NCBI GenBank assembly: GCA_000004985.1 | Contig: GG738851.1 | Length of the DNA stretch: 64,000 nucleotides | Source of the DNA: Naegleria gruberi | Taxonomy: Eukaryota | Direction: 5' to 3' (one strand) | In this document: positions 1 through 64,000 of the stretch, one piece after another | Numbering within the stretch: position 1 is the first letter of the stretch | How the letters are laid out: every line of letters starts with the position of its first letter | The notes under the pieces: generated by a model | Seen by the model: the letters and a program-made list of their open reading frames with translations, nothing else | The model's database searches: none | What the model was told of the DNA's origin: nothing | Made by a program: the position numbers and the translations under genes

Positions 1-1177
1 CCAATTGGTAGGATTTCTGATTGTAGAGAGCACTGCCAATTCCAATGAATGCATCAATGTTCTTATCATCATAATCGAGAGCTTCCTTGTAGAGATCGAG
101 AGCTTTGGTATAATTCTTTTGCTTGGAGAATTCTACTCCTTTCTGAACACAAGTTGTTGAGTATTTTCTATCTTGAGATTCTCTGAGAGCATTATATTTA
201 GGAAGACGTTCGAGGGTTGGGTCTAGCCATGATTTACTGTCATCTTGGAGAAGTTGAGCCAGATTCTTCTCTGCCTCTGTTTGGGTTTCTGTGATTTCTA
301 TTGGTTTGAAATATCTCTGTAAAATTATGTGAGAATGTAAATTATCCTTGAACCAATCCTCTTTTTCAATTAGGCAATTGAATTGATCTCCCATTAATGA
401 ATTACGTTCCCTTAAGCTTTCATAAACTGGTGGAAAATTAGTATATAATGAGTGAATTGGGAATGAGAAACATTGAGAAAGGATAGTCTCAAATTTACCA
501 CTCAATTTCACACAATTCTTCTCCCTATCACCTTCATTCACCACAAAAAACATGTACTCATTATCTCTAGCATCCACTCGTTCCACAAACTCAACATCAA
601 TACTCTCCAAATTAAATCTAGTAAATTTAGGGCAAGGAACAAGTTTCGAATCCCAAATAGATAACCAAAATACTTCATCCATAAAGAATTTACTTGATTT
701 CCTCTCCTTAACCTGATGTCTTCCGCCAACAATGATAAAACTCTGTTGTAATTTAGCTCTTGAATGTAACAAGTAGAAATTATCCAATATTTGTGAAGTG
801 GGAGTGTGTTGATTTTTAATTGGATGAACGAAAAAGAGACCATTATTATTCGTGTATCGATAGTGTTGTTCTGGAATGACACCAATATAATTATCATTAA
901 TTTCTCCACCTTGTTGAATCCTCTCCGATGATTCCATCAGAAGAGAAGGTTTACATCTATTGACTGATTCCGATGAATAAATAGTGAAAGGTAAATCACT
1001 CCAATTTACGCTACCATCATCACTCAAATTCTTCCTGTATTCTAATTCTTGAGTATTGTTTTCTTCCTTCAATTTAGAAAAAGATGTACCAGAAGAAAAA
1101 TCGTTTACTACTTCATTCGATGATGATGTTATTGTTGTTGTGTTTGGTTGTAACGGTAAGTTCCCTTCCGCGCTCAT
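1..1177 (-). CDS. TPR-repeat protein, partial; the ORF runs off the window start and its stop lies beyond position 1
   Basis: Hand translation of the minus strand gives an uninterrupted frame from the ATG at 1177-1175 down to position 1 (MSAEGNLPLQPN...KALDLYKEALDYDDKNIDAFIGIGSALYNQ). The C-terminal part has a TPR-like A/L/Y periodicity. The ORF track omits it because it is edge-truncated. Confidence 0.55.
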   Translation of the reverse strand, partial: MSAEGNLPLQPNTTTITSSSNEVVNDFSSGTSFSKLKEENNTQELEYRKNLSDDGSVNWSDLPFTIYSSESVNRCKPSLLMESSERIQQGGEINDNYIGVIPEQHYRYTNNNGLFFVHPIKNQHTPTSQILDNFYLLHSRAKLQQSFIIVGGRHQVKERKSSKFFMDEVFWLSIWDSKLVPCPKFTRFNLESIDVEFVERVDARDNEYMFFVVNEGDREKNCVKLSGKFETILSQCFSFPIHSLYTNFPPVYESLRERNSLMGDQFNCLIEKEDWFKDNLHSHIILQRYFKPIEITETQTEAEKNLAQLLQDDSKSWLDPTLERLPKYNALRESQDRKYSTTCVQKGVEFSKQKNYTKALDLYKEALDYDDKNIDAFIGIGSALYNQKSYQL

Positions 1178-1376
1178 TTTTATTATGAAATTAAAATCAT
1201 CAGTTCAAAGTTTTGAATTATTAACCAAGCCTATGTTTAAATTCTTATAAGAACAGCATTGATATCTAGGGTGTGAACAGTGCACCAAGATCGTGTAATG
1301 TTTTTATAAATTAATTCAAACCAACAATAACCTTATTATAACGTTGAAATTTATAACCACTAAAAAAAGAGGCAAA

Positions 1377-2169
1377 ATGAAAACCACCAAAAATACATCC
1401 TCCTTACAGAGTATCATCACCTTACTTGTAGTTTTGGTGTGCCTGAGTTGTATTTTAATAGACAATGTATCGGGATTCATCATTAAATTACATCCAAATA
1501 CAGTACCAATGTGTTTCACTGAATACTTCTCAGAGAATACTCATGTGAGCATTGCCTTAACAGTGCCACAGGGTGATTTTGCAAAGCCTTCCGATCTGTA
1601 TGCAGTAAGAGGAATTGTGAAGGATTCATATGGACTCCAAGTGGCCTCTGTCAATATGTTTAAACCAATCGGAACACAACATATCAAATTCATAACCTCA
1701 ACATTTCCAAGAGATTTCCATTGTAAGTAAATGCATTATTCAAAATCCTCATCACCTCAATTTAATGACTTATAGCTATTTGCTTTTATTGGGATCATCC
1801 TTCACAGGAAACAAATGTTGATATCAAAGTAGAGGATGAATTCCGAGTTGCTCAAGGTCAAGAAAAGAAAGATATCGTAGAAGTGTTATCAGCTGTTTTG
1901 CAGGAAATTGGAAAGAGACTTGACTCAATCACTGATCAACAAGCCTACTTTAAGGAAAGAGAGGAAAGATTCAGATACACCTCTGAAAGTACACTGGAAA
2001 GAACCTTCTTCTTTGGACTTGGTAAATTCATTGCCATTGTTGGTGCTAGTAAGTATTCATATTTGACTTGTAATCAAAGATTGAATTCGAATAATATGTT
2101 TTTCAAACAACAGCTGCCTACCAAATTATTGCTTTGAGATTATTCTTCAAGAAAGCCAAAGTTATATAG
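1377..2169 (+). CDS. p24/emp24 (GOLD domain) cargo receptor; join(1377..1722,1776..2048,2114..2169)
   Basis: Signal peptide MKTTKNTSSLQSIITLLVVLVCLSC, then GOLD-like FIIKLHPNTVPMCFTEYF. The luminal coiled region reads AYFKEREERFRYTSESTLER. One TM segment is followed by the p24 tail AAYQIIALRLFFKKAKVI. Two phase-1 introns of 53 and 65 nt have GTAAGT donors and AG acceptors, and splicing restores the frame. Confidence 0.8.
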
Positions 2170-2296
2170 GTTATCTCAATCGTCATCATCTCTAAATAAA
2201 TTTATACCTCTTTTTCATAATCACTTTCATACAATAAATTCAAATGCAATTTATTATCATACAACCTCAATAACCAATCGAGAATCTACAAAAAAA

Positions 2297-3814
2297 ATGA
2301 CGCGAATACTCTTATCCTATCAACCCAAAAATCCATTCTTTACTCTCATCATGATGGTTAATAAGTAAGTGGACACTTATAGGTCAAAATACAAAAGACC
2401 AAAATTTATTAAAACTACTTACTCTGAATCTATTTCATGATATAGGAATAACTATACGGATGAGCCCTGTACGGAACCTTATTTTCTAGCTGTAGATCCT
2501 CAGAAAATCACTCCTAATCATTTGGATTTTAGTAATGGATTGTTTGTGAGTGAGATTAAGGAACAATTATATTTACATAGTGAGGAACCTTGTTGGTTTG
2601 GATTGACAGCAAAGGGGAAAATTGCAATCATGATCGATGTTCATAAGAGTGCTGATTTTAATAGGACATTTCTTGATAAATGTAAGAGAATTAGTTTGGC
2701 ATCGTTTGAAACAGTTGAGGAGACTCTTGGAGTTGATGATTCCGTTGATTTGAGGTCGGAATCTGCTGCCTCTCCTGGAGCTCTCTCAACAACAGATTCT
2801 GTAACAACTGATAGACCTAAAAAATATGAGAGGAGAAAGGAATTAAAAGTGGACCATTTAACCAAAATGAAAAATGATGTCAAGCTGCTAATTGTGAAGG
2901 ATTACTTACATTCAAATTTGAATCCTATTGAGTATCTTCAAAAAGTTGCAATCAAGATTCGTCACTTGGATGGATTCAATTTATTAATTGGAGATTTTTC
3001 GAAGGGAATGTATTTCTATTCAAATAAGGATAAGGAAAAATGTATTTACGAATTGGTGCAAGGAGAGTATGCTCTGGGGCCTGTTCCAGGTCTTGACACC
3101 TGTACAGAAGTGTTTGAATGTGTAGATAGAGCAAAGAGAGAGTTTTTAAAAATTGTAAATTCTATTGGAGGCCATGAACTGGAGGAAGTTCCAACAGATC
3201 CAGATTTATTGAACTTTTGGATTGATGAGAAAAAGGCCACTGTCAAGGAAAAACGAAAACAACTCTCCGAGACATCAACCATAAGGTCACTCTTTCAAAT
3301 TTGTGAGAGAGAGGATAAGCTCATCATTGATGACAATGACATGGATCAGTATCTTGCATTAACCCCAACTTTGAAAGATCTATTGAGCTCAATGTTTATT
3401 AATCACCCTGTTTTTGGAACTGAACTTAACATGCTAATGATTTTGCATGATAACAATCAATTCCCAACAGATGATGAAATCATCAAGTCGTTTGGTAAGA
3501 AAGTTGCAACCTTCACCAAAAAGAAGAAAGGCAGTTTGCTAAGAACTAGCTCTGGTAACATTGTACCAACAAGACCAATTTCTATTGAAACTCCTGAAAA
3601 GCCTCCTCCACCAATGTTTAGTATTGATAGAAAGAAGTACTTGTGCAATTTATACATTAGAAAATACGATCAAGAATTGTTGACCCAAGTCAGGGAAGGT
3701 CATTTCGATAAAGATGACTTTTGGGAAACAATCATTCCAAAGAGAGGGCAGATTGAAGATACATTCTACAAATCAATTATGCAATATTTTTATGTGGATA
3801 CAAATGTCGACTAA
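2297..3814 (+). CDS. hypothetical protein; join(2297..2364,2446..3814)
   Basis: A short first exon reads MTRILLSYQPKNPFFTLIMMVNK. An 81-nt phase-2 intron (GTAAGT...TATAG) precedes the main 430-aa ORF. No domain is recognised. Confidence 0.5.
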
Positions 3815-4154
3815 GATATTAATTCATTTTGTAAGATCATCATAGATCCACTTGATCATTCTTCTCTGATTTCATGCATTCCAAATTGATGGGCGTATGT
3901 CAATTCTACAATACTCAAACTTCCCAACTGGGTCAAGGTAAGCAATACCAGAGTCAAATGACTGATTTTTCCATTTCAACCATGGTATTATAGCTTGTAT
4001 TTCCCAACTAGTAATTCAATAAATATAGAATAGTATTTATTGAAGAGATTAATTGTTTCGAAAAGTAACTCCTTTAATCCATAATTCAACCTTATTGGAA
4101 ACCTTACTTGATAAATACTAAAATGAGCAAATATTAAAGTACATTTCAAAAAAA

Positions 4155-6048
4155 ATGAATAAGCCACAAAAGAGAAACAAATTGCAAGAAATTTTAAAAG
4201 CGTGCGAAATACTTCAAGACGACTCGGATAAGATCCAATTGGTGGTCGAATACATCACCAAACAATTAAATATCAATGTGAAGAAAACACAATATCCGTG
4301 GATTGAAAAAGAGGAAACCCTAAAGTTCTTATTTGCTCTAAACATTACACCAAAAGAAACTCATCCACTTCCCATATGTGAATCCACCTTAGATATTCTT
4401 GTGGATTGCTACTACCAATTTATAGATACCGATAGCATCAAAGATTTATCAGAGTCATTCGAAAAGGCAGCAAAGCTCCTTTCCGAGAGTACGAAACAAA
4501 GAGTTCGGGCTCACCACATATTTTCATTAGTATCAAGTTTGCAAAGATTAGATTCAATGCAAAGAAAAGATCTGGGTGAAATAGTCGTTTCCAGTGCCAT
4601 TTCTTCTTTATTGGATGTCATTTGTTGCATTAAGGGCCATGTCCAAAATGGGTAAGTTGGAGTTGATTTTTGATTGTTATTGGAATTTAGTTTTAGTGAT
4701 CAACGAATAGATATACACTTGGATGATAGTGACTTGCCAATCTTTCATGTTCAAAGTGATGGCACTATTTCAACTGATTTTTCAACAATTCCTTATTTGT
4801 TGAGAGAAGATAAAAGTTTTGATAAACCTGAGCACTGGGAAAATGATTTTACCGATGCTTTCAAATTGATATTATCCATGAAAAGCACTTTAAGGTTTGT
4901 TGTTTTTCCTTAGATAGTAAGTTACATTGTTATTCGAAAGAGAACAATTATTTAAAGAAAAAGCAAAGAAGGAGGACAGATTGAAATACAACAAAGTATT
5001 AGGATTGAATTTCCTCAAAAGCAGGGCACATTTATTCTTGTTGGAAGTTGATTTGATTGAGGAAAATCAAGAAATCCTTCCACAATACTTCATTTCTCAT
5101 CGCCCATATTCCGTGGATATAGCCAATCTCATTGCAATGTGGCTCGCAATACTCAGATTTGCCAATGAGTATGCACCAAACAGGCCATTATATGCCAATG
5201 AAAATTATGGACCTATCCAGAGAACACCTTATACTAACTTGTCTCAAATTGAAGAGATAGTTTCCAATAGTTCTAGCTCAAGAGAAACTAAATTGCATAG
5301 TTCAACAATGAAGGTTTGTAAAAAGGTTATCAATTGTCACGAGAGCAAGGAAGAGCAACGATTTACATACAAAGTATTGAGTTCAACATTTTTAAAGAAA
5401 GTTACCAAAGATGAAATGAGCATTATTGTCAAATTGGTTGAGTTGGACAATTTCTCTCCGTATCTTCCAAGAATTCTCAATGTCTATTCGAATATAGTTG
5501 AATTTGAAGAATTAGAATGTTTGCCAAATCTCACCGAAGAGACCCTCATTGATTTAGTGATCGATATTTCTAAAGCTTTACACTTTTTGCATGAAAATCA
5601 AATAATACACAGAGATGTTAAACCTGCTAATATTATGACACGAAATTTTAATCACCACTGCAGAGAACAATATGTTTTAATCGATTTTGGTTTGAGTTTT
5701 TCCTATTCCAAGAAGGATGATCATTACATTGACAACAAAACTGGTAAGATTGTAACTGCCAATCTTGGAACTAGTTATTATAAGGCTCCAGAAGTGAATG
5801 AAGAAAGAAACTATCATGAAAAGATTGATATTTATTCGTTAGGTACTTCAATTATTCATTTATTAATGAATTCACAAAAAGTGCAAGTGACAGCAAACTG
5901 GAAACAAGAAGCTAAAGATTTGATATGGCAATTTTTAGAGTTTCAACAGTTGGTTTTACGAATGGTAGATGTTGATCCTAACAATAGACCAAGTGCTTTG
6001 AAAGTTACCGAATGTATGACAGATATTAGACATAATCTTTCAAATTGA
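4155..6048 (+). CDS. protein kinase domain protein; join(4155..4651,4691..4894,4941..6048)
   Basis: Catalytic-loop and activation-segment motifs are present: HRDVKPANIM, IDFGLSF, GTSYYKAPEV, DIYSLG. The glycine loop is degenerate. Two phase-2 introns of 39 and 46 nt (GTAAGT...TTTAG and GTTTGT...GAAAG) join three ORF-track pieces in frame. Confidence 0.7.
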
Positions 6049-6131
6049 TACAACTCTGTTTCAAGAATTGAAAATGGAACATCACTTCCATCAAGAATGC
6101 ATATATTTGACAAATGTGTCTACCAAGATAT

Positions 6132-7907
6132 TTATTCATTTTGTAAGATAATTCTGGAATTTTCATAGATCCACTTGATCCATTCTTCTCTAACTTCATA
6201 ACTTTCAGTTCTACAACTCAGAACTCTGCCCATAGTTTTGATATGGAAAACAAAACCTTTCTTGTTTTCTTCCTCTTCACGATCAATTTCACATTCTTCA
6301 ATACGAAGGAATCCTTTCAAGGCTCCTCCCTTCTCTTTAGTGAAATAAAAGATGTAATTGTTGAGAAGAATAAAGTATCTCTTCTTCCAATTCTTCTTCA
6401 ATCTACCTCTCTTTTCGACCATACCAACAAATGTTGGTTTGAATTCGGTTGTTAATCTTTCAGCTGTTAATTGACCAAATCTAAATTCAGCAAGTTTAGT
6501 TTCGGCATCTGCAGAGCTCAAAGTCATACCATAGTTAAGATCCTTTCTTGTTTGAATAAGAGTTTCCTTGAGAACTTTGACACGCTTAACCAATTCTTCA
6601 ATCTTTTGACTTGTCTTCTTTCTAATTTCTTCAGCTGTGATATTTTCACTGTTGAGGAAATCTTCAGCACCTAAAACCTTCAAATCATCCTTTCTAGAAT
6701 CATTAACACGTCTGAGTTCTTCTTCCAATTCCTTGATACGATCAGCTTGTTCTTGATTCTTCTTGTCTTTCTCGGAAATGATTTCGTTTTTATCAGCAAT
6801 GATCTTTTCCTTTTCTTGAATGGTGACTTTTTGGTCAGCAATGATCTTTTCCAATTCCTCAATTCTCCTCTTGTATTGCTCAGAGAGATTGTATTGAACG
6901 TAAGCTTGTTTCTTGAGCTTTCTGGCTTCAACCTTGTATTTGTGAACTTTTTGTTCGACAATCTTTTCTTCAATTTCCTTAATATTGACATCTGATAGTT
7001 TTTTAACCAATTCCAAAAAGACCTTCATTTCTGGCTTGTTAATTTCTGGCATATCATCCTTCATCATGATCAAAAAGTTGTCAAGAATTTCTCTTCTCAA
7101 TTGAGTCATCTTTTCTGCATCTTCAGTCAAATCACTTTGCAAACCATTCAAATTGGTAGCATTGAACAAACTACTGACCATGGTCATGATCAATGTATTG
7201 ACACCAGTGTGAATATCTTCAGCTTCAATATGAACCATATTTGGATTCAAACCAAGCTCATTAACGGTAGCAATAATTCTCTTTGATCTTTCTTCCTTAT
7301 CTTCAATGGCCAAAATTTCTTCAATTTGTTCATCGGTGAATTGTTTTTGTGAATCATTTTCCTTTGCTTCATCTTCGTCGTCGTCTTCACCATTAGATGA
7401 AACTCTCTTTCCATTGAATCTATTATTAATATCAACAATGTTCTTAATGAGATAACAGAATGCTTCACCATCTTTCCAATCCTCTGAAAAGTTTACAACA
7501 ACCTTCTTTGATTTGGTTTGTTTCAAATTGTAATTCACAAAACGTGTTAATAATTGTTGAGCTGGTAATTTCATAAAGTCAACTACACTTTCGTGCTCTT
7601 CCTTGAGAGCAATTAATCTGAGAGAATGCATAACATTCAAACGTTTGGTGACATCTTGTCTAATAAGTTGCCATAATAAAGCCAATAATGGTTGTGGTGA
7701 TTTTTCTGCCAATTCACTTGGACCAATTCCAACAATTTGACAACCAACAGATCCAGATAGATCAATAACTATTGCTTGATTTTCAATCTTTTGGAATTTT
7801 GAAATTTCGTCCAAAGGTGCAATAATACTTCTCTTATTAACCTTATTCCAGTCAATCAAACCACTTTGAATCTTTTCAATCAAGTGCCTAATCATCATTT
7901 CATTCAA
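6132..7907 (-). CDS. calponin-homology / coiled-coil / PH domain protein
   Basis: N-terminal CH-like region (QPLLALLWQLIRQD...EAFCYLIKNI). The central part is rich in E/K heptads. The C-terminal PH domain reads RGRLKKNWKKRYFILLNNYIFYFTKEKGG...VREEWIKWI. Confidence 0.7.
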   Translation of the reverse strand: MNEMMIRHLIEKIQSGLIDWNKVNKRSIIAPLDEISKFQKIENQAIVIDLSGSVGCQIVGIGPSELAEKSPQPLLALLWQLIRQDVTKRLNVMHSLRLIALKEEHESVVDFMKLPAQQLLTRFVNYNLKQTKSKKVVVNFSEDWKDGEAFCYLIKNIVDINNRFNGKRVSSNGEDDDEDEAKENDSQKQFTDEQIEEILAIEDKEERSKRIIATVNELGLNPNMVHIEAEDIHTGVNTLIMTMVSSLFNATNLNGLQSDLTEDAEKMTQLRREILDNFLIMMKDDMPEINKPEMKVFLELVKKLSDVNIKEIEEKIVEQKVHKYKVEARKLKKQAYVQYNLSEQYKRRIEELEKIIADQKVTIQEKEKIIADKNEIISEKDKKNQEQADRIKELEEELRRVNDSRKDDLKVLGAEDFLNSENITAEEIRKKTSQKIEELVKRVKVLKETLIQTRKDLNYGMTLSSADAETKLAEFRFGQLTAERLTTEFKPTFVGMVEKRGRLKKNWKKRYFILLNNYIFYFTKEKGGALKGFLRIEECEIDREEEENKKGFVFHIKTMGRVLSCRTESYEVREEWIKWIYENSRIILQNE

Positions 7908-7963
7908 TTCATTTCAATTCATTGAAATCCAAGTCAATTAACTTGTCTATTCATCAAAAAAAC

Positions 7964-8413
7964 TTACAAAAACACCAAACCATCTTGCAAACGATCAAAA
8001 ATCTCAACATTTTGTTCCAATTCTTCCGCACCAACCACTTCCAATGGTTTCCAATATTCAATCACAGCCAAATCTCCCAAATTTGCCAAAACATTTCGTT
8101 GTCTTCTACCACCACCACCAGCACCACCACTTCTAGGAGATAAAATTTCACCATTCTCACCATTTCTTTCCTCTGCTTGTTGTTGTAAAGTGCTCGTTAT
8201 GAAATTCCAAGAACCATTTTCAATCATCTTGTTCTTTTCTTCGGTGAATTTTTGAATTGCTTGTGACATGACAGTATTCACGTATCGAATAAAACAACGT
8301 TTCTCTGAACGGGTGATGGTCATGGTGCTACCATGAGCAGTGTGGGATTTAATGACGGATTGTCTTGGACGATGGCCTCCGTTGATTAAATGATTAGGTG
8401 ATCCATTAATCAT
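7964..8413 (-). CDS. hypothetical protein
   Basis: A 149-aa ORF with a real ATG start. No motif is recognised, and the C-terminal part may be non-coding. Confidence 0.3.
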   Translation of the reverse strand: MINGSPNHLINGGHRPRQSVIKSHTAHGSTMTITRSEKRCFIRYVNTVMSQAIQKFTEEKNKMIENGSWNFITSTLQQQAEERNGENGEILSPRSGGAGGGGRRQRNVLANLGDLAVIEYWKPLEVVGAEELEQNVEIFDRLQDGLVFL

Positions 8414-9477
8414 CTATTATTGAGTTTAGTATAGTTTGATGGTTTCGTATAAAATTATATAATAGGTGGAGATGAGGAAATTCATATGAATACATATCGA
8501 GGATCGTGGTCACAACATTGGTTGCAAGACAAGGATTTTCAGGTTCCACAAAATAATTGATGACGAGAATACTATTCGAAAGTGGGTGAAATAGACGAAC
8601 GTACCTTGTTAGGCGATTAAATCTTGTCAATTTTTTTGAAATGTTTGACCGTTCGTAATCGACGTCTTTCACATCTTGACAGGCAACCGATTTGACTCGG
8701 CTTTAGCCATCACAAGCTATTCGAAAGCAGAAACGAAACTCTAATTCAGCAAATTCAACAATTTTTTAATTTCAGTCCATACGGAGTTGTTTTCTTACAT
8801 TTGATATTTATTAGAAATCTTCATATTAATTTCATAGCAATATTCAATTCAAAGGTATTCGAAAGCTTTTTACACAACATTGAATATTGGAAAATCAAGT
8901 TTCGATTACAAGCGAGTCATTAAATAGTGTACTATTCATCTTTGGTAATAAGCATGATAGGAGTAACTGCGAGCATTCACTGTAGTTTACACACTTTACA
9001 AAAATACTATTATGGATTTGTGAGGAGGCTGAATGCAACATGCAACAAGCTACTAGAAGTGAGGAAGAACTTGATAAATTATTGAAACCTTCTTAAAGTT
9101 ATGTTACTTACTTCAGTGAACAAATTTAATTGAAAAGCTATCCTATAGAAAGCACACATTCTGTGACTTCATTCAACATTGTGGACGATCGTTGAAATGT
9201 TACGGCCTTAACCATGTCCAATGCAACAACAGTCTTGTTTTTTAACAATATGTGTGTGTAATGAATTCGATGATGTTTATTGGTGTGGTGTAAATTTCTC
9301 TTTCACACTGTGTGAATTGTAATTTAAGCGGTTTGATCCACGTTCAGTTTTGGTAATTGTGGACAATAAAAGACAAATATCTAGATATCTTGCCTTAATT
9401 AGAACTACCAAGCAAGAATTTTTGTTTTTGTTAAAAAATTATTTTTTGACATTTAGCTTTGTGGCAAGATGCAAAAA

Positions 9478-9960
9478 TTAAGGGTTACTTGCAAAATAAT
9501 ATCCAAAAACCAATTTGAAAGTAGAATAATCTCCCTTTTTAAGGCCCATCATACAATTCTTATACATTTTTCCTCTTTCTTCTGGTGAATTTTGCAAGAA
9601 TGAAATTAAAACTTGAAAAGTATCAGCATTAAAATCTTTCAAAACTTTTTCTCCTTCCTCTGATATCAACAATTTCTCCTCATTTTCTTCAAATAACATC
9701 TCAATAGGAGAAGTTTGATATTGTTGAATGAAATTGTCGAGATCCCTGCAGAAATAAGAAGAATAATTGATAAAATGTTGAGCAAGATACAGTTGGTTCT
9801 GATTATTTGGATCGATTGCTAAACCTAAGAAATGATGAAACTCAAGAAGTGTTGAGCAGTGAAGGAAAACATTTTGTGATTTTTGTGTCATTTGTTTTTT
9901 TTTCTTTAGAATTGAGTGGATTGTAGGCTGATTAGTTAAATAATAGAGGTCATTCCACAA
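9478..9960 (-). CDS. hypothetical protein
   Basis: A 160-aa ORF; an internal ATG (MTQKSQNV...) is the likely start. No motif is recognised. Confidence 0.35.
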   Translation of the reverse strand: MWNDLYYLTNQPTIHSILKKKKQMTQKSQNVFLHCSTLLEFHHFLGLAIDPNNQNQLYLAQHFINYSSYFCRDLDNFIQQYQTSPIEMLFEENEEKLLISEEGEKVLKDFNADTFQVLISFLQNSPEERGKMYKNCMMGLKKGDYSTFKLVFGYYFASNP

Positions 9961-10250
9961 TATATTTATTAATAGAAGAGGGCTTGGAAAAAAAATTTGG
10001 TGTTTATTGAAGGGTCCATTTCAATTAACGGGACAAAAAAAATTGTTTTTATTTTTGGAAAGCTTAAAAGTTCAATAAAAAAATGATGATCAATCGGAGG
10101 CTAACATCTTCATAAATACAATGAATTAATGAATGAAAATTGGACCATACAGAGAAATATACGTCTGCTATCTACTATAAAAACTGGAACATTTTTAAAA
10201 AGAAAATAGTGTCTAAAAATTATGATTTGATGCGTCGACCGGGAATTGAA

Positions 10251-10628
10251 ATTTCCTTTTTTGGAACTCATTTAACTTTTAATTTTATGATGAAATTATG
10301 AATGTTTTATTTTATTATTATTCATGATGTGAAACATCATGTTGAATTCTGTTCATTATTTTTAATTCATGATGTGAAACATCATGTTGAATTATTAACA
10401 AATGTTGTTCTTCAATTTTTCATTGAATGTTGGAAATATTGGAAAGTTGGAAATAAAAGTTGGAAGTTAGGTAACGGGTTATGGAATTACCTAATGTGAA
10501 ATACATTGTAACAGAATTAACAAGAATAAAAGCAAAATCCTACATAGAGTTGGAGAACGGGAAATGAAATTCCCAAATTGAAATTGAGAAACAACTATTC
10601 ATTTCACAATAATTCATACTATCAAAAT
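10251..10628. mobile_element. 378-bp insertion within the tRNA-Gly gene, flanked by an 8-bp target-site duplication (GAATTGAA at 10243-10250 and 10629-10636); non-autonomous element, family unknown
   Basis: The tRNA is reconstituted exactly by removing 10251-10628 together with one copy of the 8-bp repeat. The insert is AT-rich with no ORF and no clear TIR. It contains a tandem duplication with a hairpin. Confidence 0.6.
10320..10393. repeat. two copies of a 29-bp unit (ATTCATGATGTGAAACATCATGTTGAATT) spaced 45 bp apart; each contains the palindrome CATGATG-TGAAACA-TCATG
   Basis: Exact direct repeat seen in the sequence. The downstream GTTGGAA-rich triplet lies at 10429-10470. Confidence 0.7.
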
Positions 10629-11014
10629 GAATTGAACCCGGGTCACGGCGATGGCAACGCCGTATTCTACCACTAAACCATCGACGCTTCTTATTAGTCT
10701 ATCAAATATTATAATAATAGATAGTGTGATTTAATAAACTGTCATCAATGAAGTGTGAACAAATGAATGGAGCGCCACATTACCAAAAAAAAATATCAAC
10801 CCTAAACGGTTTATCGTTTCAACATGTAGCCAAATTTTTCAAGAACAAAAAGCAATAATTTATCACCAACAAGAATACTTGAGAATGATAAATCAAGTTA
10901 ATAGTAATAATGAAAATAACTCTTCTGATGATCACAAAAAGCCAAGAAAAACCAAGTTTCAAGAAATTCTAGAAGCACCGAAAGGATGTACAGAATACAA
11001 TCCTCATCAATCTT

Positions 11015-12076
11015 TTGCTTTGCAAGTATATTGGATTGTACGTTCCCCACGCTGCTTCTGAGATGATACAACATGGCTTTACTCCATGCGCATCGGCTAC
11101 ATCAAGGGATACACCAACAACAATAACCTACTTGTTCAGAGTTTCCAAAGATCAGAGATTAGCCGAACAGATGAAACAAGAGGTTCTCTCTATTGGACAA
11201 CACCCACACTATCAACCATCCTTTAAAAGTTTATCGATGGGAGTGCCACAGACAAGTGTAGAATTAAAATTGAGACATGGTGGTATTGATACAAAACCAC
11301 TCTCATGGGCACAAGATGAATCTATTGAAGCACATAGAGAAGAATTGGATTTTGATCCTGTTGTGTTGGAGTGCACTGAAATTTACTTGGACAATAGAAG
11401 TTTTTATGAACATGGAGCTTCTCGTGAGTGGATGACTTTCTCTGCTGAAATTCTAAAGCCAGCCAGATCATTAAAGCCAAAGACTTATTGTGTTGGTACT
11501 CCTTCTCAAGAAATTTGGGAGAAAACTCTCGAATCCTATTTAAAGGCAATTCGAATGGATGATGAAACTGTTGGAAAGGATATTAATCCTGGTCTATTTG
11601 TGCTACCTGAAAACTTTGTGGAGAATGTTGATTCAACTAGGTTTTTCCTAGAGTTGGATTTACAAGTAGAAAGAGACTGTATTGAAGTTGTTCGTCCATT
11701 ACTTGGTCAACTACAAAAAGATCTCAAAGCATCCTATATGATTATTCTTCCAATCAATATGGATAATGATAAGCCAACTGTTATTGAATTAAGAATCATG
11801 CTCTCATTTTCTCATTCCTCCAATATCGACCCATCTCAACTAAAAGCAATTTCCAACCAATGCAAGAATTTAGATGGAAGATTAATTGTTTTTGGAACTA
11901 GTGAAGAGGAAGATATCAACAAGGCCAATCATTTCGTAGAATTGACCTCTATCACTGATTCAAAACTTTCCATTCTTCACTCCAAACAAGCTGAAAACTC
12001 TATTCTTGCAGGCTATCCTCTTCATCCATTGATTAATACTTTGACTCAGAATGATCAATTACAATATCAAGTGTAA
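11015..12076 (+). CDS. hypothetical protein; possible 5' exon at 10879..11037
   Basis: A 353-aa ORF. The first in-frame ATG (MIQHGF...) is at 11063. The upstream ORF 10879-11061 could be joined by a 25-nt GT..AG segment (11038-11062), but that is too short to be confident. Confidence 0.45.
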   Translation: MLCKYIGLYVPHAASEMIQHGFTPCASATSRDTPTTITYLFRVSKDQRLAEQMKQEVLSIGQHPHYQPSFKSLSMGVPQTSVELKLRHGGIDTKPLSWAQDESIEAHREELDFDPVVLECTEIYLDNRSFYEHGASREWMTFSAEILKPARSLKPKTYCVGTPSQEIWEKTLESYLKAIRMDDETVGKDINPGLFVLPENFVENVDSTRFFLELDLQVERDCIEVVRPLLGQLQKDLKASYMIILPINMDNDKPTVIELRIMLSFSHSSNIDPSQLKAISNQCKNLDGRLIVFGTSEEEDINKANHFVELTSITDSKLSILHSKQAENSILAGYPLHPLINTLTQNDQLQYQV

Positions 12077-12134
12077 TTCAATAAATTAATTTTTCACTAA
12101 GGCGGGAAATTGAAAAAAGTAAACGTTAAAAAAA

Positions 12135-13682
12135 ATGTCCCAATCTTCATCTTCACTCTTTCCCAAGAAGAATTCAACACCTTCTTCGTCCTCTCTGACG
12201 CCTCGATCCTTTAGTAAGCAACAGCAACAACAAAAGGAACCAACAACTCCATCCCGAATACAAAAAGATGGTGGATTCTCCTATCAAACACCAAATAATA
12301 ATGTAAATAATTCAAACAAATCTTTGGATGAGGAAATTGAATACTTTTCATCACCAGAGACTAGTATTGATATGGCTCCTAGTCCGATCAAGAATGATTA
12401 TCGGAAAGATCCAGAATATTCTCCATCATTATTTACCAAATATCCTTCACCAACACCTGTACAAAATTTTGATTTGGATTGTAATAATATTGATAATAAT
12501 CATAATAATAATTTGATGACATCAAAAAGAAAGGAAGAGGAGATTTATGATAATTTATTCGATGATGATGAAGAAAAACCAATTTTAAAATCTAACAGTT
12601 CATCAGCACCATCACTAATTCAATCAAGTACATCATCTTTGAATCGACAAACAGAACAATCATTTATACAAGAAACATTTCCATCAACTCCTAAACGATC
12701 GTCTCCTTTTCCTAAACGGTCAAATGTTGAAAATTTCTCAACACCTAATGCATCCAAGTTGGAGAAGAAATCTTCCTCGAGGAGAAGTCTTGAATCCTTA
12801 ATGGATACATCCACAATGGATTTGGAACAATACGAGCAATTTAATGTAGATAATATTATAATACCAATTCGAGAATCAACATCTAAACAATTATCAAGTT
12901 TGAGGAATGATACAAATGGAAATTTGGAAACTCCAGCTGTAACTAAAGTTGAGAAGAGACATCAGGAATTATTTCATCATTATCTAGAGGAAAAAGGGGA
13001 TTTGAGGAATGCAATGCTATTACTGAATCAATTCCATATGAAACAACACAAAATGAATGTTTTGAATTTTAAACTTAATTCGATCAACTTGGTAGCTAAC
13101 TTTGCCAATGCTGTGAATTCACAAAAACTTCAACTAGAACTCCATAAGAGTAAAAAGGTTGTGGCTAATTTAAATGGAAAAGTGGAATATCTCAATGATA
13201 CTGTAGAGGGTTTAAATCAGGAAGTTGAACAACACAAATCTTCTCTCTCCTCTTTCATGCAAAAATATTACAAAACGGTGGAAGAGCTCCAACAAAATCA
13301 ACTAGTTCAGAGGATGCAACTAGATGATATAATGAAGTTGAAGAGCAGAGAGGGAGTCACTGTAGACCTACTCATCCTTTTTGCAATGAGTTATTTGGTA
13401 CGAAAAAGTAGAATATTCCACAGATTTTTAAAGTTTATTTTCATGTTTCTTCCTTTCAATGGAATAGTCATTATCATTTCGAAAATTCTGGCAACGATTG
13501 GTTTAATGTTGTTATCGAGGAAAGCTGCCATTAAAGTAGGTGTTCATGCTGGGGCAACGAGTGTAGCATATGGACTCATCCAAACTCTACAATTTTCATT
13601 CAATACTGTAAAATCAATTTTCCAATTGTTGAAAATTGTTCCATCCTTAAAACCCCAAAATGATGATGAGAAGAATAAATAG
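12135..13682 (+). CDS. S/N/Q-rich coiled-coil protein with C-terminal transmembrane helices
   Basis: The N-terminus is low-complexity (QQQQQ, NNNVNN). A central coiled coil (LNQEVEQHKSSLSSFMQKYYKTVEELQQ) is followed by hydrophobic C-terminal segments. Confidence 0.5.
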   Translation: MSQSSSSLFPKKNSTPSSSSLTPRSFSKQQQQQKEPTTPSRIQKDGGFSYQTPNNNVNNSNKSLDEEIEYFSSPETSIDMAPSPIKNDYRKDPEYSPSLFTKYPSPTPVQNFDLDCNNIDNNHNNNLMTSKRKEEEIYDNLFDDDEEKPILKSNSSSAPSLIQSSTSSLNRQTEQSFIQETFPSTPKRSSPFPKRSNVENFSTPNASKLEKKSSSRRSLESLMDTSTMDLEQYEQFNVDNIIIPIRESTSKQLSSLRNDTNGNLETPAVTKVEKRHQELFHHYLEEKGDLRNAMLLLNQFHMKQHKMNVLNFKLNSINLVANFANAVNSQKLQLELHKSKKVVANLNGKVEYLNDTVEGLNQEVEQHKSSLSSFMQKYYKTVEELQQNQLVQRMQLDDIMKLKSREGVTVDLLILFAMSYLVRKSRIFHRFLKFIFMFLPFNGIVIIISKILATIGLMLLSRKAAIKVGVHAGATSVAYGLIQTLQFSFNTVKSIFQLLKIVPSLKPQNDDEKNK

Positions 13683-13686
13683 TTTA

Positions 13687-14607
13687 TTATTTCTTTGAAA
13701 TGTCGAGCATGAATTTGAAAATCGCAATTGGTGGAATATATTGGGTGACACCCAAAATTTCAAATCCAAGTTTCTGGTACAGTCTTCTAGCACCATATTG
13801 AAGTGAGCTAGTCTTGAGAATGATTCTATTCATTTGTAATTCTTGAGCATACTTGAAGACATATCTCAATAGAACAGTAGCCACACCTCCACCACGATAT
13901 GAGCTCTTTACACTCATTCTTCTAATTTCAATCATTTTCAATGGATTGATTTGATACTTTTCATATTCTTCAATGAATTCAGCATCTTCAACCTTATCAC
14001 CTGGATAAATCCACTTATCGAGAGCAACATGACCAACAATTTCATCACCATCCATAGCCAAAAAGAAATTATTCTCTGGTTTGCTCTTATTATTTGCATA
14101 ATAATTATTGATATCTCCCAACTCGTTTGATTTTCTATTCTTCATAATGTACTTTCCCATATCCTTAGCAATAATTGGCAATAGCACAAATTTAAAAACA
14201 GCATACAACATTCCACTCAATAACACCAAAAATCCAACATAAACCATCAGTTTCAATCTTGTCACTTCCACAACTTCAACACCCAACAATTTTCCAATCA
14301 AAAACCACGAAATATAAAACGTAGACCAAATGAAAAATTGCAACTTGTATCCATAATATTCCTGAAACAAGGCCACCAATGAAGTACTTCCATTTCCTTG
14401 ATCCACACCAAACAATAGACCAACAATCTTTCCATAATCATTGAACAAATCTTTCGGAACACCATCCATCATTCCGTTCGTAAAAATGTCGTGTACTTGA
14501 TTTTGTATTTCCGAACGTATCTTTTCCTCATCACCACCATCATGATTGAGCCTTCGCTGGACCAACTCATTGAACGATAAAACTTCGAGTTTGTTGTTTT
14601 GTTTCAT
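13687..14607 (-). CDS. GNAT N-acetyltransferase with an N-terminal membrane region (NAT8/camello-like)
   Basis: TM helices lie at about residues 60-150. C-terminal GNAT motif A: IRRMSVKSSYRGGGVATVLLRYVFKYAQE...GARRLYQKLGFE. Confidence 0.7.
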   Translation of the reverse strand: MKQNNKLEVLSFNELVQRRLNHDGGDEEKIRSEIQNQVHDIFTNGMMDGVPKDLFNDYGKIVGLLFGVDQGNGSTSLVALFQEYYGYKLQFFIWSTFYISWFLIGKLLGVEVVEVTRLKLMVYVGFLVLLSGMLYAVFKFVLLPIIAKDMGKYIMKNRKSNELGDINNYYANNKSKPENNFFLAMDGDEIVGHVALDKWIYPGDKVEDAEFIEEYEKYQINPLKMIEIRRMSVKSSYRGGGVATVLLRYVFKYAQELQMNRIILKTSSLQYGARRLYQKLGFEILGVTQYIPPIAIFKFMLDISKK

Positions 14608-14753
14608 TTTTTTGTGTTACTTTTAAAAACTTTGTCATCTTTACAAGCAAACCAACAAACTTGAGGTTTTATCGTTGAAAATATCAGACAGATATATCTA
14701 TTGAATAACATTGAATTTCCATAGTTGAAATTTTCACACGAATTGGTAAAAGG

Positions 14754-14758
14754 AAAAA
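14754..14758 (-). terminator. Pol III T-run terminator after 5S copy A
   Basis: The plus strand shows AAAAAG immediately 3' of the gene on the minus strand. Confidence 0.5.
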
Positions 14759-14877
14759 GACTACAGCACCACAGGTTCCCAAGTTGTCTCCAACCTCAGT
14801 ACTGATGTGGCTCGACGATGCTTAACTTCTCAAATCGGACGGGATGAGGTGCATTCATCGTGATATGGCCGTAGCCA
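14759..14877 (-). rRNA. 5S rRNA gene, copy A
   Basis: The reverse complement reads GGCTACGGCCATATCAC...CCCGTCCGATTTGAGAAGTTAAGC...AGTACTGAGGTTGGAGAC...GGGAACCTGTGGTGCTGTAGTC. Helix I/V motifs and a box-C-like GAAGTTAAGC are present, and TTTTT follows. It is identical to copy B. Confidence 0.9.
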
Positions 14878-15176
14878 TTCATGGTATGAAATCATTCCTT
14901 ATTAATTGAAATACTTTCTTTATGTGTGAAATATACATATGTTTTTCTTTTCAAGACCGGACTTGAAAATTAGGTAATGAGCCTTGAATATCCAATTTAT
15001 GAATCAGACCGTGTATACCTCCTATTGAACATGTTGAATCGAAACGTTGTATGTAGGAAAGTAATTAAGCTAATTTATAGAGCTAAAAGAAATTCCAATC
15101 CGATCATACTTTTTTCCGAAACCACTATCCCAAATCATATTAGAGTTGAAGAACCTTTCAGAGCTTTGTCAAAGGG

Positions 15177-17248
15177 TTAATATTTTTTCTCATTGGAATG
15201 GAGTATGGCATTGGTACTGCCATTAGATTGCATCTTTGAGTTTGGAATAAATCTTCCTTCTCTAGTTTTTAAACTATTTGGAAGCATCATGAATAATTCT
15301 CTTTTTTCCTTGATACCCTGAAGTGAATGATATCCATAGGAATTAAGAAAGAGTTTTCCACATTCTTCCTCGATATTTGAATTATTTTCCAACATGTCAT
15401 ATAGTTCCTTACTAATAAACGTGGATCCTCCCAATGCAATATCTGCTATTCTCGCAGCTAAATTCACTCCAGGTCCAAAGTAATCTGTTCTTTTTGTAGT
15501 TGGATCAAGTTGTGCAGAGTATTCACCTTCACTCAAGAAATGTAATCCCATTCTAACTCTAAAACCATTGAATATTATTTGACCATCGTCGTCCACTGTT
15601 TCTACATTTGTTGGGAATGATAATAGTGATGGAGGCCAATCTTCTTTCATCATACGTGTATGTATCAAATTTACACATTTGACAGCATCTACAACTGATC
15701 CAAAAGCAACCATAAAGGAATCACCTTCTGTTTTAACTTCATATCCATTAAATGCTGTAAGAAGCGACCTCACAATTTCATGATGCCTCTTTATACAATG
15801 ATCCATATCCTCTTTTGGGACATGCTCCCATATTTTGGTTGAGTTTTGAATGTCTGAAAACATTATCAAAATGGGTTTACCAGAAGGTCCTTCTTCAATA
15901 TAACTCATAATCTTGTGCAATTCCCTGTGTTTTCTCACGTAATAACATCTCACACCACCAACCAATGCCAACGTAAAACACAAAGACAATGCAACAGAAC
16001 CCACAGCAATCATTGCATATCCAAACTGTTCCAAATGTGGTAAAGAACTCAGAGTGAGTGTCCCACAGGATATCTGGTTAACAATGCTGTTAACCAAGTG
16101 CTCCTTATATGAGTTTGGAATGGGGGCAAAATAATTAGTCTCAAATATCAGGTCAGATGTTGATGGAGTTGAAATTGTATAAATCCATGATAGAAAGTTG
16201 AATATGAATTTCTTCTTATCGCAACTTGAAAGGGTTTTTCTAAAAAGAAAATAGCTCACACCTGCACAAGGATAGCTTTCTGCGTCTCCATCAACAATTT
16301 CCACAAAATAATTGTCAACAGTTAGAAAATTCTGAGCAGCAGCTTTGAATGAGCTAATGCTTGGAGCTACAGGATTTCCTGCCTTATTAAGTATTTTCGC
16401 AACTGGAATTGACATGAAAGCTGCATCAGCAGGGCTGCCATATCCAATAGAATACTCCAATTTAATAACACTTTCAGTTACAGCAAGACTTGTTAAAACT
16501 GAAACAAAATTGGTACTTGTTATATTCGGAAACATTGTAACTTTACCATATTTCCATAAGGTAGGACTGAAATGTGACAGAGAAGAAGTAAATATACTTG
16601 TAGAACCTGAAGATGTAGATCTTACTATAGGCTGAATAGGATGATTTGGTAATGTTTCACTATTGGTCTGCTGTATTCTGTTGTCATTCCAATACTGAAT
16701 TTCACCAGAGAATATACCAGCAACAGCACTTCTACTCAATATAAGTTGTGACTTAAAGTTGGGAATATTGTACAACAAAGCTACCCCAGAAATAAAGAGA
16801 GGAACCATTTCCAAGTTTTGATCTTCTAGTTCGGTTTTTGTTAAAGAGGTTTCAGAAACTGCAAAATCATAATCTCCTTGTTTTAGTTTGTTAAGCCCTT
16901 CACCAGATCCTAACAGAGTTAACAATCAATAGTTCAAACAAACTTACCCACACTGTCATATAATATTGAGTAAATGGGACTATCTTGAATACTATTGAAT
17001 AACGAAAGCAAAGAATTCATTACTTGCTTTGCGAGAGAACTTCCTCCTCCTCCGACTATTAAACTTGGGATATCATCATTATGATTTTCATTATTTACAG
17101 TAGTGTACAATAGTGATAGTGTTGGGGTTTTGGAACATAAATATACAAATAATAGGGGAATGAGTATAGTGGTCATCAATAGTGCAAGAGTAATAAGTAT
17201 TATTGGTCTCAGTGTGTGAGAATCAGATTCTTTGTGAAATCCTAGCAT
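15177..17248 (-). CDS. receptor-type class III adenylyl/guanylyl cyclase with a PstS-like phosphate-binding (PBP) ectodomain; complement(join(15177..16909,16948..17248))
   Basis: Signal-anchor TM, then an ectodomain with LLGSGEGLNKLKQGDYDFAVSETS (periplasmic phosphate-binding protein signature). A TM follows. The cyclase catalytic core reads FSDIQNSTKIW...VKTEGDSFMVAFG...FRVRMGLH...GPGVNLAARI. A 38-nt phase-1 intron (GTAAGT...GTTAG) on the minus strand joins the two ORFs. Confidence 0.8.
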
Positions 17249-17441
17249 TGATTAAGGTTTGTTTTTTCTAACGTTGTTGATTCATGGTTTATGAAAGGAG
17301 TAACCACATTAAAATCACTGTGTTATTAGAGATAAATTCTCTTTTTTTGTGTTGCTGCTACTGTTTTTGAAACAATCATTTAAGTGATGCATATTTTGAG
17401 CGAGATACCTCTGTAATAATATGCGAGAAGCTTCTTCACTA

Positions 17442-19877
17442 CTACTTTTTGCTTCTTACCTTTTGTAAATAGTTCATTCTCACATTCCTTGTTGCTAAAT
17501 TGTATAGTAAAACTTCATTATAAGAATGAGAAATTGATTTGATATACTCAAAGTCGTTCTTGAGCTCCTCTGCAGCATATGCAAAACTCTCTGGCTGTAG
17601 TCTCACTGCCAAAGCAACAAGATCTCTATTGCTTTTCAAAGTAGCAGATGCATACTGGAGATTGGTTGGATCGCAACGTATTGCTTGTGCCATTAAATTC
17701 GAATCATTCCTTAATCCTTCTGATGCATATTTAATAAGCTTTGTAAACTGACTACTGTAATAAATTTCAAATATCTTCTTAAAGAAATCTATATTGTTGG
17801 AATATTTCAAAATATGTACTAAGATCTTGTCTTCACATGACAAATATTTTGGTAACAGGGAGCAGAGATTATCTGTTGTGACCATCAGATTCGGTACAAA
17901 CTCTAAGATGGGAACCTTATGTGCAATCAATGTAGAAGCACAATAATACCTCAAATATTCTGAAAGAATACCAAATAATGGCACAGGAATTGCTTTTGAA
18001 ATAAAAAGGTCGCTAACAATAGGTGCATGGTCTTCCCCTAAATAATAAAGAATAGAAGGAGCTAAATCCTTTGGGAATGAATGGCAGACAAAACTGTAAG
18101 CATGTTCATAGAGAGTGGGATCTAACAGAATTATTGCAGCCGCAACAATGTATTCATATTCAGAAACTGCTCTTTTGAATAGTTTTAGAAAGTCCCATGC
18201 ATCGTTGGTTAATTTACTTGCCTCCTTCAGAACAAAGTCTTCATTGAAGAGTAAAACTGGACTTGCAAAGTAGAGTAGCAGAAACTTCTCATTCTCATAA
18301 TTATTGGAACACATTCTGTATAGGTCAATCAGGGAGGTTTCGTTATCTTTTGCAAGGATGTGAACTATAATATTAGACCGTAATTGCTTTGCAGAAACCT
18401 TATTAGTGATTGCTGTTTCAATGGCCAAACGAATAATTTCAATATTTCCTCTCAGGTTTGAAGATAAATGTGAAAACAGAAGTGGATTCTTTTCAATACA
18501 CAAGCTCATGAAATCAAAATCATTTCGTAATTCTTCAGAGCCGTATTGTAATATTGATTCATTGTAAGAAAATATTTTCCAAACAAAATCTCTACTATTC
18601 TTCAATTCTTCAGATACATACTGGAACATACCAATATCCAATTTGATAAAATTTTCTGAAAGATTAGCATTATTCCTAATACAATATGGAGCATTCTTAA
18701 AAACAGTCATATTTTCCAAATCACCAGTCAGTGAATAATATTTTGGATTTTGTTTGATATTGTCTTCCAAGTATAAAATTATGCGTGGGTAGAGGGTTAT
18801 TAACATTGAGGTTGTCTCATCACTCGATCTGATTCTATTTGATGCATACCTGATATTCTTAATATCATGAGAGACTGCAATCTTTACCAACTCAAAGTCA
18901 TCTCTAATCTCATCAGAACACAATTCCAATAGAGAAGGATCTCGTTCCAATACAATGCGCATTAAATTGTTGTCATTGTAAATATTTGTTGGAAGGAGAG
19001 TTGAAGGCAACATTCGTTTTTGAATTGCAATTGACCAAAATTCCTCACCTTGGCTCTTATAATAAGTTTCGAAAATCCACCTACTTCCTTGAGTGTCAGC
19101 AACATTTATGCTAAAATCTAAGGTGTTACGAACTAGTGGTGAAACATCCCATAACCGATTGGGACTTGTATTCAGAGCAATTAATGCTATTTCTTGGTCA
19201 AGCTTGAACTTGTTGTCTAAATAGGCCAAAATGGCCCCATGATAACTGACAGCCTGCTTGACTAATTCTCTATTACTTTTAAATTGGGTAGCTGTAAAAA
19301 TCAATTCCTTATCTTCCCTCAATTTTTCATCAGTACAATATTTGAGAACTCTTTTTGGATACCTGAATAATTGAACTAAACCATCATGAATACAGTCTGA
19401 ATGAGAAAGCTTTTTCCACACTTTGTGAATATCATTTCCACAATCACCTATATCCAATGCAATTTCTATTAACTCTCTATCAGATCTCAATAATTCAGAA
19501 GCATATCTAAAGAATACTTGCTTCTCTCTTATTAGCTCCTTCATCAATTCCCTATCATTTTTCATTGTATCAGAGGCAAATATTTCAAAAAAGTACCATC
19601 TCAACTTTGCTAATCTCTTCACAAACGTGTAATCTTCCAAATATTGTGGAGGGATAGGATTTTTTCTTACAAATCTTCTCATTGATCTATCAGACCATTT
19701 TTTTTTCTCTAATTTCTTCAATTTATCTAGATAATCTAATTTTCCAATATTTTGTTTAATACTATCATGCCTAAATTCTTTAAATTTTTGAAAAATAGAA
19801 TTATTGGAGTAAAAATCGGAATCTAGTTGTGAATTATTGGGCAGATAATCTAGGACGAGGACATGTTGTTTCTCCAT
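17442..19877 (-). CDS. DUF4116-repeat protein (paralog 1)
   Basis: Repeated about 30-aa units: NDRELMKELIREKQVFFRYASELLRSDRELIEIAL and LQYGSEELRNDFDFMSLCIEKNPLLFSHLSSNLRGNIEIIRLAIE. Confidence 0.6.
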   Translation of the reverse strand: MEKQHVLVLDYLPNNSQLDSDFYSNNSIFQKFKEFRHDSIKQNIGKLDYLDKLKKLEKKKWSDRSMRRFVRKNPIPPQYLEDYTFVKRLAKLRWYFFEIFASDTMKNDRELMKELIREKQVFFRYASELLRSDRELIEIALDIGDCGNDIHKVWKKLSHSDCIHDGLVQLFRYPKRVLKYCTDEKLREDKELIFTATQFKSNRELVKQAVSYHGAILAYLDNKFKLDQEIALIALNTSPNRLWDVSPLVRNTLDFSINVADTQGSRWIFETYYKSQGEEFWSIAIQKRMLPSTLLPTNIYNDNNLMRIVLERDPSLLELCSDEIRDDFELVKIAVSHDIKNIRYASNRIRSSDETTSMLITLYPRIILYLEDNIKQNPKYYSLTGDLENMTVFKNAPYCIRNNANLSENFIKLDIGMFQYVSEELKNSRDFVWKIFSYNESILQYGSEELRNDFDFMSLCIEKNPLLFSHLSSNLRGNIEIIRLAIETAITNKVSAKQLRSNIIVHILAKDNETSLIDLYRMCSNNYENEKFLLLYFASPVLLFNEDFVLKEASKLTNDAWDFLKLFKRAVSEYEYIVAAAIILLDPTLYEHAYSFVCHSFPKDLAPSILYYLGEDHAPIVSDLFISKAIPVPLFGILSEYLRYYCASTLIAHKVPILEFVPNLMVTTDNLCSLLPKYLSCEDKILVHILKYSNNIDFFKKIFEIYYSSQFTKLIKYASEGLRNDSNLMAQAIRCDPTNLQYASATLKSNRDLVALAVRLQPESFAYAAEELKNDFEYIKSISHSYNEVLLYNLATRNVRMNYLQKVRSKK

Positions 19878-20012
19878 TTTTTTTAATTTTCACTTTTGAA
19901 AATGCACAATTTTCTAATACCATTTTTGAGCATTATTTTCGCGCCAAATGTAATTGACCATTACATAATGTCTATACCTGTCATCAATGTCTATTGACAA
20001 ACAAGAATAAAA

Positions 20013-20549
20013 ATGAGAAAAAGAGGTGGTACAAGTGCTAGTGGAATTGCTCCAGGAACATCCCATCAATTTGGAGAATTTACTGTCACAATGCTTTCTC
20101 AAACAGTAACTCATCCTTTGCAAAGTAATATTGCTGATTATTTCAATAGAACTAGTGGTGGAAATTCATGTTGTAGATCTTGTGGCGAATTATCCAAACC
20201 TAACCTATTCCTGTTTGGAGAAAATATCTATTGTGCAAGATGTTCCAATGAAATGAAACGATTCTACATGGAAAGTTACAAGCAGAAAGAAGATATGAGA
20301 GAAAAAGCTTTGGCATGTCAAAGAGAATTGGACAAACCTCAATCGGCATTTGCTAGGACCATAGTAATCCGTTCACCTGTTTCTTCACCACAAGCTAGTG
20401 AAACCTCAACAGTGAGAACAAGAGCCAGAGGATTTTCCTCAGTCCTGGCAATATCCCCTCATTCTCGATTGACCACTGCTCTACCAAGTAGTGCAGGAAG
20501 TGGTGGAGCTGAATTTTCATCACCTCTATGCTCTCCAGTTCTAAAATAA
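20013..20549 (+). CDS. hypothetical protein with a Cys4 zinc-ribbon-like motif
   Basis: CCRSCGEL...(17 aa)...CARCSNEM. The C-terminal part is S/T/P-rich. Confidence 0.4.
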   Translation: MRKRGGTSASGIAPGTSHQFGEFTVTMLSQTVTHPLQSNIADYFNRTSGGNSCCRSCGELSKPNLFLFGENIYCARCSNEMKRFYMESYKQKEDMREKALACQRELDKPQSAFARTIVIRSPVSSPQASETSTVRTRARGFSSVLAISPHSRLTTALPSSAGSGGAEFSSPLCSPVLK

Positions 20550-21052
20550 TTTCCTTTTCCTCCTCTTTTCTATTTCAAACAATTCTATTGTTCTTATTGG
20601 CTTTACCCGATATTCATTCTTTTGCCTTTTCAATCTCCTAGATATATTGTACCATATCATTCTCCCCTAATATAATCATTTAATAAAACCTCTCAAAACC
20701 TGTAGATTTAATCTTTTTCCGTGATGATGGCATGAAGCCTTGAAAGAGAAATTGAAGTATTTTTGTTTTGCTTGATTTTCTTCGCGCCAGTGGAATTTCC
20801 ATTCAAAAAATAATCATCAAAGCCTGTTGTTATTTTTCATCATCACAAAAACCAATTCTCTACAACATTTCAAGTTGAGGTTGGCCAATTGTACAAGCAT
20901 CTATTTCTGAGGAAGATTTAGATACGTGGCTGAAAAGATTTGTTGTTCTTGTTGATTTATGAAAATAATTATTTCGGAATCTTTTTGAATAGAAATAATA
21001 ATATTATAATACGAGAGTGATAGTAAATATTTGATAATAATTAAATTACAAT

Positions 21053-23323
21053 ATGGGAATTCAAGGACTGTTGCCACTTTTTAAAAACCATTGCAAAAAG
21101 GGCCACGTTTCCGAATTAAAAGGACAAAAAGTTGCCATTGATGCCTATGTTTGGTTGCACAGAGGAGCCTACAGTTGTAGTGCAGAATTGTGTCAAAACA
21201 AACCAACAGATAAATATTTGGGTTATTGTATGCATATGGTGAATATGTTAAAACATAACAAGGTGATACCTGTACTTGTTTTTGATGGAGCTAGACTTCC
21301 TTCAAAAGCAGACACTGAAAGTGATAGAAGATCTAGAAGAAAAGAAGCTCTAGAACAAGCACAAATTCACTTACAAAATCACAGATACGAGCAAGCTAAC
21401 GAATGTTTTAGAAAGGCTGTTGATATCAAACCTTCAATGGCATATCAGTTAATATCACAATGTAAAAAAGAGGGTGTGGAAATAGTAGTAGCTCCGTATG
21501 AGGCTGATGCACAATTGGCTCATTTGGCTAGAACTGGGTATGTCTCATGTGTGATCACAGAGGATAGTGATCTGATACCTTATGGAGCTCCAAAAATATT
21601 TTTCAAAATGGATAAATACGGCCATGGAACATTACTCAATCTTGCCGATATCAATCATACACCAACAGCGAATGGAAGTACGGATTTTTCAAAATTTACT
21701 CACGATATGATGATGAGGATGTGTATTCTTTCAGGATGTGATTATTTGAGCTCGCTTTCTGGAATTGGACCGAAAACAGCCTACAAGATCATTAAGGAAA
21801 ACAGGACAGTTCCTAAAATTATGGAGGCATTGAGAAAATTGGGAAAGTTCAAGAGGCAAGAGAATACTCAGCCAAGTAGTCAAGAGATATCATCCTCTCC
21901 TTCGCTTTCCTTACCTCAACCCAGCTCAAGTCAAGATATTTCCGTTTCTGAAGAAGAGTATAGAGAAGCATTTGTTAGAGCCGAGTTGACATTTAAACAT
22001 CAACGAGTATTTGACATCCTTTCACAGGAAATGAGATGTTTAACAGATCCGCCTTCCTGTCTTACGGAAGAGGATATTTACTTTTGTGGACCAACAAAAC
22101 CAACAGATATAGTAGTTCAGATATGCACAGGTATGATAGATCCCATGTCTCACAAACCATTCGTTTCTGCTCCGTCATACGCCTCGAAAAGCTCTGTAAG
22201 TTTTAATAGTTTTTCATATCTTACCTGTATATTAGAATTTAACACCACTAAAAACAAACACAATTCAAACCTATTTCAGTAAGTAGTATGGCTGTAGACA
22301 TTTTCTAAAACTGTAACAGCACCAGTAGCGACAACTCCAAAACAAAAATTCATTCCACCACCTTTTAAAGTTCCATTCAAAACACCATCTCAAGAAACTC
22401 CTTCAAAATCACAAGAAACTCCAACATCTTCATCTACTCCAACAACAGCTAAAAAGATTACAAGCAAGTTTTTCACACCCAAAGAAGCATCAAGTTCTCA
22501 AAGTTCTTCTTCGACGCCTGTTAAACCAGGAAGTTTGACAGTAATAATTCCTTCTCAGGAAGAAAACTCAAAAGAAGCTACTGGCAGTGCAAGCAAAAAA
22601 TCATTGTTTAGTGCTTTGTTCACCAGTTTATCCCAGGAGGTGTCAAACTCACAAGAGGTATCGAATGGATTTTCTACAACCATATTTTCAGACGATCTTA
22701 CTACTGCCCTGATTAGAAATGAGAAGAAACAACAGGCAATGAAGAAAGTGGAAGAGGAGGAAGACATTGATTTGGATGATTTTGAATTGGATCCTCCTTC
22801 TCCTGTTTTATTGAAAACACCTTCCAGATCGGCTGAACCTTTAATTGAACAGACGGCATCATCATCAAATTCCAGCATCAAAAGGCCACTTTCTGCATCA
22901 ATATTATCTTCATCATCCACCAAGAAAGCTAGCCCTCCTCTAACCTTGACAACTTCTGCATCAGAAAGTTCATTAAAGAGAAAAAGCTCCTTCTTAGATA
23001 GATTCAAAAAGACACCAAGTAGTTCACAGAAAGAAAGTTCTCAAGGCACTCCATACCTTAGCTCTTCTCAAAATTCAAGCTCTTCTTCTGAACCTGCCCG
23101 ATCAACAATACCTTCTGCAGATGCATTCATGTATGATTTGTCGTCTGACGATGAATTGGAGCCAGTTCCAAAGAAAACCAAACAATCGACCTCTGTTGCT
23201 GCAGTCGTTGAAATTATATCGAGTGAGGATGAGAATGAGGAGGAATCAAGAACTGTTAGTCCTCAAGAGGAAAAGAATGTTTTTGAACTCTTTCTGTCGT
23301 ATGAATCAAAAAAATTTCAATAA
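21053..23323 (+). CDS. EXO1: exonuclease 1 (XPG/Rad2 family); join(21053..22195,22298..23323)
   Basis: XPG-N begins MGIQGLLPLFK. XPG-I reads VVAPYEADAQLAHLARTGYVSCVITEDSDLIPYGA. The H3TH motif is ILSGCDYLSSLSGIGPKTAYKII. The long disordered S/T/P-rich C-terminal region lies in exon 2. The 102-nt intron (GTAAGT...TGTAG) is phase 0. Confidence 0.85.
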
Positions 23324-23336
23324 TAAACTAATTTAT

Positions 23337-26207
23337 TTAAAGATTGGCATAGGTAGCCTTTCTCTTAATACAAGAATAAACACAGAGACCAATATTGACA
23401 GCTACAGAAACGAGTAAAGCAGTAGCCAAAGAGGTAATGATTAAGGCAAATTCCCAATTGAAAAAGTTTACAATATTGGATGGAGAAACATCAGTTACAT
23501 CGAGGGATCTTCTAATTCTTGAGGCCTTAGTAATCTTCTTTCCATTAATAACCAAACTGTATTTTTGTGGACCGTGTGGAACATTATGTCCTTTAACAGT
23601 TACAATCAAATCAGTATTAACTGGTGGGAGTGGAATCAAAATCTTTTCAACATTGTTCAATCTGTCAGGTTGATTATTATTGTACAAGTGGTTACCATAG
23701 ATGGATTGAACTTCACCATTTGTTTCATATTCCAATTTCAAGTCCAAATCATTGACAAGGGCAAGAGAGGCCATTGGAGAAGCAGGATAATCAGTCCAGG
23801 CCAAAGTAATTGCCAATTCTGTGGCATTATCACCAACATTGAAAGTATATGAGTGAATGATATCAGTGGTAATTTCTTGTCTATCAATAACGAACAAATC
23901 TTGTGGAGTTTGTGGGTTATTGGCCAACTTTAAGGTGTTTGACAAATTAATGAGGCCGTGTCCTTCAAAGATAGTTCTGTGCTTCTTATTGAAATGAGTG
24001 AAAGAGTCAGTCTTTCTAGCAAGTCCCTTCATTCCTCTAGCACTTTGAATCAAAATTGCCTTAATAAGTGCAGCAGATGGTTGAGTATATTCAGCATTAA
24101 CTGATGGTTTACCATATGGATAAAAACCATCAGTGAAATACTGTCTTACAAGAGTGGCAGCTGAAGCAACGACAGGTGTTGACATTGATGTACCTCCCAT
24201 TTCTTTCAATTGTAATTTCATATCATTCTTATTGGAGAGAGAACATTTACCTTCTTGAGAACCGAAATGAGATCTGGCAGAAAGCAAGAAATAACCTGGA
24301 GCTACAATATCTGGCTTGATACGACCATCGAGTGTTGGTCCCAATGAACTGAAATCTGCCAAGTTTTGTTCATTGAAGAATGGTTTCAACTTTTCATCTT
24401 CCAAACTCTTCAAGGCACACTTTTGACTGCATGCAAATGAAACATTGAAATTGAGTTTCTTCTTCATAATCTTCAATTTGTGTTTGAATTTACAATTGTC
24501 TCCCATGTATGCATTACATCCTTCTTCGGATTTCAACTTGTCAATGGCTGAACACTTCTTAATATTACAGACGCCACATTTACAATTGTACTTTTTGGTC
24601 AATTTCTTACGTAAAATATTGGCACGTTGTGTGTAATTTCTATATTTGAGAGCTTCTTTCCATGATTCAATTCCACTGACAGAGGCACCAACAATGATAG
24701 AATTCTTGGCTTGCTTTGATGGACCAGTCAATGTCATGTAACCTTTGGCACCAGAATTACCAGCAGACCAAACTACAAGGAAATCATCATGTTCATATTG
24801 GAATTTGTCAATTTCTTGTGTTGATTGAGTGTATCCATTACCAATCTTACCACCCAATGAATTGGATGAAATACGAGCACCCAATTTATATTGAGGTTCG
24901 AATAAACCACTATACAAGTCAATTGGTGTAACCAATTTGTTCTTTCCTGGACATTTTCCTTCTGGATACATGTAACATGGACAAGCATCGAATGAATCAC
25001 ATTGACATCCACCATCCAAATCACAACCAACATCAAAGAAAACCAATTTAGAATCTTGTGCAATACCATTGTGTTTACAAATTGGACTATCTGGATAGAG
25101 ACATTTACCAGCAAGAGTTCCTGAAGTGTGAGATCCATGTCCATGTCCACCATCTTTTCTATCCATAAAAGCAACATAGGCCTTAATCTTACGATGATTA
25201 CTTTCAACAGCTTGAGGAGCATTTAAAACAGTTCTAATTAATGAATCACTACTTTGAATGACTGGAACAGAAGCAGCTGGATCATGGAAGAAACAATGAT
25301 CAACATCCAAACCAGAATCAGTAATGGCAACTGTTTGATTCTTACCAGTAATTCCAACTTGATAGAATGGACCATCACCAATACTTGCCCTTGATGATCC
25401 CTGTTGAACAATTAAACGAGCATTGTAATTTTCTGGAAGGAAACCATCACGTTCCATGTCGAATCTTTCAATCCAGTGAATGGCTGGATGATGAGCCAAA
25501 ATATCAACAACCAGAACTAGATCATGTCTAGAACAGATTTGTAAACTAATCATGACCTTTCTATTGGAAACAACTCTCAAATATTTTACATTGGTGAGAT
25601 TTTCACAGGCACTTCTAATTTGTCCAGCAACATCTCTGGCAGATTGTGAAGAAAGTTCAGGAACTAAACTAACACTCATGTGAACAATAGCTCCACCAAC
25701 CTTTCTTCCAGGAGTATTTACACTACAGCTTTCGAATACTCCAGATTCCATATCACGAATCAAATTTGGATCAACCTTCATCTTTGGAGTGAGTGGAATC
25801 AAATGAGAAACTTGTGGATAAGCTTGAACCTTCTTCACTTGATCATTATTAATATAAACTAAATACGAATGTTCTGGAATGTATTGTAATAATTCACAAC
25901 CAGTTGACTTTTCAAAAGTAATTTGTACCTTTTCAGTCAATTTGATATTTTCCTTGAATTTTACAATATATTGGTGTGGAATTAAATTAGATTTATCCAA
26001 TGGAAGACCATCAGAAAGTTCCAAATAATTTTCCTCATTAGTTTCTTCTCCTTTACTCAAAACATTTGCCTGTTTAATAATTCCCTTATAGTATTGTTTA
26101 AAACGATCCAGATATTCATTGGATGATCCAGATTCACTACCCATGCACAGGGTGATGAAAAGTGCAAAAATTATTAAAACAAGAAAGAGCGTTAAAAATC
26201 TCTTCAT
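23337..26207 (-). CDS. subtilisin-like (S8) serine protease, membrane-anchored, with a Cys-rich insert
   Basis: Signal peptide, then the catalytic triad motifs DSGLDVDHCFF, HGSHTSGTLAG and GTSMSTPVVASAA. A Cys-rich region (CKCGVCNIKKC...) is inserted, and a C-terminal TM follows. Confidence 0.85.
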   Translation of the reverse strand: MKRFLTLFLVLIIFALFITLCMGSESGSSNEYLDRFKQYYKGIIKQANVLSKGEETNEENYLELSDGLPLDKSNLIPHQYIVKFKENIKLTEKVQITFEKSTGCELLQYIPEHSYLVYINNDQVKKVQAYPQVSHLIPLTPKMKVDPNLIRDMESGVFESCSVNTPGRKVGGAIVHMSVSLVPELSSQSARDVAGQIRSACENLTNVKYLRVVSNRKVMISLQICSRHDLVLVVDILAHHPAIHWIERFDMERDGFLPENYNARLIVQQGSSRASIGDGPFYQVGITGKNQTVAITDSGLDVDHCFFHDPAASVPVIQSSDSLIRTVLNAPQAVESNHRKIKAYVAFMDRKDGGHGHGSHTSGTLAGKCLYPDSPICKHNGIAQDSKLVFFDVGCDLDGGCQCDSFDACPCYMYPEGKCPGKNKLVTPIDLYSGLFEPQYKLGARISSNSLGGKIGNGYTQSTQEIDKFQYEHDDFLVVWSAGNSGAKGYMTLTGPSKQAKNSIIVGASVSGIESWKEALKYRNYTQRANILRKKLTKKYNCKCGVCNIKKCSAIDKLKSEEGCNAYMGDNCKFKHKLKIMKKKLNFNVSFACSQKCALKSLEDEKLKPFFNEQNLADFSSLGPTLDGRIKPDIVAPGYFLLSARSHFGSQEGKCSLSNKNDMKLQLKEMGGTSMSTPVVASAATLVRQYFTDGFYPYGKPSVNAEYTQPSAALIKAILIQSARGMKGLARKTDSFTHFNKKHRTIFEGHGLINLSNTLKLANNPQTPQDLFVIDRQEITTDIIHSYTFNVGDNATELAITLAWTDYPASPMASLALVNDLDLKLEYETNGEVQSIYGNHLYNNNQPDRLNNVEKILIPLPPVNTDLIVTVKGHNVPHGPQKYSLVINGKKITKASRIRRSLDVTDVSPSNIVNFFNWEFALIITSLATALLVSVAVNIGLCVYSCIKRKATYANL

Positions 26208-26602
26208 CTTGATTAGTTTCGTCTAGTTTCGTAAATACGAAATTATTTTGGTCTACTAGATGAGAATAATATTATAAAAAATTTAGAAGGCTTTTTGATG
26301 ATGTGCCTTCCGTAATTTGTTGTAGGTGCGTTTTTTTTGTGGTAGAAAACCAAGGACTTGACATTTGACGGGTGGTTATAATTTTTCAAAAGCAAAACCT
26401 TAAAAATATAATCCCAGACCTCCAAGTTGCAATGTGTTCAAATAATTGAAATCAAAATATCCCGTCGAAACAGTTCCAAAGAAAAGTTACTTGGTTTTTA
26501 TTAAGAATTCTACCTTAACAGTACTTTAGTCCAATTTCTAATATTGGAAGATATTTAAAGATATTTTGATAGTATCTGTTGTAAAATATTGGAAATTATT
26601 GT

Positions 26603-27499
26603 TCAATCAATGATGGGTCTTTCTCTAAATGATCCTTTAAAGTTTCTAATAAATAATTTATCAAATCGATAATCACTTTTAACAATTCCAATAAATCCCC
26701 TTTTAGAAATCGTAACTGGTGCCATAATTCCATTCAATGATACTCCATTAATAAGAATATCCAAACTATTCTCTGATATAAAATTAAATTCAATATGATT
26801 CCACATTCCAAAAGTAATTGGAGAATAGTCTCTGTAATAATACGATTCATTTTCTTTTGTTTGCTGAAGTAGAGTGCCAGTCATGTCAGATTCACCTGAA
26901 ATTCTAAAAACTAAACTATCATCTTCATCCTTATTTTCTGAAAATGCAATTCTAATTTCTGAATCACCAGTTTCCAAAAAGAAATCTAACGAAACTTGAA
27001 AATTACTATAATTATCAAGATTATACAATTCTCTATTGGACCACAATGTTTCTCTCATATTAAAATTCAATACTCCACCCTCTTGCATCTCATGTTTCGT
27101 TCCCTCCACATTAAATACTTGCACCAATTTTTTACAATACATTTTCCAATCATTAATTTTCAAATTATTTCCTTCATCTCCATTTACCATTTCCGAAACC
27201 ACAACATTATTACATTCATTGTTAGCCTCACTATCATCATCTTCATTTCTGCACCACGATGGAAGCAGAAGGGAATTTAATTGTTTTTTTTTCTTTCCGT
27301 AAATATTAAATTGGCGCTCACAAATTTGGCGCCAAATCAATTCCGAATGATCACTTCCCGTAGAGTTGATCATTTTGAAAAAAAATTGACTCGATTGGCT
27401 TAGGAGGTGAACATCTCGAAGGGAGAGGAAGGAAATTACGTGATGAGAGAGGAGTGGAAGATTTTCCTCTGTGAATAATTGTGTGAATAGTTGTGCCAT
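26603..27499 (-). CDS. F-box protein
   Basis: N-terminal F-box (LPLLSHHVISFLSLRDVHLLSQSSQFF). The C-terminal domain is unassigned. Confidence 0.55.
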   Translation of the reverse strand: MAQLFTQLFTEENLPLLSHHVISFLSLRDVHLLSQSSQFFFKMINSTGSDHSELIWRQICERQFNIYGKKKKQLNSLLLPSWCRNEDDDSEANNECNNVVVSEMVNGDEGNNLKINDWKMYCKKLVQVFNVEGTKHEMQEGGVLNFNMRETLWSNRELYNLDNYSNFQVSLDFFLETGDSEIRIAFSENKDEDDSLVFRISGESDMTGTLLQQTKENESYYYRDYSPITFGMWNHIEFNFISENSLDILINGVSLNGIMAPVTISKRGFIGIVKSDYRFDKLFIRNFKGSFRERPIID

Positions 27500-28093
27500 T
27501 TTTTTCTCTTTTGATTGGTGTTGCTGTTAATTAGAAAGGAGGTTACGGAGCAGTTTTTAATACAACTGTATTGCAGTTTTAGAATTGTAATTCAAATTGG
27601 TTAGACAAATTAAAGAGCTATAGGTTAAATGTGCCCTTACTGTTGTTGATATTGGAATATTCATATTTTGGTTGTACTAACCCTTGAAAGCAACAATGAT
27701 TCTTCCAATACAGATTCTTCAAAACAAAGTTTATGTTACACTGGGTTGGGTTACAATTTATTGAATACAACAGGATACATAGCGTTCCAACATTAACTAC
27801 AAGAAATGTTTCAATTTTCCATTTAGAGTTTGTTTCATGAAATTTTCAGGCCTATTTACATTACTTGCCATGAATTATGTTGTTGGTTTGAAAAGGGTTT
27901 TACAACGTTGACAGTAAATTGGTATTAATTCAAAGTGTCAGACATCAACGGTACACGTCTTTTTTAAACAACTAAAGTTTCCTATTAAGGAGCTCATTAA
28001 GTAACAAACCCATTTTATTTATCGGCAATCATGTTCAAATGTCCAAGGACATCATTCACTAATCACTTGTAAATACAAAATTTCAAAAAACAA

Positions 28094-29458
28094 ATGAGTA
28101 ACGTCAAACTTTTGATTGTTTGCTTGCTTACTTCCTTCATTATCAGCACCATTTACTTTACCTTCACTATTACAAAACTAAAATCAACAACCACCTCTTC
28201 AATTTGTCCAAAATGTGAAGTTTCCCTCATGCCAAATGTCTTACAAGTTGTTAGTGTTGTTGAGAAACTGAATTCAAAGACATGCGATATCAACATGTTG
28301 ATTCTATCTTCTCCAAGAGAAATTCCTGGCTCATCAAGATTTGCCTACCTCGAGAAAACACTGAAAAGCATGGCTGAGGACTTGAAAGTGGTTTATCTGA
28401 ATGTTTGTACCTTTGTATTTAATACTGGGGGAGCTATGGGTGAGAAGGAGATTAGGGAGACCATAGAAGCAAGTGGTAATCGAGATGTCAGTATATTGGA
28501 AAGGCTAGAAGAATCGAATATTTATGGCGAAAGTACATTCTATGGAAAGCCAAAGATGAGAAAGCAATCTAATGATTTCTATGATATGCTAAAGACATTT
28601 AACAGCATGCGAACGAATGGGTTAGTATTTCTTATGGAAGATGACTTTGAATTTTGTCCAAATTCATTTGGGCACATTATGAATATTCTTTCCAAGACGA
28701 AAGATAAGAAATGGTCTGCTATTAGATTTTCATTCGGCCTGAATGGAATTATTGTCGACAAGAATGATCTGTCAGGAATCATGAAACATATAGAAATGAA
28801 TGCTTATCGTTCCTATCCAATTGACTCATTACTGGAAGAATTTCTTCATAAGAAAACTAGGTATGGAGAAGAGTATTTTGGTGGGAGAGAGTTTATTACT
28901 TATAGATATCAGTTAATGAAACATATTGGTATTTCGACTTCAGTTGGAAACGAAAGGTCCACAGAATCGAATAGTCTTCAATTTCCACATTGTTATGAAT
29001 TGCAAGTTCATGCAGGATTGTTATACCACTTTAGTTTATCTGCATGTCCTCATTCTCTGTTTCATCCTTGTCCCCCTGAAGAATCGAATAGAGATTCTAA
29101 CAAATTCATTGATGACACCAAATTCGGAGATGGAATTCCAGCCTCCGCTGAACACTCCATTTCAGACCTACACAAACTAAAGCCAACCCTCTGTCAAAAG
29201 GGTGAAGATTGCAACACATGTTGTTCAAAGGAAAATTCCACATGTGAAGGTCAATATTTTCCCTACCTTAATCGTTGTGATGAAATGAGAAAACACATTC
29301 CCGATTGTAAATGCGAAAATGAATCAGTTTTACTCAAGTCATTGGCACCAAATGTTGATTCAGAGAATCGTTGTGTGTTGGGTCATCGAAGATCGAGATT
29401 TAAATGTGAGAATTCACATCCTATGGAGAGGAGATTGTGTCCATGCTTTCCCAAATGA
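28094..29458 (+). CDS. type II membrane glycosyltransferase-like protein (GT-A fold, EDD motif) with a Cys-rich C-terminal domain
   Basis: N-terminal signal anchor. LVFLMEDDFEFCPNSF resembles the GlcNAc-transferase I EDD(L)E motif. The C-terminus has more than 15 Cys. Confidence 0.45.
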   Translation: MSNVKLLIVCLLTSFIISTIYFTFTITKLKSTTTSSICPKCEVSLMPNVLQVVSVVEKLNSKTCDINMLILSSPREIPGSSRFAYLEKTLKSMAEDLKVVYLNVCTFVFNTGGAMGEKEIRETIEASGNRDVSILERLEESNIYGESTFYGKPKMRKQSNDFYDMLKTFNSMRTNGLVFLMEDDFEFCPNSFGHIMNILSKTKDKKWSAIRFSFGLNGIIVDKNDLSGIMKHIEMNAYRSYPIDSLLEEFLHKKTRYGEEYFGGREFITYRYQLMKHIGISTSVGNERSTESNSLQFPHCYELQVHAGLLYHFSLSACPHSLFHPCPPEESNRDSNKFIDDTKFGDGIPASAEHSISDLHKLKPTLCQKGEDCNTCCSKENSTCEGQYFPYLNRCDEMRKHIPDCKCENESVLLKSLAPNVDSENRCVLGHRRSRFKCENSHPMERRLCPCFPK

Positions 29459-29618
29459 ACTTGTAATAAACAATTAAAAAATGAAACAATTGGCTAGTGT
29501 GGTTATTTGAAATAATCAAATAGATCAAGAAGGAGGTACTGTCAAAATTTTACATCAAAGAAATCAGAAAGATGGATAAAAATTTAATCCAATGATTATT
29601 TACAAAGAGTTCAATAAA

Positions 29619-30524
29619 TTATTGTTGTTTACATTCACTTTTCTTTGAACCTCGTCTGTCGTGCTGATGGGCGTTTCCATTATTGTTTCGATTATTTTGA
29701 TTTTGTTGATGGGAATAGTTTGAATTATTATTATAGGATTGATAATTACTACTAAATGGATTGTTTCCCGGATTTGAATTTACATTACTACGATTATTGC
29801 TATAATTCTGATAGTTGGCATTATTATTCTGATAATTATTCTGTTGATGAGAAGATCCTCCAGTTGGACTGGAAAATCTATTTTGTTGTTGTTGCTGTTG
29901 TTGATAACCTGTTCCACTACTAGTATTTTGAGTGGAATTATTTGATGGAGTAGTATGTGAAGGTGTTGGTTGTTTTTGAAGTTGAGCATTCAATTTTCTG
30001 ACCTTATCTTTCAATTCTTCATTATCCAATCCCAACATGGCATTTCTCTGTTCCAGAGTTGATAACTTTGATGTCAATTCAAGTACCTGAAGCTCATACT
30101 TCTCCAAAATATGTCTAACCTTATAATAAGAACATTCCTCATAGTGCTTTTGTAGATCAGTTATTTTTCCACAATACAAACATCCATATTTTGCCATATC
30201 ACAAGGTTTTGAAATATTCTCACAAAGTCTCTCAAGATGATCCTTTAAATTTCCTCTTTTAACCTTCTTTTGAGAACATTGATTAGGACAATCAACTTCC
30301 AAATCATTTACAGTCCTCTCTACAAATCTATTAAACGCAAAACTAGAGGAATCATTTTGATCTTTTATAATAATAGATTTTCTACACTGAGGACAAGATG
30401 GATTTCTCTCCGACCACTCTTTTATACACTCATAACAATACAGTGTTCCACAAGCATTACACTCTCTATTATTTTCTACAAGATTTGTACAGATCGGACA
30501 TGAGAGTGCTTCAACTGATGCCAT
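29619..30524 (-). CDS. RING / TRAF-type zinc finger protein with a coiled coil and a Q/N-rich tail
   Basis: C3HC4 RING (CPICTN...CGTLYCYECIKEW...CPQCR). TRAF-type zinc finger (CPNQC...HLERLC...CLYCGK...HYEEC). The tail contains QQQQQQQN and many N/Y/Q repeats. Confidence 0.75.
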   Translation of the reverse strand: MASVEALSCPICTNLVENNRECNACGTLYCYECIKEWSERNPSCPQCRKSIIIKDQNDSSSFAFNRFVERTVNDLEVDCPNQCSQKKVKRGNLKDHLERLCENISKPCDMAKYGCLYCGKITDLQKHYEECSYYKVRHILEKYELQVLELTSKLSTLEQRNAMLGLDNEELKDKVRKLNAQLQKQPTPSHTTPSNNSTQNTSSGTGYQQQQQQQNRFSSPTGGSSHQQNNYQNNNANYQNYSNNRSNVNSNPGNNPFSSNYQSYNNNSNYSHQQNQNNRNNNGNAHQHDRRGSKKSECKQQ

Positions 30525-31172
30525 TTTTTTAATTTTCTAATTTAAATTATTTTGTGATGATGATTTAATTTCTAAAAATAACAATTTCATACTGATTGAA
30601 GAATGAGATTCAAATAATGAACGTGAATTATTAATTTTCGTGATGATTTGATTCAAACTCAAATATCCATATGATAATGATGATAATTTTTCAATCTCTT
30701 CCATATTTATTATCATCAAATATTAAGCAAACATTCATTAAATTGAAACACTTGATGGAATATTAGTATAATTCATAAATCTTAATTCAATAAAGTCAAA
30801 CAATAGAACTCAGGTTGTTATCTCTGATTTGCGGAATATTTTCCAATCTAGAAAGACTTACCTCCTCAAAAAAGCAAATCCCCAGCTGTCCAAATTGAGA
30901 ACCTGCCCTTACTGTTTAATATCATTGATGGCCAAACAAAACCAAGCAATGTCCAATTTATTGTGAAGCTGAAATTCCCGCCCCAATAATAAACCTAAAA
31001 AACCAACAATATCATCATCAACAGGTGTTGCACACTTAGTTTTTTCGCATTGTTAACTATCAACGTTGCTTAGTGCTTATTCCACTTCACGAAATTCATC
31101 ATCATTAACGACAATTATTAATATATTGAAATATATCATACAGTGCTAGTAGTAGGCTATTAGGCAGTTACA

Positions 31173-33522
31173 ATGTCGAGGACAACATCAAGAACATCAT
31201 CTAAGGGAAATATGGTAACACCATTTTCCATTGATACAATTGAAGAACCGGAATCAACTCCCAATTCATCAGACAAGAAATCGAGATGTTGGATGTGCTC
31301 TCCAAAGAAAGTCCTCAGCTTGAGGAATATCATCATTACACTGATTTCATCATCGATCATTATTATTGCCTTCATTGTGTGGATTATTGGATTCACTGCT
31401 TCCAATTCCTCAACAAAGATACTCAGTGATAAATTAAAAGACAGTTCAACCGAGAGAATTGTAGTAATGATTGAGGGAATGTTTACACAGGCACAGGAAT
31501 TGGCTCTCTCCTATCGATATTTCTATGATAAACAAACGAATCATATGAGGAATTTTCTGGAGGATCGATCTTTGTATGAATATTCAGTGAAGAATCTCTT
31601 GTTTTCATCACTGATAACGAGGCAAGGTTTGATTAATTCTGTGAATTTTGTCTTTGAGAGTGGACATGTTGTGGGATGGGAATGTAACCTTAATGCCTGT
31701 GATTATTTCATTTCGAAACAGGATGATTTGAGGCTGATGGCTTATAATTATGATTTTGAATTGGAAACATTGGCCAACTCGACAACATATGAAGTACCAA
31801 ACTTTAATGCCAGTATCATTATTCCAACCTATAGCATTGTAACCAACGCAGCAAAAGTGGATAAATCTCTGAGGAAAACTGGCATGTTTTTTCCAATTAG
31901 TAGACACGTTCTCGTATCCAGCATGTATGTCACAAGTGTTGCCATTCCCTATTATGGATTAGATGGAAACATGTTAGGAACCTCAAATGTTGTCTTTTAC
32001 GTCGACACCTTAAATGCCAAAGTTAGAAGTGCGAATCCATCTATTGGAGGATACATTCTAGTTCTAGAAGATAGTGGTGTGATTGTAGCTCACTCATTTG
32101 CCAATCTCACAGCCAACATGGAGAAACCATGTTATTTGGGAGGAAATCTATTGGTTCAAACTTTGTGTTCATATTTATTACCTGATCAGAATAGCTCTTC
32201 AATATCTGATCGATTTGGAAATACTCCCTCGAGTAAGTTTAGTTTGGAAGGGTTTTCTGTCCAGAGAAAGGAGCTCAAATTTCCAGGTATTACATGGCAT
32301 GTCTTGATTGCAATTCCAGATGAGGAAATATTGGGAGACATTCTGATTCAATCGTATAATACTGTGTGGATTTCTGCTCTTGTTCTGGTTGCAGCAATAA
32401 TATTCTCTGTCATTACAACATTTTCACTGTTCAGAACTTTATCCATGTTGGCTCGTTGCTTTACAGATATTCAAAATTTGGATTTGGATGCACCAACCAT
32501 TGTCAAAGCAACATCAATTCTAACTGCAGTCTATGAATTACGTGAGCTCCAAAACAATTTTAAGAGCATGATTGTCACATTGAAATCCATTAGAAAGTTT
32601 GTCCCAGTTCAAATTATTAGGAAAATTCTAATAACTGGGAGGGAGGCATCTCTAGGTATTGAGGATGCTGATGCAACCATTTTCTTTTTGGATATTGCTG
32701 GGTTTACCACCATGTCAGAAAAGATGGAGCCGAAAGCTCTGGTCGATTTGGCATCCAGTGTATTCGAAAGTTGTTCTCAATCTATTAACAAGCACAATGG
32801 TGTCATTGACAAATTCATTGGTGATGCTGTCATGGCACTGTGGAATGTTCCGACAAGAACCAAAGACCACGAATATCATGCCCTCCAATCAGCCATTGAA
32901 ATTCAATTGGAAATGGAAATGAAAAATGTACCAGTTCGTATTGGAATACATTCAGGAAGAGTAAAGGCTGGAAATATTGGAAGTGTGGATCGATTCAGTT
33001 TTAGTGTTTTGGGAGATTGTCCTAACGTTGCTTCCAGATTTGAGGGCGCCAACAAGGTTCGTAAATATATAATTATATTTTGCATTACTAATAATAATGT
33101 CGTAGGTCTACATGAGTAAGATCATATGTGGATCAAGTACAATAGAAGTTGCATTGCTGAGCGAGGAAAGATTAGCCATCAAGGATCCATCCTTGAAGAG
33201 AATTGTAAATAGAAGACTCGACAAGTTGAAACTCATTGGAAAGGAACATCCAGTTCTTGCCTATCAGATATTCTTGAGTGAAAATCCCAAACATACCAAT
33301 GGATTGGATAGCAGAGATTTGAAAATGTATGAGAAGGGATATGACTATCTCGTTGAAAAGCAATATAAGGAAGCTCTTTCAATATTCTATACTTTGGGAG
33401 ACAAGGCACCGAATGATATGGTCATTAGAAGAAAGATTAATCTGTGCAGATCTCTTGTTGAAAATGCTGGTATTGTTGATGGAAAGAAATTTGAAGGATT
33501 TGTTGAAATTACTGGCAAGTAA
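31173..33522 (+). CDS. receptor-type class III adenylyl/guanylyl cyclase with a large extracellular sensor domain; join(31173..33056,33106..33522)
   Basis: TM1 lies near residue 55, followed by an ectodomain of about 330 aa and TM2. Cyclase core: ATIFFLDIAGFTTMSE...DKFIGDAVMALW...RIGIHSG. The domain continues in exon 2 (KIICGSSTIEVALLSE...LIGKEHPVLAYQIF). The 49-nt intron (GTTCGT...CGTAG) is phase 0. Confidence 0.8.
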
Positions 33523-33955
33523 TATTGAGTTCCTTATTAATTGGAACTTTTGGAAACTTAGATTGCCAATATTTGAATAGGAGAAATATGATGCTGCTTT
33601 AACAATAATGATTGGATTCAATGAGGAGCACCGAGTACAAACTTTGCTGATGTGTTTCCACACCATAAACACGTACAACAAAATCGATCGTTAATTTTTT
33701 GTTTGAGAACTTTATTTTTGGATGTGTGCACTTGGCATCAACAACGCTTGCTGACGTCAAAAAAATTCATGGTGACAAAGCATCCTAAACAAAACCCAAG
33801 CAAAAACGCTGGATGAAGTGATAATCGGTTATTGAGAGAACTAAGGAGTATTATTTGCATACTATTATAAATTGAAAAAAGTGAAAAGACATCACTGAAC
33901 ACAACAATAGTATTCATAAAACACAACTAGAATAACAACAATAATCTGAAACAAG

Positions 33956-34555
33956 ATGAATCATTCCAAACTCATTCCTCTACATCTAGTACTAATTCTC
34001 TCAACAGCCATTATCATAACAGCTCGGCCAAATATCCTACAATATGAAAGGATTAGAAAATACCGATATTCAGTTGGAGAAGGAACAACAAGTAAATCTT
34101 CCCAAGAGCCACTAATACATTCATCAGCTACCTATAAAACCACCACATCATTATATACTACTACTACTACCACTATAACAGAAGCAGGTAATGATCATCA
34201 CAATCAAGAACGACTCTACAAAAGTAACAGCATTGTTGGAGGAAGCGCCTCACCAAGTATTAACCATATTTCCTATGATGACTTTATCAACTTGACTTGC
34301 CAAGAAGAACATGAAGAGAATCATGGTCCGTCTACTACCACCACAAATAGCTGTTATCTTCATGATGATGATTCATCGAGTAATGCATCAACTTCATCAT
34401 CACAGAGCCATAATAATCATGACAATCATACCAATACAAACAAATTGCACCGAACCTTTCTCAGAATACCTACAACCATCAGTGCATCTAAAGTAATTCT
34501 AGAATCTGAGGAATTGAATGAGGACCATCTCTTTGAGTCATACATATACTCGTAA
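33956..34555 (+). CDS. secreted low-complexity (T-, H-, S-rich) protein
   Basis: Signal peptide MNHSKLIPLHLVLILSTAIIITA. Poly-T and His-rich tracts follow. Confidence 0.4.
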   Translation: MNHSKLIPLHLVLILSTAIIITARPNILQYERIRKYRYSVGEGTTSKSSQEPLIHSSATYKTTTSLYTTTTTTITEAGNDHHNQERLYKSNSIVGGSASPSINHISYDDFINLTCQEEHEENHGPSTTTTNSCYLHDDDSSSNASTSSSQSHNNHDNHTNTNKLHRTFLRIPTTISASKVILESEELNEDHLFESYIYS

Positions 34556-34660
34556 CAATAAATTATAATATACATTTATATGTACAGAGTGGAATGTACA
34601 AGTATCAAAGTGCTATACAGAATAGTTACGCTCATTAAAGTGTTGATACTCCTGCAAACT

Positions 34661-35158
34661 CTAAAAATTACGTGATCTTGCTTGAAGTCTACCCATTTGA
34701 ACAATCGAGTCAATCGATTGTCTAATGTAGTTAGTGAACAGAGCAGGCTCAGTGTACCTATCTCTTACTATACAGTGCATTATAATTACAAAACAATTAA
34801 CAACGTCTTCATCACTCAACAAATCAACCTTGTCAGCCTTTGAAAAGCGAGTTGAATCTTCAGCCCCACTCATCTCTGCTGATGATGTATTGTAGCTTGC
34901 TGGAACGTTTTGTTTCCAACTACTAAAGAATGACATGAAACCATAAAGTATTTCCATAGGATTTACGGTAACAACTTTTGGTTCGTCTTGTTGATTTTGT
35001 TGTTGTTGTTCAATAAAAGTCATGATGATACGTTGTACTTGCTCTGGTGCATAAACCTTTGTCTTTCCCATTGGTTGTTGCTGTTGAGGAGATGAAAAAA
35101 AACCGGTTTGGACGTAGGGTGGCGGTTCAGGTGGTTGAATAGCTTTGGTGAGGCTCAT
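34661..35158 (-). CDS. hypothetical protein
   Basis: ORF with the ATG at 35158 (MSLTKAIQPPEPPPY...). A Q-rich tract is present. No domain is assigned. Confidence 0.4.
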   Translation of the reverse strand: MSLTKAIQPPEPPPYVQTGFFSSPQQQQPMGKTKVYAPEQVQRIIMTFIEQQQQNQQDEPKVVTVNPMEILYGFMSFFSSWKQNVPASYNTSSAEMSGAEDSTRFSKADKVDLLSDEDVVNCFVIIMHCIVRDRYTEPALFTNYIRQSIDSIVQMGRLQARSRNF

Positions 35159-36288
35159 TTTTTTCTTGAGTTGTTTTTCAAAATTTAATTGATTGGCAGC
35201 TTTAAAAATATCTCCCAACAGCCAAGCAACTTTAATGCGCAATAGGCTGTTTGAAAATGAAACGGCAAAAACAAATCTACAAAATATATTTTGGAACCAT
35301 TGAAAATGACCTTAATAAGGTTCTCCCTTCGAAGGTTGAGCGTATTGTGGATAATAAAGCGCTTCATTGGAGGGCAGTGGACAACAAAATACAGTTTCTT
35401 TATCCTGATTGTAAAGTTACTTGGTTTTCTGTTTGAACTTGAGAATATTGTTAGATGCTAAATGAACTTGGGTTTCAATTTTTGATTTTTAATTGACAAG
35501 AACAAACGAATACAATGCACATTACACAACACTTGTTGATTTTCAACTTTAGTCATCCTTTCCTTATCAAATCCACACATTTAATATTGTTCATATTCTC
35601 AATGTTGACTGAGTGATTTTAATTCCGTTGGTTAATACTTATTTTTAAAACGGTCCAATTGTTCTTGGGTTAGTGGTTCTTCTTCCCCTTCGCTCTCGTC
35701 ATTGTGTTTGTTTTCCATCTCCTTTTTCTTGATTTCAAAATTTCATTAATACGCTGTTGGATTGTACAGGTAAGCAAGGAGAGGATTCTCTGTTTCAAAT
35801 CCTAGATATGATCTTTCAAAAGTTCAAAATCAATTACTTCAACATCCACATCGATTCACATTCACATAATATTTAATATGTTTATTACTGGTTTGGCAAG
35901 ATTGATTGCTTTTGATAATTCAGGATTCATTTCATCTGTTGATGATACGAAGAATCTTGAAGAACAACTCTCTAAATCAAAATCTTCCATCCATTCCATC
36001 TGATTCTAAACTCTCCAAGAAGATTCATTCTTGACAATGGATCCTGACCTCCCATGTTTTCAATCAAAGGAAGAAACTGATCTATTGTATTACCTTACTA
36101 TCCCAGCTTCCTTGGATCAAATGTCTTCCTTTCGGAGTTCCACATTTTGTTGTAACATGTCTAGAACTTACTTTATTGAGATCTTCCAGTTAGGAAAATT
36201 ACTTAACCATGTTCTTATTGTGTTCAGCGGTGTGTGTAGTAAGTTTTAACAAACTGTTTCAATAATCAAATGGAGATATCTTAAAAAA

Positions 36289-38515
36289 ATGAGGTATTGG
36301 AATAGTTTACTGTTAGTGCCAAGCTTACTCTGGTTTCTTCACATGTGTGCATCACATATACACGCACAAATTCCAACAAACATTGCAATAGTTGGAGGAA
36401 ACATACCTTGTAAGTGTCATAAACACATCTATTTTACCATGTTAATTTCCATTTCGTACAGCTGCCTCTGGTTACAATTTAGTTTTTATTGATGCGTTTA
36501 GATCTACAAGAAAAGTAAGTTATCATTATGCATGCAATTATTAATCACAAAATCAATAGTATGGTTTAGCAAAAACTCCATGGGTTGCTCTTTCAGACGA
36601 TCAATACACAACAGATGGATGGCCAATTGGTACATCTGCAGGAACTGTCCTTTTCACAGAGAACCCATCAGGATCTTTGAGTGGTACTTATTATTTTCAA
36701 GGTGATGGAGAATTGACATTAGGATTGATCTCTTCCCCTTATTGTTCAATTATAAACGTAACTCAGGCATTTGGAAAGACAACTGGTTACGTGGTTGTGG
36801 GAAGTAGTGCAACTATATTAATGCTAAATTTCAAACAAGCAACCAACTCAACGTTTAGAAATCTACGTTTGATTCGTCCAGGTTTTACTATTGAGGATGC
36901 AGATACACAAATATTTCATCCTGCCTTTTTAGAGACGATCAAGGATTTGAAAATTTTGAGAATGATGGATTGGTTGGGAACCAACGCAAATCCAGATACT
37001 GTTTGGGGCAATAGATCATTAGTTACTGATACAACCTAAAGTTCTTCAGGAGTTCCATATGAAATAATAATTGAGTTGGCAAATAGAACGAACAAGTCAA
37101 TTTGGGTCAATATTCCAGCTATGGTGGATGGGGATTATATAAATCAGATGGCAAAATTGTTCTATCAAAAGCTCAGTTCAACAACAGTGGTTTATATAGA
37201 ATATTCGAATGAATTATGGAATTCAGCTTTTTCTCAAGCAAAGTATAATTGGGCTGCAGCTACCAACATGGTGAATGTGTTAAACCAAACCTTCCTGAAC
37301 TATGACAATGTCAATAATGTTTACACATGGGCTTTTAGAAGAACTGGTTATATGGCTTACAGAATTTCAGAAATATTTGCTGCAGAGTTTGGGGAAAGCA
37401 AACGAAATAACCAATTCAGAGTTGTTTTAGCAGGTCAAGGAGCAAATTCATACATTGTTATGCAAGGTATTACTCTAATCAACAAGTTTTTTGGTCCTCC
37501 ATCCAAGTACTTATATGCCATTGCTTCAGCTCCATACTATATTCTTGATAATAACTATTCAGGAGTCATGAATACCAGTGATGTGCTCGATGAATTGGCC
37601 TATCAAGCAAGAATAAGTCCACAATCCTACGGTTATGCCACTTACGTTTGTTTATCTAAATTCTGGGGATTGAAACATTTTGCCTATGAAGGAGGGCCAG
37701 ATACATATGGATCGTACAATGTTGACTCAAAGAGAGCAGCTCATTTAGATCCAAGAATGAAACAAATCACAATTGACTTCCTAACTACTTGGTTTAGTTA
37801 CGGATTTGATGCATTTTTATACTATACAACAGGGTATGGGACATACAGTAGCAGTACTGGAGCTTGGGCATGGGCAGAGACTATGAATGATTCCATTCAT
37901 CCTAAGAAGGATGGTGTCATTCACATGATTAATAATCCAAATGTTCCATACAATACAAGTGTTTTTAGATACTTGGAAGGAAGTGCTTCACAAACAACAC
38001 AACTTAGTATTCCTGCCATTAAACATCAATTAGCAGGTACTACCTACACAACCACTTTTATTCCTTATTCATCTGTAGGAATTAATCAAACTCTTTACTA
38101 TCCCTTTGTTGCTGGTAAACGAGGAATCTATTCAGTTAGTGTTGAAACTCAATATGCAAAACAGGGAGGAAGTATTGGAATTTATTGGAATAATGATAAA
38201 ATGGGCTCTGTATTATGCAATTCGAAAGTATTTAACTTTTCACTTCCACTCAATACCAGTTCGGTTATTGAGAAGGGTATTTCTGTAGTAACATTATATA
38301 TAGAATCTGACAAATCTTATAGTATCAATACTGTTAATATTACACTGGTTACAGAGGTTCAAGACTCAACCCCAACAACGCCAACAACCCCAACAGTGTC
38401 TTCCTCACAACTTGGTCAAACCTCAACTGTTTCGAATAGAACTGTGGTTTCAGAAGGATCAAATAATGGTCATAATTTCCTTATTAACTTTCAAATTATA
38501 ATTGTAATATTATGA
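36289..38515 (+). CDS. secreted clan GH-A-type glycoside hydrolase, possibly GPI-anchored; exons 36289..36409, 36462..36514 and 36560..38515, with an in-frame TAA at 37037-37039
   Basis: Signal peptide MRYWNSLLLVPSLLWFL. Two short introns (52 and 45 nt, GTAAGT donors) are resolved in frame. The TIM-barrel motifs read ILRMMDWLGTNAN and VVYIEYSNELWN. A T/P-rich linker precedes a hydrophobic C-terminus. A single TAA interrupts the frame between ...VTDTT and SSSGVPYEII..., and no GT-AG intron of compatible phase is available. Confidence 0.6.
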
Positions 38516-38619
38516 TGTGTAGTCATTGCTAATCTAATGGTTTCTTTGTCCAATTAATTTTCTGTTCTGAACTTGCGAATATTTTTAGATGTGAACTTGG
38601 TTTACAATTTATAAAAAAA

Positions 38620-39351
38620 ATGTCACAAGAACAAGTGCAGGAGCACACAGAAGGTATTATTGTGGAGGTGGAGAATACAGAAACTCTTTATGAAAATGTT
38701 CAACTCTCTGTTGATATTGCACCATATAATCAAAGTGTTGATGTTGATATTGCTGGTGCTTGTGCAGTTTGCTCAATAACATTTGCTATTAATGCATCTC
38801 TTACCAACAATCCCGAACGGAGAGTGACTTTGGAGAGTGTTTTGGATTTGTCAATTTCGAATGAACAATTCTCAACAATAGGAAATGGAACTCATCCGAG
38901 GGCTTGTGTTGAAATTGGTAAATTATTTGGAATTGTGGAATGGGGTTATTTTGGAGAGAAAACAAATGGCTTTGAATTGATAAGAAGTCAACTCAAAAAA
39001 GGATTACCTGTTATTGTGGGAGTGAAAATGAATCTATTAACATTACCTTCTGATATTGGGCATGCAGTTGTAATTACTGGAATTGATGAGAGGAATCGGG
39101 TGACAATTGCAGATTCATTCTCTAGAATTTCTACAAGACAAGGGAAACGTAAACAATACCCATTTGGAAAACCTATTTGGGTTGCAAAACCAGGTTTTTA
39201 TGTTGCTGAGTGGCCAGAATTTGATGCCTCTTGGAATACTAAGGATGACTATATGTGTATGAGCTATGAGGGCGATCCAGCATTTGTTTCATTCAATCCA
39301 AATGAGATAGGCTATAGATTTTGGATGACTATTGATCCTAGTAATATTTGA
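38620..39351 (+). CDS. papain-fold cysteine peptidase-like protein (C39-like)
   Basis: The candidate Cys (GACAVCSITFAI) and His (GHAVVITGID) are spaced as in C39/BtrH-like peptidases. Weak call. Confidence 0.4.
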   Translation: MSQEQVQEHTEGIIVEVENTETLYENVQLSVDIAPYNQSVDVDIAGACAVCSITFAINASLTNNPERRVTLESVLDLSISNEQFSTIGNGTHPRACVEIGKLFGIVEWGYFGEKTNGFELIRSQLKKGLPVIVGVKMNLLTLPSDIGHAVVITGIDERNRVTIADSFSRISTRQGKRKQYPFGKPIWVAKPGFYVAEWPEFDASWNTKDDYMCMSYEGDPAFVSFNPNEIGYRFWMTIDPSNI

Positions 39352-39352
39352 T

Positions 39353-42103
39353 TTATTTTGTTTCCAATAACCTAGGAGAGGTTATAACATTCAGATTGGA
39401 TATTTGTTTTGATTGTAATAATTTGGAGTCACTGTCTGAAAATTTTTTAAGATGATGATGAGCATCTTCTACAGAGAGGAGACGAGGAGAGACAGTGGTA
39501 ACACTGCTTCTTCTGGGTGAAGTTGGACCACCATCGGTTATTTGTGGTACTGGTAAGGTGAAATTCGAGAAACTCAAACGTTTTGGTGAGAGCTTTTCCC
39601 ACAATCCTCCAATAAAAGAGTCAGCTGTTAGTCTATTAGGTGTTCCTCCTGTTTGTGAATTTGATCGTTTTGGACAAATTAATACACTAAGTGTTGCAAA
39701 TTCCTTATCTGCCAATTCAGAAATGTTCTTCTTTTTTCCTCTTGGAGTTGTTGGCGGAGAGGTTACACTTTCAGAAGGAATGACCAAAGTAGCTTCATCG
39801 TTATGAACTGAAAGACGTGGTGTCAGAGAGGTATCAGTTCCTGAGGAGGTACTTGTGCAGCCACTGTCCATGCTTATAGATCTAGAAGGGGATTTCTCCT
39901 TCTTTTCAAATAATAATTCCAACTTGAGTAAATCAAATCCAATAATTTCTTCTTGCAACCTATTAAACAGGACTGTATCAATTGGTAGAGAAAGGTATTG
40001 ATTTGCATACGATTGGCAAGTTTCAATTTGTTGGTGAATTCTATAGATTTGTCCAAGTTTTACCATGTTGAAGAATGATTTGTCTCTGTGCTCAGTATTT
40101 TGGATTGTCGTACTGTGAATAGATTCAATTTGTGTCATTTCTGTCATGAATAGTCCAAAGTATGGTATGATTGGAGTATATCTTGTGAATTGAGCCACTC
40201 TTAGATTTTCAAACTTTTTACGAATCATGAATAAACTATCCAAAGTGGTAAGATAATCTTGATATTTTTGCTCAACCTTACTCCAGACATTTTTCAATCT
40301 ACTGACACACTGAGAAGTTAAAGATCCATAGATTGCCATTAAAGAGTTGTAGTTTCCCAGCTTTTCCAAGTGTTGACAAATATCCAAAAATTTCTCAATA
40401 CATGATGCTCTTTCCTGCAAGCTTAAATTCTTGTAAAAGATACAAAATTTTACAAAAATTCCGAGCTTGTTAAAGTAGTCAATGTAGAGTGATAGTGATG
40501 GGCATTGTGAGGTAGAATATTGTAAATCTGTTTTGTAGAGTGGTGTAGTTTGGCAATTAACATTAGCATATCTTTCCAAAGTGAGCTCCTTGTGAATATT
40601 AACATTTCTCAACAGCAGGGCATCCATAGCTGTTAAGTGTTGTGCAATAATTTCTGGGTTGGCAATACTCAACACCAGGGGAGATTTAATGAGACTAAAC
40701 TCATCAAGGTATGAAGCAATAGGTTTGATTATTGACTTGTCGAGTTCTATTTTCTTGTTTGAAGGATGATTAGGTGTTGAAGATGCCTCAAAGGAACCTT
40801 CAAAAGATTTTAAAAATTCACTCCATGATGTGAAGGTATTAGGATACGACCACGACCTAAACTCATTAGCATAATGTATGCACGAGTTTTTGAAATTTTC
40901 CTGATTAATCTTAACTCCAACCAATTCGGATAGTGTGCAATATTCATCAAAGGAATCCAAATCTCTAGAATAATATCTTAAAAAGTATTCAATAAAGGAC
41001 TTTCTAAGTTCACAATCTTCAAGGGAAAGTAATGAATTAACAAATAAATGAGTATTTGGAAAAATGTATAGATGCAAATCGAATAATACTCTTCTGATAT
41101 TATCATTTGTTTCTGATAATTTGAACAAACCAGTGAGAGTAATGGATTTCAAATGCTCTAGTTCAAAATTTGAATTTTCTACCGACACACTATCCTTCAA
41201 TATTAATTCCTTTGAAATATCACCACTTTCATGGCATGACCAATTCACACAATTTGCACTTTCCACATTTGTATTTCTAATAGAAGAAACACATTTCGGA
41301 ATATGGTGATTTCGAATATGTATCAATAATTCAGAGTTGGCAACATTTTGCTCACCCAAATAGTCATCACATCCCATTATTGTTGGCTTCTTTGAGTCTT
41401 GTTGAATCATTGAGAGAAGTAAACTAGTGCTAGGAACGGTCTGATAATTTACCAATCCACCAATATCCTCCCTATTAATCAGAGGAGATGAAGAGGGTGA
41501 CGAATTGAATTTTCTGTGATATTTTCCATTATTTTCCTGTTGTTGTTGATGTTGAGGTGTAGGAAATTGATAATTATCATGTCCTCCACCCTCCATAAAT
41601 CTCGTCGTATCAATTCTATATTGATCATCATTATCAATACTCATTACTTGTTGTGATGAAACTCTGTTTTTCAATAGTCGACCGGAATCATCTTCATTCC
41701 TTGAAAAACTCCCAGCTATACTTCCATCATTTGATTGGCCATCCATCACAGAGGAAATTCCATCTTCATCATCTCCAACACGAATAGCAATACCATCACG
41801 ATGACTATGAATCTTCTTCTTGTTATTACTTTTTCTTTTACAGTAAATTTTGATGAACACAAAAACGGCGCCAATTAAAAGCAACACCAAGAAAAAACCG
41901 CCCAAACCTGATGAGAGGGAAATGATGAGAATTTGTTCTAGGTTGTTGCCTGTTGTTGAATTGTTATTGTAAGAAGTTGTTGTATGTACAATGGCAGCAG
42001 ATGATGCTTTGATATTATTTGAATTCGGAGAGTTGGTTTCCTCCATTGAAGATAGAGAGTTGCTACTGATGAATGAATCATCACCGAAACATATTGTCAT
42101 CAT
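39353..42103 (-). CDS. membrane-anchored Ras guanine-nucleotide exchange factor (CDC25-homology domain)
   Basis: N-terminal TM (GGFFLVLLLIGAVFVFIKIY). RasGEF catalytic domain with TPIIPYFGLFMTEMTQIE (GxPYxG motif) and NLSLQERASCIEKFLDI. Confidence 0.8.
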   Translation of the reverse strand: MMTICFGDDSFISSNSLSSMEETNSPNSNNIKASSAAIVHTTTSYNNNSTTGNNLEQILIISLSSGLGGFFLVLLLIGAVFVFIKIYCKRKSNNKKKIHSHRDGIAIRVGDDEDGISSVMDGQSNDGSIAGSFSRNEDDSGRLLKNRVSSQQVMSIDNDDQYRIDTTRFMEGGGHDNYQFPTPQHQQQQENNGKYHRKFNSSPSSSPLINREDIGGLVNYQTVPSTSLLLSMIQQDSKKPTIMGCDDYLGEQNVANSELLIHIRNHHIPKCVSSIRNTNVESANCVNWSCHESGDISKELILKDSVSVENSNFELEHLKSITLTGLFKLSETNDNIRRVLFDLHLYIFPNTHLFVNSLLSLEDCELRKSFIEYFLRYYSRDLDSFDEYCTLSELVGVKINQENFKNSCIHYANEFRSWSYPNTFTSWSEFLKSFEGSFEASSTPNHPSNKKIELDKSIIKPIASYLDEFSLIKSPLVLSIANPEIIAQHLTAMDALLLRNVNIHKELTLERYANVNCQTTPLYKTDLQYSTSQCPSLSLYIDYFNKLGIFVKFCIFYKNLSLQERASCIEKFLDICQHLEKLGNYNSLMAIYGSLTSQCVSRLKNVWSKVEQKYQDYLTTLDSLFMIRKKFENLRVAQFTRYTPIIPYFGLFMTEMTQIESIHSTTIQNTEHRDKSFFNMVKLGQIYRIHQQIETCQSYANQYLSLPIDTVLFNRLQEEIIGFDLLKLELLFEKKEKSPSRSISMDSGCTSTSSGTDTSLTPRLSVHNDEATLVIPSESVTSPPTTPRGKKKNISELADKEFATLSVLICPKRSNSQTGGTPNRLTADSFIGGLWEKLSPKRLSFSNFTLPVPQITDGGPTSPRRSSVTTVSPRLLSVEDAHHHLKKFSDSDSKLLQSKQISNLNVITSPRLLETK

Positions 42104-42626
42104 AGATATGTTCTATGAAGTTGTTGGTGCACAATATTGCAGAATAGAGATGCTGTATTTTTCTTTGTCTCTTCAATTTTCTATCATCAATCGACTTGTC
42201 AAGATTGTTTTCTACTCAATTCCCATTCAGGACAATGTCACCTGTAGTAACTTCAGTGCATACCTTCCAAACATTTGTTTAATAACATTTAAGGAAGCTA
42301 TTGGATTTAAAAACAACATTCATTCCTTTTTGTTTCTACTAGGAGTTTGATTTATTAGAAACTATTTATCGCCAAAAGTCAACCGAATATTAAGAAATCA
42401 GGTCATTCTTTCTGCAAACAACAAGGTAATTTATCCTCCATCTTCGAGCTGTAGATAAGGACTGTTTACAGTTTAACAGTAGTGTACATGGATTAAAATC
42501 CTCAAATCGGCAAAATTCAATGAATGTTACCAGACTATATTACATCCAATTACTATCCATATAATTTACCCTATGTTGTTTCTCCAATTTGCAACAGCAA
42601 AAAAATTCAATTCACACCAATGAACC

Positions 42627-44597
42627 ATGATAAGCTTGAAAAAAACCAATGATCTTCACAGTCATTTCTTTAACATTTTGGAGTTACCAGAAATTGTTAC
42701 TCACATTTTCCGAAATTTAGATATAGAAGAAAGAGCAAGAAAAAGACTTGTTAACACAACATTTAATCATGTCTATTTAATTGAAGAGGAGAATGAAATG
42801 TTGCAATTATGGAAGAAGTACGAGAGTGGATATTGTGGTGGTTATTATGTAAAACCACTCAGTGACGAAGAGTTGATAGCTTTGGAACAACAATTTGACA
42901 TGAAGATGCAATATCATTTGAAGATTTGGTTGACCAAGTGCTCAAATGGAAGATTTGAATGGCAACAATCATTGCTATCAATTGCAAATACTGGAGATTG
43001 GGATTATATCATTAATTCTCCATGTTTACAGAAATGTAAATTTGAATTGATGGATCATTTTGGTGATGAGATAGAAAACTTTATTTGTGTCCATTTCTCG
43101 TCCAGAGATCTCTGTGTAATGGACAAAAGGAATGGTAAATTCTACCATTCCTCGAATGCTGCTAGATTATATTGGAAGCAGATAGGTTATATTAGGGAAT
43201 GGTTAGAAAACATTTCGTATGATATTCTGTATCCATTATCTGAATTGAAAGGTGATCATATCAGTGCTCAGTTTTACAAATACTCGGAAGATATCAAGAA
43301 ATTGACCTCTGAAGGCAATATGAATGAATTTCTGAGATTTATCTCTGCAAGTCCTCAATCCTATTCTTTATTGAGTAATGAATGGAAGGGAAAGGAAGAA
43401 GTAATTGGAGCACTTTTATCAAATAATTATGAGGATCCTAATGGGTTCTTTTCACATTTACCAGCTCACATTCCATTTGATTTGAGAAATGACAAGGAAT
43501 TTTTATTGAAATACTTTAAAATAGCCGACTTTTGCTATTACATTCCAACAAAATTGAGAAATGACAAGAAATTTATGAAGAAATTAATATTACAATATAA
43601 TACTTGTTTCAATATAGGAGCCTTGCCAAAGGATATTCTCAGAGATACTGAAATATTAAGGTCACTTTCTGATAGTATTCTCTTAAACTCTGAGGTCCAA
43701 GAATATGTTGATTGGGAGTTTGAAACTGTTGAGCAAGTTAAAACTTTCTTTACTCAGCACCCAGAATCACATATTTCAATTCCATTCATTTCAGATACTA
43801 TCCTGAATGATAAATCAGCAATGATCGATATTTTGAATGAGGTCTATAATCTTGAACTTAAACCAGAAGATACATTGAATGATTTATCAGCGATTGAAAA
43901 AATTGTAAATGAATCCTCACCAATGGTTCTATCTATTGTTGATGAATCCATCAGAAACAACAAAGAGTTTATGATGAAGCTTGGGGAAATTTCTTTAATG
44001 TTTATTGGAAATGAATTGAAAACAGATTTAGATTTAATTTCTAGTGCAAAACCGACAGTACTGAAAAAATTGAATCTCATCATGTCAAAACAAGAATTTC
44101 TAGAATTATTAGAAAGGATTCAAAAAGCACCAACTATCCAATTCAAATACCTACACAATTTGAATTTATTTGACGCCTTGAAATATCAAATTCCCAGAGA
44201 ATATTTCAATGATCCAGAGTTTGCTTATGAAACCTATAGAATTACATCAGCTTCAGAACAATATTTAGGGAAAGTTGCAAAACAAGATTTTAATTTATGG
44301 ATTCGACTTGCACGAATGGAATTGGATTTATATGGAGCTCCTCCAGAACTGTTGGTTACAAATAGAGATCTTGCCTTTCAAAACATCTTTTCACCAATGG
44401 ACTTGCCCGATGATTTGATTTTTGATGAAGATTTTATGATAACGTGGATGGATAACCATCAGGAAATCAATGGTTTTGTTTGTTTGCCAACAAAGGCAAG
44501 AACAAGGAAGCTCTTTAAACACCTTCTTGTTAAGCATCCTTATTTGAAAAAGTTTGGTCCACCAGAATGGTTGGAAGAAGAAAAACCAAGTAAATAA
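42627..44597 (+). CDS. DUF4116-repeat protein (paralog 2)
   Basis: Repeats such as DLRNDKEFLLKYFKIADFCYYIPTKLRNDKKFMKKL and ESIRNNKEFMMKLGEISLMF. Confidence 0.55.
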   Translation: MISLKKTNDLHSHFFNILELPEIVTHIFRNLDIEERARKRLVNTTFNHVYLIEEENEMLQLWKKYESGYCGGYYVKPLSDEELIALEQQFDMKMQYHLKIWLTKCSNGRFEWQQSLLSIANTGDWDYIINSPCLQKCKFELMDHFGDEIENFICVHFSSRDLCVMDKRNGKFYHSSNAARLYWKQIGYIREWLENISYDILYPLSELKGDHISAQFYKYSEDIKKLTSEGNMNEFLRFISASPQSYSLLSNEWKGKEEVIGALLSNNYEDPNGFFSHLPAHIPFDLRNDKEFLLKYFKIADFCYYIPTKLRNDKKFMKKLILQYNTCFNIGALPKDILRDTEILRSLSDSILLNSEVQEYVDWEFETVEQVKTFFTQHPESHISIPFISDTILNDKSAMIDILNEVYNLELKPEDTLNDLSAIEKIVNESSPMVLSIVDESIRNNKEFMMKLGEISLMFIGNELKTDLDLISSAKPTVLKKLNLIMSKQEFLELLERIQKAPTIQFKYLHNLNLFDALKYQIPREYFNDPEFAYETYRITSASEQYLGKVAKQDFNLWIRLARMELDLYGAPPELLVTNRDLAFQNIFSPMDLPDDLIFDEDFMITWMDNHQEINGFVCLPTKARTRKLFKHLLVKHPYLKKFGPPEWLEEEKPSK

Positions 44598-44844
44598 AAA
44601 CTTGAGAGTCAATAAATTAAAATCTTATTACATTGAAAGTTTAGAAACAATGGCACAATTCATTTCAAATAAAGTTAAAATGGTGATTTAACAAAAATGT
44701 GATATTTCAATTGTTGTAATTAAGTTGCAATGGTTCAACACAAATATTTCCACAAATACAAGGAAGTTGTTTACAATTAAATCTTGACAAGCTTCAACAC
44801 CAATTATCAGTACCAACTACTTTCCTTTTCAATATTTAAAAAAA

Positions 44845-47580
44845 ATGAAAAGAACAAGGGACGAATTTACCAACTCATCGTCGGACGATGAAGACACTTC
44901 TCAGCATGAAGATGATTCACCACCGACAAAGAAAGAGAAGGAAACTCCAAAATATCGTCCTCCAATTGGTGCACTCTTGGTTGCAGGTTACGGAGCATGT
45001 GAGGACGAATTTACAATTTTCACACTCGATCAAGCAGATGATTTGGAGAATACTAGAGGCAGATTCCCATATAGAGATTATAGAGATGCTTATGAAAGAA
45101 AGAAGGAGAGAAACATTCGGTCATGGACCGATAATTATGTGAAGAATGATGACGATCGTGATCGTGATGAATTGTCCTATTTACAAATTCCTAGTCAAAA
45201 TCTTATCAAGCAAATTCCGTGTGAAATTCTACTCGATTGCATGTTTTATATGGACAAGTATGCATTGTTTAATTTTATTCAAACATGCAGTTTAGTTTAT
45301 GAATTGTTTGATGAGGTTTATGGAGAAAGTATTGAACGGCTACGTCTTGATATTCTCAATAAGAAGAGGAGTGCTGGGAATTTGAATAGGTTGGTGGATT
45401 TATTCTCCAATTCATCAAGTTGGAATGAGAGTTTAGTTCAAGATTCGAATAAGAAAGTAATGATGACCTATGATCAATATTTTAGAATGAAGAGTTCAAG
45501 CAAGTGGCCAACTAGTTATTTTCACGATCATTTGAAGTTTAGAACATTTAAGAAGGATGATCCAATGATTGACCTAATCAACAATCAGGCACTTACAGAT
45601 TCTCTCAAATTTCAGGAAATGAGCTTTGAAGAGTATATCGATTTACAAAAAGATAGCACACCAATATTACCGTATGGATTACTCACTCAACCAGACACAT
45701 ACTATCTAACTTTTGACAATTTTGTAAAGAGAAGATGTTCATTACTAAATTTTGAGCAATTTGCATTGGAAGGTGATGATAGGTATAAATCATACATTGA
45801 TGGTTTATTGAAGGTGGAAACTGTCATCCTTCCTCATACGTATTCAGATCTTGAGGAAGTGAATGGTTCCTTGTCAGGTTACTCCTGGTATCCATACTTC
45901 ACAAAGTATCAAGATTATCATTTTTATATGGACAGTATTTCAGAAAAAAAAGATCTTCCAAAACGTTATGAAAAAATTGTCAGATTCTTTAAGAATCCTT
46001 ATGAAATGACATTTTCAGATTTTCAAGACAGATTCAAGAATGAAATTTTGAGAGATTATGAATTAGCAAGAATCTTATTTTATGATTGTGCATTTGAACA
46101 TAACAAAACAACCAAGACAAAGGAACGTTTTGTTATATCAGGAGGATCCCTTCTTCACACCTTGACTGGTTGTGGTTTCAGTGATTTTGATTTATTCATC
46201 ATTAATAATGGAGAATCAGACGAAATTATCACTCAAGCAATCAAACAAGTTTTATTGAAATTGGAAGGAAAAACTAAACATTTGAATTACAATATTATGA
46301 GTTCCAAAGCTACAATTAATATTTGTCAAGAAGGGAATGAAAACATTCAGATAGTATTATTGAAATATGATACCATTGAGGAATTGCTCTTATTTTTTGA
46401 TTTGGATTGTTGTAAACTGGTCTATGATGGAGAGAGAGTATTAACAGTTTTAGAATGTTTACGATCCCTCAAGTACAAGATTAATTTTATCCACAGAGAA
46501 TCAGGAGGAAAAAGTGAAGTCCACCATGAAAGAGCTTTAAAATATGGAAATAGAGGTTTCTTAACAATTGTTGCTGATTCCTTTCATCCTCTTTCTCATG
46601 TAATGCATTGTGATTTTATTGTAGAAAGAATTCGAAAGATACTCATTGAAAAGTATGCCAAACAAATGCAAAGTGAGGGAATTAACACTCGATACAATAA
46701 TCCAATGGTTGATTTGTTTATTGGTAGAAACAAAACAACTTCAGAAATTGCTACAGTAGACTTGGACGAATCTAATTTGCTCTATCCTGTCGTTTTGAAG
46801 AATATTTCATTTAAATTCGTGGAACAATGCTTGACAAATGGACTTCTCTTTGCCGTCAGAGAAATGGAAAGCGAAGTTGAGGCTGAGAAAGAAATGCTGA
46901 AACGTTTGAAACTGGACGAATATGAATTTGCGAAAAATCCATCAGATCTATTTCAAATTCTTCCAGAAAATCAAAATCTTGTGAAAGCCAAATATTCCTA
47001 TAGTCATTTAGTTTGCAAGTTTTCCATTGTTCATTGTCAAAACTGTTCTATTTACTTTTATTGCCCATTTGCTTCATCTGTGTTAAGGGAACAACGAAAA
47101 AAGGATAGTTGTAATGGACATTTGATACCATTTTTGGAAAATCAAGTTACAAAAGAAAATTACGATCCGAAAATTAACACACTTTGTCAATCTTGCTTGA
47201 ATCAATTGAATTGTTTGGAGAAATATGATGATTTCATTTTATATAAGGAATATAGAAATACAAGATTTGTGGAAAATCAAATAGAGACTAAAATAATTCA
47301 AACTATTTACAAAATTGAAAAGATTGAAAACCTTAAAGGAGTATCACAGGATAGAATACTTCATCTTTTATCAAAAACCTTTTCACTACCTGATTTGGAA
47401 TATACTTTGAAAATTTTGAAATTTAAAGAGCTTGTAATAAGCAGCCAAGAGGAAGACGAAATCAAGTTAACACTTCGCTCTTTATTACCAATCTGGTCAT
47501 ATAGCAACAAGATTGTGGTTCCAATCCCAATATCTGAAAAGAAACAAAAGGTTATTCTTGATTTCTTCAAGAAAAAGTGA
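44845..47580 (+). CDS. hypothetical large protein with an F-box-like motif
   Basis: A 911-aa ORF. IPCEILLDCMFYMDKYALFNFIQTCSLV is F-box-like. The N-terminus is acidic, and a Cys-rich segment (HCQNCSIYFYC) lies near the C-terminus. Confidence 0.45.
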   Translation: MKRTRDEFTNSSSDDEDTSQHEDDSPPTKKEKETPKYRPPIGALLVAGYGACEDEFTIFTLDQADDLENTRGRFPYRDYRDAYERKKERNIRSWTDNYVKNDDDRDRDELSYLQIPSQNLIKQIPCEILLDCMFYMDKYALFNFIQTCSLVYELFDEVYGESIERLRLDILNKKRSAGNLNRLVDLFSNSSSWNESLVQDSNKKVMMTYDQYFRMKSSSKWPTSYFHDHLKFRTFKKDDPMIDLINNQALTDSLKFQEMSFEEYIDLQKDSTPILPYGLLTQPDTYYLTFDNFVKRRCSLLNFEQFALEGDDRYKSYIDGLLKVETVILPHTYSDLEEVNGSLSGYSWYPYFTKYQDYHFYMDSISEKKDLPKRYEKIVRFFKNPYEMTFSDFQDRFKNEILRDYELARILFYDCAFEHNKTTKTKERFVISGGSLLHTLTGCGFSDFDLFIINNGESDEIITQAIKQVLLKLEGKTKHLNYNIMSSKATINICQEGNENIQIVLLKYDTIEELLLFFDLDCCKLVYDGERVLTVLECLRSLKYKINFIHRESGGKSEVHHERALKYGNRGFLTIVADSFHPLSHVMHCDFIVERIRKILIEKYAKQMQSEGINTRYNNPMVDLFIGRNKTTSEIATVDLDESNLLYPVVLKNISFKFVEQCLTNGLLFAVREMESEVEAEKEMLKRLKLDEYEFAKNPSDLFQILPENQNLVKAKYSYSHLVCKFSIVHCQNCSIYFYCPFASSVLREQRKKDSCNGHLIPFLENQVTKENYDPKINTLCQSCLNQLNCLEKYDDFILYKEYRNTRFVENQIETKIIQTIYKIEKIENLKGVSQDRILHLLSKTFSLPDLEYTLKILKFKELVISSQEEDEIKLTLRSLLPIWSYSNKIVVPIPISEKKQKVILDFFKKK

Positions 47581-47699
47581 AAATCCTTAATACATTGAAA
47601 TATGGTAATGTACAAAGCAGTGTGTATTAAAGGAAGTGAAATGTTATGGAGAGATGCCATAAATAACAAGGTTCAAGATTTTATTACATTTTTTCAATG

Positions 47700-47830
47700 T
47701 TTATACTGGAATGATTACAAACGATTCGTTTCTATCGCTAACACACATTGACATAACTTGTCAACAAGAACTACACACAACTTGACACAGCATGTGGTAC
47801 ACATTGATTGGCTTGTCATTAGTTGACCAA
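47700..47830. promoter_or_regulatory. cluster of TTGACA/TGTCAA palindromic half-sites upstream of the beta-helix gene
   Basis: TTGACATAACTTGTCAA (a perfect inverted repeat with a 5-bp spacer), ACTTGACACAG and CTTGTCATTAGTTGACC lie within 130 bp, about 60-180 bp upstream of the ATG at 47882. Confidence 0.3.
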
Positions 47831-47881
47831 CACAAAATGGGTGAACTGGACACTAATTTGTTGTGCTAAATAACAAAAAAA

Positions 47882-49723
47882 ATGAAACTGTTCGGTCTTG
47901 TTGTTATTTTACTAATTGTGTTCAGTCAACTGACCAATGGTTTAGATTATGTATCAATTTCTGACTATGGCGCCATCGCGGATGGTATCACAGATAACAC
48001 TGCATTCATTAGCAAGGCAATTTCTGATGCAAAGGCCAAGAATTTAACACGAGTTTATGTGCCTCCATCTTCCAAACCATATCTTCACAATAATTTAATT
48101 ATTCTTGATGGTATTTTGTTATATGGTGATGGATACTTGTCATGGTTGCATGGATCTAACACTGAAGCATCACCAATCAAATTGATTGGAAACAATTCAG
48201 GTGTTAAAAATCTTCGGTTGACCAGTATAGATCAGAACAGAAGAAGTGTTCCATGGGCCACAACTGTTTGGTGCTATTTTGCAACTAATTTTCTTGTAGA
48301 TAACATTTGGGCTGAACCAATGGATGGAAAAGGTTACACTTACAATACAACACTTGTTCATGGAGTTGGTGGAATTTTCATTTATGGTTGTGAAAATGGA
48401 ACCGTTTCGAATAACAATTTGAATTATACATATGCTGACAGTATTCACAATACTCACACTACCAAATCAGTCCAAATTTTCAATAATATGATTGAGAATA
48501 GTGGAGATGACGGTATTGCTTCTGTTTCTTATAATGGAAATGAAATTAACCGAAACTTGGTTATTTTCAAAAACTATGTCAAGGGCAATAGATGGGGAAG
48601 AGGTATTACAAACATTGGAGGTGATCAAATCATTATTGAGGATAATACAGTTGAAGCTGGAACTGCTGCAGCAATTTGGTTGGCAGCTGAATATTATTAC
48701 AATACTCTATCTCCTTCCAATACGATTGTTAGAAGAAACAAAGTAATAAGAGCAGGATCAGCTGATGGGAAATGTTATGGGCCTAATACGATTCCATCTA
48801 TGGGTATTAATAATTCTAATTTTCCATTTAAGGCAAATAATATTCAATTTGTGGACAATGTAGTTATGGACTCATGTTTGGATGGAATTGTAATTGGTGG
48901 AACTGATGTCAAGAACGTTGCCATTGCTGGAAACACATTCATTAACCAAAGAGCTGGTGCATTCTTCACAACAAGTAATTCCTCTCAAATTTTCTTCCTC
49001 AACAATCGTGTAGAAAATTCGAGTATCAACTCTATTGTTACCATCAATTATCAAGATACCTTAATCATTGATGGAAATACTCTCGTCAATGCCATTACAA
49101 ATATGCAAGGCAGAACACAAGTTGTCTATATCATTAAGGCAGGTCGAGTTCAATTTACAAATAATAGATATTCACAATATGTTCCAACTGGATCCAATAC
49201 AATAATTCAATTAGGATCTGCTGATTCAGTTGTTAATGATGATAGCGACTCGAAGCTTTCAACTAAGGTACCAAGTAATGTTGCTTCCTTTGCCATTCCA
49301 ACAATTCAGGATTTGGAATTTAATTTTACAACTAATGGAAATGTTGTAACAGTGACAGAATCTCAAATTCTCTCCAAACTTTCATTGGATTCTTCATTGT
49401 TTTCTCTATTAGTTGGATTTTCTGGTGTTGGTGGAAAGGTTGATACCAGTTTCGATAGAAAAACCATGACATTTAGTTTTTCAAATGATTTGAAAAGTGG
49501 CACTTTCAAATATTCAGTTCAATCTGTATTGGAATCTTCTGCTCAAACAGCTAATATTAGAGTGAATAGAATTGCAATTCCAATAGTTGCAGAATCGTCA
49601 AAGCCAAAACCAAAACCTTCTTCAAGTTACATTAATAAGGCAGTCTCTGATGGAAGTACTATTTGTTTTGCTCACCAATTGATTGTAATTGTACTCAGTT
49701 TTATGCTTGTATTACTCTTTTAA
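47882..49723 (+). CDS. secreted right-handed beta-helix protein (pectate-lyase-3 / GH55-like), likely GPI-anchored
   Basis: Signal peptide, then DYVSISDYGAIADGITDNTAFISKAI. Many beta-helix repeats follow (NNLNYTYADSIHNT..., VKGNRWGRGITNIGG...). The C-terminal tail is hydrophobic. Confidence 0.7.
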   Translation: MKLFGLVVILLIVFSQLTNGLDYVSISDYGAIADGITDNTAFISKAISDAKAKNLTRVYVPPSSKPYLHNNLIILDGILLYGDGYLSWLHGSNTEASPIKLIGNNSGVKNLRLTSIDQNRRSVPWATTVWCYFATNFLVDNIWAEPMDGKGYTYNTTLVHGVGGIFIYGCENGTVSNNNLNYTYADSIHNTHTTKSVQIFNNMIENSGDDGIASVSYNGNEINRNLVIFKNYVKGNRWGRGITNIGGDQIIIEDNTVEAGTAAAIWLAAEYYYNTLSPSNTIVRRNKVIRAGSADGKCYGPNTIPSMGINNSNFPFKANNIQFVDNVVMDSCLDGIVIGGTDVKNVAIAGNTFINQRAGAFFTTSNSSQIFFLNNRVENSSINSIVTINYQDTLIIDGNTLVNAITNMQGRTQVVYIIKAGRVQFTNNRYSQYVPTGSNTIIQLGSADSVVNDDSDSKLSTKVPSNVASFAIPTIQDLEFNFTTNGNVVTVTESQILSKLSLDSSLFSLLVGFSGVGGKVDTSFDRKTMTFSFSNDLKSGTFKYSVQSVLESSAQTANIRVNRIAIPIVAESSKPKPKPSSSYINKAVSDGSTICFAHQLIVIVLSFMLVLLF

Positions 49724-49779
49724 AAACAAATCATTTAGATAATTCTAAACATTAGAATAAAAAAACAAATCATTTATGA

Positions 49780-50577
49780 TTATTCCCAAACTCTTTGATT
49801 TTTCAATAGACAACACAGAACCAATTCATGTCCAAATGGTTTGGATGTATCTTCAAAACATTCTTTCAATGTTTTACCATCATAATTGTATCCATCAAAT
49901 CCAAGAATTTGAATATTCATTCCACTATTGACCATTTCTTCCAGTTTCTTATAAGCTTCAGTTTCGACAACTTTCTCAGCATAAAGTGGACAATAAATTT
50001 TCCTTCTAGCTTGCATATAATTAAATTTCTCTCCCTTCCACCATGAATACAATGGTTTCTCCCTCTTTACATGTCTATGAGCTTTCTCATCCTTCCATCC
50101 TTTTGTTCTTCTTTCAAAAAACTCAGAATTTGGAACTTTGGTCAATTGACCATTATCATTTCTAACTTGTTCCTCTTCTCCTGGAAATACCTTTGAAAAT
50201 TGCCATAAATTCTCCAAATTTGTAATTGTACACTTCTCACTTCCATGTTCATATTCATATGGGCCTAATTTCATTGGTGACAATTCCTTGAATATTCCAC
50301 TAGCTCCAGAACAACAATTTACATTCTTGTAACCTGTCACGATTGGCCACTTTTTATTTCCCTTTGAGAAACGACCTGGTAATTTATCGCAACGAACATC
50401 TCCTTTGGAATTTCTCTTCTTATTCAATTCTTGTTGTTTCTTGACGGATTGATCGTGTTGTTTCTTTGCTTGTTTTTCTAGATCTTGTTCGGTGATTTCA
50501 ATGACTTCATTCTTTTTCTTCTGTTTGATGGTTTGCTTTTTCTTTGTTGTGTTGTTACTGGTTGATTGTTTGCCCAT
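49780..50577 (-). CDS. hypothetical basic protein
   Basis: A 265-aa ORF with a K-rich N-terminus. The C-terminal GKTLKECF...PFGHELVLCC is weakly DUF4326-like. Confidence 0.4.
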   Translation of the reverse strand: MGKQSTSNNTTKKKQTIKQKKKNEVIEITEQDLEKQAKKQHDQSVKKQQELNKKRNSKGDVRCDKLPGRFSKGNKKWPIVTGYKNVNCCSGASGIFKELSPMKLGPYEYEHGSEKCTITNLENLWQFSKVFPGEEEQVRNDNGQLTKVPNSEFFERRTKGWKDEKAHRHVKREKPLYSWWKGEKFNYMQARRKIYCPLYAEKVVETEAYKKLEEMVNSGMNIQILGFDGYNYDGKTLKECFEDTSKPFGHELVLCCLLKNQRVWE

Positions 50578-50703
50578 TTTTTTTTGAATATTAATTATTA
50601 ACTAAATGAAAAACTTTGATTTCCATTTATTACTGGAAGTGCAAATTCACCAACTTCAATCAACACAAACATTTTGAACACCGTGTTCTATTTTATAGAA
50701 AAA

Positions 50704-51618
50704 TTAATTCTGTCCATAAACATTAATATCTCTAAAGGTAATATTAAGTCTGGCCGATAACACTCCCTTTCTCTTTGGTACACAATGTTGATAGTGTTTC
50801 TGAGTGGCTCCATTCATAATCAATAAACATCCATTCTCCAATGATTTTGTAATAATTTCACCCTTCTTTTGAATTGGTGATTGAGTTGTATTCGATGAGT
50901 TGGTGTTTTGTTTTGGCATGGGTCTTAATTGAAAATCTCTACTCGCTCCCAATGAAACAGAAGCAATTGAAAAGCCACTTGCTTCTCTATCAGCATGCCA
51001 TCCAATCAGATCATCCCCATCATCATAACGATTAATCAATGCAGCTTCATATTTTTCTCCAATCAATTCTTCCAATCTCTTTTTCAAGTTGAGTAATGGC
51101 TCTGGCCAATCTCTTTGGAGTTTTACCATATCATTATAAACTCGAGAAACACTTCCATCATTTGTATCAACAACAGAATCAGTCTCATTCCTAGTAATGG
51201 GTTTACCAAAGAATGCAACCTTTCTCTTTGAAACAACATCCTTTCCATACATGTTATATTTGGGACTAGTCCACTCACACTTCTCCATCAGACAATCAAA
51301 TAATTCCTTCGATTCCCGTTGGGAGAGAAATCTTTCCATATATCTGACCTGTACTCCAGTATCCTTCTCATTCAGAATAAAGGTAAACTCCTGATTCCGA
51401 TGATGATGAAGATTCTTCTTCTTCAATTCAAATTTCTGTTCATTATTTTCATTCAAAATTATTTCTTCCTCATCATTGATGAGAATTGGATTTTCCGCAC
51501 TCGATGTTAACAGTTCTCTTGATTCTTGCTTGATTTTCTTGGGTGAGGCATTGAAGAAATCGGTGATTGACTTTCTTTTCATTTTTTTTTGAATAGTTCT
51601 AGCCGTCACTCGAACCAT
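50704..51618 (-). CDS. AlkB-family 2OG-Fe(II) dioxygenase (ALKBH2-like) with an N-terminal PIP box
   Basis: PIP-like RKSITDFF. Iron-binding motifs: GWHADRE (HxD), QKHYQH (second His) and RLNITFR. Confidence 0.8.
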   Translation of the reverse strand: MVRVTARTIQKKMKRKSITDFFNASPKKIKQESRELLTSSAENPILINDEEEIILNENNEQKFELKKKNLHHHRNQEFTFILNEKDTGVQVRYMERFLSQRESKELFDCLMEKCEWTSPKYNMYGKDVVSKRKVAFFGKPITRNETDSVVDTNDGSVSRVYNDMVKLQRDWPEPLLNLKKRLEELIGEKYEAALINRYDDGDDLIGWHADREASGFSIASVSLGASRDFQLRPMPKQNTNSSNTTQSPIQKKGEIITKSLENGCLLIMNGATQKHYQHCVPKRKGVLSARLNITFRDINVYGQN

Positions 51619-51749
51619 TGTATTTTCTAGAAACTATGCTTCAGTGGAGAGCTGCTTATAAGCATCTACAATGAAAATAAACCCAACACGTTTATCTATT
51701 TTCCACTAATAGGTATATTAGTTATGATTAAGATTTTACCTCAATGAAT

Positions 51750-51867
51750 GGCTACGGCCATATCACGATGAATGCACCTCATCCCGTCCGATTTGAGAAG
51801 TTAAGCATCGTCGAGCCACATCAGTACTGAGGTTGGAGACAACTTGGGAACCTGTGGTGCTGTAGTC
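51750..51867 (+). rRNA. 5S rRNA gene, copy B
   Basis: Identical over 118 nt to the reverse complement of 14759-14877. Followed by TTTTT. Confidence 0.9.
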
Positions 51868-51872
51868 TTTTT
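51868..51872 (+). terminator. Pol III T-run terminator after 5S copy B
   Basis: TTTTT lies immediately 3' of the gene. Confidence 0.5.
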
Positions 51873-52055
51873 ATCTTTCAGTCTATGCCAATTTCATTTA
51901 TGATCAAGTTTAAGAAATTTACAATTAGTTCATGTCGACAATCTGTGTAAAGACGCTGAAAGATCATTCGAAAAAAATGAGCAAACGAAAAAGACAAGAT
52001 TTGGAAAATCATCAATTAATTAATTATTCGGAGGAAATTCACTAACAATACTATT

Positions 52056-52304
52056 GTGGAAGAGAAATCAAAAGTTGCGAAACAGATATTTTCAGATGAT
52101 ATTTGTTTTGAAATAATTTCCATGCTTGATGATTCGTGGTTTATTTTAAATAATTGTTCTTTAATTTCAAAACAATTCTTTAATGTGATCAAGGAACGTT
52201 CAAAACTTGTTATTCAATTTAAAACAAAATTTACAAAGAAAAGAATTAAATTATTCATGAAAAGTCAATTTATGAATAGTATGGTTAATGTTAAATTTGC
52301 TTGA
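52056..52304 (+). CDS. F-box-like N-terminal ORF, probably part of the downstream LRR gene
   Basis: DICFEIISMLDDSWFILNNCSLISKQFFNVIKE is F-box-like. It is in frame +2 relative to the LRR ORF and overlaps it. Confidence 0.35.
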   Translation: MEEKSKVAKQIFSDDICFEIISMLDDSWFILNNCSLISKQFFNVIKERSKLVIQFKTKFTKKRIKLFMKSQFMNSMVNVKFA

Positions 52305-52764
52305 CTCGAGAGAAAAAGCCAAATTCATCAGTGAAATGAAACAATTATCATCACTGAATGTTTATAACAATGAAATTGGTTGCGAAGGAGCCAAATATAT
52401 AAGTGAAATGCAACAATTAACATCAGTTGATATTTATTACAATGAAATTGGTGATGAAGGAGTCAAATATATCAGTGAAATGAAACAATTATCATCACTT
52501 AATGTTTATAACAATGAAATTGGTGATGAAGGAGTCAAATACATCAGTGAAATGAAACAATTAACATCACTTAATATTCCTGACAATCGAATTAGTGTTG
52601 AAGGAGTCAAATATATCAGTGAAATGAAACAATTAACATCACTTGATATTTCTTATAATGAAATTGGTGATGAAGGAGTCAAATATATCAGTGAAATGAA
52701 ACAATTATCATCACTTAATATTTCTTACAATGAAATTGAATTTTGGCAGGGGGGCGGAAAGTGA
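52288..52764 (+). CDS. leucine-rich repeat protein (RNI-like 24-aa repeats)
   Basis: Six or more repeats of ISEMKQLTSLxIxxNEIGDEGVKY. The last five codons and the stop come from the inserted element. Confidence 0.7.
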   Translation: MLNLLDSREKAKFISEMKQLSSLNVYNNEIGCEGAKYISEMQQLTSVDIYYNEIGDEGVKYISEMKQLSSLNVYNNEIGDEGVKYISEMKQLTSLNIPDNRISVEGVKYISEMKQLTSLDISYNEIGDEGVKYISEMKQLSSLNISYNEIEFWQGGGK

Positions 52765-53684
52765 AGAAAAATGATGAGAAAGGAAAAAATAAACAAAAAA
52801 ACAACCAGTTTAATTTTCTGAACAACCAAAACCAAAGCCATGTTTCAGACCTTGTAAAGTAACTTTCTGATTATTAGCCAGAAATGCTTAAGAATCAACT
52901 TTTTCGTAACTCCACAAACAGTACAGCAAAAGGGTTTTGCCATTTTTTGGAAGTTTTTTGTAAATAAAAATGCATAATAATTGTGATTGAGATTAAACAT
53001 TATTATCTGCCACATCGAAGAAACAATTCCAACCTTTGATATTTGGAATATATCATTACTACATGAATTATCGCGATTTGACAGAAGCTATTTTTTATTT
53101 TTTGCTTCTATCTTAAGAACGAAAGTTAGCCATCACACTCATTCAATTTCATACCAAAACCAAGCGTACACAGAGAGTTCAAAAAATCCTCCAGCCACAA
53201 CGAAGGAATCTTTTAAAGGTGTCATGTGTTCAATTATTGAACTTTATGAAATTTAAAAGTAACTGAGAGAAGCTATTTTTTTATTTCATCGTATTTATTT
53301 TTTTTAATACTTCCTAAATAGTGCATGTGTTTTTAGCTTAAAATTTAATTCTGAAAATATGCTGTTTACGATAAATACTTCACAGAAATGAAAAATTCCA
53401 AGATGAGAAATATATATATTGGTACTGAAATGTCTTCAAATTGCTAAAGTTTTGGGAAACATCATCCTCGACCCTGAGAGTATCTATGTGAATAAATTCT
53501 AGACAACAAGACGTGAATATGTGAATTAAAATCGATATTGTGAAACTTCACCTGTTTATAGAACTGTAACAGATTATTGGATGTATAGAGTTGTATATTT
53601 ATTGAAAAAACATATATCGACTTGGAACCACTTTGACAATTCTCAACATTTTCGCTCGGCTGATACCAACTTTCCGCCCCCCTG
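52747..53684. mobile_element. hAT-like non-autonomous DNA transposon (MITE), 938 bp, with a perfect 16-bp TIR (CAGGGGGGCGGAAAGT...ACTTTCCGCCCCCCTG) and an 8-bp TSD (AATTTTGG at 52739-52746 and 53685-53692)
   Basis: The TIR and TSD are exact in the sequence. The CAG terminus and the 8-bp duplication are hallmarks of the hAT superfamily. No transposase ORF is present. Confidence 0.8.
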
Positions 53685-53875
53685 AATTTTGGTAAGGGGT
53701 TTGTAGTCCTCTCCCGCCAAGTTTAATCCACTTTTCACTAGCAAATAAAATGCCAGAAATTCACTGATAATCCACCTGCTGGTGGAAAAGCGTATTCTGC
53801 TTTAAATAACTCTCTGCGTTCTTGGTCCAATTTTCCAACAACAAAAAACAACAATAATAATTATTATTAACAGAA

Positions 53876-55444
53876 ATGTCAAGCAGCAGACCAACAAGAG
53901 AAAGAAGATTACCAATTCACTTGGAAGATTATATTGTTGGTGAATTAGATTTACGAAAGAATTATGAAAAGGAAGAAAAGAAGAAACAAAAATTATTATT
54001 AAAGAAGAAGGCTGAAATTTCAAAGAAGGAACAAGCTGAAAAGAGAAAGAAAGAAGCCATGGAAGCAACAAAGAAAAAGAAGGAAGCTGTTAAAAAATCT
54101 ATTAGAAAAAAGCCATCTTCATCATATTATACTTCATCTTCAACAACAATTTCTAAAAGATCTTCATCCGCAATTACACCATATACAGATTATAATAATC
54201 CAAAATTTAAAGTTTTTACATCAACATCTGAAGCAAGAAACAAATTAATTGAAAAAACACCTGGTAATAAGATTTTAAAAGGATCAGATGATGCTTCTAA
54301 ATGGTCAATGTCAAAATTAGATTCATCAATTAGATACAAATCACTTAATATTTCAGATATTTTAAGTGGATGTTATTATGTACCAGGTAATAATCACAAA
54401 TTAGATACAACTGGTAGTGATAGAGTACCCACAGTTCAAATTTGTTTTTCATTTGATACAACTGGTTCAATGTCTTCATATTTAAATAATTTGAAATTTA
54501 AATTACAAACTATTTGTCAACAATTAATGAATGATGTTAGAGGTTTAGAAATTGCAATTATTGCACATGGTGATTATGAAGATTCTAAAGATAACGGTTC
54601 ATATTGTTTATACAAATTAGATTTTACAACAGATATTGAACAAATTATTTCATTTGTTCAATCAATTAATTCAACAAGTGGTTATGATGGAGATGAATGT
54701 TATGAAGCTGTTTTATTAGAAGCTCAATCTTTATCTTGGGTTAATGTTGAAAATACATTTACAAATAGATCACTTGTTGTAATTGGTGATGCTGATCCTC
54801 ACAAATCAAATGAATGGTTTAATATTGATTGGAAACAAGAAACAAGTAATTTATTTGATAATCATCATGTTAAAATTCATAGTGTTAGATGTGGTTCATC
54901 TTCATGGTCAACAAAAGATTTTTACAAAACAATTTCGGAAGAAACAGGTGGATCTGAATATTTATTAGATACATTTGAAAAAACAATTGAAATGTTTTGT
55001 GGTTTAATTTATAGAGAAGCTGCTGATAATATTATGATGAATGATACAACAATGCAAGCACATATTGATGGAGCAGTTTCAGGTGAAGTTACAATTGTTA
55101 AACCAACAATGTCTTCAAGTGATAAGATGATTGATGATGGTGAAAAGAGTGATGATGTTACATCATTAGGTTCATATATTGTTACAGATGATGATATTTT
55201 AAAGATTCACACTGCAATTCATAGTACTTGTACAGAAGTTAAAATTAATGGTATTGAATTTGCAATTCAAATGAATGAAAGTTCATGTAGATTTGTAAGA
55301 GTTGATGGAGTTGTCTATATTGAACAAAATAAGGAAAAGAAGACTAAGTATGCCAAGATGGCTTTAGAAGGAAAGAAATTAACTTGGATTTGTCATGCTG
55401 GTAATTGGGGTCTTATCATTGATGATAAAATTGAAAAGAGATAG
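53876..55444 (+). CDS. von Willebrand factor A (vWA) domain protein with a K/E-rich N-terminal region
   Basis: MIDAS-like VQICFSFDTTGSMSSY...AIIAHGDYED...SLVVIGDADPH. Confidence 0.65.
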   Translation: MSSSRPTRERRLPIHLEDYIVGELDLRKNYEKEEKKKQKLLLKKKAEISKKEQAEKRKKEAMEATKKKKEAVKKSIRKKPSSSYYTSSSTTISKRSSSAITPYTDYNNPKFKVFTSTSEARNKLIEKTPGNKILKGSDDASKWSMSKLDSSIRYKSLNISDILSGCYYVPGNNHKLDTTGSDRVPTVQICFSFDTTGSMSSYLNNLKFKLQTICQQLMNDVRGLEIAIIAHGDYEDSKDNGSYCLYKLDFTTDIEQIISFVQSINSTSGYDGDECYEAVLLEAQSLSWVNVENTFTNRSLVVIGDADPHKSNEWFNIDWKQETSNLFDNHHVKIHSVRCGSSSWSTKDFYKTISEETGGSEYLLDTFEKTIEMFCGLIYREAADNIMMNDTTMQAHIDGAVSGEVTIVKPTMSSSDKMIDDGEKSDDVTSLGSYIVTDDDILKIHTAIHSTCTEVKINGIEFAIQMNESSCRFVRVDGVVYIEQNKEKKTKYAKMALEGKKLTWICHAGNWGLIIDDKIEKR

Positions 55445-55678
55445 GAAACCAATCCTTAAAAACCATAGTCGAGTGTAAATAAAACTTTAATCAAAAATTT
55501 TCGTAATTCTAAACGTTCCAATTTCAAACCGAGTGGTGGTATCAGATCCACTTGATGGAATTCTTTTGGAATGGCCTTGGACAGATTCCAATTCCTTATT
55601 TCTTCAATAAGGAATGGATGTAGTCCTAGTGTTTTTAAATTCTCTACTTATATGATAAAGAAAAAGATGGAAATGTAA

Positions 55679-55752
55679 GCAGCGATAGATCAGTTGGTTA
55701 GATCGTAAGCCTAACACGCTTAAGGTCGCGGGTTCAAGCCCCGCTCGCTGTA
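55679..55752 (+). tRNA. tRNA-Val(AAC)
   Basis: GCAGCGA-TA-GATC-AGTTGGTTA-GATC-G-TAAGC-CTAACAC-GCTTA-AGGTC-GCGGG-TTCAAGC-CCCGC-TCGCTGT-A. Clover-leaf pairing holds with a G1:U72 wobble. A and B boxes are present. No CCA is encoded. Confidence 0.9.
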
Positions 55753-55755
55753 ACT

Positions 55756-55764
55756 TATTTTTTG
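55756..55764 (+). terminator. Pol III T-run (TTTTTTT) after tRNA-Val
   Basis: ACTTATTTTTTTG lies immediately 3' of the tRNA. Confidence 0.5.
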
Positions 55765-55919
55765 TTTCTCGATTTATAAAGACCAGTAAATTTTAACGCA
55801 TTATTTTTGGCGCTAGAAACGTTTACAGATTTTCAAAAAAAATTAATGCTCTTATTGTACTAGAAAAACATCAACCAATTTTAAAACATCATCAACACTA
55901 ACAATATATTGGAAGCATA

Positions 55920-58178
55920 ATGCTAAGAAATAACGATTTTGGAGGGGCTACAGTTACCCAGACAAAAAAGATGTCTCACTTTACCCCAACCGATCAAAGA
56001 GAATTATACCGAGATGCAGTAAAACAACAATCATCAAATCCATTCAAATTGGAGAGAGTAGTAAATTATGATGGAATGTTCACGGAGCATGGTTCAAGCT
56101 TTAGATTTGGTACATCTCATAATTATAATCCAAATTATTTTCCTCCTAAAACATTTGTAAAAAGTGGTAGGAATGAGCCTCACATTGAAACAACTCTATC
56201 TGGACCTGACCGATATAAATTTTTCCATAGACCAGTTGTTGGACCTGTGAGTGAGAATGAATTTTTAAGCATGCCAATGAATGAAAAACATACAGTCTAT
56301 GTGACTGATAAACCATTAAAAACGGAAAGAGATGAATCTCAAGAAGAGATTGAATTCCAAGAGGAGGAAATAATATCTCAACCAAGAACTAGAGAAGCTG
56401 GAACACAGTCAATGTATAGAGAAAATGACACTCAAACCATGCCATACTTCCCACCAGTCAGACAAAAATCAGCAAAAACTAATGAAGTGGATTTGAACAA
56501 TCCATACAGTAATCAAAAGGAACGAGCTGTTATGAGACCAGGAGAACAAGTAGAAATGGACCCTGAAGATTACCCCGACTATATGAAAATGCATGATTTA
56601 GTTTTTGAGGATGGTAGGAATGGAGGATTTATTACTGAGGATCACATTAAAATTGTAGATAGAACGAGGAGAAGAAGAGAAGTAGAAGAACAACTGAAAA
56701 GAGTTGGACCAAATATTGATGAACAAGAATTTAAGAATCGAGTCAATATGTTAAAAGACCTTGAAATGATAGAATGGAAGGAAAGAGAGGAGGAAGTTGC
56801 CAAAATGCAGGAAAGGCAAATTGAGCATGTCAGAGCAAAATTTGAGGTTCGAGAACAAGTCAGAGAAATGAAGAGTAGTTCTAGGTTGGAATCAAGATTG
56901 AAAAAGATACAAGAAGAAACAAAAGAAAAACTTGCCAAGATTGAAAAGAAAAAGCTTAAAAACATCAGAAGAACGATCAAGAAGTTTGATAATCCTGAAA
57001 ACACACTTGAAAGAAGAGATATTCTATTCGAATATTCCTTCCCTGCCTCTAGGACCTATGCTCCAATGTTGAGAGATGGTCAAGTCTCGGCTCTCACAAC
57101 CATTGCATATGAAATTAGACCTGCTCTTTTGACAGATCCATTGGGAGTGGAAGAAGTTCAAATGAATCAAGTTAACAAATACCTGACCTCAGAGAATAGA
57201 AACCTCGATAAGGCTCTCCCCATTCGTGATAAATCAGGTGCTGTTGTCGTTGATCCTCTCAAGACAACAATCAATCCAGAAAATAGAAAGCAAAAGGTTG
57301 TAAAGGAACATTTACAATTAGCCATCAAGGAGCTTGAAAAGTTAAAGAATGTAAACGACATCCATGATCGTGTCAAGGAAGTGAAAGAAATGTACAAATC
57401 TACTCCTAGAATTACAAGACCTCCAACACCGACTTTGGAAGATGAAGGCTCTGAAACTGATGTCGTTTTTGATGATTTGGAGAATGCTGCTTCATTCATT
57501 CAAAAATTATTGAGAGGAAGAGCAGCTCAAGAAGAATTTTACGAGGGTAAAGAAAGAAGTATCGAGCTTATTAAGGAATTACAAGCTGTTGAAGAAATTA
57601 AACGAAAGGAAAGAGAACAAGAGAAATCTCACCACTTTAAAGAACAACAAAGAAGACAAAATCTCGACCAAGCAAGAGAAATTGTCATGGACAATATCCA
57701 AGGTAAACTCATCAGTAATGCACTTGACTTTTTATCTAAAGAGCTCATCAGACAAGATGAACTCAAAAGAGTCAAACAATTGGTTGAATTTGCAGAAAAG
57801 GAAAGACACCAAAGAGAACAAGAAGAAATCATTAGAAGAAAGCATGAAGAGGAGGCCAGAAAAAGAAAGGAAAAGATTCAATCAGAAACAATTCAAATTC
57901 ACACCGATACAGTTTCCACTTACCTTCTCGATATTTTCAATGCTTGTTCTGAAAGTTTAGCTGAAAGACAGGCCAGAGAAGAAATACTGCAGGAAAGATT
58001 GTCAGATGAAATACTCAAAGAACGTACAGTAATAACACCTGAAGAAGGAGCAATCAAGGATCTTGTCAAATCCTTCCTTTTACCACAAGTCAAGAGAGAA
58101 GTTCTCAAAAAGAAGATTGACGTTAATCAGAACAAGTTTTTGAATTCAGCCCATTCACTATTCCAATCCATAGAGTAA
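55920..58178 (+). CDS. IQ-motif, E/K/R-rich coiled-coil protein; possibly CFAP91/FAP91-like axonemal protein
   Basis: IQ-like ASFIQKLLRGRAAQEEF. The C-terminal half is a long charged coiled coil. The N-terminal region (FHRPVVGP...) resembles cilia-associated proteins. The family assignment is tentative. Confidence 0.5.
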   Translation: MLRNNDFGGATVTQTKKMSHFTPTDQRELYRDAVKQQSSNPFKLERVVNYDGMFTEHGSSFRFGTSHNYNPNYFPPKTFVKSGRNEPHIETTLSGPDRYKFFHRPVVGPVSENEFLSMPMNEKHTVYVTDKPLKTERDESQEEIEFQEEEIISQPRTREAGTQSMYRENDTQTMPYFPPVRQKSAKTNEVDLNNPYSNQKERAVMRPGEQVEMDPEDYPDYMKMHDLVFEDGRNGGFITEDHIKIVDRTRRRREVEEQLKRVGPNIDEQEFKNRVNMLKDLEMIEWKEREEEVAKMQERQIEHVRAKFEVREQVREMKSSSRLESRLKKIQEETKEKLAKIEKKKLKNIRRTIKKFDNPENTLERRDILFEYSFPASRTYAPMLRDGQVSALTTIAYEIRPALLTDPLGVEEVQMNQVNKYLTSENRNLDKALPIRDKSGAVVVDPLKTTINPENRKQKVVKEHLQLAIKELEKLKNVNDIHDRVKEVKEMYKSTPRITRPPTPTLEDEGSETDVVFDDLENAASFIQKLLRGRAAQEEFYEGKERSIELIKELQAVEEIKRKEREQEKSHHFKEQQRRQNLDQAREIVMDNIQGKLISNALDFLSKELIRQDELKRVKQLVEFAEKERHQREQEEIIRRKHEEEARKRKEKIQSETIQIHTDTVSTYLLDIFNACSESLAERQAREEILQERLSDEILKERTVITPEEGAIKDLVKSFLLPQVKREVLKKKIDVNQNKFLNSAHSLFQSIE

Positions 58179-58206
58179 GATTCATTACAATAAAATCTTT
58201 AAAAAA

Positions 58207-59819
58207 ATGAATCAACAGAGTTTTGCTGTCATTCACACAAAATTAAATCCATCATTAAATGATGTTCCAACAACATCATCAAATCATCACGATGCTCGGG
58301 ATTCCATCCGATCAATCACAAGTCAAAACGATTATAATTACATACAATTTTTAACAAGAACAGGAGATTCGTGTATTAATCAATCACTCTCTCCTTTACA
58401 AATTAAAATTCAAGTCAAATGTTGTGGATTATCAAAATTAGATTATCAAGTAAAGAAGGGAAATATTCCACAGTGGAAAATTGAAAAATCTCTCGAAATT
58501 AATTTAATTCCTGGATATGAAGTGAGTGGAGTTGTAGTTGAAATTGGAAAGGGTGTAAATTCTAGAGCATTATCTATTGGAGATTCGGTTATTGGTTTCA
58601 TTCCAATCCAACAATTGTCAAAAATTGCTAATTTTAATATTTCCAATGAGATAGAAGAGGATGAAACTAATGTAATGAATAATATTAATGTAGAATCATT
58701 GAATGGTGGGTGCTCAACCGAATGTATTGCTGATGCTCATTTATTTGTAAAAATTCCAAATGGAATGTCCTATATTAAGGCATCCAGTTCAATAATGAGT
58801 GGAATTAGAGCATATGATACTCTCTTTTTCAAAACACCATCCATTAGACAAGGTGATATCATATTTATTAGTGCAGGAGCAAGATGGGAACAGACCTATT
58901 TGTTGCAATTGGCAGTCTTGTTAACAAAATGTCGAGTAATTACAACAGTTCACACCGATGAGGAGATTAACTTTTTGAGAATGATTTCGTCAAGAATCGC
59001 CTCATCTCTCTCATCAAATATGTTAAATAGTGAGGAGGATTCTATTGAGGATAATGATAGATATGAAACAAGTCAACAAACACAACAACACCAATTAGGA
59101 ACTTCTCCACCCTATGATAATAGTATGTTTTTGAATTAGTATTTAGTTTTCATATTTTAATTGTTTACAAATTATTATTTTTGAAAACAATGATCGAATA
59201 GTGATGGATTCACAATTTGTTTCCTCAATCATGTCCCTCATGAAGAATGGTTCATCTGCCAATCCAATTACCATTCTTGATAGAAGGTTGTACGATACTA
59301 CAGATAAATTACAACAAGCCATCATGAAAGAAACAGAAGGTCAAGGAGTTCAGGTTGTTGTTTTAGGTGAATCAGTACTTCACACAAATTCTTCAGATTC
59401 ACTAATTCCAAACGAGAGAAGTGCCACAACTCAATACATTGACATGAGCTTGAATATTTTATCAGCTCATGGCTCATTGATTCTGTGTGATTATTCAGAT
59501 CAATTGACATCTTCCCACTTGAAATTCATGTTTGAGAAATCAATTACCATGAGTAATTGTTTTGAGCAGAATTATGTTTTGAGCTCCAACCTTATTGGAC
59601 GATATTTACGTAAGTTAACCTGTTAATGCTTTCTTTTCTCACATCAACGAAGATATTATGAGTGGAATTGTCAAGGATGTTTTTGAAGAGAAGATTGAAA
59701 TTCCTATCGCTCACTGTTTACCTCTCTCTTCAATAAGGGATGCCCACAAAAAGTTAGATGCCTCATTGGCTGCTAATTCATCTTCATCATTCATTGGAAA
59801 GATTATTGTCAAAATGTAA
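58207..59819 (+). CDS. medium-chain dehydrogenase/reductase (quinone-oxidoreductase-like); join(58207..59122,59202..59609,59653..59819)
   Basis: GroES-like LQIKIQVKCCGLSKLDYQ...PGYEVSGVVVEIGKGV...GDSVIGF. Rossmann GDIIFISAGA. Typical C-terminus SIRDAHKKLDAS...GKIIVKM. Two phase-1 introns of 79 and 43 nt (GTATGT...AATAG and GTAAGT...CGAAG). An unusual S/Q-rich insert is present. Confidence 0.75.
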
Positions 59820-60201
59820 TGTTATTATCAAAGAGAACGATGTACAAAAAGTAGTGTGAAATAAAACCCATTGTTTTTATAAGAGATTCCCAAAAGAAAT
59901 GAACAGCTAGCCCACTAGGTGTATTTGCCATTCATTTGGTGTTTATATCACACAGGTTTAACCAAAAAGTGCTGAATAAGAGAAAAGAGTCGAAAATTAT
60001 GATTGTTCCACAGGAAATATCATTCGGTATAAAATAGAATATAATACTAAGTTTACTTGAGCTTGGAGAACAAGGTTTCAGCAACCTATAGTTATATAAT
60101 GTATCCGCAAAAATGTTCAAGTCATCATCCGATTAATGTTCCAATGAATAATAATAATAAAAATATATATTTCATCATCGTATATTTTGTTATTGTTATT
60201 A

Positions 60202-60468
60202 TTATATAATAATTAGAAATCCTGAACAAAAACTACAAAGATTACATACACATGAATCAATACAAGTTCTCATATCAAAAGACCAAGATGAGCAGTTCTT
60301 TTCACCGGTTTCATCACCTTCAATTCTCTTACAACAGTTTTCATAATCAGTAACTTCTTGTTGACATCTCATGGTCTTACAAGTAGCACTGAGTTCGATT
60401 CTAGGATCAACGACTTCTTCTTCTTCGTCGTCTGAAGGAAGGACTTTGTAGACTGGTTTGGTGTTCAT
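60202..60468 (-). CDS. ubiquinol-cytochrome c reductase hinge protein (complex III subunit 6)-like
   Basis: Acidic N-terminus DDEEEEVVDP followed by paired Cys motifs (CKTMRCQQEVTDYENCC...CSSWSFDMRTC), matching the QCR6/UQCRH architecture. Confidence 0.55.
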   Translation of the reverse strand: MNTKPVYKVLPSDDEEEEVVDPRIELSATCKTMRCQQEVTDYENCCKRIEGDETGEKNCSSWSFDMRTCIDSCVCNLCSFCSGFLIII

Positions 60469-60871
60469 TTTTTGGAATTTTTTTATGGCGTTTACAAAAT
60501 TAAATTTTTTAATATTTTTTGAAAAATTGGAGTAAAAGCAACCAATTGGAAGCAAAAGAGGAAAAAATTGAGAGCACACTTAGCTCACCTTATTGAAGAT
60601 CATATTGTTGTTCATTTGATGATGTTGGAAGATATTAAGACTTTTAGATAGTAGAATTTCGGAATTTTTATTGGACAAGATGATGGAGGAATTACTATTA
60701 CTTCCGAACAAATATCAACATTTAATTTTCGATCATGAATATGGAAAATAAGTAATGGATTAACATTAAGATATGATTCAAAATTGATGATAATCTCAAA
60801 AAATCCAATCCTCAATTTTGGAATTTATTCATTTTGGAAGTAATCTAAAAGAAAAATCCATTCAAAACAAA

Positions 60872-61126
60872 ATGACTGGTCTGATTGCAAACTCAACTCC
60901 ACGTGTTGGATCTACCAACTCAATTATTGTCCTCATTATCAACATCTTCTTCCCAGGATTTGGTACCATGTTAGCTTCTCTAATCACTGAAGAAAAAGAA
61001 AAGATGCAACCAACTCTCATAGTTGGAATTTTACAGTTTCTTCTTTCATTCATTATTATTGGTTGGATTTGGGCTATTATATGGGGAATCAAAATAATGC
61101 ATGTTAGCAGAGAAGGTGCTATCTAA
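60872..61126 (+). CDS. small two-TM membrane protein
   Basis: An 84-aa protein with two hydrophobic helices (SIIVLIINIFFPGFGTMLASL and LIVGILQFLLSFIIIGWIWAIIWGI). Confidence 0.4.
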   Translation: MTGLIANSTPRVGSTNSIIVLIINIFFPGFGTMLASLITEEKEKMQPTLIVGILQFLLSFIIIGWIWAIIWGIKIMHVSREGAI

Positions 61127-61951
61127 TAATTGAAATGATAAAATCAAAACTCAATTGGTTCATTTGAAGAATGAAATTATTGAATCAATACTCTTCTCAA
61201 TTCTAATTCACTAGAACAGATAAAGAAAATTACTAAAGCTTAAATCTAAATATTATTCTCTTCATACTCACCATTTTAATAACAAATTATGGAATTAGAT
61301 ACACCATATCCAGTGAAATTCAACGAATATCGGTCCAAACCTCAAAAATGATACAACCATCAACTGTTTTCACAAATCAAGCCTCCCATACAACCATGAA
61401 ACAAATTCACAGGCTTACAATAACCGAAATCATTAGAGCACTATCTCCATACATCAAACAAGAACCACTCCTGATTGACATTATTTTAACAGCAAGGTTC
61501 AGTTGATGTAAGAATTGCTACCACCACACACAGCACAAACTTCTTTCAGCTTGAACCTGCTTGTGTTGAAGACGATAATAAAAAAAGTGCGCAACAAGAA
61601 CGAATCTTTTTCCCTGTCAAGCAAGAAAACAAGAATCTGCATCAACAATAACAAGGACAGCTTAAAAGGCTAGCTTGACAACAACAATATAATACAACAA
61701 TAATTTATCAACAACATTTACATCATCAACAAGATTTATCATACTTGATTCATTTTAATCATCAAATCATAGTGACTGCGTTATCGGATTCTTTTCCTTC
61801 ATCATCCACTCTTACCTTTTAGTATTTATTCCTTCAAGTTGAGAAATCCTTTTAAACTGGCAAGCTTAAAGTTTTGTTATTTTTCCAATTTGAACAATAC
61901 CAGAGAATAGAAATATACTTTTAATTGATCAATCACACATTCAAAAACAAA

Positions 61952-63898
61952 ATGATGAATAATTGTTCCCCTTCCGAAGACTCGATATTATGTGTGGAGA
62001 GAATGAACCATTCTTGTTATAACAACCACCATCATCACCACCACCACTTACAACACCTTACCTCTACTCTAGTCTCACCATCCTCTTGTCCAAAGTACAC
62101 TCATCCTTCACCTAACACACAAGTTTTTATCAAGACACTCTCTGGTAAAACAATGACACTTCTGGTTGACTTGAAAAAGGACACCATCCTTTCAGTCAAG
62201 GAAAAGATTTATCAGAAAACATGCATTCCTGCTCTCAAGCAAAGACTCATTCATAGACAACTACAATTAGAAGATCATAAGAAATTGAGTGACTACCCGA
62301 CCATTGATAAAGATTCCACATTCCATTTAGTATTACGTCTGGTTGCTGGAGTAAACACCAAGTCAGGCAAAAGTAGATCCAAAAAGACAATTCCAATCAA
62401 GACTGAAGATGGTGCTGATGCAATTTCTAATCAAATAACATCTGACAATAGTAGCACATCGCTGACACCAACAACAGCTGTTGTTGTTGCAGACTTGACA
62501 ATACCCAAGCCAGATGATGGAACAATTGATGCTTCCATCATTAATACTTCCTCTACCAACGAACTTGTTACAACGTCCTCATCATCTAATAATAACAATT
62601 CTACAACAACACCTGCCACCACTCGTAAATCAAGATCCAAGAGCAACGCTTCCACAAAAAAGTCCTCGAAAAAGTCCACATCCTCCTCCTCAACAACTGA
62701 AATTAAAGTGAAAGAAGAGCCAATGGAAAAAGATAACAACACGATAGTTTTGGCTTCATCAGATTTGAATAGTATACATTCGTCACCTTCAGAGAATTCG
62801 ACGAGTCCTTCATCCTCTACAATTCCATCTTCTAACTCTAATGCTTTAGAGGCATACTCAGACGAATCTGAGACAGATGAAGACGATTCCGATTCCGAAG
62901 GTGGTGGTAAGGGAAAAAGATCTGGAAAGAATAAGAAGAGAGGATCCTACACAAAGAGAGCCTGTATAAATTGTAGGACGGCTCACGCTGCCTGTGATTC
63001 AGGAAGACCATGTAAGAGATGCATTCAATTGGGAAAGGCTGACAGTTGTCGGGATGCTGAAAGAAAGAGAACCAAGAAGAGAACCTTGAATGAATACGAA
63101 AATGCTCCAGTATTCTTCCCATCTCTTGACTCGTTTATTCCTCTTTTGAGTGGCTTACAACCAGCTCCTCCTTTGGAAACTGTTCAAAAGAGTGATGATA
63201 CCTCCAACATGTCAACAAATTCAGAAACCTCTGAAAAGAAGATTAAGGATGAATTTACACCAAAATCTACCGCTAGAATTAAGAAGGAAAAGGAAAGTAA
63301 GAGAAAGAGTAAGAACCAATCCTCAAGCACTGAACAGAAGGTTGAAAGAATGGACATTATGGAAATTTCTCAACCAGAAAAACCATTGAATAGTGAATTG
63401 GCAGCCATCTTTGCTCCAGACACCGCACACTCCACTTTCTTAGATATGGAAAGTTCACCAACCACTGAGCAAGATGTCCAAATGTTCTTCAACGATGAGG
63501 ACATTTCATTGGACAAGAGAGGAGGTGATAATCTCTCAGAAGCATTCAATACAGGTGTTGTACTTTCACCAGAATCGAATAATAGCCAAATTGAAGAAGT
63601 TTTACCTTCTACAGCACTTGCTCTCGTTCCAAACAATCCAGACAACCAACAACTCATCTCCATTCTCCAATCCTACAATGGTACTCTTCCTTTCGACTTG
63701 ACTGAAGCAATTTCACAGAGCAACAATAATGAAATTGTCAAAATGTTACTCTATGAATATTTGAGACAATCACAAGAGCTTCGTGAATTGAAGCAATTGG
63801 TTGCCTCTCTCCAATTTACTCTCATTAATTTAAATCCTCCTCAATTTTCCCCTAACTCTAGCACTCCGTTGAATGACATTTCAAACAACACAATGTAA
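61952..63898 (+). CDS. ubiquitin-like domain protein with a Zn2Cys6 binuclear-cluster DNA-binding domain
   Basis: UBL: VFIKTLSGKTMTLLVDLKKDTILSVKEKIYQKTCIPALKQRLIHRQLQLEDHKKLSDY...HLVLRLVAG. Zn2Cys6: ACINCRTAHAACDSGRPCKRCIQLGKADSC followed by a basic linker. His and S/T/N-rich tracts are present. Confidence 0.7.
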   Translation: MMNNCSPSEDSILCVERMNHSCYNNHHHHHHHLQHLTSTLVSPSSCPKYTHPSPNTQVFIKTLSGKTMTLLVDLKKDTILSVKEKIYQKTCIPALKQRLIHRQLQLEDHKKLSDYPTIDKDSTFHLVLRLVAGVNTKSGKSRSKKTIPIKTEDGADAISNQITSDNSSTSLTPTTAVVVADLTIPKPDDGTIDASIINTSSTNELVTTSSSSNNNNSTTTPATTRKSRSKSNASTKKSSKKSTSSSSTTEIKVKEEPMEKDNNTIVLASSDLNSIHSSPSENSTSPSSSTIPSSNSNALEAYSDESETDEDDSDSEGGGKGKRSGKNKKRGSYTKRACINCRTAHAACDSGRPCKRCIQLGKADSCRDAERKRTKKRTLNEYENAPVFFPSLDSFIPLLSGLQPAPPLETVQKSDDTSNMSTNSETSEKKIKDEFTPKSTARIKKEKESKRKSKNQSSSTEQKVERMDIMEISQPEKPLNSELAAIFAPDTAHSTFLDMESSPTTEQDVQMFFNDEDISLDKRGGDNLSEAFNTGVVLSPESNNSQIEEVLPSTALALVPNNPDNQQLISILQSYNGTLPFDLTEAISQSNNNEIVKMLLYEYLRQSQELRELKQLVASLQFTLINLNPPQFSPNSSTPLNDISNNTM

Positions 63899-64000
63899 AT
63901 AAACAATATTTGGTTATTTAAAATTGACTTTATTCAAATACATCATGATTTTGTATTTTTCTTAAGCATTAATGATACGACGGTCTTATTTTAATACACG

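What the first reader, a model, noticed from the sequence alone, without database searches (positions are those of the whole stretch)
10231..10687. tRNA-Gly(GCC) gene split in its T-loop by a 378-bp insertion with an 8-bp target duplication
The 5' 59 nt of a canonical tRNA-Gly(GCC), through the T-loop, lie at 10629-10687 on the minus strand. The 3' 20 nt (T-loop to discriminator) lie at 10231-10250. GAATTGAA is duplicated at both junctions, and excising 10251-10628 plus one repeat restores a perfect tRNA. The insert is AT-rich and non-coding, with a 29-bp unit duplicated 45 bp apart that contains a hairpin palindrome. It lacks hAT-like CAG termini. It is therefore probably a different family of small non-autonomous element. 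Alternatively its ends have decayed. Insertion into a Pol III gene body rather than near it is unusual.
Basis: seen in the sequence. Interest (0 to 1): 0.7.

Follow-up and report, generated by a model that had tools for sequence, protein, structure and literature searches.

The report
Insertion-broken glycine tRNA gene in Naegleria
One copy of a glycine tRNA gene in the amoeba Naegleria gruberi has been cut in two by a 378-base insertion that duplicated 8 bases of its target, almost certainly leaving a dead gene copy; this is ordinary, and whether the inserted piece is a mobile element could not be checked.

Summary
On the minus strand, 10687..10629 holds tRNA-Gly(GCC) positions 1-61 and 10250..10231 holds positions 54-73. 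TTCAATTC stands at both junctions. Removing 10251-10628 plus one repeat gives a 71-nt perfect cloverleaf, identical base for base to an intact gene on an unrelated metagenome contig (66.9 bits against Rfam tRNA; the broken remnant scores 21.2).

The window is Naegleria gruberi NEG-M nuclear DNA.

The best reading is a single staggered-cut insertion with an 8-bp target duplication in the T-loop (B box) of one member of a multicopy tRNA family, leaving a pseudogene. The insert opens with TTTT and has four T4 runs on the tRNA strand. T4 is the run that follows both 5S genes here, so Pol III should stop at the junction.

The insert has no coding capacity, no Rfam match and no terminal inverted repeats beyond 4 bp. 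No second copy was found anywhere I could search.

A bulge-helix-bulge-like fold forms at the junctions, but it is a by-product of the palindromic AATT centre of the duplication. No Dada-type (tRNA-targeting) transposase turned up in Naegleria. Interest is low to moderate.

The parts
10629..10687 (-). 5' fragment of tRNA-Gly(GCC), canonical positions 1-61: acceptor 5' strand, D arm with A box, anticodon arm (GCC), T-stem 5' strand, T-loop and C61. The B box is nearly complete: GGTTCAATTCa against GGTTCAATTCc in the joined gene.
   Evidence: Identical to L003 207-265.
10629..10636 (-). Upstream copy of the 8-bp target-site duplication TTCAATTC (tRNA positions 54-61).
10251..10628 (-). 378-bp insert. 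It is 25.4% G+C and non-coding. On the tRNA strand its first third is T-rich and its last third A-rich. Its ends are ATTTTGATAG... and ...AAAAAAGGAAAT, which share only a 4-bp inverted match.
10624..10627 (-). First TTTT run on the tRNA strand, at insert nt 2-5. This is the probable Pol III stop for transcripts starting at the broken gene. Three more T4 runs lie at insert nt 92, 98 and 171.
   Evidence: T4 directly follows both 5S rRNA genes of the window and follows tRNA-Ile in L003.
10315..10348 (+). Internal repeat, copy 1 (34 nt), containing the palindrome CATGATG-TGAAA-CATCATG.
   Evidence: families D2 and I1.
10360..10393 (+). Internal repeat, copy 2 (94% identical to copy 1, 45 bp downstream), with the same palindrome.
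10243..10250 (-). Downstream copy of the 8-bp target-site duplication TTCAATTC.
10231..10250 (-). 3' fragment of tRNA-Gly(GCC), canonical positions 54-73: T-loop, T-stem 3' strand, acceptor 3' strand and discriminator A.
   Evidence: Identical to L003 258-277.
10215..10219 (-). TTTTT run starting 12 nt downstream of the tRNA 3' end. This is the original Pol III terminator of the gene, now stranded behind the insert.

Best explanation
One copy of the multicopy nuclear tRNA-Gly(GCC) gene of Naegleria gruberi was hit by a single insertion event.

**Mechanism (inferred).** The target DNA was cut with an 8-bp stagger across T-loop positions 54-61, which lie inside the B box. A 378-bp AT-rich non-coding segment was joined in, and gap repair duplicated TTCAATTC. 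The agent was most likely a transposase or integrase-type enzyme, or a target-primed retroelement, acting on a short non-autonomous element. Its family cannot be named, because the insert has no diagnostic termini and no second copy was accessible.

**Consequence (inferred).** The result is a pseudogene. The A box and an almost complete B box remain in the 5' fragment, so Pol III may still start there. It meets TTTT at the second base of the insert and should release a roughly 64-nt RNA lacking the 3' acceptor strand. That RNA cannot be aminoacylated. Decoding of GGY codons is carried by other, intact copies.

**Shown:** the split, the duplication, the exact restoration of a real tRNA sequence, and the T-runs.
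**Inferred:** the enzymatic mechanism, the mobile nature of the insert, the termination and the loss of function.
For: - The fragments overlap by exactly 8 nt and join into a perfect cloverleaf. The joined sequence is identical to an intact gene on contig L003, which scores 66.9 bits against Rfam tRNA. The broken gene scores 21.2 bits, below the threshold of 29.
- The original T5 terminator still follows the 3' fragment, so this locus once held a normal gene.
- The organism is N. gruberi NEG-M (exact protein matches). This genome holds transposons that make 8-bp duplications: the hAT-like MITE at 52747-53684.
- The tRNA strand of the insert has four T4 runs, the first at nt 2-5. T4 is the run directly after both 5S genes in the window and occurs 8 nt after tRNA-Ile in L003.
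- The insert has no Rfam family, including no self-splicing intron.
- Both tRNA halves and both repeats are free of mutations, which fits a recent event.
- A review states that insertions in the D or T arms of one of many synonymous eukaryotic tRNA genes are generally taken as pseudogenes (PMC4090602).
Against: - No second copy of the insert was found in the window, in IMG/VR or in GTDB genomes.
- No predicted protein resembles the insert's 65-aa ORF.
- There are no terminal inverted repeats beyond 4 bp. Inverted-repeat scores are no better than shuffles.
- There is no clean poly(A) tail.
- Its G+C content (25.4%) matches the local flanks (25.9% and 28.3%), so composition does not mark it as foreign.
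- The lack of any mutation in the two halves would also fit a gene that is still under selection.
- No T5 or longer run occurs on the tRNA strand (probability 0.03-0.16 by shuffling).
- Loss of expression is inferred, not measured.
Confidence: 0.8

Rival explanations
1. The insert is not a transposable element. It is a one-off piece of DNA captured during repair of a staggered double-strand break. One version is filler DNA ligated in after a hAT-type element excised and left its two 8-bp duplication copies behind. Another is a hAT-type element that lost both of its ends. The tRNA gene is dead in either version.
For: - No second copy was found anywhere searched.
- No terminal repeats exceed chance.
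- The composition is like neighbouring intergenic DNA.
- hAT-like elements with 8-bp duplications are present in this genome.
Against: - The searches covered almost none of the N. gruberi genome, so the absence of copies is weak evidence.
- Clean retention of two perfect 8-bp copies flush with unrelated DNA is not the usual excision footprint.
- No donor sequence was found in the window.
- No organellar rRNA or tRNA match was found, and the 65-aa ORF has no protein homologue, so a mitochondrial fragment is unsupported.
Confidence: 0.18
2. The insert is a non-autonomous member of a target-specific transposon family that recognises tRNA T-loops or B boxes. It would behave like the Dada superfamily: TIR-less DNA transposons living inside multicopy small-RNA genes.
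For: - Dada elements have no terminal inverted repeats, sit inside tRNA genes (including tRNA-Gly), make 6-7 bp duplications that can look like 8 bp, and have internally deleted derivatives (PMC3706591; PMC8869645).
- This insert is TIR-less, lies inside a tRNA gene, and has a short target duplication.
- A 20-nt stretch inside the insert (10555-10574) is 85% identical to the right junction (10237-10256, family D4).
Against: - All tRNA-targeting Dada families described insert at tRNA nt 8-13 (A box), not 54-61.
- Naegleria is not named in either Dada paper.
- A profile of three Dada transposases searched against 5.8 billion proteins returned only Perkinsus, fish and one bacterial MAG protein, and no Naegleria protein. 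The sensitivity of that search is limited by its word filter.
- Only one insertion is known, so target specificity cannot be judged.
- The D4 similarity is weak (E = 2.9 against the whole window).
Confidence: 0.05
3. The 378 nt are a giant non-canonical tRNA intron. The whole locus would be transcribed, the junctions would fold into a bulge-helix-bulge motif, and the tRNA splicing endonuclease and ligase would remove the insert to give a working tRNA-Gly.
For: - In a read-through transcript the T stem (CCGGG/CCCGG) is followed by bulge UUC, a 4-bp helix AAUU:AAUU formed between the two repeat copies, a second bulge UUC, and an outer helix AUUUU:GAAAU.
- This is close to the hBHBh' definition of a 4-bp helix flanked by two 3-nt bulges (PMC4090602; PMC3728597).
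- A fold forced to contain the acceptor stem, the T stem and this motif lies only 3.8 kcal/mol above the unconstrained minimum.
- In-phase cuts in the two bulges would restore the tRNA.
- Both halves are mutation-free, and the tRNA strand has no T5 or longer run (p = 0.03-0.16).
- T-loop introns exist in Cyanidioschyzon merolae and in nucleomorphs.
Against: - The motif follows automatically from a direct repeat whose centre, AATT, is a palindrome already present in this tRNA's T-loop.
- Identical bulges and the extra shared C are what a DNA duplication predicts, not what a BHB requires.
- One unpaired C lies between the central and outer helices. In the best constrained fold the outer helix is not adjacent to the second bulge.
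- Four T4 runs, one at intron nt 2-5, should stop Pol III, since T4 ends the 5S genes here. C. merolae split genes have no termination signal between exon segments.
- Known eukaryotic tRNA introns are 6-133 nt and archaeal ones 11-129 nt, so 378 nt would be about three times the record.
- No paper retrieved by the searches run here describes non-canonical tRNA introns in Naegleria.
Confidence: 0.03
4. Assembly artefact: the Sanger assembly of NEG-M wrongly placed unrelated sequence inside a tRNA gene.
For: The two contigs from a 93-98% identical Naegleria in metagenome ERZ929261 both stop short of the region, at window 10670 and 10170. The structure therefore has no independent confirmation.
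Against: A precise 8-bp duplication at both junctions, with exact restoration of the tRNA, is a biological signature and is not what a misassembly produces. The flanks on both sides are collinear with the metagenome contigs.
Confidence: 0.02

Closest known systems
tRNA pseudogenes made by insertion into one member of a multicopy eukaryotic tRNA family
   Same: One gene copy is interrupted in the T arm. The sequence is otherwise canonical, and intact identical copies exist elsewhere (L003). The review literature treats such insertions as pseudogenes (PMC4090602).
   Different: The insertions discussed there are short. This one is 378 bp and carries a clean 8-bp target duplication.
Dada superfamily of DNA transposons (Kojima and Jurka 2013, PMC3706591; PMC8869645)
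   Same: They insert inside tRNA, snRNA and 5S genes. They have no terminal inverted repeats and make a short target duplication (6-7 bp, sometimes apparently 8 bp). Internally deleted derivatives exist, and they occur in a protist (Perkinsus).
   Different: Dada tRNA families insert at nt 8-13 (A box), whereas this insert lies at nt 54-61 (B box). No Dada transposase was detected in Naegleria. There is no shared sequence and only one copy is known.
hAT-type non-autonomous elements (MITEs), such as the one at window 52747-53684
   Same: The target-site duplication is 8 bp, the size is small, the element is non-coding, and it is in the same genome.
   Different: hAT elements have terminal inverted repeats (here 16 bp, CAGGGGGGCGGAAAGT). 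The insert has only ATTT/AAAT and no similarity to that element.
BHB-dependent non-canonical tRNA introns (Crenarchaeota; Cyanidioschyzon merolae; nucleomorphs)
   Same: The position is in the T-loop. The junctions can fold into a 3-nt bulge, a 4-bp helix and a 3-nt bulge next to the T stem.
   Different: The length is 378 nt, against a maximum of 133 nt for known eukaryotic tRNA introns. There are internal T4 terminator-like runs. The junctions are a direct repeat, which is the signature of a DNA duplication. The outer helix is imperfect, and there is no expression evidence.
tRNA-gene-targeted retroelements (Ty3 in yeast; TRE5/TRE3 and DGLT-A in Dictyostelium). This comparison rests on my own knowledge.
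   Same: They are associated with Pol III genes and make a variable short target duplication.
   Different: Those elements land upstream or downstream of the gene, not inside it. This insert has no LTR, no reverse-transcriptase remnant and no clear poly(A) tail.

Membership tests
tRNA gene (functional, Rfam RF00005) | A contiguous cloverleaf scoring above the gathering score of 29 bits | tested here: not met
   The remnant 10617-10687 scores 21.2 bits and is absent from the gathering-level scan. The same sequence uninterrupted in L003 scores 66.9 bits.
Transposable-element insertion (generic) | A target-site duplication flanks the insert, and removing the insert plus one repeat restores the target | tested here: met
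   TTCAATTC lies at 10636..10629 and 10250..10243. The joined sequence is identical to the intact tRNA in L003.
Transposable-element insertion (generic) | Multiple copies in the genome | not testable with these tools
   There is no copy in the 64-kb window, IMG/VR or GTDB genomes. The N. gruberi genome outside the window could not be fetched.
hAT non-autonomous element | 8-bp target-site duplication | tested here: met
hAT non-autonomous element | Terminal inverted repeats (typically starting YAG/CAG) | tested here: not met
   The ends are ATTTTGATAG and ATTTCCTTTT (reverse complement), matching over 4 bp only. The terminal alignment score of 16 compares with a shuffle mean of 15.0, and 185 of 500 shuffles score as high. 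None of the nine possible phases within the repeat gives a TIR (checked by eye).
Dada DNA transposon | Insertion inside a multicopy small-RNA gene, a short target duplication and no TIR | tested here: met
   The features are as described in PMC3706591.
Dada DNA transposon | A Dada-type DDE transposase is present in the host genome | tested here: inconclusive
   [quoted passage not shown] The search is limited to candidates sharing exact 5-residue words.
Dada DNA transposon | A family-specific target site shared by several copies (known tRNA families: nt 8-13) | tested here: not met
   The site here is nt 54-61, against nt 8-13 in all described tRNA-targeting families. Only one copy is available.
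BHB (bulge-helix-bulge) tRNA intron | Two 3-nt bulges separated by a 4-bp helix, flanked by helices of more than 2 bp | tested here: inconclusive
   T stem, UUC, AAUU:AAUU, UUC and AUUUU:GAAAU can be drawn, and the constrained fold lies 3.8 kcal/mol above the minimum. One extra unpaired C breaks the strict form. In the constrained optimum the outer helix is not adjacent to the second bulge.
BHB (bulge-helix-bulge) tRNA intron | No Pol III termination signal between the exon segments | tested here: not met
   There are four T4 runs on the tRNA strand, the first at insert nt 2-5. T4 follows both 5S genes directly. The criterion is taken from PMC3728597.
BHB (bulge-helix-bulge) tRNA intron | A spliced mature tRNA is detected | not testable with these tools
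   No RNA data are available.
Self-splicing (group I or group II) intron in a tRNA gene | A match to a ribozyme covariance model | tested here: not met
   No group I or II hit was found at E up to 10 in 10000-10900.

The most novel reading that the evidence does not exclude
The 378 nt are a functional, BHB-processed intron in the T-loop of a nuclear tRNA of a heterolobosean. It would be about three times longer than any known tRNA intron, and it would have been created by a DNA insertion whose palindrome-centred target duplication itself supplied the splicing motif. That would be a direct example of how a transposon-type insertion can give rise to a non-canonical tRNA intron.
Probability: 0.03. 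Interest if true: 0.85.

Novelty: new member of a known kind. Interest (0 to 1): 0.25.

Why it matters
As it stands this is a tidy example of an insertion killing one redundant tRNA gene copy in Naegleria gruberi. It is useful for annotation: a tRNA pseudogene, plus one unclassified 378-bp sequence to add to a repeat library if other copies exist.

It would matter more in two cases. If genome-wide searches showed the same sequence sitting in the T-loops of other tRNA genes, it would be a B-box-specific, Dada-like element in a lineage where none is known. If RNA data showed precise removal, it would be a tRNA intron born from a target-site duplication.

Tried and rejected
1. **Orthologous locus in a close relative.** Two contigs of ENA metagenome ERZ929261 match the flanks at 98% and 93%. 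They end at window 10670 and 10170, so neither reaches the insert. Presence or absence in that relative stays unknown.
2. **Fetching N. gruberi DNA by protein.** The NCBI gene positions are not on record.
3. **Fishing for other copies through the insert's 65-aa ORF.** No homologue was found.
4. **Scanning for the 26-nt palindromic core.** There were no hits in IMG/VR or in GTDB genomes. These collections are not expected to hold Naegleria DNA, so this is a weak negative.
5. **The single metagenome scan.** I used the tRNA 5' part as the pattern. It gave one contig with an intact gene and no further split copies.
6. **Self-splicing intron or any known RNA family.** None was found.
7. **Foldback or TIR architecture.** The RNA fold z-score is -3.06, but DNA inverted-repeat scores lie within the shuffles. 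The structure comes from the two palindromic 34-nt repeats and the T-rich-to-A-rich asymmetry.
8. **Foreign composition.** Rejected: the flanks are equally AT-rich.
9. **Mitochondrial fragment.** No support: the 65-aa ORF has no homologue and there is no rRNA or tRNA match.
10. **Solo LTR.** Rejected by eye: the duplication is 8 bp rather than 4-6 bp, and no phase gives TG...CA ends.
11. **Dada transposase in Naegleria.** Not found.
12. **Literature searches.** No paper retrieved by the searches run here describes Naegleria tRNA introns or tRNA-targeting elements.

Full report
**What the window is.** Six long ORFs translate to exact matches of Naegleria gruberi strain NEG-M proteins (EFC48489, EFC48492, EFC48365-48370). 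All are recorded on one contig of 693,645 bp. The window is about 33% G+C and gene-dense. It carries two dispersed 5S rRNA genes and a tRNA-Val. This is therefore nuclear DNA of a heterolobosean amoeba.

**Checking the observation.**
- Read on the minus strand, 10687..10629 is the first 59 nt of a tRNA-Gly(GCC). It runs from the acceptor stem through the T-loop to C61.
- 10250..10231 is the last 20 nt, running from the T-loop to discriminator A73.
- The two fragments overlap by exactly TTCAATTC (canonical positions 54-61). The repeat does not extend on either side.
- Joined with one repeat, ARAGORN draws a 71-nt cloverleaf without a mismatch in the acceptor or T stems.
- A scan of JGI metagenome contigs for 27 nt of the 5' fragment found one contig, L003. 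It carries the same 71 nt uninterrupted, next to a tRNA-Ile and followed by T5 runs.
- That intact copy scores 66.9 bits against Rfam tRNA. The broken remnant scores 21.2 bits, below the gathering score of 29, and is missing from the gathering-level scan.
- ARAGORN's own call at 10617-10688 covers the same stretch as that remnant.
The only correction is that the internal duplication is 34 nt at 94% identity (10315-10348 and 10360-10393), each copy with a 7-bp-stem palindrome.

**What the insert is not.**
- It matches no Rfam family at E up to 10, so it is not a group I or II intron.
- Its longest ORF is 65 aa and has no homologue among 5.8 billion proteins.
- It has no other copy in the window. 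The best off-target match is 39 bp of AT-rich sequence at 85% identity. The window's self-comparison shows only the 5S pair, a 72-bp tandem array and one short match.
- Its ends share only ATTT/AAAT. Alignment of the left end against the reverse complement of the right end scores 16, against a shuffle mean of 15.0. The half-against-half score of 26 is reached by 37 of 300 shuffles.
- The RNA fold is more stable than shuffles (z = -3.06). That comes from the two palindromic repeats and from a T-rich 5' third facing an A-rich 3' third.
- Its 25.4% G+C is low for non-ORF DNA of the window (3rd percentile) but equals that of the immediate flanks, 25.9% and 28.3%.

**What the genome can do.** A scan for 8-bp duplications flanking inverted termini found one clean element at 52747-53684. 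It is 938 bp, with a 16-bp TIR CAGGGGGGCGGAAAGT and the duplication AATTTTGG. It is a hAT-like MITE. N. gruberi therefore has or had an enzyme that makes 8-bp staggered cuts. The insert in the tRNA shares nothing with that element.

**Would the broken gene work?**
- The 5' fragment keeps the A box and ten of the eleven bases of the gene's own GGTTCAATTCC (B-box) stretch, so Pol III initiation is plausible. This is inference from the standard type 2 promoter.
- The insert starts ATTTTG. The tRNA strand has T4 runs at insert nt 2, 92, 98 and 171.
- In this same window both 5S genes are followed directly by TTTT and nothing longer. The tRNA-Ile of L003 is followed by TTTT at +8. T4 therefore appears to serve as a terminator in this lineage.
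- Transcription should end at the junction. That would yield an RNA without the 3' acceptor strand.
- The original T5 terminator still sits 12 nt beyond the 3' fragment.
- I conclude that this is a pseudogene. This is inferred, not measured.

**The most interesting alternative.**
- The duplicated octamer has the palindrome AATT at its centre. In a read-through RNA the two copies can therefore pair.
- This gives the T stem, bulge UUC, helix AAUU:AAUU, bulge UUC and then AUUUU:GAAAU. That is nearly the bulge-helix-bulge motif recognised by tRNA splicing endonucleases, defined as a 4-bp helix between two 3-nt bulges (PMC4090602; PMC3728597).
- A fold constrained to contain the acceptor stem, the T stem and this motif lies only 3.8 kcal/mol above the minimum. 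In-phase cuts would regenerate the tRNA.
- I rate this reading at about 3%, for five reasons:
  1. The motif is an automatic by-product of duplicating this particular T-loop.
  2. Identical bulges and the extra shared C are what a DNA duplication predicts, not what a BHB requires.
  3. The outer helix is imperfect.
  4. The four T4 runs should prevent read-through, whereas C. merolae split genes carry no terminator between segments.
  5. 378 nt is about three times the longest known tRNA intron: 6-133 nt in eukaryotes and 11-129 nt in archaea.
- The absence of T5 or longer runs on the tRNA strand is only mildly unusual (p = 0.16 with mononucleotide shuffles, 0.03 with dinucleotide shuffles).

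**Comparison with known tRNA-invading elements.**
- Dada DNA transposons are the closest in behaviour. They live inside tRNA, U1, U6 and 5S genes, lack terminal inverted repeats and make 6-7 bp duplications that can look like 8 bp. They have deleted derivatives and occur in the protist Perkinsus, including in tRNA-Gly (PMC3706591).
- All described tRNA-targeting Dada families insert at nt 8-13 (PMC8869645), and Naegleria is not named in either paper.
- A profile of three Dada transposases taken from the paper's supplement retrieved only Perkinsus, a fish and one bacterial MAG protein, and nothing from Naegleria. That search has limited sensitivity.
- Membership is therefore not supported, and a Dada-like way of life remains a roughly 5% possibility.

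**What could not be done.**
N. gruberi gene positions are not on record in the contig look-up. No DNA collection here holds eukaryotic genomes.
- A close relative (93-98% identical) is present in ENA metagenome ERZ929261. Its two contigs stop at window 10670 and 10170, just short of the insert on both sides.

**Verdict.**
- The reading [quoted passage not shown] is correct.
- The gene copy is most likely dead.
- The mobile-element status and family of the insert are unresolved.
- This is an ordinary kind of event with one unclassified insert. Interest is low to moderate.

Noticed in passing
window 52739-53692: A clean hAT-like non-autonomous element lies at 52747-53684. It is 938 bp, with perfect 16-bp terminal inverted repeats CAGGGGGGCGGAAAGT and the 8-bp target duplication AATTTTGG on both sides. 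It has no sequence similarity to the tRNA insert.
   Followed up: partly
window 52317-52738: A tandem array with a 72-bp period (about 85-89% identity between copies) lies inside ORF 52288-52764. It abuts the hAT-like element directly.
   Followed up: no
window 14754-14882 (-) and 51744-51872 (+): Two dispersed 5S rRNA genes, 37 kb apart and in opposite orientation, are identical over 129 bp. Each is followed directly by TTTT only, which suggests that T4 suffices as a Pol III terminator in Naegleria.
   Followed up: partly
window about 11051 (gene spanning about 10744-12076, + strand): Relative to the 98% identical metagenome contig L001, the window lacks 2 bp (CA). In L001 the gene next to the tRNA is one 444-aa ORF with a weak CCDC53/WASH-subunit Pfam hit. 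In the window it is split into two frames (10879-11061 and 11015-12076). This could be a frameshift, a sequencing error or an intron in the NEG-M model.
   Followed up: partly
L001 and L002 (ENA ERZ929261, run ERR1078381, PRJEB11402): A metagenome holds a Naegleria very close to N. gruberi NEG-M. Identity is 98.0% on the 5' side of the tRNA (tRNA orientation; higher window coordinates) and only 92.8% on the other side. Both contigs end just outside the tRNA and insert region.
   Followed up: partly
L003 47-119 and 207-277: In a JGI metagenome contig the intact tRNA-Gly(GCC) lies 87 bp downstream of a tRNA-Ile(AAT). Both the window's tRNA-Gly gene and the L003 copy are preceded by AAGAA directly before position 1.
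   Followed up: no
window 10555-10574 versus 10237-10256: A 20-nt stretch inside the insert (GGGAATTTCATTTCCCGTTC on the tRNA strand) is 85% identical to the right junction (GGAAATTTCAATTCCCGGTC). That junction spans the insert end, the duplication and the tRNA 3' part. A second, weaker copy of the unit lies at 10465-10495. This may be chance (E = 2.9 against the whole window) or a trace of an earlier junction.
   Followed up: partly

What the first reader, a model, noticed from the sequence alone, without database searches (positions are those of the whole stretch)
14759..51867. Two identical 5S rRNA genes, dispersed and inverted, 37 kb apart among Pol II genes
The copies at 14759-14877 (minus) and 51750-51867 (plus) are identical over 118 nt. 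They share 8 nt of 5' flank (ATGAATGG) and a T-run terminator, but the wider flanks are unrelated. The 5S genes are therefore dispersed singletons rather than a tandem array or part of an rDNA unit. Perfect identity despite divergent flanks implies recent duplication or gene conversion. The inverted pair could mediate inversion of the intervening 37 kb. Each copy lies next to another Pol III or mobile feature: tRNA-Gly and its insert near copy A, the hAT MITE and tRNA-Val near copy B.
Basis: seen in the sequence. Interest (0 to 1): 0.55.

Follow-up and report, generated by a model that had tools for sequence, protein, structure and literature searches.

The report
Two ordinary dispersed Naegleria 5S genes
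The two identical sequences are normal, intact 5S ribosomal RNA genes of the amoeba Naegleria gruberi. They belong to a published family of about 260-280 copies scattered singly through its chromosomes, so the finding is real but ordinary.

Summary
Rfam 5S_rRNA matches the full model at 14758-14876 (-) and 51750-51868 (+), 105.4 bits each. The two lie in a perfect 129-nt inverted repeat: 6 nt upstream (ATGAAT), the 119-nt gene, and TTTT. Flanks beyond that are unrelated.

The window is Naegleria gruberi NEG-M scaffold_7:448001-512000. Both copies are already listed in Table S1 of PMC3369914 (279 putative 5S genes). I parsed that table. It gives 264 near-full-length hits on 113 scaffolds, no two closer than 1.1 kb, and a median neighbour gap of 33 kb. 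The family is dispersed, and a 37-kb gap is typical.

Both genes carry a canonical internal Pol III promoter (box A at 50-64, box C at 80-97) and a T5 terminator.

Identity does not show a recent event between these two copies:
- 161 listed hits share their similarity score.
- A strain 1.8% diverged has copy A at the same site.
- A different heterolobosean has a 5S differing by 1 nt.

The inversion idea cannot be tested, because short-read contigs break inside the 5S. The nearby mobile elements and tRNA genes are real but lie 0.9-4 kb away.

Verdict: already known, low interest.

The parts
14758..14876 (-). 5S rRNA gene, copy A (119 nt)
   Evidence: Rfam RF00001, 105.4 bits, full model. Listed as R33870, scaffold_7:462757-462873, in PMC3369914 Table S1. 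Present at the same site in ENA contig L001.
51750..51868 (+). 5S rRNA gene, copy B (119 nt), identical to copy A
   Evidence: Rfam RF00001, 105.4 bits, full model. The MFE fold is the Y-shaped three-helix junction, -41.5 kcal/mol, z=-2.6. Listed as R33584, scaffold_7:499753-499869.
14877..14882 (-). Shared upstream hexamer ATGAAT (-6 to -1) of copy A
   Evidence: Part of the 129-nt perfect repeat; sequence read. Chance P about 4.4e-4. Function not shown: the metagenomic 5S in L002 has GTAGAT here.
51744..51749 (+). Shared upstream hexamer ATGAAT (-6 to -1) of copy B
14754..14758 (-). T5 run (last base of the 5S plus TTTT): Pol III terminator of copy A
   Evidence: Sequence ...GTAGTCTTTTTCC. 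That a run of T residues ends Pol III transcription is established knowledge.
51868..51872 (+). T5 run: Pol III terminator of copy B
   Evidence: Sequence ...GTAGTCTTTTTAT.
51799..51846 (+). Internal control region of copy B (box A at RNA positions 50-64, box C at 80-97). The same positions in copy A are window 14780-14827 (-).
   Evidence: Consensus scan: box A NSYYAANCNNNNNNN matches only at 50-64 with 0 mismatches. Box C NNGRTGGGNGWCCNYNNG matches only at 80-97, with 2 mismatches. Consensus strings taken from PMC3369914.

Best explanation
These are two ordinary, probably functional members of the dispersed nuclear 5S rRNA gene family of Naegleria gruberi.

Each is an independent RNA polymerase III unit of the type-1 kind. 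An internal control region (box A and box C inside the coding sequence) recruits the Pol III machinery. Transcription starts at or near G+1, which follows a T. It ends in the T5 run directly after the gene. The 119-nt RNA folds into the canonical three-helix junction and enters the large ribosomal subunit.

The genes sit singly in short intergenic spacers, 131-151 nt from the start codons of unrelated protein-coding genes. In Naegleria the 18S/5.8S/28S genes are on an extrachromosomal circle, so 5S genes are the only rRNA genes on the chromosomes.

The identity of the two copies reflects family-wide conservation: strong purifying selection, possibly helped by ectopic gene conversion. It does not point to a special recent event between them. 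Copy positions turn over between species, in a birth-and-death pattern.

Shown: gene identity, completeness, promoter-box and terminator motifs, dispersed arrangement, presence of copy A in a second strain.
Inferred: transcription, functionality, and the mechanism that keeps copies identical.
For: - Full-length Rfam 5S hits at 105 bits and the canonical fold.
- Box A and box C consensus at the canonical positions, and a T5 terminator.
- Organism identified: six window proteins are exact matches to N. gruberi NEG-M proteins on a 693,645-bp scaffold.
- Both copies appear in PMC3369914 Table S1 with a single offset of 448,000.
- That table holds 264 hits of at least 110 nt on 113 scaffolds. The minimum spacing is 1,104 bp, the median within-scaffold gap is 32,967 bp, and no cluster exceeds 3 copies. 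161 hits share the modal similarity score.
- Flanking ORFs are ordinary genes: GNAT acetyltransferase, PBP-cyclase, AlkB-like oxygenase, LRR.
- ENA contig L001 is 98.2% identical over 4.2 kb and carries the 5S at the same position. The 5S has no differences, while the adjacent spacer has two indels and two substitutions.
- JGI contig L002 has a 5S with 1 mismatch and unrelated flanks. It comes from an organism whose neighbouring hydrolase is at most 68% identical to any relative.
- No 5S was found within +/-10 kb of the orthologous NAT or hydrolase genes in N. fowleri, N. lovaniensis or Willaertia magna.
- The rDNA sits on the extrachromosomal CERE (PMC5805870, PMC10586121).
Against: - No expression data were available, so function is inferred.
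- Box C has 2 mismatches to the consensus. PMC3369914 reports finding no TFIIIA in N. gruberi by BLAST, so the exact promoter mechanism is not established.
- The 6-nt upstream identity (P about 4e-4) is not explained by selection on the RNA. It hints at shared descent or conversion reaching slightly beyond the gene, or at an initiator constraint.
- An equal similarity score in Table S1 does not prove identical sequence.
- Collapsed tandem arrays missing from the assembly cannot be excluded.
Confidence: 0.88

Rival explanations
1. The identity records a recent event specific to this pair: a duplication of a 129-nt unit, or gene conversion between copies A and B.
For: The pair is 100% identical over 129 nt, including 6 nt upstream of the mature 5' end. 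Chance P for that hexamer is about 4.4e-4. The metagenomic relative L002 has a different hexamer, GTAGAT, so the hexamer is not strictly required.
Against: - 161 listed hits have the same score and length as these two, so identity is the family norm.
- Copy A already sits at this site in a strain 1.8% diverged.
- There are no target-site duplications. The best flanking direct repeats (7 and 5 nt) fall within the null distribution.
- No flank similarity was found.
- The 5S differs by only 1 nt in a different heterolobosean.
Confidence: 0.08
2. The inverted pair is a recombination substrate that produces a polymorphic inversion of the intervening 36.9 kb.
For: The arms are 129 nt, perfect and inverted, 36,861 nt apart. 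Homologous recombination between inverted repeats inverts the intervening DNA (established knowledge).
Against: - No data here show an inverted arrangement.
- 129 nt is a short substrate.
- With about 260 copies, any neighbouring pair would be equally eligible, so nothing singles out this one.
- N. fowleri and N. lovaniensis share only 2-gene microsynteny with this region, so they cannot serve as an outgroup.
- Contigs from the second strain end inside the 5S, and both arrangements predict the same half-junctions.
Confidence: 0.05
3. The copies are retroposed or transposon-borne 5S-derived elements (SINE-like or pseudogenes) rather than bona fide genes.
For: The shared unit is almost exactly the transcription unit. 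Mobile elements are active nearby: a hAT-like MITE 0.9 kb from copy B, and an insertion in tRNA-Gly 4 kb from copy A.
Against: - The RNA is full length and canonical, with no appended body, A-tail or LTR.
- There are no target-site duplications.
- The shared unit includes 6 nt upstream of the mature 5' end, which an RNA copy would lack.
- The sequence is the modal family sequence by score.
Confidence: 0.03
4. One copy is an assembly artefact.
For: None specific. High-copy repeats can be misplaced in draft assemblies.
Against: Each copy is embedded in unique sequence on both sides. Copy A's junction with the NAT-side flank is reproduced in an independent metagenome assembly.
Confidence: 0.01

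Closest known systems
N. gruberi 5S rRNA gene set listed in PMC3369914 (PLoS One 2012), Table S1
   Same: These are the same two genes: scaffold_7:462757-462873 and 499753-499869, which equal the window coordinates plus 448,000. That paper also reports the ICR, a TATA-like box and T-run terminators.
   Different: Table 1 of the paper scores N. gruberi as 'tandem arrangement: Y'. Its own coordinates show no two hits closer than 1.1 kb and clusters of at most 3 copies at irregular spacing. The paper placed the 5' end 3 nt inside the gene; its BLAST hits span RNA positions 4-120.
Dispersed 5S rRNA genes of Schizosaccharomyces pombe (~30 copies) and Yarrowia lipolytica (108 copies)
   Same: The 5S genes are unlinked to the rDNA and scattered singly through the genome among protein-coding genes (PMC2566860).
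   Different: In Y. lipolytica, 48 of 108 copies are fused 3' of tRNA genes and transcribed as dicistronic units. No tRNA lies upstream of either copy here; the nearest are about 3.8-4.1 kb away. The copy number in N. gruberi is higher (~264).
Dispersed 5S genes of Neurospora and other filamentous fungi, evolving by birth-and-death under purifying selection (Selker et al. 1981; Rooney & Ward 2005; from my own knowledge, not read here)
   Same: Copies are dispersed with unrelated flanks. The coding sequence is conserved while positions turn over. No 5S was found at the orthologous NAT or hydrolase loci in other heteroloboseans.
   Different: Neurospora has several distinct 5S sequence types. 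By similarity score, N. gruberi appears dominated by one type: 161 of 264 hits.
Tandem 5S rDNA arrays of animals, plants, Trypanosoma and Trichomonas
   Same: The same RNA, the same internal type-1 promoter architecture and the same T-run terminator.
   Different: There is no head-to-tail repeat unit and no shared spacer. The window holds only these two copies, 37 kb apart and in opposite orientation.

Membership tests
Eukaryotic 5S rRNA (Rfam RF00001) | Covariance-model score above the gathering threshold over the full model | tested here: met
   105.4 bits against a threshold of 38, model positions 1-120, for both copies.
Eukaryotic 5S rRNA (Rfam RF00001) | Length of about 120 nt with a three-helix-junction fold (helix I closing, a II/III arm and a IV/V arm) | tested here: met
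   119 nt. The MFE and centroid structures are both the Y-shape, -41.5 kcal/mol, z=-2.6. The cmscan alignment shows all helices paired.
Pol III type-1 gene (5S-type internal promoter) | Box A near +50-64 and box C near +80-97 inside the coding region | tested here: met
   The box A consensus matches only at 50-64 with 0 mismatches. Box C matches only at 80-97, with 2 mismatches. The intermediate-element pattern is too degenerate to be informative.
Pol III type-1 gene (5S-type internal promoter) | A run of at least 4 T directly after the 3' end | tested here: met
   TCTTTTT in both copies.
Pol III type-1 gene (5S-type internal promoter) | TFIIIA-dependent transcription | not testable with these tools
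   PMC3369914 reports no TFIIIA found in N. gruberi by BLAST/PSI-BLAST. I did not re-test this.
Dispersed (unlinked, non-tandem) 5S gene family | Copies do not share a spacer or a regular period, and flanks are unique | tested here: met
   No flank similarity over 1.5 kb on each side. There are only two copies in 64 kb. Family-wide, the minimum gap is 1.1 kb, the median is 33 kb, and copies lie on 113 scaffolds.
Dispersed (unlinked, non-tandem) 5S gene family | Not linked to 18S/5.8S/28S rDNA | tested here: met
   No other rRNA hit in the window. Naegleria rDNA is on the extrachromosomal CERE (PMC5805870, PMC10586121).
Yarrowia-type dicistronic tRNA-5S gene | A tRNA gene immediately 5' of the 5S with no terminator between them | tested here: not met
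   ARAGORN and Rfam find no tRNA within about 3.8 kb of either copy.
5S-derived SINE or retroposed 5S pseudogene | A 5S-related head with a non-5S body or A-rich tail, plus target-site duplications | tested here: not met
   The shared unit ends at the T-run. The best flanking direct repeats (7 and 5 nt, not adjacent to the unit) fall within the null distribution.
Tandem 5S rDNA array | Head-to-tail repeats of gene plus spacer | tested here: not met
   Arrays collapsed in or absent from the assembly cannot be excluded with these tools.

The most novel reading that the evidence does not exclude
The ~260 dispersed N. gruberi 5S genes are kept identical by frequent ectopic gene conversion, with tracts running from about -6 to the terminator. 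That would explain the shared ATGAAT. The same ectopic pairing would occasionally resolve as crossovers, so that inverted neighbours such as this pair produce inversion polymorphisms.

A related possibility is that 5S transcription in Naegleria is TFIIIA-independent and depends on the upstream hexamer or a TATA-like element.
Probability: 0.1. Interest if true: 0.35.

Novelty: already known. Interest (0 to 1): 0.1.

Why it matters
It matters little beyond bookkeeping. The two genes, their copy number and their promoter elements are already published for this genome.

Two minor points are useful:
- The published coordinate table shows the family is dispersed, contrary to the 'tandem' entry in that paper's summary table.
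- In an organism whose large rRNA genes sit on about 4,000 extrachromosomal circles, these scattered 5S genes are the only chromosomal rRNA genes. How 5S output is matched to CERE output is a fair question, but this window does not address it.

Tried and rejected
1. The look-up of encoding contigs with exact N. gruberi proteins (the NAT and the two paralogs of the 522-aa gene) returned nothing. The NEG-M assembly is not in that index, so I could not fetch other 5S loci from the same genome to test conservation of the upstream hexamer.
2. Scans for the 5S core in the bacterial/archaeal genome collection and in viral contigs found nothing. The JGI metagenome scan gave a single contig.
3. Orthologous NAT loci in N. 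fowleri and N. lovaniensis have no 5S or tRNA within +/-10 kb. Synteny with the window is limited to 2 genes, so they cannot polarise an inversion.
4. The AlkB-like neighbour of copy B has no Naegleria ortholog among the hits, only bacterial AlkB. Synteny for copy B therefore could not be tested.
5. Orthologs of the hydrolase next to the metagenomic 5S, in N. fowleri, N. lovaniensis, Willaertia magna and one ENA contig, also lack a 5S nearby.
6. The N. gruberi genome paper (PMID 20211133) is not held in the library.
7. I looked by eye for upstream TATA-like motifs. TTAATAA lies at about -29..-23 in copy A, TATATT at about -36..-31 in copy B, and TTATAG at about -23..-18 in L002. Positions differ and the genome is 66% A+T, so I make no claim.
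Full report
**Observation.** Rfam's 5S_rRNA model (RF00001) matches the window twice, at 14758-14876 on the minus strand and 51750-51868 on the plus strand. Each match scores 105.4 bits (gathering score 38) and covers model positions 1-120. A repeat search over all 64 kb finds exactly one long inverted pair, 14754-14882 / 51744-51872, 129 nt and 100% complementary, with 36,861 nt between the arms. Reading the sequence, the shared unit is ATGAAT, then the 119-nt 5S (GGCTACGG...GCTGTAGTCT), then TTTT. The shared flank is 6 nt rather than 8, because 'GG' is the start of the gene. Beyond the unit the flanks are unrelated: blastn with word size 7 over 1.5 kb on each side gives only short non-collinear hits (best E 0.005-0.06). 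There are no target-site-duplication-like repeats beyond the null expectation. A permissive Rfam scan (E<=0.1) finds no further 5S copies or fragments in the window.

**Source.** Six ORF translations from the window are exact matches to Naegleria gruberi NEG-M proteins (EFC48489, EFC48496, EFC48369, EFC48367, EFC48366, EFC48370) on a 693,645-bp scaffold. PMC3369914 (PLoS One 2012) searched this genome for 5S genes, and its Table S1 lists 279 hits. Two entries, scaffold_7:462757-462873 and 499753-499869, equal RNA positions 4-120 of our two copies with a single offset of 448,000. The window is therefore scaffold_7:448001-512000, and both genes are already on record.

**Genome-wide arrangement.** I parsed Table S1.
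- 264 hits are at least 110 nt long and lie on 113 scaffolds.
- Among 151 within-scaffold neighbour gaps the minimum is 1,104 bp, none is under 1 kb, and the median is 32,967 bp.
- The largest clusters are triplets with irregular 2-5 kb spacing.
- Scaffold_7 has 14 copies. The neighbours of our pair lie 49 kb and 44 kb away.

The family is thus dispersed, with some loose pairs and triplets, and a 37-kb gap is typical. The summary table of the same paper scores N. gruberi as 'tandem: Y', which its own coordinates do not support. One caveat: arrays collapsed in or missing from the Sanger assembly cannot be excluded here. The 18S/5.8S/28S genes of Naegleria are on a ~14-kb extrachromosomal circle (CERE) present in thousands of copies (PMC5805870, PMC10586121). 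The 5S genes are therefore unlinked to rDNA and are the only chromosomal rRNA genes.

**Anatomy and likely mechanism.**
- The RNA folds, in both the MFE and the centroid structure, into the canonical Y-shaped 5S structure: -41.5 kcal/mol, z=-2.6 against shuffles.
- Using the consensus strings printed in PMC3369914, box A matches only at positions 50-64 with no mismatch. Box C matches only at 80-97, with two mismatches. The intermediate-element pattern is too degenerate to test.
- Both copies end in TCTTTTT, a Pol III terminator.

These are standard type-1 Pol III genes with an internal promoter. Transcription itself is inferred, not shown. PMC3369914 reports no TFIIIA in N. gruberi by BLAST, and I did not re-test that. 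No tRNA gene lies upstream of either copy, so they are not Yarrowia-type dicistronic tRNA-5S units (PMC2566860). Both copies sit in short spacers between ordinary genes. Copy A lies between a GNAT acetyltransferase (13687-14607, its ATG 150 nt away) and a PBP-adenylate/guanylate cyclase (15177-16925). Copy B lies between an AlkB-like 2OG-Fe(II) oxygenase (50704-51618, its ATG 131 nt away) and an LRR gene.

**Does identity mean a recent event?** Three results argue that it does not.
1. 161 of the listed hits share exactly the similarity score and length of these two, so identity is the family norm. An equal score does not strictly prove an equal sequence.
2. An ENA metagenome contig (L001) is 98.2% identical to window 10670-14863 and carries the 5S at the same place next to the acetyltransferase. 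Its 5S part is unchanged, while the adjacent spacer has a 15-nt deletion, a 12-nt insertion and two substitutions. The contig ends inside the 5S and inside the tRNA-Gly, as expected for multi-copy sequences.
3. A JGI metagenome contig (L002) has a 5S with one mismatch in entirely different flanks. It lies next to a hydrolase gene whose closest relatives are only 52-68% identical (Willaertia magna, N. lovaniensis, unnamed). The sequence is therefore conserved across species.

The 6-nt upstream identity (P about 4.4e-4) remains the one hint of shared descent or of conversion reaching just outside the gene. L002 has GTAGAT there, sharing only T-5, A-2 and T-1. With three flanks I cannot separate constraint from history.

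**Position turnover.** The orthologous acetyltransferase loci of N. fowleri and N. lovaniensis (+/-10 kb) contain no 5S or tRNA and share only two genes of synteny with the window. The orthologous hydrolase loci in N. fowleri, N. lovaniensis, Willaertia magna and one ENA contig also lack a 5S. This fits gain and loss of dispersed copies, but the sample is small (about 100 kb).

**Inversion hypothesis.** It cannot be tested with the available data. Short-read contigs break within the 129-nt repeat. Both the reference and the inverted arrangement predict the same half-junctions: NAT next to a 5S 3' end, and cyclase next to a 5S 5' end. Only reads spanning a whole copy can decide.

They exist but are not adjacent to the 5S genes.
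- tRNA-Gly(GCC) at 10231-10687 (-) is split after position 59 by a 378-nt insertion (10251-10628) flanked by an 8-bp direct repeat, TTCAATTC. It scores only 21 bits as a tRNA and lies about 4.1 kb from copy A.
- A 938-bp hAT-like MITE (52747-53684) has perfect 16-bp terminal inverted repeats (CAGGGGGGCGGAAAGT) and an 8-bp target duplication (AATTTTGG). It interrupts the LRR ORF 0.9 kb from copy B.
- tRNA-Val(AAC) is intact at 55679-55752, 3.8 kb from copy B.

Two loci cannot establish an association.

**Verdict.** The 'dispersed singleton' reading is right. The 'recent duplication or conversion' inference is not supported for this pair, and the inversion idea is untested. The genes and their family are already published, so novelty is 'already known' and interest is low.

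Noticed in passing
window 10231-10687 (-): tRNA-Gly(GCC) is split after nucleotide 59, in the T-arm, by a 378-nt insertion (10251-10628) flanked by an 8-bp direct repeat, TTCAATTC. The 3' remainder, CCGGTCGACGCA, follows at 10242-10231. ARAGORN calls the broken 5' part a tRNA, but Rfam gives it only 21 bits. The insert ends ...CCAAAAAAGGAAAT and has no clear terminal inverted repeats.
   Followed up: partly
window 52747-53684: A 938-bp non-autonomous hAT-like element has perfect 16-bp terminal inverted repeats (CAGGGGGGCGGAAAGT / ACTTTCCGCCCCCCTG) and an 8-bp target-site duplication, AATTTTGG. It is inserted into an LRR-repeat ORF, which consequently stops at 52764.
   Followed up: partly
window 53876-55444 (+): A 522-aa gene with a weak VWA_4 match has paralogs at least 90% identical on two other N. 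gruberi scaffolds (EFC38673, EFC43143). It is a recently duplicated or mobile gene lying between 5S copy B and tRNA-Val.
   Followed up: no
window 50704-51618 (-): For the AlkB-like 2OG-Fe(II) oxygenase, the best non-self hits are bacterial AlkB proteins (about 36% identity, for example Jiulongibacter). No N. fowleri or N. lovaniensis homolog was retrieved. It is a possible lateral gene transfer candidate.
   Followed up: no
window 14570-14604 / 14645-14679: A 35-nt inverted repeat, 86% complementary with a 40-nt loop, straddles the start codon and 5' leader of the acetyltransferase gene. It lies between that gene and 5S copy A. Unexplained.
   Followed up: no
PMC3369914 Table 1 vs Table S1 (N. 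gruberi genome): The paper's summary table scores N. gruberi 5S genes as tandemly arranged. Its own coordinate list shows no two hits closer than 1.1 kb, a median gap of 33 kb, and copies on 113 scaffolds.
   Followed up: yes
L001 (ENA ERZ929261 contig k127_573689), both ends: A metagenome contig from a strain 98.2% identical to NEG-M ends inside the 5S at one end and inside the tRNA-Gly at the other. Pol III genes act as assembly breakpoints in short-read Naegleria assemblies.
   Followed up: yes
window 52240-52810: A tandem 72-nt repeat with 6 or more units at 63-88% identity encodes the 24-aa LRR units (…ISEMKQLTSL…NEIGDEGVKY…) typical of the large Naegleria LRR family.
   Followed up: no

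What the first reader, a model, noticed from the sequence alone, without database searches (positions are those of the whole stretch)
15177..17248. Phosphate-binding-protein (PstS-like) ectodomain fused to a class III cyclase
The extracellular region begins with LLGSGEGLNKLKQGDYDFAVSETS, the hallmark of periplasmic phosphate-binding proteins. A single TM and a complete class III cyclase catalytic domain follow. This is a one-component receptor architecture that could couple extracellular phosphate, or a related anion, directly to cyclic-nucleotide synthesis. A second receptor cyclase with an unrelated ~330-aa ectodomain lies 14 kb away on the opposite strand (31173-33522). That suggests a diversified family of sensor cyclases. 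The residue preceding the (F/T)xGD motif is Lys in both, which favours ATP as substrate.
Basis: partly seen in the sequence, partly recalled or inferred. Interest (0 to 1): 0.65.

Follow-up and report, generated by a model that had tools for sequence, protein, structure and literature searches.

The report
Phosphate-binding receptor fused to adenylate cyclase
A Naegleria gruberi gene encodes a membrane receptor whose outside half is a bacterial-type phosphate-binding protein and whose inside half is a cAMP-making enzyme, so it is a credible, untested candidate for a direct cell-surface phosphate sensor in a eukaryote.

Summary
The window is Naegleria gruberi NEG-M nuclear DNA. On the minus strand, two exons (17248-16948 and 16909-15177) joined across a 38-nt GT..AG intron encode a 677-aa protein. 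It has an N-terminal signal or anchor, a full-length PstS-type phosphate-binding domain, one transmembrane helix and a class III cyclase domain.

- **Ectodomain:** it matches PstS profiles (Pfam PBP_like_2 6e-23; TIGR00975 7e-47 over 308 of 315 positions). An AlphaFold model (pLDDT 88.7) superposes on phosphate-bound PstS crystal structures (TM 0.83).
- **Phosphate ligands:** these positions are kept or conservatively changed. The one chemical change is Asp56 to Glu, which many family members share.
- **Cyclase:** all six catalytic residues are present, with the Lys/Asp pair typical of adenylate cyclases. The closest solved structures are trypanosome receptor cyclases.
- **Public annotation:** EFC48490.1, "predicted protein", is N-terminally truncated.
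- **Distribution:** the same architecture occurs across Discoba (Willaertia, Andalucia, Euglena, Entosiphon, Papus). Decayed copies occur in giant viruses. I found none in prokaryotes and no paper describing it.

The most likely function is extracellular phosphate controlling cAMP synthesis; this is inferred, not shown. The second cyclase is real but belongs to a different, already described type. I rate this a new variant of a known kind, interest about 0.6.

The parts
16948..17248 (-). Exon 1 of the PstS-cyclase gene (codons 1-100 plus the first base of codon 101). It encodes the signal or anchor segment and the first strand-loop-helix of the PstS domain (GGGGSSLA).
   Evidence: ORF list, sequence, splice reconstruction. 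The N-terminal part aligns with orthologues. Absent from the public model EFC48490.1, which starts at Met135.
16910..16947 (-). 38-nt intron (GTAAGT...TTAG).
   Evidence: Removing it restores the reading frame and a continuous match to PstS and to orthologues across the junction.
15177..16909 (-). Exon 2, including the stop codon. It encodes the rest of the PstS domain, the TM helix and the cyclase domain.
17138..17206 (-). N-terminal hydrophobic segment (residues about 15-37): a signal peptide or signal anchor.
   Evidence: Hydropathy scan. Orthologues carry short N-terminal hydrophobic leaders.
16056..17065 (-). PstS-type phosphate-binding ectodomain (residues about 62-385, interrupted by the intron). 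Predicted phosphate ligands are S71, L72 (backbone), S102, E120, R197, S201, G202 and S203. C330 and C382 form a conserved Cys pair.
   Evidence: PBP_like_2 6e-23. TIGR00975 7e-47. PDB PstS hits at 1e-21 to 1e-23. Ligand-column table. AF2 pLDDT 88.7. Foldseek TM 0.83 to PstS.
15948..16019 (-). Transmembrane helix (residues about 398-421), followed by the basic stretch RCYYVRKHR.
   Evidence: Hydropathy scan. Conserved position in the family alignment.
15336..15875 (-). Class III nucleotidyl cyclase catalytic domain (residues about 446-625). Metal-binding D453 and D497; substrate-specifying K493 and D576; transition-state N583 and R587.
   Evidence: Guanylate_cyc 4e-21. Closest solved structures are T. 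brucei GRESAG4.3 and 4.1, E 3.6e-22 and 2.3e-20. Residue numbering; conservation.
31173..33522 (+). Second receptor cyclase gene (exons 31173-33056 and 33106-33522, 49-nt intron), 766 aa. Layout: TM1, an ectodomain of about 320 aa, TM2, a linker, a class III cyclase (D507, K547, D551, S611, N618, R622) and a C-terminal tail.
   Evidence: Identical to EFC48361.1. Guanylate_cyc 8.8e-19 and a sub-threshold dCache_1 match. Closest PDB entries are bacterial class IIIb cyclases.

Best explanation
The gene encodes a single-pass, receptor-type adenylate cyclase. Its extracellular ligand-binding module is a PstS-type (type II periplasmic-binding-protein) phosphate-binding domain.

Proposed mechanism:
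1. Extracellular orthophosphate binds in the cleft between the two lobes, contacting S71/L72, S102, E120, R197 and S201-G202-S203, and closes the clamshell.
2. The closure is passed through the short juxtamembrane stalk and the single TM helix.
3. This changes how two cytoplasmic catalytic domains pair. Class III cyclases are active only as dimers, and this chain carries all six catalytic residues, so a homodimer would have two complete sites.
4. cAMP output therefore tracks external phosphate.

Shown here: the gene structure, the domain identities, the fold, conservation of the ligand and catalytic residues, and conservation of the architecture across Discoba.

Inferred: that phosphate is the ligand, that binding regulates the cyclase, the sign of that regulation, and the downstream biology.
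For: - **Domain identity.** PBP_like_2 and Guanylate_cyc both score above Pfam gathering thresholds. TIGR00975 PstS gives 7e-47 end to end. All 23 PDB sequence hits at E<=0.001 are phosphate-binding, DING or phosphate-transport proteins.
- **Fold.** The AF2 model of residues 102-400 has pLDDT 88.7 and pTM 0.87. Its top 49 Foldseek PDB hits are all phosphate-binding proteins, with TM about 0.83 and rmsd 2.2-2.4 A to phosphate-bound PstS.
- **Ligand residues against E. coli PstS.** T10 to S71, F11 to L72 (backbone contact), S38 = S102, D56 to E120, R135 = R197, S139 = S201, G140 = G202, T141 to S203.
- **Conservation.** Of the six invariant columns in the 22-sequence ectodomain alignment, three are phosphate ligands (R197, S201, G202) and a fourth, G101, flanks S102.
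- **Glu at position 56.** It is shared by Willaertia, Entosiphon and Euglena receptors and by long Streptomyces proteins annotated as PstS.
- **D137 to Thr.** This is the same substitution as in crystallised E. coli PstS mutant 1QUL, which still holds phosphate according to the entry title.
- **Catalytic residues.** D453, K493, D497, D576, N583 and R587 are all present. D453, D576, N583 and R587 are at least 90% conserved in the family alignment; K493 and D497 are replaced in a few members. The closest solved structures are trypanosome receptor adenylate cyclases.
- **Persistence of the architecture.** About 25 cluster representatives carry PstS + TM + cyclase. Named carriers span Heterolobosea, Jakobida, Euglenida and Kinetoplastea.
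Against: - There are no binding or activity data of any kind.
- Asp56, the residue that in E. coli PstS accepts a hydrogen bond from protonated phosphate, is Glu here. The longer side chain could shift affinity or specificity.
- T141 is Ser, and D137, which forms a salt bridge with R135, is Thr.
I could not inspect coordinates.
- PstS proteins are normally monomers, so how clamshell closure would alter cyclase dimerisation is unknown.
- A contig from another sample (ERR1078381) carries a 4-bp deletion that frameshifts the cyclase C-terminus. This is either an assembly error or evidence that the gene is dispensable in some strains.
- No expression evidence was available for the 38-nt intron.
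Confidence: 0.6

Rival explanations
1. The architecture is the same, but the ectodomain senses a different ligand. Candidates are another tetrahedral oxyanion (arsenate, sulfate, phosphite, vanadate) or a small phosphorylated compound, for example one released by bacterial prey.
For: D56 is Glu, D137 is Thr and T141 is Ser in N. gruberi. The score against the PstS equivalog model TIGR00975 is below its trusted cut-off (160 against 205 bits), so this is not an orthodox transporter PstS.
Against: The Arg plus Ser-Gly-Ser/Thr plus Ser set that defines the phosphate pocket is intact and is the most conserved feature of the family. A carboxylate is kept at position 56. By established knowledge of PstS against sulfate-binding protein, that carboxylate is what discriminates protonated phosphate from sulfate. 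All top structural neighbours are phosphate binders.
Confidence: 0.2
2. The PstS-like domain no longer binds a ligand. It serves as a structural, dimerisation or trafficking module, and the cyclase is constitutive or controlled by something else such as membrane state, osmolarity or a partner protein.
For: Some family members have clearly decayed pockets: the giant-virus copies P0089 and P0166, and P0082, which has also lost its catalytic residues. So the fold can persist without the binding site. The ligands of the related trypanosome receptor cyclases remain unidentified (PMC7719234).
Against: In N. gruberi and in most Discoba members the pocket residues are retained while the rest of the domain has diverged to 25-37% identity. 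That pattern is not expected for a ligand-free scaffold.
Confidence: 0.12
3. The locus is not a working gene. It would be a decaying pseudogene, a mis-assembly or a bacterial contaminant, or the two exons would belong to different genes.
For: The public annotation calls only a truncated 543-aa product. One other assembly shows a frameshifting 4-bp deletion.
Against: The ORF is intact in the reference window. It lies inside a 693-kb N. gruberi scaffold between annotated eukaryotic genes and has N. gruberi base composition. It carries a canonical spliceosomal intron whose removal restores a conserved domain. Intact counterparts exist in Willaertia and other Discoba. No prokaryotic fusion of this kind was found.
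Confidence: 0.05

Closest known systems
Trypanosomatid receptor-type adenylate cyclases (ESAG4 / GRESAG4 family, RACs)
   Same: Overall plan: a large extracellular domain of periplasmic-binding-protein type, one TM helix and a C-terminal class III catalytic domain. The catalytic domain here is closest to GRESAG4.3 and 4.1 among all solved structures (E 3.6e-22 and 2.3e-20). It shares the FTDIxxST, YEVKTxGDSFM and DYxGxxxNxAAR motifs and an insertion after a conserved DW. Both occur in Discoba.
   Different: The trypanosome ectodomain is built from Peripla_BP_6 plus PF25493/PF25495 modules. Profile-profile comparison finds no similarity to the PstS domain (hhalign probability 0.35%). The ligands of RACs are unknown, whereas here the ectodomain family predicts one.
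Bacterial PstS, the phosphate-binding subunit of the PstSCAB ABC transporter
   Same: Homologous domain over its full length, the same fold, and the same phosphate-coordinating positions.
   Different: It is not a free periplasmic protein serving a transporter. It is covalently tethered through a TM helix to a cyclase in a eukaryote. Asp56 is Glu and Asp137 is Thr. It scores below the equivalog cut-off. A conserved Cys pair near the membrane is absent from E. coli PstS.
Animal receptor guanylate cyclases (natriuretic peptide receptor, GC-C)
   Same: Single-pass receptors in which a binding-protein-type ectodomain controls a dimeric class III cyclase.
   Different: By established knowledge, those use a type I (ANF_receptor) ectodomain, have a kinase-homology domain, and make cGMP (Glu/Cys specificity residues). 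This protein has a type II PstS domain, no kinase-homology domain and Lys/Asp residues.
Indirect PstS signalling in bacteria (PstS-CtpL chemoreceptor in P. aeruginosa; PstSCAB-PhoU-PhoR)
   Same: Phosphate occupancy of PstS is used as a signal, not only for uptake (PMC8050422).
   Different: In those systems PstS is a separate protein that docks onto a receptor or transporter. Here sensor and effector are one polypeptide, and the output is cAMP.

Membership tests
PstS / PBP_like_2 phosphate-binding proteins | Significant match to the family profile over the whole domain | tested here: met
   PF12849 scores 82.4 bits against a gathering cut-off of 27. TIGR00975 gives E 7e-47 over positions 3-310 of 315.
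PstS / PBP_like_2 phosphate-binding proteins | Score above the equivalog (same-function) cut-off of TIGR00975 | tested here: not met
   160 bits against a cut-off of 205. It is a PstS-family domain, not an orthodox transporter PstS.
PstS / PBP_like_2 phosphate-binding proteins | Two-lobed type II binding-protein fold superposable on PstS | tested here: met
   AF2 pLDDT 88.7. Foldseek TM 0.83 and rmsd 2.2-2.4 A to 8ODS, 1IXH-series and 2Z22; the top 49 hits are all phosphate binders. The model covers residues 102-400 only.
PstS / PBP_like_2 phosphate-binding proteins | Phosphate-coordinating residues (E. coli T10, F11 NH, S38, D56, R135, S139, G140, T141) | tested here: inconclusive
   Four are identical (S38, R135, S139, G140). 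Two keep the hydroxyl (T10 to S, T141 to S). F11 to L is a backbone contact. D56 to E keeps the carboxylate but lengthens the side chain. This is compatible with binding, not proof of it.
PstS / PBP_like_2 phosphate-binding proteins | Measured high-affinity phosphate binding | not testable with these tools
   Needs purified ectodomain and ITC, MST or a radioligand assay.
PstS / PBP_like_2 phosphate-binding proteins | Works with a PstCAB ABC transporter | tested here: not met
   The domain is fused in cis to a TM helix and a cyclase. The neighbouring genes are unrelated eukaryotic genes.
Class III nucleotidyl cyclases (adenylate cyclase type) | Match to the catalytic-domain profile | tested here: met
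   PF00211 scores 75.8 bits against a cut-off of 21.9.
Class III nucleotidyl cyclases (adenylate cyclase type) | Two metal-binding Asp, transition-state Asn and Arg, all in one chain (competent homodimer) | tested here: met
   D453, D497, N583 and R587.
Class III nucleotidyl cyclases (adenylate cyclase type) | Lys and Asp at the two substrate-specifying positions (ATP rather than GTP) | tested here: met
   K493 lies in VKTEGD. D576 lies seven residues before N583, the same spacing as D1018/N1025 of mammalian AC C2 (numbering from established knowledge) and as in GRESAG4.
Class III nucleotidyl cyclases (adenylate cyclase type) | Measured cAMP synthesis | not testable with these tools
   Needs an enzyme assay.
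Trypanosomatid receptor adenylate cyclases (RAC, GRESAG4/ESAG4) | Ectodomain, single TM, GRESAG4-type catalytic domain | tested here: met
   Topology. The closest PDB entries are 1FX4 and 1FX2.
Trypanosomatid receptor adenylate cyclases (RAC, GRESAG4/ESAG4) | Ectodomain made of Peripla_BP_6 / Peripla_BP_A-cyclase (PF25493, PF25495) modules | tested here: not met
   None of these families hit the N. gruberi protein, whereas all hit T. cruzi RAC P0181. hhalign of the PstS alignment against the T. cruzi membrane-proximal domain gives probability 0.35%. The protein works like a RAC but is not a member in the strict sense.
Cache-HAMP-cyclase receptors (for the second gene, 31173-33522) | dCache ectodomain and HAMP linker detectable by profile | tested here: inconclusive
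   dCache_1 scores 24.9 bits against a cut-off of 45, over about 60 residues only. No HAMP hit was found in the linker. The closest homologues found are bacterial HAMP + cyclase proteins at 27-28% identity. The AF2 model was unusable (pLDDT 31).

The most novel reading that the evidence does not exclude
This would be the founding example of a dedicated eukaryotic cell-surface orthophosphate receptor: a one-polypeptide phosphate-to-cAMP pathway. On this reading it was already present in the common ancestor of Discoba and is the ligand-defined sister design of the orphan trypanosome receptor cyclases. The PstS clamshell would also have been recruited more than once as a eukaryotic sensor module, with a cyclase in Discoba, with multi-pass membrane domains in Chromosphaera, and with kinase-cyclase receptors in giant viruses.
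Probability: 0.4. Interest if true: 0.8.

Novelty: new variant of a known kind. Interest (0 to 1): 0.6.

Why it matters
**An open question.** How eukaryotic cells detect external phosphate is unsettled. [quoted passage not shown] By established knowledge, the known routes are intracellular SPX/inositol-pyrophosphate sensing, or transporter-receptors such as yeast Pho84, which feeds into PKA.

**A testable candidate.** A receptor that joins a phosphate-binding clamshell directly to an adenylate cyclase makes a simple hypothesis with an easy read-out: cAMP against external phosphate.

**A handle on orphan receptors.** Its catalytic domain is of the trypanosome receptor-cyclase type, and the activating ligands of those receptors have never been identified (PMC7719234). 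It therefore offers a relative with a predicted ligand for working out how this receptor class passes binding across the membrane.

**Practical points.** The public gene model in N. gruberi is truncated and should be corrected. The phosphate-gated cyclase could be developed as a biosensor.

Tried and rejected
1. **Trypanosome ectodomain as a diverged PstS.** I tested whether the membrane-proximal ectodomain of trypanosomatid receptor cyclases (PF25493) is a diverged PstS domain. hhalign probability was 0.35%, so I rejected this at the level of sequence profiles.
2. **Bacterial origin of the whole fusion.** A scan of 185,579 prokaryotic species genomes with a cyclase motif gave 152 confirmed relatives. 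All 80 best matched only the cyclase part, and tblastn with the ectodomain found nothing within 2 kb upstream. The seed motif selects only this cyclase subtype, so PstS fused to other cyclase subtypes would be missed.
3. **Spliced protein as input.** I used the exon-2 translation instead, so the structure model lacks the first 47 residues of the domain.
4. **Second ectodomain.** Single-sequence AlphaFold failed (pLDDT 31). BLASTP against a Cache-cyclase (P0005) was not significant.
5. **Word-index homology searches.** The single-sequence and alignment queries returned few family members. The family picture therefore rests on the exhaustive HMMER search plus a local domain map.
6. **Selection test.** Comparing with the ERR1078381 contig gave only five substitutions in the coding sequence (three synonymous, two Val to Ile). 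That is too few for a selection test.
7. **Literature.** Searches for PstS or PBP_like_2 together with cyclase, Naegleria, Euglena, Andalucia or mimivirus found no description of this fusion. Subscription-only papers are not covered.
Full report
**Source of the window.** Ten long ORFs were looked up by exact sequence. Seven are identical to annotated proteins of Naegleria gruberi strain NEG-M, on a 693,645-bp scaffold. These include EFC48492.1 (ABC transporter B family) and EFC48489.1 (N-acetyltransferase). GC content is 30-37% throughout. This is eukaryotic nuclear DNA, so the ORF lists have to be read with introns in mind, and gene neighbourhood carries no operon-type information.

**Gene structure.** On the minus strand there is a 104-aa ORF (17248-16934) and a 582-aa ORF (16925-15177).
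- The sequence between them reads GACAGTGTGG|GTAAGTTTG...CTCTGTTAG|GATCTGGTGAA.
- Removing these 38 nt (16947-16910) joins the two in frame to give 677 codons.
- The junction falls inside a conserved motif. N. gruberi ILYDSVG|SGEGLNKLKQGDYDF lines up with Willaertia IKYNPIGSGEGLTRLKNGEYDF.
- Exon 1 supplies the GGGGSSLA strand-loop that every complete family member has.
- With the splice, the match to the PstS model TIGR00975 runs from profile position 3 to 310 of 315.
- The public model EFC48490.1 / XP_002681234.1 / D2V4C1 ("predicted protein", NAEGRDRAFT_63671) is 543 aa and starts at Met135. It lacks the leader and the first 70-odd residues of the binding domain.
- As a check on my splicing, the second cyclase gene, spliced the same way (49-nt intron, 33057-33105), reproduces the annotated 766-aa EFC48361.1 exactly.

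**Domain identity.**
- Pfam gives PBP_like_2 (E 6e-23, residues 67-217) and Guanylate_cyc (E 4e-21, residues 446-621), both well above the gathering scores.
- NCBIfam gives PstS TIGR00975 at 7e-47. This is below the equivalog cut-off (160 against 205 bits), as expected for a diverged, fused domain.
- Against all PDB sequences, all 23 hits at E<=0.001 are phosphate-binding, DING or phosphate-transport proteins. The best are Xanthomonas PstS 8ODS at 8e-23, Yersinia 2Z22, and the E. coli 1IXH series.
- Hydropathy shows two hydrophobic segments, at residues about 15-37 and 398-421. The second is followed by RCYYVRKHR.
- The inferred topology is leader or anchor, ectodomain outside, one TM, cyclase inside.

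**Structure.**
I therefore modelled the exon-2 part of the ectodomain (residues 102-400) with a 22-sequence alignment.
- The result was mean pLDDT 88.7 and pTM 0.87.
- Foldseek against the PDB returned phosphate-binding proteins as the first 49 hits. TM-scores were 0.81-0.84 and rmsd 2.2-2.8 A over about 288 columns for phosphate-bound PstS/PhoX structures.
- I could not inspect coordinates, so pocket geometry is inferred from alignment only.

**Phosphate pocket.** The ligand set of E. coli PstS is T10, F11 (backbone), S38, D56, R135, S139, G140 and T141, with D137 salt-bridged to R135. This set and its numbering come from established knowledge and are consistent with the chain numbering. The N. 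gruberi residues are:

| E. coli PstS | N. gruberi | Comment |
|---|---|---|
| T10 | S71 | hydroxyl kept |
| F11 | L72 | backbone contact |
| S38 | S102 | identical |
| D56 | E120 | carboxylate kept, side chain longer |
| R135 | R197 | identical |
| D137 | T199 | salt bridge lost |
| S139 | S201 | identical |
| G140 | G202 | identical |
| T141 | S203 | hydroxyl kept |

- The D137T change is the very mutant crystallised with phosphate bound (1QUL, listed).
- Glu at position 56 is not peculiar to this gene. It also occurs in the Willaertia, Entosiphon and Euglena receptors, several unnamed ones, and long Streptomyces proteins annotated PstS.
- In the 22-sequence ectodomain alignment only six columns are invariant. 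Three of them are R197, S201 and G202, and a fourth (G101) flanks S102.
- The pocket is therefore the best-conserved part of a domain that has otherwise drifted to 22-37% identity. That is the signature expected if ligand binding is under selection.
- Two cysteines (C330, C382) are at least 90% conserved near the membrane-proximal end. A disulfide there is my inference.

**Cyclase.**
- The catalytic domain carries D453 and D497 (metals), K493 and D576 (substrate specificity), and N583 and R587 (transition state).
- One chain has the full set, so a homodimer would be catalytically complete. The Lys/Asp pair predicts ATP as substrate.
- The closest solved structures are the T. brucei receptor cyclases GRESAG4.3 (3.6e-22) and GRESAG4.1 (2.3e-20).

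**The family.**
- An exhaustive HMMER search of 1.84 billion cluster representatives with the exon-2 protein found many colinear full-length matches.
- A local domain map of the 150 best hits showed about 25 with PstS + TM + cyclase, some with two PstS domains in tandem.
- Named carriers are Willaertia magna KAL9656567.1, Andalucia godoyi ANDGO_00956 and ANDGO_06328 (auto-named "Phosphate-binding protein PstS"), Entosiphon sulcatum, Euglena gracilis EG_transcript_913 and Papus ankaliazontas. With Naegleria, all of these belong to Discoba. Pfam confirms both domains in the ones I scanned.
- Moumouviruses encode a 1618-aa "Ser/Thr kinase receptor" with two PstS-like domains, a TM, two kinase domains and a cyclase domain. 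Its pocket columns are not conserved.
- Two giant-virus contigs in IMG/VR (1.02 Mb and 1.84 Mb) carry relatives that match both halves of the query.
- One metagenomic member (P0082) has lost both the pocket residues and the catalytic residues.
- In prokaryotic species genomes, the 80 best relatives matched the cyclase part only, with no PstS-like sequence within 2 kb upstream.
- On present evidence the fusion is therefore a feature of eukaryotes and giant viruses. The limit is that the scan was seeded with a motif of this cyclase subtype.

**Relation to trypanosome receptor cyclases.**
- A T. cruzi receptor cyclase (P0181) has Peripla_BP_6, PF25495 and PF25493 in its ectodomain.
- Its membrane-proximal domain shows no profile similarity to PstS.
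- The N. gruberi protein therefore shares the plan and the catalytic lineage of these receptors but not their sensor. It works like one and is not a member in the strict sense.

**The second cyclase (31173-33522, plus strand).**
- It is a two-TM receptor with an ectodomain of about 320 aa.
- Its catalytic domain is closest to bacterial class IIIb cyclases (P. aeruginosa CyaB 3R5G at 2.6e-18, and cyanobacterial CyaC). It has K547 and S611 at the specificity positions.
- It is not detectably similar to the first cyclase by pairwise BLASTP (E 0.96).
- The ectodomain gives only a partial, sub-threshold dCache_1 match and could not be modelled.
- Cyclases with Cache and HAMP domains related to N. 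gruberi genes have already been described as a pan-eukaryotic subfamily (PMC6366073). Naegleria is known to encode at least 81 cyclases (PMC9928731).
- So the second gene is ordinary. The two are neighbours by chance within a very large repertoire, not a local diversifying family.

**Mechanism and confidence.**
- The architecture, fold and residue conservation are shown.
- That phosphate binds, that binding changes cyclase output, and in which direction, are inferred from what PstS domains and dimeric class III cyclases are known to do.
- I put about 0.6 on phosphate-regulated cAMP synthesis. The main alternatives are another oxyanion or phospho-ligand (0.2), a ligand-free scaffold (0.12) and a non-functional locus (0.05).

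**Novelty.**
- Eight literature searches found no description of a PstS-cyclase fusion. The review of solute-binding proteins in signalling covers PstS only as a separate protein docking onto the CtpL chemoreceptor (PMC8050422).
- The proteins are visible in databases but unnamed or auto-named.
- Receptor cyclases with binding-protein ectodomains are a known kind. A phosphate-specific type II clamshell as the sensor is a new variant with a concrete, testable ligand prediction.

Noticed in passing
window 16910-17248 (minus strand): The public N. gruberi gene model (EFC48490.1 / XP_002681234.1, 543 aa) starts at internal Met135. It misses exon 1 and the 38-nt intron, so the deposited protein lacks its leader and the first part of the PstS domain.
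   Followed up: yes
L001 about 2675, equal to window about 15430 (codon 594 of the cyclase gene): A contig assembled from run ERR1078381 is 99.5% identical. It has a 4-bp deletion (ATTGCATTGGGAGGATCC becomes ATTGCATTGGATCC) that frameshifts the last 80 or so residues of the cyclase domain. It could be a real inactivated allele or an assembly slip at a short GGA repeat.
   Followed up: partly
protein P0053 (Chromosphaera perkinsii, 2386 aa) and P0052: These have four tandem PstS-like domains, some with intact phosphate-pocket residues. They are followed by Ephrin_rec_like / NCD3G-like cysteine-rich modules and about seven hydrophobic segments, with a sub-threshold TRP-channel match. This is a different eukaryotic receptor design using the same sensor.
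   Followed up: partly
protein P0089 (Moumouvirus australiensis YP_010790095.1); loci L003 (1.02-Mb contig) and L005 (1.84-Mb contig): Giant viruses encode receptor-like proteins with two PstS-like domains, a TM, protein kinase domains and a cyclase domain. The phosphate-pocket columns are not conserved in them.
   Followed up: partly
protein P0082 (metagenomic, 676 aa): This family member keeps the architecture, but both the phosphate-pocket residues and the cyclase catalytic residues are replaced. It looks like a doubly dead pseudo-receptor.
   Followed up: no
proteins P0029-P0031, P0033, P0036 and others: The best-scoring relatives of the catalytic domain include long proteins with three to five tandem cyclase domains and no predicted TM segment. 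Their origin and function were not examined.
   Followed up: no
proteins P0090, P0092, P0149, P0176 (kinetoplastid-like members): They carry an extra 270-385 residues N-terminal to the PstS domain with no Pfam match. In P0092 that region contains a YPLAGPIVVLV motif resembling the PstS YPIxGxTY strand, which suggests a decayed second PstS domain.
   Followed up: no
window 17442-19877 (minus strand): An 811-aa ORF directly upstream of the cyclase gene is made of many copies of a short motif of the type 'NDxELxxxAV...' (an internally repetitive protein). An exact-sequence look-up did not find this ORF translation in the protein collection.
   Followed up: no
window 29619-30524 (minus strand): A 301-aa ORF has a Cys-rich RING/zinc-finger-like N-terminus, a coiled-coil-looking middle and a long Gln/Asn/Ser-rich low-complexity tail.
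   Followed up: no
residues C330 and C382 of the PstS-cyclase (window about 16261-16259 and 16105-16103): Two cysteines near the membrane-proximal end of the ectodomain are conserved in at least 90% of family members and are absent from E. coli PstS. They may form a disulfide that stiffens the link to the TM helix.
   Followed up: partly

What the first reader, a model, noticed from the sequence alone, without database searches (positions are those of the whole stretch)
37022..37048. Single in-frame TAA interrupting an otherwise intact ~700-aa secreted glycoside hydrolase gene
Exon 3 (from 36560) and the 479-aa ORF from 37040 are in the same reading frame, separated only by TAA at 37037-37039 (...NRSLVTDTT * SSSGVPYEIIIELANRTNKSIWVN...). 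Conserved GH-A motifs lie on both sides. No GT-AG intron of compatible length or phase spans the stop. The alternatives are a very recent nonsense mutation (young pseudogene), a sequencing error, or programmed stop-codon readthrough. TAA, TAG and TGA all terminate other genes here, so a variant genetic code is unlikely.
Basis: seen in the sequence. Interest (0 to 1): 0.5.

Follow-up and report, generated by a model that had tools for sequence, protein, structure and literature searches.

The report
One stop codon breaks amoeba glycosidase gene
A single TAA stop codon, sitting where relatives have a tyrosine, interrupts an otherwise intact sugar-cleaving enzyme gene of the amoeba Naegleria gruberi; this is most likely an ordinary, very recent knockout mutation (or a base-calling error), not a special decoding mechanism.

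Summary
The window is Naegleria gruberi NEG-M DNA. A three-exon gene (36289-38515, + strand, 709 codons) carries one in-frame TAA at 37037-37039 (codon 218). It is the only stop in the 64-kb window with at least 100 open codons on both sides (159 and 491).

Homology runs straight across the stop with no gap. The aligned residue is Tyr in five relatives, Trp in one and Phe in the N. gruberi paralog, so one TAY-to-TAA change explains it.

Four other readings fail:
- No credible intron spans the stop.
- The code is standard; TAA ends 18 of 29 long ORFs.
- The context ACC-UAA-AGU is not a known leaky context, and there is no downstream RNA structure.
- No homolog has a stop at this position.

The gene shows no decay. 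It keeps 83 of 86 family-conserved residues and has not evolved faster than its intact paralog, so any inactivation is very recent (roughly under 1% neutral divergence).

The protein has a clan GH-A fold, with a CBM6/35-like domain at the C-terminal end. It has no Pfam family, and all relatives outside Naegleria are bacterial. The public model (XP_002681108.1) covers only the C-terminal 415 residues.

These tools cannot separate a real nonsense allele from a consensus error. Verdict: ordinary, low interest.

The parts
36289..36409 (+). Exon 1: start codon, predicted signal peptide (MRYWNSLLLVPSLLWFLHMCASHIHA) and the start of the mature protein. It ends in codon phase 1.
   Evidence: Sequence. 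The spliced product aligns with paralog P0002 (..AQIPxNxAxxGGN..). The signal peptide is inferred from the hydrophobic N-terminus.
36410..36461 (+). Intron 1 (52 nt, GTAAGT...CAG).
   Evidence: Without splicing the frame runs into a stop (ORF 36289-36492). With splicing the sequence continues into the NLVFIDA motif shared with P0002. This intron is absent from both N. lovaniensis homologs.
36462..36514 (+). Exon 2 (SASGYNLVFIDAFRSTRK).
36515..36559 (+). Intron 2 (45 nt, GTAAGT...TAG). Its position is conserved in Naegleria homologs.
   Evidence: Both N. lovaniensis genes have an intron at the same ..CRK|FG.. position.
36560..38515 (+). Exon 3: 652 codons including the internal TAA and the terminal TGA (38513-38515).
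   Evidence: The tblastn alignment to both N. lovaniensis genes is continuous across the stop.
37037..37039 (+). The in-frame TAA (codon 218 of the 709-codon model). The context is ACC TAA AGT TCT.
   Evidence: The aligned column is Tyr in P0003, P0008, P0009, P0010 and P0013, Trp in N. lovaniensis gene 1, and Phe in P0002.
37211..37213 (+). Codon of Glu276 in the EYSNELWN motif, the inferred clan GH-A acid/base (N-E after strand 4).
   Evidence: N275 and E276 are nearly invariant in alignment A1. The role is inferred from the clan GH-A fold.
37688..37690 (+). Codon of Glu435 in the AYEGGPD motif, the inferred catalytic nucleophile (strand 7).
   Evidence: Y434, E435, G436 and G437 are invariant in A1. 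The role is inferred.
37268..38515 (+). Extent of the public gene model (XP_002681108.1 / NAEGRDRAFT_63683, 415 aa). This truncated model starts after the acid/base motif.
   Evidence: P0001 is 100% identical over 59% of the query.
38009..38359 (+). C-terminal beta-sandwich, CBM6/CBM35-like (approximate limits).
   Evidence: The profile of A1 hits CBM6/CBM35 chains in the PDB at profile positions about 545-666 (E values from 1.9e-15 to 1e-4). Foldseek also hits CBM35 and CBM6.
38360..38512 (+). Ser/Thr/Pro-rich linker and a short hydrophobic C-terminal tail (FLINFQIIIVIL). This is a possible GPI-anchor or membrane-anchor signal.
   Evidence: Sequence. Paralogs end in similar but longer hydrophobic tails. 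The anchor role is inferred.

Best explanation
This is a genuine and very recent nonsense (ochre) substitution. A tyrosine codon (TAT or TAC) at position 218 became TAA in one of the two N. gruberi paralogs of a bacterial-type clan GH-A glycosidase with a CBM6/35-like domain. The allele may be fixed in strain NEG-M, or it may be one haplotype of this heterozygous diploid. Translation would stop after 217 residues. That product would have the signal peptide, the N-terminal beta domain and the first barrel strand, but neither catalytic glutamate. The locus is therefore a null allele, or nascent pseudogene, and its function is probably covered by the intact paralog NAEGRDRAFT_80795. What is shown: the stop, its position at a conserved aromatic (mostly Tyr) column, the absence of any other lesion, and the absence of decay. 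What is inferred: that the base is real in the DNA, that the truncated product is inactive, and that the paralog compensates.
For: - Homology is continuous and gap-free across the stop, at 46-58% identity on both sides.
- The stop column is Tyr in 5 relatives, Trp in 1 and Phe in 1. One third-position transversion from TAY therefore suffices. The gene itself uses TAT 29 times and TAC 18 times.
- TAA followed by A is a normal terminator context here. TAA ends 18 of 29 long ORFs, 7 of them followed by A.
- An intact paralog exists in the same genome (P0002, 703 aa, 56-60% identical), so loss of this copy is tolerable.
- Naegleria is described as a mainly heterozygous diploid (PMC9928731), so null alleles can persist.
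- About 5.5% of random substitutions in this CDS would create a stop, so a single hit of this kind is unremarkable.
Against: There is no positive sign of relaxed constraint. The gene keeps 83 of 86 family-conserved columns, as intact members do. The relative-rate tests against the intact paralog are not significant (77 vs 59, p=0.12; 57 vs 65; 35 vs 32). There is no second lesion in 2130 nt. Under neutrality, the chance of no further disabling hit is already about 0.08 at 1% divergence. Everything is therefore equally compatible with a functional gene plus a wrong base in the consensus. No independent sequence of this locus could be reached.
Confidence: 0.62

Rival explanations
1. Consensus base-call or assembly error. 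The real genome has TAT or TAC (Tyr) at codon 218, and the gene is intact and functional.
For: The gene looks fully functional apart from one base. It has no other stop or frameshift, keeps 83 of 86 conserved columns, and shows no rate acceleration. The change needed is a single third-position base. The assembly is, to my knowledge, a 2010 Sanger draft.
Against: Substitution errors in a multi-fold Sanger consensus are rare, and only about 5% of them would give a stop. In a heterozygous diploid lab strain with an intact paralog, real nonsense alleles are expected to outnumber such errors; this is a prior estimate, not a measurement. The flanking sequence is not a homopolymer or low-complexity run that would provoke errors.
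Confidence: 0.27
2. Programmed recoding: the UAA is decoded as a sense codon and a full-length enzyme is made. The route would be stop-codon readthrough by a near-cognate tRNA (Tyr or Gln), or mRNA editing such as A-to-I giving UGG (Trp).
For: The ORF is perfectly preserved on both sides, and all catalytic residues downstream are intact. One N. lovaniensis homolog has Trp at this column, which is what UAA edited at both A positions would read as.
Against: - UAA is generally the least leaky stop (established knowledge).
- The context ACC-UAA-AGU-UCU matches none of the known leaky motifs (stop-CARYYA, UGA-CUAG).
- The 100 nt downstream fold no better than shuffles (z=0.01).
- No homolog carries a stop here, whereas programmed readthrough sites are conserved as stops.
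- No other gene in the 64-kb window shows such a stop.
- No suppressor tRNA lies in the window.
- The literature search found nothing on UAA readthrough in Naegleria.
Confidence: 0.04
3. An unrecognised, possibly non-canonical, intron removes the TAA from the mRNA.
For: The gene has two very short introns (52 and 45 nt), so short introns do exist here.
Against: Only four in-frame GT..AG candidates of 90 nt or less span the stop. None has the GTAAG donor used by both real introns, and there is no GTAAG anywhere in 36516-37100. The window protein has no extra residues relative to homologs around the stop. Any intron would therefore delete conserved residues such as GVPYE..ELAN.
Confidence: 0.02
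4. A split gene: the two halves are now separate functional genes. One is a 217-aa secreted N-terminal protein. The other is a C-terminal protein started at an internal Met, as in the public 415-aa model.
For: The public annotation treats 37268-38515 as a gene.
Against: The stop falls inside the (beta/alpha)8 barrel, between the first strand and the first helix in the paralog model. The C-terminal part would lack a signal peptide. From the annotated Met it would also lack the N-E acid/base motif (37208-37213). No homolog is split.
Confidence: 0.03
5. Variant genetic code in which TAA is a sense codon.
For: None beyond the stop itself.
Against: TAA terminates 18 of 29 open stretches of 200 or more codons in the window. 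No other long coding frame contains an internal TAA with long open sequence on both sides.
Confidence: 0.01

Closest known systems
Nonsense-disabled duplicated (unprocessed) pseudogene or segregating loss-of-function allele
   Same: One premature stop at a conserved sense position. Introns are retained. An intact paralog exists in the same genome.
   Different: No second lesion and no measurable relaxation of constraint. If real, it is at the very youngest end of the class, and it cannot be told apart from a sequencing error.
Clan GH-A glycoside hydrolases with an accessory beta domain (GH79 heparanase/beta-glucuronidase, GH51 arabinofuranosidase, GH39, GH44)
   Different: Only 9-13% sequence identity. 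No Pfam GH model matches. No PDB sequence match exists for the catalytic domain. It is therefore not a demonstrable member of any of these families, and the substrate is unknown.
CBM6/CBM35 carbohydrate-binding modules
   Same: The C-terminal beta-sandwich of the family profile matches CBM6/35 chains (E values from 1.9e-15 to 1e-4). Several bacterial relatives carry an additional Pfam CBM6 domain (PF03422).
   Different: The Naegleria proteins themselves do not reach any Pfam CBM model. Binding was not tested.
Programmed stop-codon readthrough genes (for example TMV-type UAG-CARYYA, animal UGA-CUAG)
   Same: An in-frame stop with a conserved coding sequence downstream.
   Different: The stop is UAA, no known motif or structure is present, and homologs have a sense codon instead of a conserved stop.

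Membership tests
Clan GH-A glycoside hydrolase | (beta/alpha)8 barrel catalytic domain | tested here: met
Clan GH-A glycoside hydrolase | Acid/base Glu in an Asn-Glu motif after strand 4, and a nucleophile Glu after strand 7 | tested here: met
   N275-E276 (EYSNELWN) is nearly invariant and E435 (AYEGGPD) is invariant in A1. In the P0002 model they follow strands 266-270 and 426-429. Their assignment as catalytic residues is inferred, not superposed.
Clan GH-A glycoside hydrolase | Glycosidase activity | not testable with these tools
   No member of this family has been characterised. There were no literature hits for the accessions.
Any defined sequence family (Pfam GH families, e.g. GH79, GH51, GH5) | Significant match to the family's profile | tested here: not met
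   There were 0 Pfam families at E<=1. The PDB profile search hits only the CBM-like C-terminal domain.
Pseudogene / null allele | Disabling lesion at a position that is a sense codon in intact homologs | tested here: met
   TAA lies at a Tyr/Trp/Phe column, and the alignment is continuous.
Pseudogene / null allele | The lesion is present in the organism's DNA and is not an assembly artefact | not testable with these tools
   No reads and no second N. gruberi assembly were reachable.
Pseudogene / null allele | Relaxed selective constraint or further lesions | tested here: not met
   The gene keeps 83 of 86 conserved columns. The relative-rate tests against the intact paralog are not significant. 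There is no other stop or frameshift. This is expected if the lesion is very young, so it bounds the age rather than excluding the class.
Programmed stop-codon readthrough | Leaky stop and context (UGA or UAG with CARYYA, CUAG or similar) | tested here: not met
   The context is ACC UAA AGU UCU. The comparison with known motifs rests on established knowledge.
Programmed stop-codon readthrough | Stimulatory RNA structure downstream | tested here: not met
   MFE is -16.7 kcal/mol against a shuffle mean of -16.74, z=0.01.
Programmed stop-codon readthrough | Stop codon conserved in orthologs or paralogs | tested here: not met
   All aligned homologs have a sense codon at this column.
Programmed stop-codon readthrough | Full-length protein detected | not testable with these tools
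   No proteomic or ribosome-profiling data were available.
Spliceosomal intron over the stop | GT-AG borders with the local donor consensus, and extra sequence relative to homologs | tested here: not met
   There is no GTAAG donor. Only 4 weak in-frame candidates of 90 nt or less exist. There is no insertion relative to homologs.
Variant nuclear genetic code (TAA = sense) | In-frame TAA frequent in coding regions, and TAA not used as a terminator | tested here: not met
   There is one such site in 64 kb, and TAA ends 18 of 29 long ORFs.

The most novel reading that the evidence does not exclude
The UAA is recoded in vivo, so that N. gruberi makes the full-length surface glycosidase from a gene that looks broken. 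Recoding would be by near-cognate readthrough or by mRNA editing to a Trp or Gln codon. This would be the first case of stop-codon recoding of a nuclear gene in a heterolobosean.
Probability: 0.04. Interest if true: 0.7.

Novelty: new member of a known kind. Interest (0 to 1): 0.12.

Why it matters
The main value is for annotation. The public model NAEGRDRAFT_63683 (415 aa) is the tail of a 709-codon gene disrupted by one stop. It should be flagged as disrupted, or corrected if reads show Tyr.

There are two secondary points. First, the gene belongs to an uncharacterised family with a clan GH-A fold and no Pfam model, otherwise found only in bacteria. It was apparently acquired by Naegleria and duplicated there, which may interest people studying horizontal transfer or amoebal digestion of bacterial polysaccharides. 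Second, if the stop is real, it is a clean example of the earliest stage of paralog loss. Neither point is surprising to a specialist.

Tried and rejected
- **Intron over the stop.** I enumerated all in-frame GT..AG pairs. None is credible.
- **Variant code.** Rejected from stop usage across the window.
- **Readthrough signals.** The context does not match a known leaky motif, the downstream fold is no better than shuffles, the window has no suppressor tRNA, and the literature search found nothing relevant.
- **Independent copies of the locus.** I looked for exact-product matches for P0001, P0002 and the 464-aa and 479-aa versions of the downstream ORF. I also ran a protein-pattern scan and an exact DNA pattern with NNN at the stop against JGI metagenomes. 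All were empty, so the real-versus-error question stays open.
- **Paralog DNA.** It could not be fetched, so no dN/dS was possible. The protein-level relative-rate and conserved-column tests I used instead found no relaxation.
- **Genome paper.** The N. gruberi genome paper (PMID 20211133) is not held, so coverage and heterozygosity figures could not be cited.
- **Accession search.** A literature search for the gene accessions found nothing.
- **Pfam and PDB sequence searches.** They gave no family name for the catalytic domain. Only fold comparison did.

Full report
**What is there.** The window is AT-rich (about 34% GC) eukaryotic DNA. A 415-aa 'predicted protein [Naegleria gruberi]' (P0001 = XP_002681108.1, NAEGRDRAFT_63683) matches the region at 100% identity. 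The window is therefore from the N. gruberi NEG-M assembly.

One frame is open for 652 codons, apart from a single TAA at 37037-37039. The flanking peptide is ...NRSLVTDTT*SSSGVPYEIIIELANRTNK...

The exon structure is:
- exon 1: 36289-36409
- intron 1: 36410-36461 (52 nt, GTAAGT..CAG)
- exon 2: 36462-36514
- intron 2: 36515-36559 (45 nt, GTAAGT..TAG)
- exon 3: 36560-38515, ending in TGA

The spliced conceptual product has 709 codons, with the stop at codon 218.

**Is it more than chance?** Yes. The window has 7607 open stretches across all six frames, with a median of 9 codons. Only 64 reach 100 codons. The TAA at 37037 is the only stop with at least 100 open codons on both sides (159 upstream, 491 downstream). 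Both sides are coding. GC content at the three codon positions is similar upstream and downstream (0.41/0.47/0.26 and 0.39/0.41/0.27).

**Homologs and the codon at this position.** The database search found three kinds of relatives:
- an intact paralog in the same species (P0002, NAEGRDRAFT_80795, 703 aa, 56% identity over 98% of the query)
- a N. lovaniensis protein (P0003, 727 aa, 48%)
- about 20 bacterial or metagenomic proteins at 25-36% identity

Fetching the N. lovaniensis locus (L001) showed a tandem pair. P0003 lies at 3001-5235. A second gene lies at 441-2663 (662 aa). I reconstructed the second gene from its introns.

tblastn of the window protein against L001 runs without interruption or gap across the stop in both genes. 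In a MAFFT alignment of 11 family members, the stop column is:
- Tyr in P0003, P0008, P0009, P0010 and P0013
- Trp in N. lovaniensis gene 1
- Phe in P0002

The window sequence has no extra residues there. The simplest history is one third-position transversion, TAT or TAC to TAA. The gene uses TAT 29 times and TAC 18 times.

**Explanations that fail.**

*Intron.* Only four in-frame GT..AG pairs of 90 nt or less span the stop. None has the GTAAG donor of the two real introns. Each would delete conserved residues, because there is no insertion relative to homologs.

*Variant code.* TAA terminates 18 of the 29 open stretches of 200 or more codons in the window. TGA terminates 6 and TAG 5. TAA-A is a common terminator context among them.

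*Programmed readthrough.*
- The context ACC-UAA-AGU-UCU matches none of the known leaky contexts, and UAA is the tightest stop (established knowledge).
- The 100 nt from the stop onward fold no better than shuffles (z=0.01).
- No homolog has a stop at this column.
- No suppressor tRNA lies in the window.
- A full-text search found nothing on stop-codon readthrough in Naegleria.

*Split gene.* In the AF2 model of the paralog, the stop falls between the first barrel strand (186-188) and the first helix (222-232). A downstream product would lack the signal peptide. From the annotated Met (37268) it would also lack the acid/base motif at 37208-37213.

**State of the gene.** Apart from the stop, the gene is indistinguishable from a functional one.
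- It keeps 83 of the 86 columns that are at least 90% conserved in the other members. The three exceptions are conservative: M for F, I for L, and Y for W. Intact members score 80-83 of 83-86 on the same test.
- Identity to relatives is the same upstream and downstream of the stop (0.55 and 0.58 to P0002).
- Its closest relative is the N. gruberi paralog (59-60% identity). Tajima relative-rate tests against that paralog are not significant with three outgroups (77 vs 59, p=0.12; 57 vs 65; 35 vs 32).
- In this CDS, 5.5% of possible substitutions create a stop. I assumed frameshifting indels at about 7% of the substitution rate. The probability of no further disabling hit is then 0.28 at 0.5% neutral divergence, 0.08 at 1% and 0.006 at 2%.

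If the stop is real, it is very young.

**What the gene encodes.** No Pfam family matches. A profile of the family finds only CBM6/CBM35 modules in the PDB, for the C-terminal domain.

The nearly invariant N275-E276 and the invariant E435 fit the clan's acid/base and nucleophile; this is an inference. The protein cannot be assigned to a defined GH family, and its substrate is unknown. All relatives outside Naegleria are bacterial, which suggests horizontal acquisition followed by duplication in Naegleria.

**Real mutation or error?** I could not reach any independent sequence of the locus.
- Exact-product look-ups for P0001, P0002 and two alternative versions of the downstream ORF returned nothing.
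- The JGI metagenome scans, by protein pattern and by exact DNA with NNN at the stop, were empty.
- Each of the three Naegleria protein clusters has a single member.

Naegleria is described as a mainly heterozygous diploid (PMC9928731), and an intact paralog exists, so a real null allele is plausible. A single wrong base in a draft consensus would look identical. On priors I put:
- a real nonsense allele (fixed or heterozygous) at about 0.6
- a consensus error at about 0.27
- all recoding, splicing and split-gene readings together below 0.1

**Verdict.** The finding is an ordinary single nonsense codon at a Tyr position in a duplicated gene. It is useful for correcting the annotation of NAEGRDRAFT_63683 but is not biologically surprising. 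Read pile-ups at 37037-37039 would settle the one open question.

Noticed in passing
window 37268-38515 (+): The public gene model XP_002681108.1 / NAEGRDRAFT_63683 (415 aa) covers only the tail of the 709-codon gene. It starts downstream of the conserved N-E acid/base motif (37208-37213), so it is a truncated model of a disrupted gene.
   Followed up: yes
window 36289-38515; proteins P0004-P0025: The family has no Pfam model. Outside Naegleria, every relative found is bacterial or metagenomic (for example Gemmataceae and Methylococcaceae MAGs, some with CBM6, PA14 or Big_3_5 add-ons). This suggests bacterial-to-Naegleria gene transfer followed by duplication. No N. fowleri homolog appeared in the search.
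   Followed up: partly
L001 441-2663 and 3001-5235 (N. lovaniensis PYSW02000039.1): N. lovaniensis carries two family members in tandem. The upstream one (662 aa) lacks the Ser/Thr-rich linker and hydrophobic tail, and has Trp at the column of the window's stop. In N. gruberi the two paralogs lie on different scaffolds.
   Followed up: partly
window 36410-36461 and 36515-36559: The position of intron 2 (..CRK|FG..) is conserved in both N. lovaniensis homologs. Intron 1 is absent from both, so it is either a gain in the N. gruberi lineage or a loss in N. lovaniensis. Both window introns are very short (52 and 45 nt).
   Followed up: partly
window 38513-38554: After the terminal TGA the frame stays open for 13 more codons, which encode a hydrophobic stretch (CVVIANLMVSLSN). 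The window protein's hydrophobic tail (12 aa) is shorter than those of its paralogs (17-19 aa). This is probably chance, since the median open stretch is 9 codons, but a second, C-terminal nonsense change cannot be excluded.
   Followed up: no
window 38620-39351 (+): The 243-aa ORF immediately downstream matches Peptidase_C39_2 (PF13529, E 2.4e-7), a mostly bacterial family. It sits next to the bacterial-type glycosidase.
   Followed up: no
window 39353-42103 (-) and 31164-33119 (+): The neighbouring genes are a 916-aa RasGEF-domain protein and a 651-aa open stretch with an adenylate/guanylate cyclase domain plus a weak Cache domain match.
   Followed up: no
window 10617-10688 (-) and 55679-55752 (+): There are two tRNA genes, tRNA-Gly(GCC) and tRNA-Val(AAC). 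Neither is a suppressor.
   Followed up: yes

What the first reader, a model, noticed from the sequence alone, without database searches (positions are those of the whole stretch)
52739..53692. hAT-type MITE inserted at the stop codon of an LRR gene
A perfect 16-bp terminal inverted repeat (CAGGGGGGCGGAAAGT / ACTTTCCGCCCCCCTG) bounds 938 bp that has no long ORF. It is flanked by an exact 8-bp direct repeat, AATTTTGG. The CAG terminus and 8-bp TSD are diagnostic of hAT transposons. The insertion falls in the last codons of the LRR gene. The pre-insertion ORF would end ...YNEIEFW*. The current ORF reads through the TIR and ends ...EFWQGGGK*. The element thus supplies a new C-terminus, stop codon and presumably 3' UTR. 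The insertion looks recent, as TIR and TSD are intact.
Basis: partly seen in the sequence, partly recalled or inferred. Interest (0 to 1): 0.75.

Follow-up and report, generated by a model that had tools for sequence, protein, structure and literature searches.

The report
Non-coding hAT-like transposon in Naegleria
A 938-bp non-coding cut-and-paste DNA transposon, probably of the hAT type, sits between the last codon and the stop codon of a decayed leucine-rich-repeat gene copy in the amoeba Naegleria gruberi; it is a real but ordinary transposon insertion.

Summary
A perfect 16-bp terminal inverted repeat (52747-52762 / 53669-53684) bounds a 938-bp non-coding segment. An exact 8-bp direct repeat, AATTTTGG (52739-46 / 53685-92), abuts it, and the original TGG-TAA gene end is preserved just downstream. 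This TIR-plus-duplication pair is unique in the window and never appeared in shuffled controls. The window is the Naegleria gruberi NEG-M reference.

The best reading is a non-autonomous class II transposon insertion. It is hAT-like by duplication length, TIR length and its 5'-CAGGG terminus.

The superfamily call rests only on those three features. I found no second copy and no transposase: nothing in the window, in metagenome or viral contigs, or in the protein collections. The N. gruberi genome DNA could not be reached, so "MITE family" and "hAT" remain unproven.

The host "LRR gene" carries two frame disruptions relative to five paralogs and has no reference gene model. It is probably a pseudogene, so the new QGGGK* C-terminus is likely of no consequence.

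The element also lies 183 bp upstream of a VWA gene that has two ~99%-identical copies on other scaffolds. Those loci are the obvious empty-site comparators.

Low interest: a new member of a known kind.

The parts
52739..52746 (+). Target-site duplication, copy 1 (AATTTTGG). It forms the last codons of the host ORF: (G)AA TTT TGG.
   Evidence: (D14)
52747..52762 (+). 5' terminal inverted repeat CAGGGGGGCGGAAAGT. It is read by the host ORF as Q G G G K plus the T of the TGA stop.
   Evidence: (I8)
52747..53684 (.). The whole non-autonomous element: 938 bp, 31% GC, no coding capacity, no Rfam family and no internal or subterminal repeats.
52762..52764 (+). New stop codon TGA of the read-through ORF. 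It is made of the last TIR base and the first two internal bases.
53669..53684 (-). 3' terminal inverted repeat (ACTTTCCGCCCCCCTG on the + strand).
   Evidence: (I8)
53685..53692 (+). Target-site duplication, copy 2 (AATTTTGG).
53693..53695 (+). Original stop codon TAA of the host ORF, now displaced 946 bp downstream.
   Evidence: Paralog P0118 likewise ends ...NPNW*.
51977..52764 (+). Host locus: a copy of the N. gruberi N-terminal-domain plus LRR (RNI-like, 72-nt repeat) family. It is disrupted by a 2-nt deletion near 52038-52040 (EEI|FTNN) and by a deletion that is not a multiple of 3 near 52296 (VNVKF|LDSREKAKF). The remaining open frame is 52288-52764 (158 aa).
53876..55444 (+). Downstream VWA-domain gene NAEGRDRAFT_63691. 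Its ATG lies 183 bp beyond the 3' duplication, so the element also sits in its 5' flank.

Best explanation
The 938 bp at 52747-53684 are a non-autonomous class II (cut-and-paste, TIR) DNA transposon, most likely of the hAT superfamily, in the Naegleria gruberi NEG-M genome.

Inferred mechanism: a transposase encoded elsewhere in the genome recognised the 16-bp termini and excised the element from a donor site. It then integrated the element through a staggered 8-bp cut at AATTTTGG, and gap repair duplicated those 8 bp.

The target was the junction between the last sense codon (TGG) and the stop codon (TAA) of one copy of a large F-box-like/LRR gene family. That copy is frameshifted in two places and is probably a pseudogene. 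As a by-product, the surviving 158-aa ORF reads into the TIR and ends QGGGK*. The element itself encodes nothing. It pushes the old stop codon and the short intergenic region 946 bp downstream and now lies 183 bp upstream of the VWA gene NAEGRDRAFT_63691.

Shown: the anatomy (TIR, duplication, restored empty site), the lack of coding capacity, the state of the host gene and the organism. Inferred: the superfamily, mobilisation in trans, and the lack of functional consequence.
For: - Perfect 16-bp TIR and exact abutting 8-bp direct repeat.
- It is the only inverted repeat of 65 in the window with a duplication of 6 bp or more, against none in about 2,400 null pairs.
- Conceptual excision restores an in-frame TGG-TAA gene end, and the closest paralog, P0118, also ends in W*.
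- The interior is stop-riddled, with no Pfam hit, no protein homolog and no Rfam family.
- The 8-bp duplication and 16-bp TIR fall within the published hAT ranges of 8 bp and 10-25 bp (PMC3942097). The terminus CAGGG equals the first five bases of the Ac/Ds TIR and fits the hAT YARNG motif (own knowledge).
- Its architecture is about 1 kb of unrelated filler between short TIRs. This mirrors maize Ds-l4 elements, which share only about 30 bp per end with Ac (PMC3260210).
- Organism and scaffold were identified by exact protein matches.
- The host gene is disrupted: paralog proteins map in frames 3, 1 and 2 without intron space, and there is no reference gene model.
Against: - No second copy and no autonomous partner were found. 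There is no other copy and no transposase in the 64-kb window, only chance single-arm matches in metagenome and viral contigs, and nothing in the protein collections.
- The rest of the N. gruberi genome could not be searched.
- The duplicated 8-mer AATTTTGG (or its complement CCAAAATT) fits neither the Ac-type nTnnnnAn nor the Buster-type nnnTAnnn preference.
- No subterminal repeats are shared between the ends.
- Only 6 of the first 11 terminal bases match Ac, which is below Repbase's 10-of-11 rule (PMC4455052).
- The papers I could search report MuDR and Kolobok in Naegleria (PMC3164196, PMC9587614), but none reports hAT.
Confidence: 0.62

Rival explanations
1. It is a non-autonomous TIR transposon, but of a superfamily other than hAT that also makes 8-bp duplications. 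Candidates are P, some Mutator-like elements, Zisupton or Novosib, or an undescribed group.
For: The only classifying features available are the duplication length and the terminal bases. The duplication does not match hAT target preferences and there are no subterminal repeats. The DNA transposon superfamilies I found reported for Naegleria are MuDR and Kolobok, not hAT (PMC3164196, PMC9587614). Only a small fraction of N. gruberi repeats can be classified as known transposons (PMC12344493).
Against: MuDR typically gives 9-bp duplications and long TIRs (PMC3164196, PMC5225508). Kolobok gives TTAA duplications and RR/YY termini (PMC9587614). P-type termini start CATG rather than CAGGG (own knowledge). 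A CAG(G/A)G start combined with a short TIR and an 8-bp duplication is the classic hAT signature.
Confidence: 0.25
2. The element has been exapted. The 158-aa LRR-only ORF (52288-52764) is expressed, and the transposon provides its functional C-terminus, stop codon, 3' UTR and polyadenylation signal. Alternatively, it rewires the promoter of the VWA gene 183 bp downstream.
For: The ORF is open for 158 aa from an ATG and ends inside the TIR. An AATAAA lies 24 bp after the new stop, at 52788. The element sits in what was a roughly 180-bp intergenic spacer.
Against: The family's N-terminal domain is cut off by two frame disruptions. No gene model exists at this locus in the reference annotation and the exact ORF is absent from the protein collection. 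AATAAA is expected by chance in 31% GC DNA. No expression data could be consulted.
Confidence: 0.1
3. It is not a transposon. It is either a chance inverted repeat with a chance direct repeat, or an assembly or repair artefact such as a microhomology-mediated insertion.
For: 16-nt perfect inverted repeats occur by chance in this AT-rich window (14 of 40 shuffles). The 3' flank after the duplication (TAAGGGG) weakly resembles the element's start (CAGGGGG) (D14). Only one copy is known.
Against: The arms are G+C-rich in AT-rich DNA and unique in the window. The exact 8-bp repeat abuts both arms with no offset. The joint event never occurred in the null set, and its expectation is about 60 x 3.4e-5, or roughly 0.002 per window. 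Excision restores an intact codon-stop junction.
Confidence: 0.03

Closest known systems
Maize Ds-like non-autonomous hAT elements (Ds1, and especially Ds-l4) mobilised by Ac
   Same: 8-bp target-site duplication, a short TIR beginning CAGGG, a length of about 1 kb, and unrelated non-coding 'filler' between ends that share little or nothing with the autonomous element beyond the termini. They also insert in or next to genes (PMC3260210).
   Different: The TIR is 16 bp and G-rich (CAGGGGGGCGGAAAGT), against the 11-bp CAGGGATGAAA of Ac. There are no AAACGG-like subterminal repeats. The host is a heterolobosean amoeba, and the autonomous partner and copy number are unknown.
BuT2-derived MITE-like elements of Drosophila willistoni (hAT, Tip family)
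   Same: They are 532-927 bp, non-coding, have short TIRs and 8-bp duplications, and are of modest copy number (PMC3942097).
   Different: Those keep about 100 bp of each end of a known autonomous element. Here nothing beyond the 16-bp TIR can be related to anything.
DNA transposons already reported in Naegleria gruberi (MuDRF, Kolobok)
   Same: The same host genome, and they are class II TIR elements (PMC3164196, PMC9587614).
   Different: MuDRF gives 9-bp duplications. Kolobok gives TTAA duplications with RR/YY termini. Neither fits an 8-bp AATTTTGG duplication with CAG...CTG termini.

Membership tests
hAT superfamily (non-autonomous member) | 8-bp target-site duplication | tested here: met
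   AATTTTGG lies at 52739-46 and 53685-92 and abuts the TIRs exactly. The criterion is from PMC3942097.
hAT superfamily (non-autonomous member) | Short terminal inverted repeats (10-25 bp) | tested here: met
   16 of 16 bp (I8). The range is from PMC3942097.
hAT superfamily (non-autonomous member) | Terminal motif 5'-YARNG (CAG/TAG start) | tested here: met
   The terminus reads CAGGG. The motif is from my own knowledge of hAT termini (Ac CAGGGATGAAA, hobo and Hermes CAGAGAAC) and was not checked against a database.
hAT superfamily (non-autonomous member) | Target preference nTnnnnAn (Ac family) or nnnTAnnn (Buster family) | tested here: not met
   Neither AATTTTGG nor CCAAAATT fits either pattern. 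This is a statistical preference rather than a strict rule, so it counts only weakly.
hAT superfamily (non-autonomous member) | Termini (positions 1-11, at most 1 mismatch) shared with a classified hAT element or an autonomous copy encoding a hAT transposase (Repbase rule, PMC4455052) | not testable with these tools
   Neither the N. gruberi genome DNA nor Repbase could be reached. Against Ac only 6 of 11 bases match. No transposase lies in the window.
hAT superfamily (non-autonomous member) | Subterminal transposase-binding repeats | tested here: inconclusive
   Shared k-mers between the two 200-bp ends are not enriched over shuffles. Mobile Ds1 elements can also lack such repeats (PMC3260210).
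MITE (descriptive class) | Short, non-coding, AT-rich interior, TIR plus duplication, in or near genes | tested here: met
   It is non-coding, has 31% GC and lies at a gene end. At 938 bp it is at or above the usual size limit.
MITE (descriptive class) | Many homogeneous copies in the genome | not testable with these tools
   There is one copy in the 64-kb window and none in metagenome or viral contigs.
MuDR/Mutator | 9-bp (8-11 bp) duplication, usually long TIRs | tested here: not met
   The duplication is 8 bp and the TIR 16 bp. MuDRF in N. gruberi has 9-bp duplications (PMC3164196).
Kolobok | TTAA duplication, 5'-RR...YY-3' termini | tested here: not met
   The duplication is AATTTTGG and the termini are CA...TG. 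The criterion is from PMC9587614.

The most novel reading that the evidence does not exclude
The element belongs to a recently or still mobile DNA transposon family in Naegleria gruberi, either hAT or an undescribed group that makes 8-bp duplications. Under this reading the insertion is present in only one of the three ~99%-identical LRR-VWA duplicates of strain NEG-M. That would date transposition to after a very recent duplication. It would also point to an endogenous cut-and-paste system that might be harnessed for integration in an organism that lacks good transgenesis tools.
Probability: 0.2. Interest if true: 0.4.

Novelty: new member of a known kind. Interest (0 to 1): 0.17.

Why it matters
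The finding matters little by itself. It is one clean, apparently young class II transposon insertion in a genome whose repeats are mostly unclassified (PMC12344493), and I found no paper in the searchable library describing hAT elements or MITEs for it.

Its practical value has three parts:
- It gives a seed (termini plus 938 bp) for finding the family and its transposase in Naegleria.
- It marks this LRR copy as a decayed gene, so the read-through C-terminus should not be annotated as a real protein feature.
- It is a presence/absence marker for relating the three near-identical VWA loci and for comparing N. gruberi strains.

Tried and rejected
1. Other copies in the window. A blastn of the element against the window, and a TIR search at up to 3 mismatches, found only the element itself.

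2. Other copies in public collections. A degenerate TIR+5 pattern in JGI metagenome contigs gave 2 hits, and the 16-mer in IMG/VR gave 2 hits. All lie in contigs of 50-62% GC, show a single arm and have no similarity to the interior, so they are chance matches.

3. Coding remnants. Six-frame translations against Pfam at E up to 1 gave only noise. All stop-free segments of at least 28 aa (most 30 aa or longer), joined as one 893-aa query against 5.8 billion proteins, gave no hit at E up to 0.01.

4. The exhaustive HMMER search with the 89-aa internal ORF gave one hit, P0163 (E 4e-16). I rejected it. P0163 is a spurious 2115-aa ORF read through an ~85-aa tandem repeat. Each unit matches at only about 27 bits and 30% identity, and the E-value is inflated by 22 repeats of the same weak match.

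5. Empty-site test. I tried to fetch the reference DNA around P0001, P0117 and P0155, and around the window's own protein. N. gruberi is not in the gene-position index. The N. lovaniensis relative P0004 is not syntenic, since an acyl-CoA oxidase gene lies upstream of it.

6. I first thought the window came from another strain, because of the 516/522 match to P0001. That was wrong. The exact protein is NAEGRDRAFT_63691 of NEG-M, and P0001 and P0155 are additional copies.

7. Transposase in the window. All 29 ORFs of 180 aa or more were scanned in Pfam and none is a transposase.

8. Structured RNA in the element. Only sub-threshold Rfam noise appeared: U8 at 23 bits and IRE at 19 bits.

9. Literature. 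Seven full-text searches found no paper describing hAT elements or MITEs in Naegleria. The genome paper (PMID 20211133) and a PMC id that I recalled from memory for the Feschotte & Pritham review are not held.

Full report
**Observation.** CAGGGGGGCGGAAAGT occupies 52747-52762 and its perfect reverse complement occupies 53669-53684 (I8). AATTTTGG occupies 52739-52746 and 53685-52692's counterpart 53685-53692, touching the two arms with no offset. The bounded element is 938 bp with 31% GC.

The 16-mer occurs nowhere else in the 64-kb window, even with three mismatches. The expectation was 0.06 matches, and none of 100 shuffles gave two.

I also ran a window-wide scan for perfect inverted repeats of 12 nt or more, spaced 50-5000 bp apart.
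- The real sequence has 65 such pairs, against about 59 in Markov shuffles.
- Arms of 16 nt or more appear by chance in 14 of 40 shuffles, so arm length alone is not remarkable in this AT-rich DNA.
- This arm, however, has 11 of 16 G+C.
- It is the only pair in the window with a flanking direct repeat of 6 bp or more.
- None of about 2,400 null pairs had one, and the per-pair chance of an 8-bp match is about 3.4e-5.

The combined structure is therefore not chance.

The apparent 10-bp direct repeat TGAATTTTGG (D14) arises because the last two TIR bases are TG. Only the 8-bp parse keeps the TIRs symmetric.

**Where the window comes from.** The ORF just downstream (53876-55444) is identical to NAEGRDRAFT_63691 of Naegleria gruberi NEG-M, on a 693,645-bp scaffold. 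Four other ORFs match EFC48365, EFC48366, EFC48367 and EFC48370 exactly.

The window is gene-dense and ordinary. It encodes a kinase, cyclases, a subtilase, a RasGEF, an AlkB-like oxygenase and CFAP91, among others. None of its 29 ORFs of 180 aa or more is a transposase.

**The element.** All six frames carry 13-23 stops. The searches for content all came back empty:
- No Pfam match at E up to 1.
- No protein in 5.8 billion clusters resembles any of its open segments.
- No Rfam family reaches threshold.
- No tandem repeats.
- The two 200-bp ends share nothing beyond the 16-bp TIR, with no enrichment of shared k-mers.

A single hit from the exhaustive HMMER search, P0163, is an artefact. It is a spurious ORF over a tandem repeat, whose weak 27-bit match is counted 22 times.

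The element is thus short TIRs around about 900 bp of anonymous AT-rich filler.

**The host gene.** Five annotated N. gruberi paralogs (62-74% identity, P0117-P0122) define a family with a conserved N-terminal region (MSKRNRQD...EIFSDDxCFEIIS...FMNSIVNVKF) followed by RNI-like 24-residue LRRs. Mapped onto the window, these proteins align in three different frames:
- Residues 1-20 align to 51977-52039 in frame 3.
- Residues 23-108 align to 52047-52295 in frame 1.
- Residues 112-260 align to 52282-52731 in frame 2.

There is no room for introns. The first break is a 2-nt loss in ATT TTC, which gives ATTC and a TAA stop at 52043. The second is a deletion that is not a multiple of three, between VNVKF and LDSREKAKF.

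No reference protein from this scaffold matches the locus, and the 158-aa ORF is not in the protein collection. The host is therefore most likely a pseudogene, of which a 158-aa LRR-only frame (52288-52764) stays open.

That frame reads GAA TTT TGG | CAG GGG GGC GGA AAG TGA, so it ends EFWQGGGK*. Downstream of the second AATTTTGG comes TAA (53693-53695). Removing the element plus one repeat copy therefore restores EFW*. The closest paralog, P0118, also ends ...NPNW*. This is a paralog-level, in-silico empty site and not a true allelic one.

**Mechanism.** The anatomy is that of a cut-and-paste insertion with an 8-bp staggered target cut. An 8-bp duplication, a TIR within 10-25 bp and a CAGGG terminus are the features used to call hAT elements (PMC3942097; the terminal motif is from my own knowledge). 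The closest described architecture is the maize Ds-l4 class. Those are about 1 kb long, carry filler DNA and share only about 30 bp per end with Ac (PMC3260210). The element must be mobilised in trans, because it encodes nothing.

Several points weigh against a firm hAT call:
- The duplicated 8-mer fits neither published hAT target preference.
- There are no subterminal repeats.
- Only 6 of the first 11 bases match Ac, below the Repbase criterion for placing non-autonomous elements (PMC4455052).
- No autonomous partner or second copy could be found in the window, in JGI metagenome contigs, in IMG/VR or in the protein collections.

The N. gruberi genome itself could not be queried. The literature I could search documents MuDR (9-bp duplications) and Kolobok (TTAA) in Naegleria, and neither fits (PMC3164196, PMC9587614). 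It notes that only a small fraction of N. gruberi repeats can be classified as known transposons (PMC12344493).

My estimates are about 0.9 that this is a TIR transposon insertion and about 0.6 that it is hAT.

**Age and consequence.** Intact TIRs and duplications cover only 48 bases, so they exclude only divergence above a few percent (inference). 'Recent' is plausible but loosely bounded.

Because the host is frameshifted, the new C-terminus is probably inconsequential. The element does sit 183 bp upstream of the ATG of NAEGRDRAFT_63691, in what was a spacer of about 180 bp. An effect on that gene's promoter is conceivable but untested.

**Context worth using.** NAEGRDRAFT_63691 has two further copies at 98.7-98.9% amino-acid identity on other scaffolds: NAEGRDRAFT_59430 and NAEGRDRAFT_49977. 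The three neighbouring genes tested have no such twin in N. gruberi. These duplicated loci are the natural empty-site comparators and would also date the insertion relative to the duplication.

**Verdict.** It is a real, ordinary non-autonomous DNA transposon insertion, hAT-like by its signature. Family status and copy number are untested, and the insertion lies in a probable pseudogene. It is a new member of a known kind and of low interest.

Noticed in passing
window 53876-55444: The VWA-domain gene NAEGRDRAFT_63691 has two further copies at about 99% amino-acid identity on different scaffolds of the same assembly: NAEGRDRAFT_59430 on a 290,827-bp scaffold and NAEGRDRAFT_49977 on a 396,166-bp scaffold. 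Three of its neighbours (42627-44597, 44845-47580 and CFAP91 at 55920-58178) have no such N. gruberi twin. This looks like a small, recent, dispersed duplication rather than separately assembled haplotypes.
   Followed up: partly
window 51744-51872 (+) and 14754-14882 (-): There are two 5S rRNA genes (Rfam 105 bits each), identical over 129 bp including a few flanking bases and dispersed 37 kb apart. One ends about 105 bp upstream of the ATG of the LRR pseudogene.
   Followed up: partly
window 51977-52764: The LRR-family copy that hosts the transposon carries two frame disruptions relative to five annotated paralogs, and GTG replaces the family's internal Met. It is probably a pseudogene and is not annotated in the reference.
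   Followed up: yes
P0117 and P0003 (N. gruberi scaffold of 536,960 bp): A more distant LRR paralog (62%) and a more distant VWA paralog (63%) lie on one and the same scaffold. This suggests that the LRR-VWA gene pair is an old arrangement that has been duplicated as a unit. Adjacency could not be checked.
   Followed up: no
window 47882-49723 and 39353-42103: ENA metagenome contigs of 3-4 kb encode proteins in the same 90%-identity clusters as these two window genes (P0158, P0162). A N. gruberi-like strain is therefore present in a public environmental assembly and could serve for presence/absence comparisons.
   Followed up: no
window 55679-55752 (+): A tRNA gene (Rfam 66.9 bits) lies in the spacer between the VWA gene and the CFAP91 gene.
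   Followed up: no
window 52000-56000: G+C drops to about 30% over 52-56 kb, against 33-36% in most of the window. This interval covers the LRR pseudogene, the transposon and the triplicated VWA gene.
   Followed up: no
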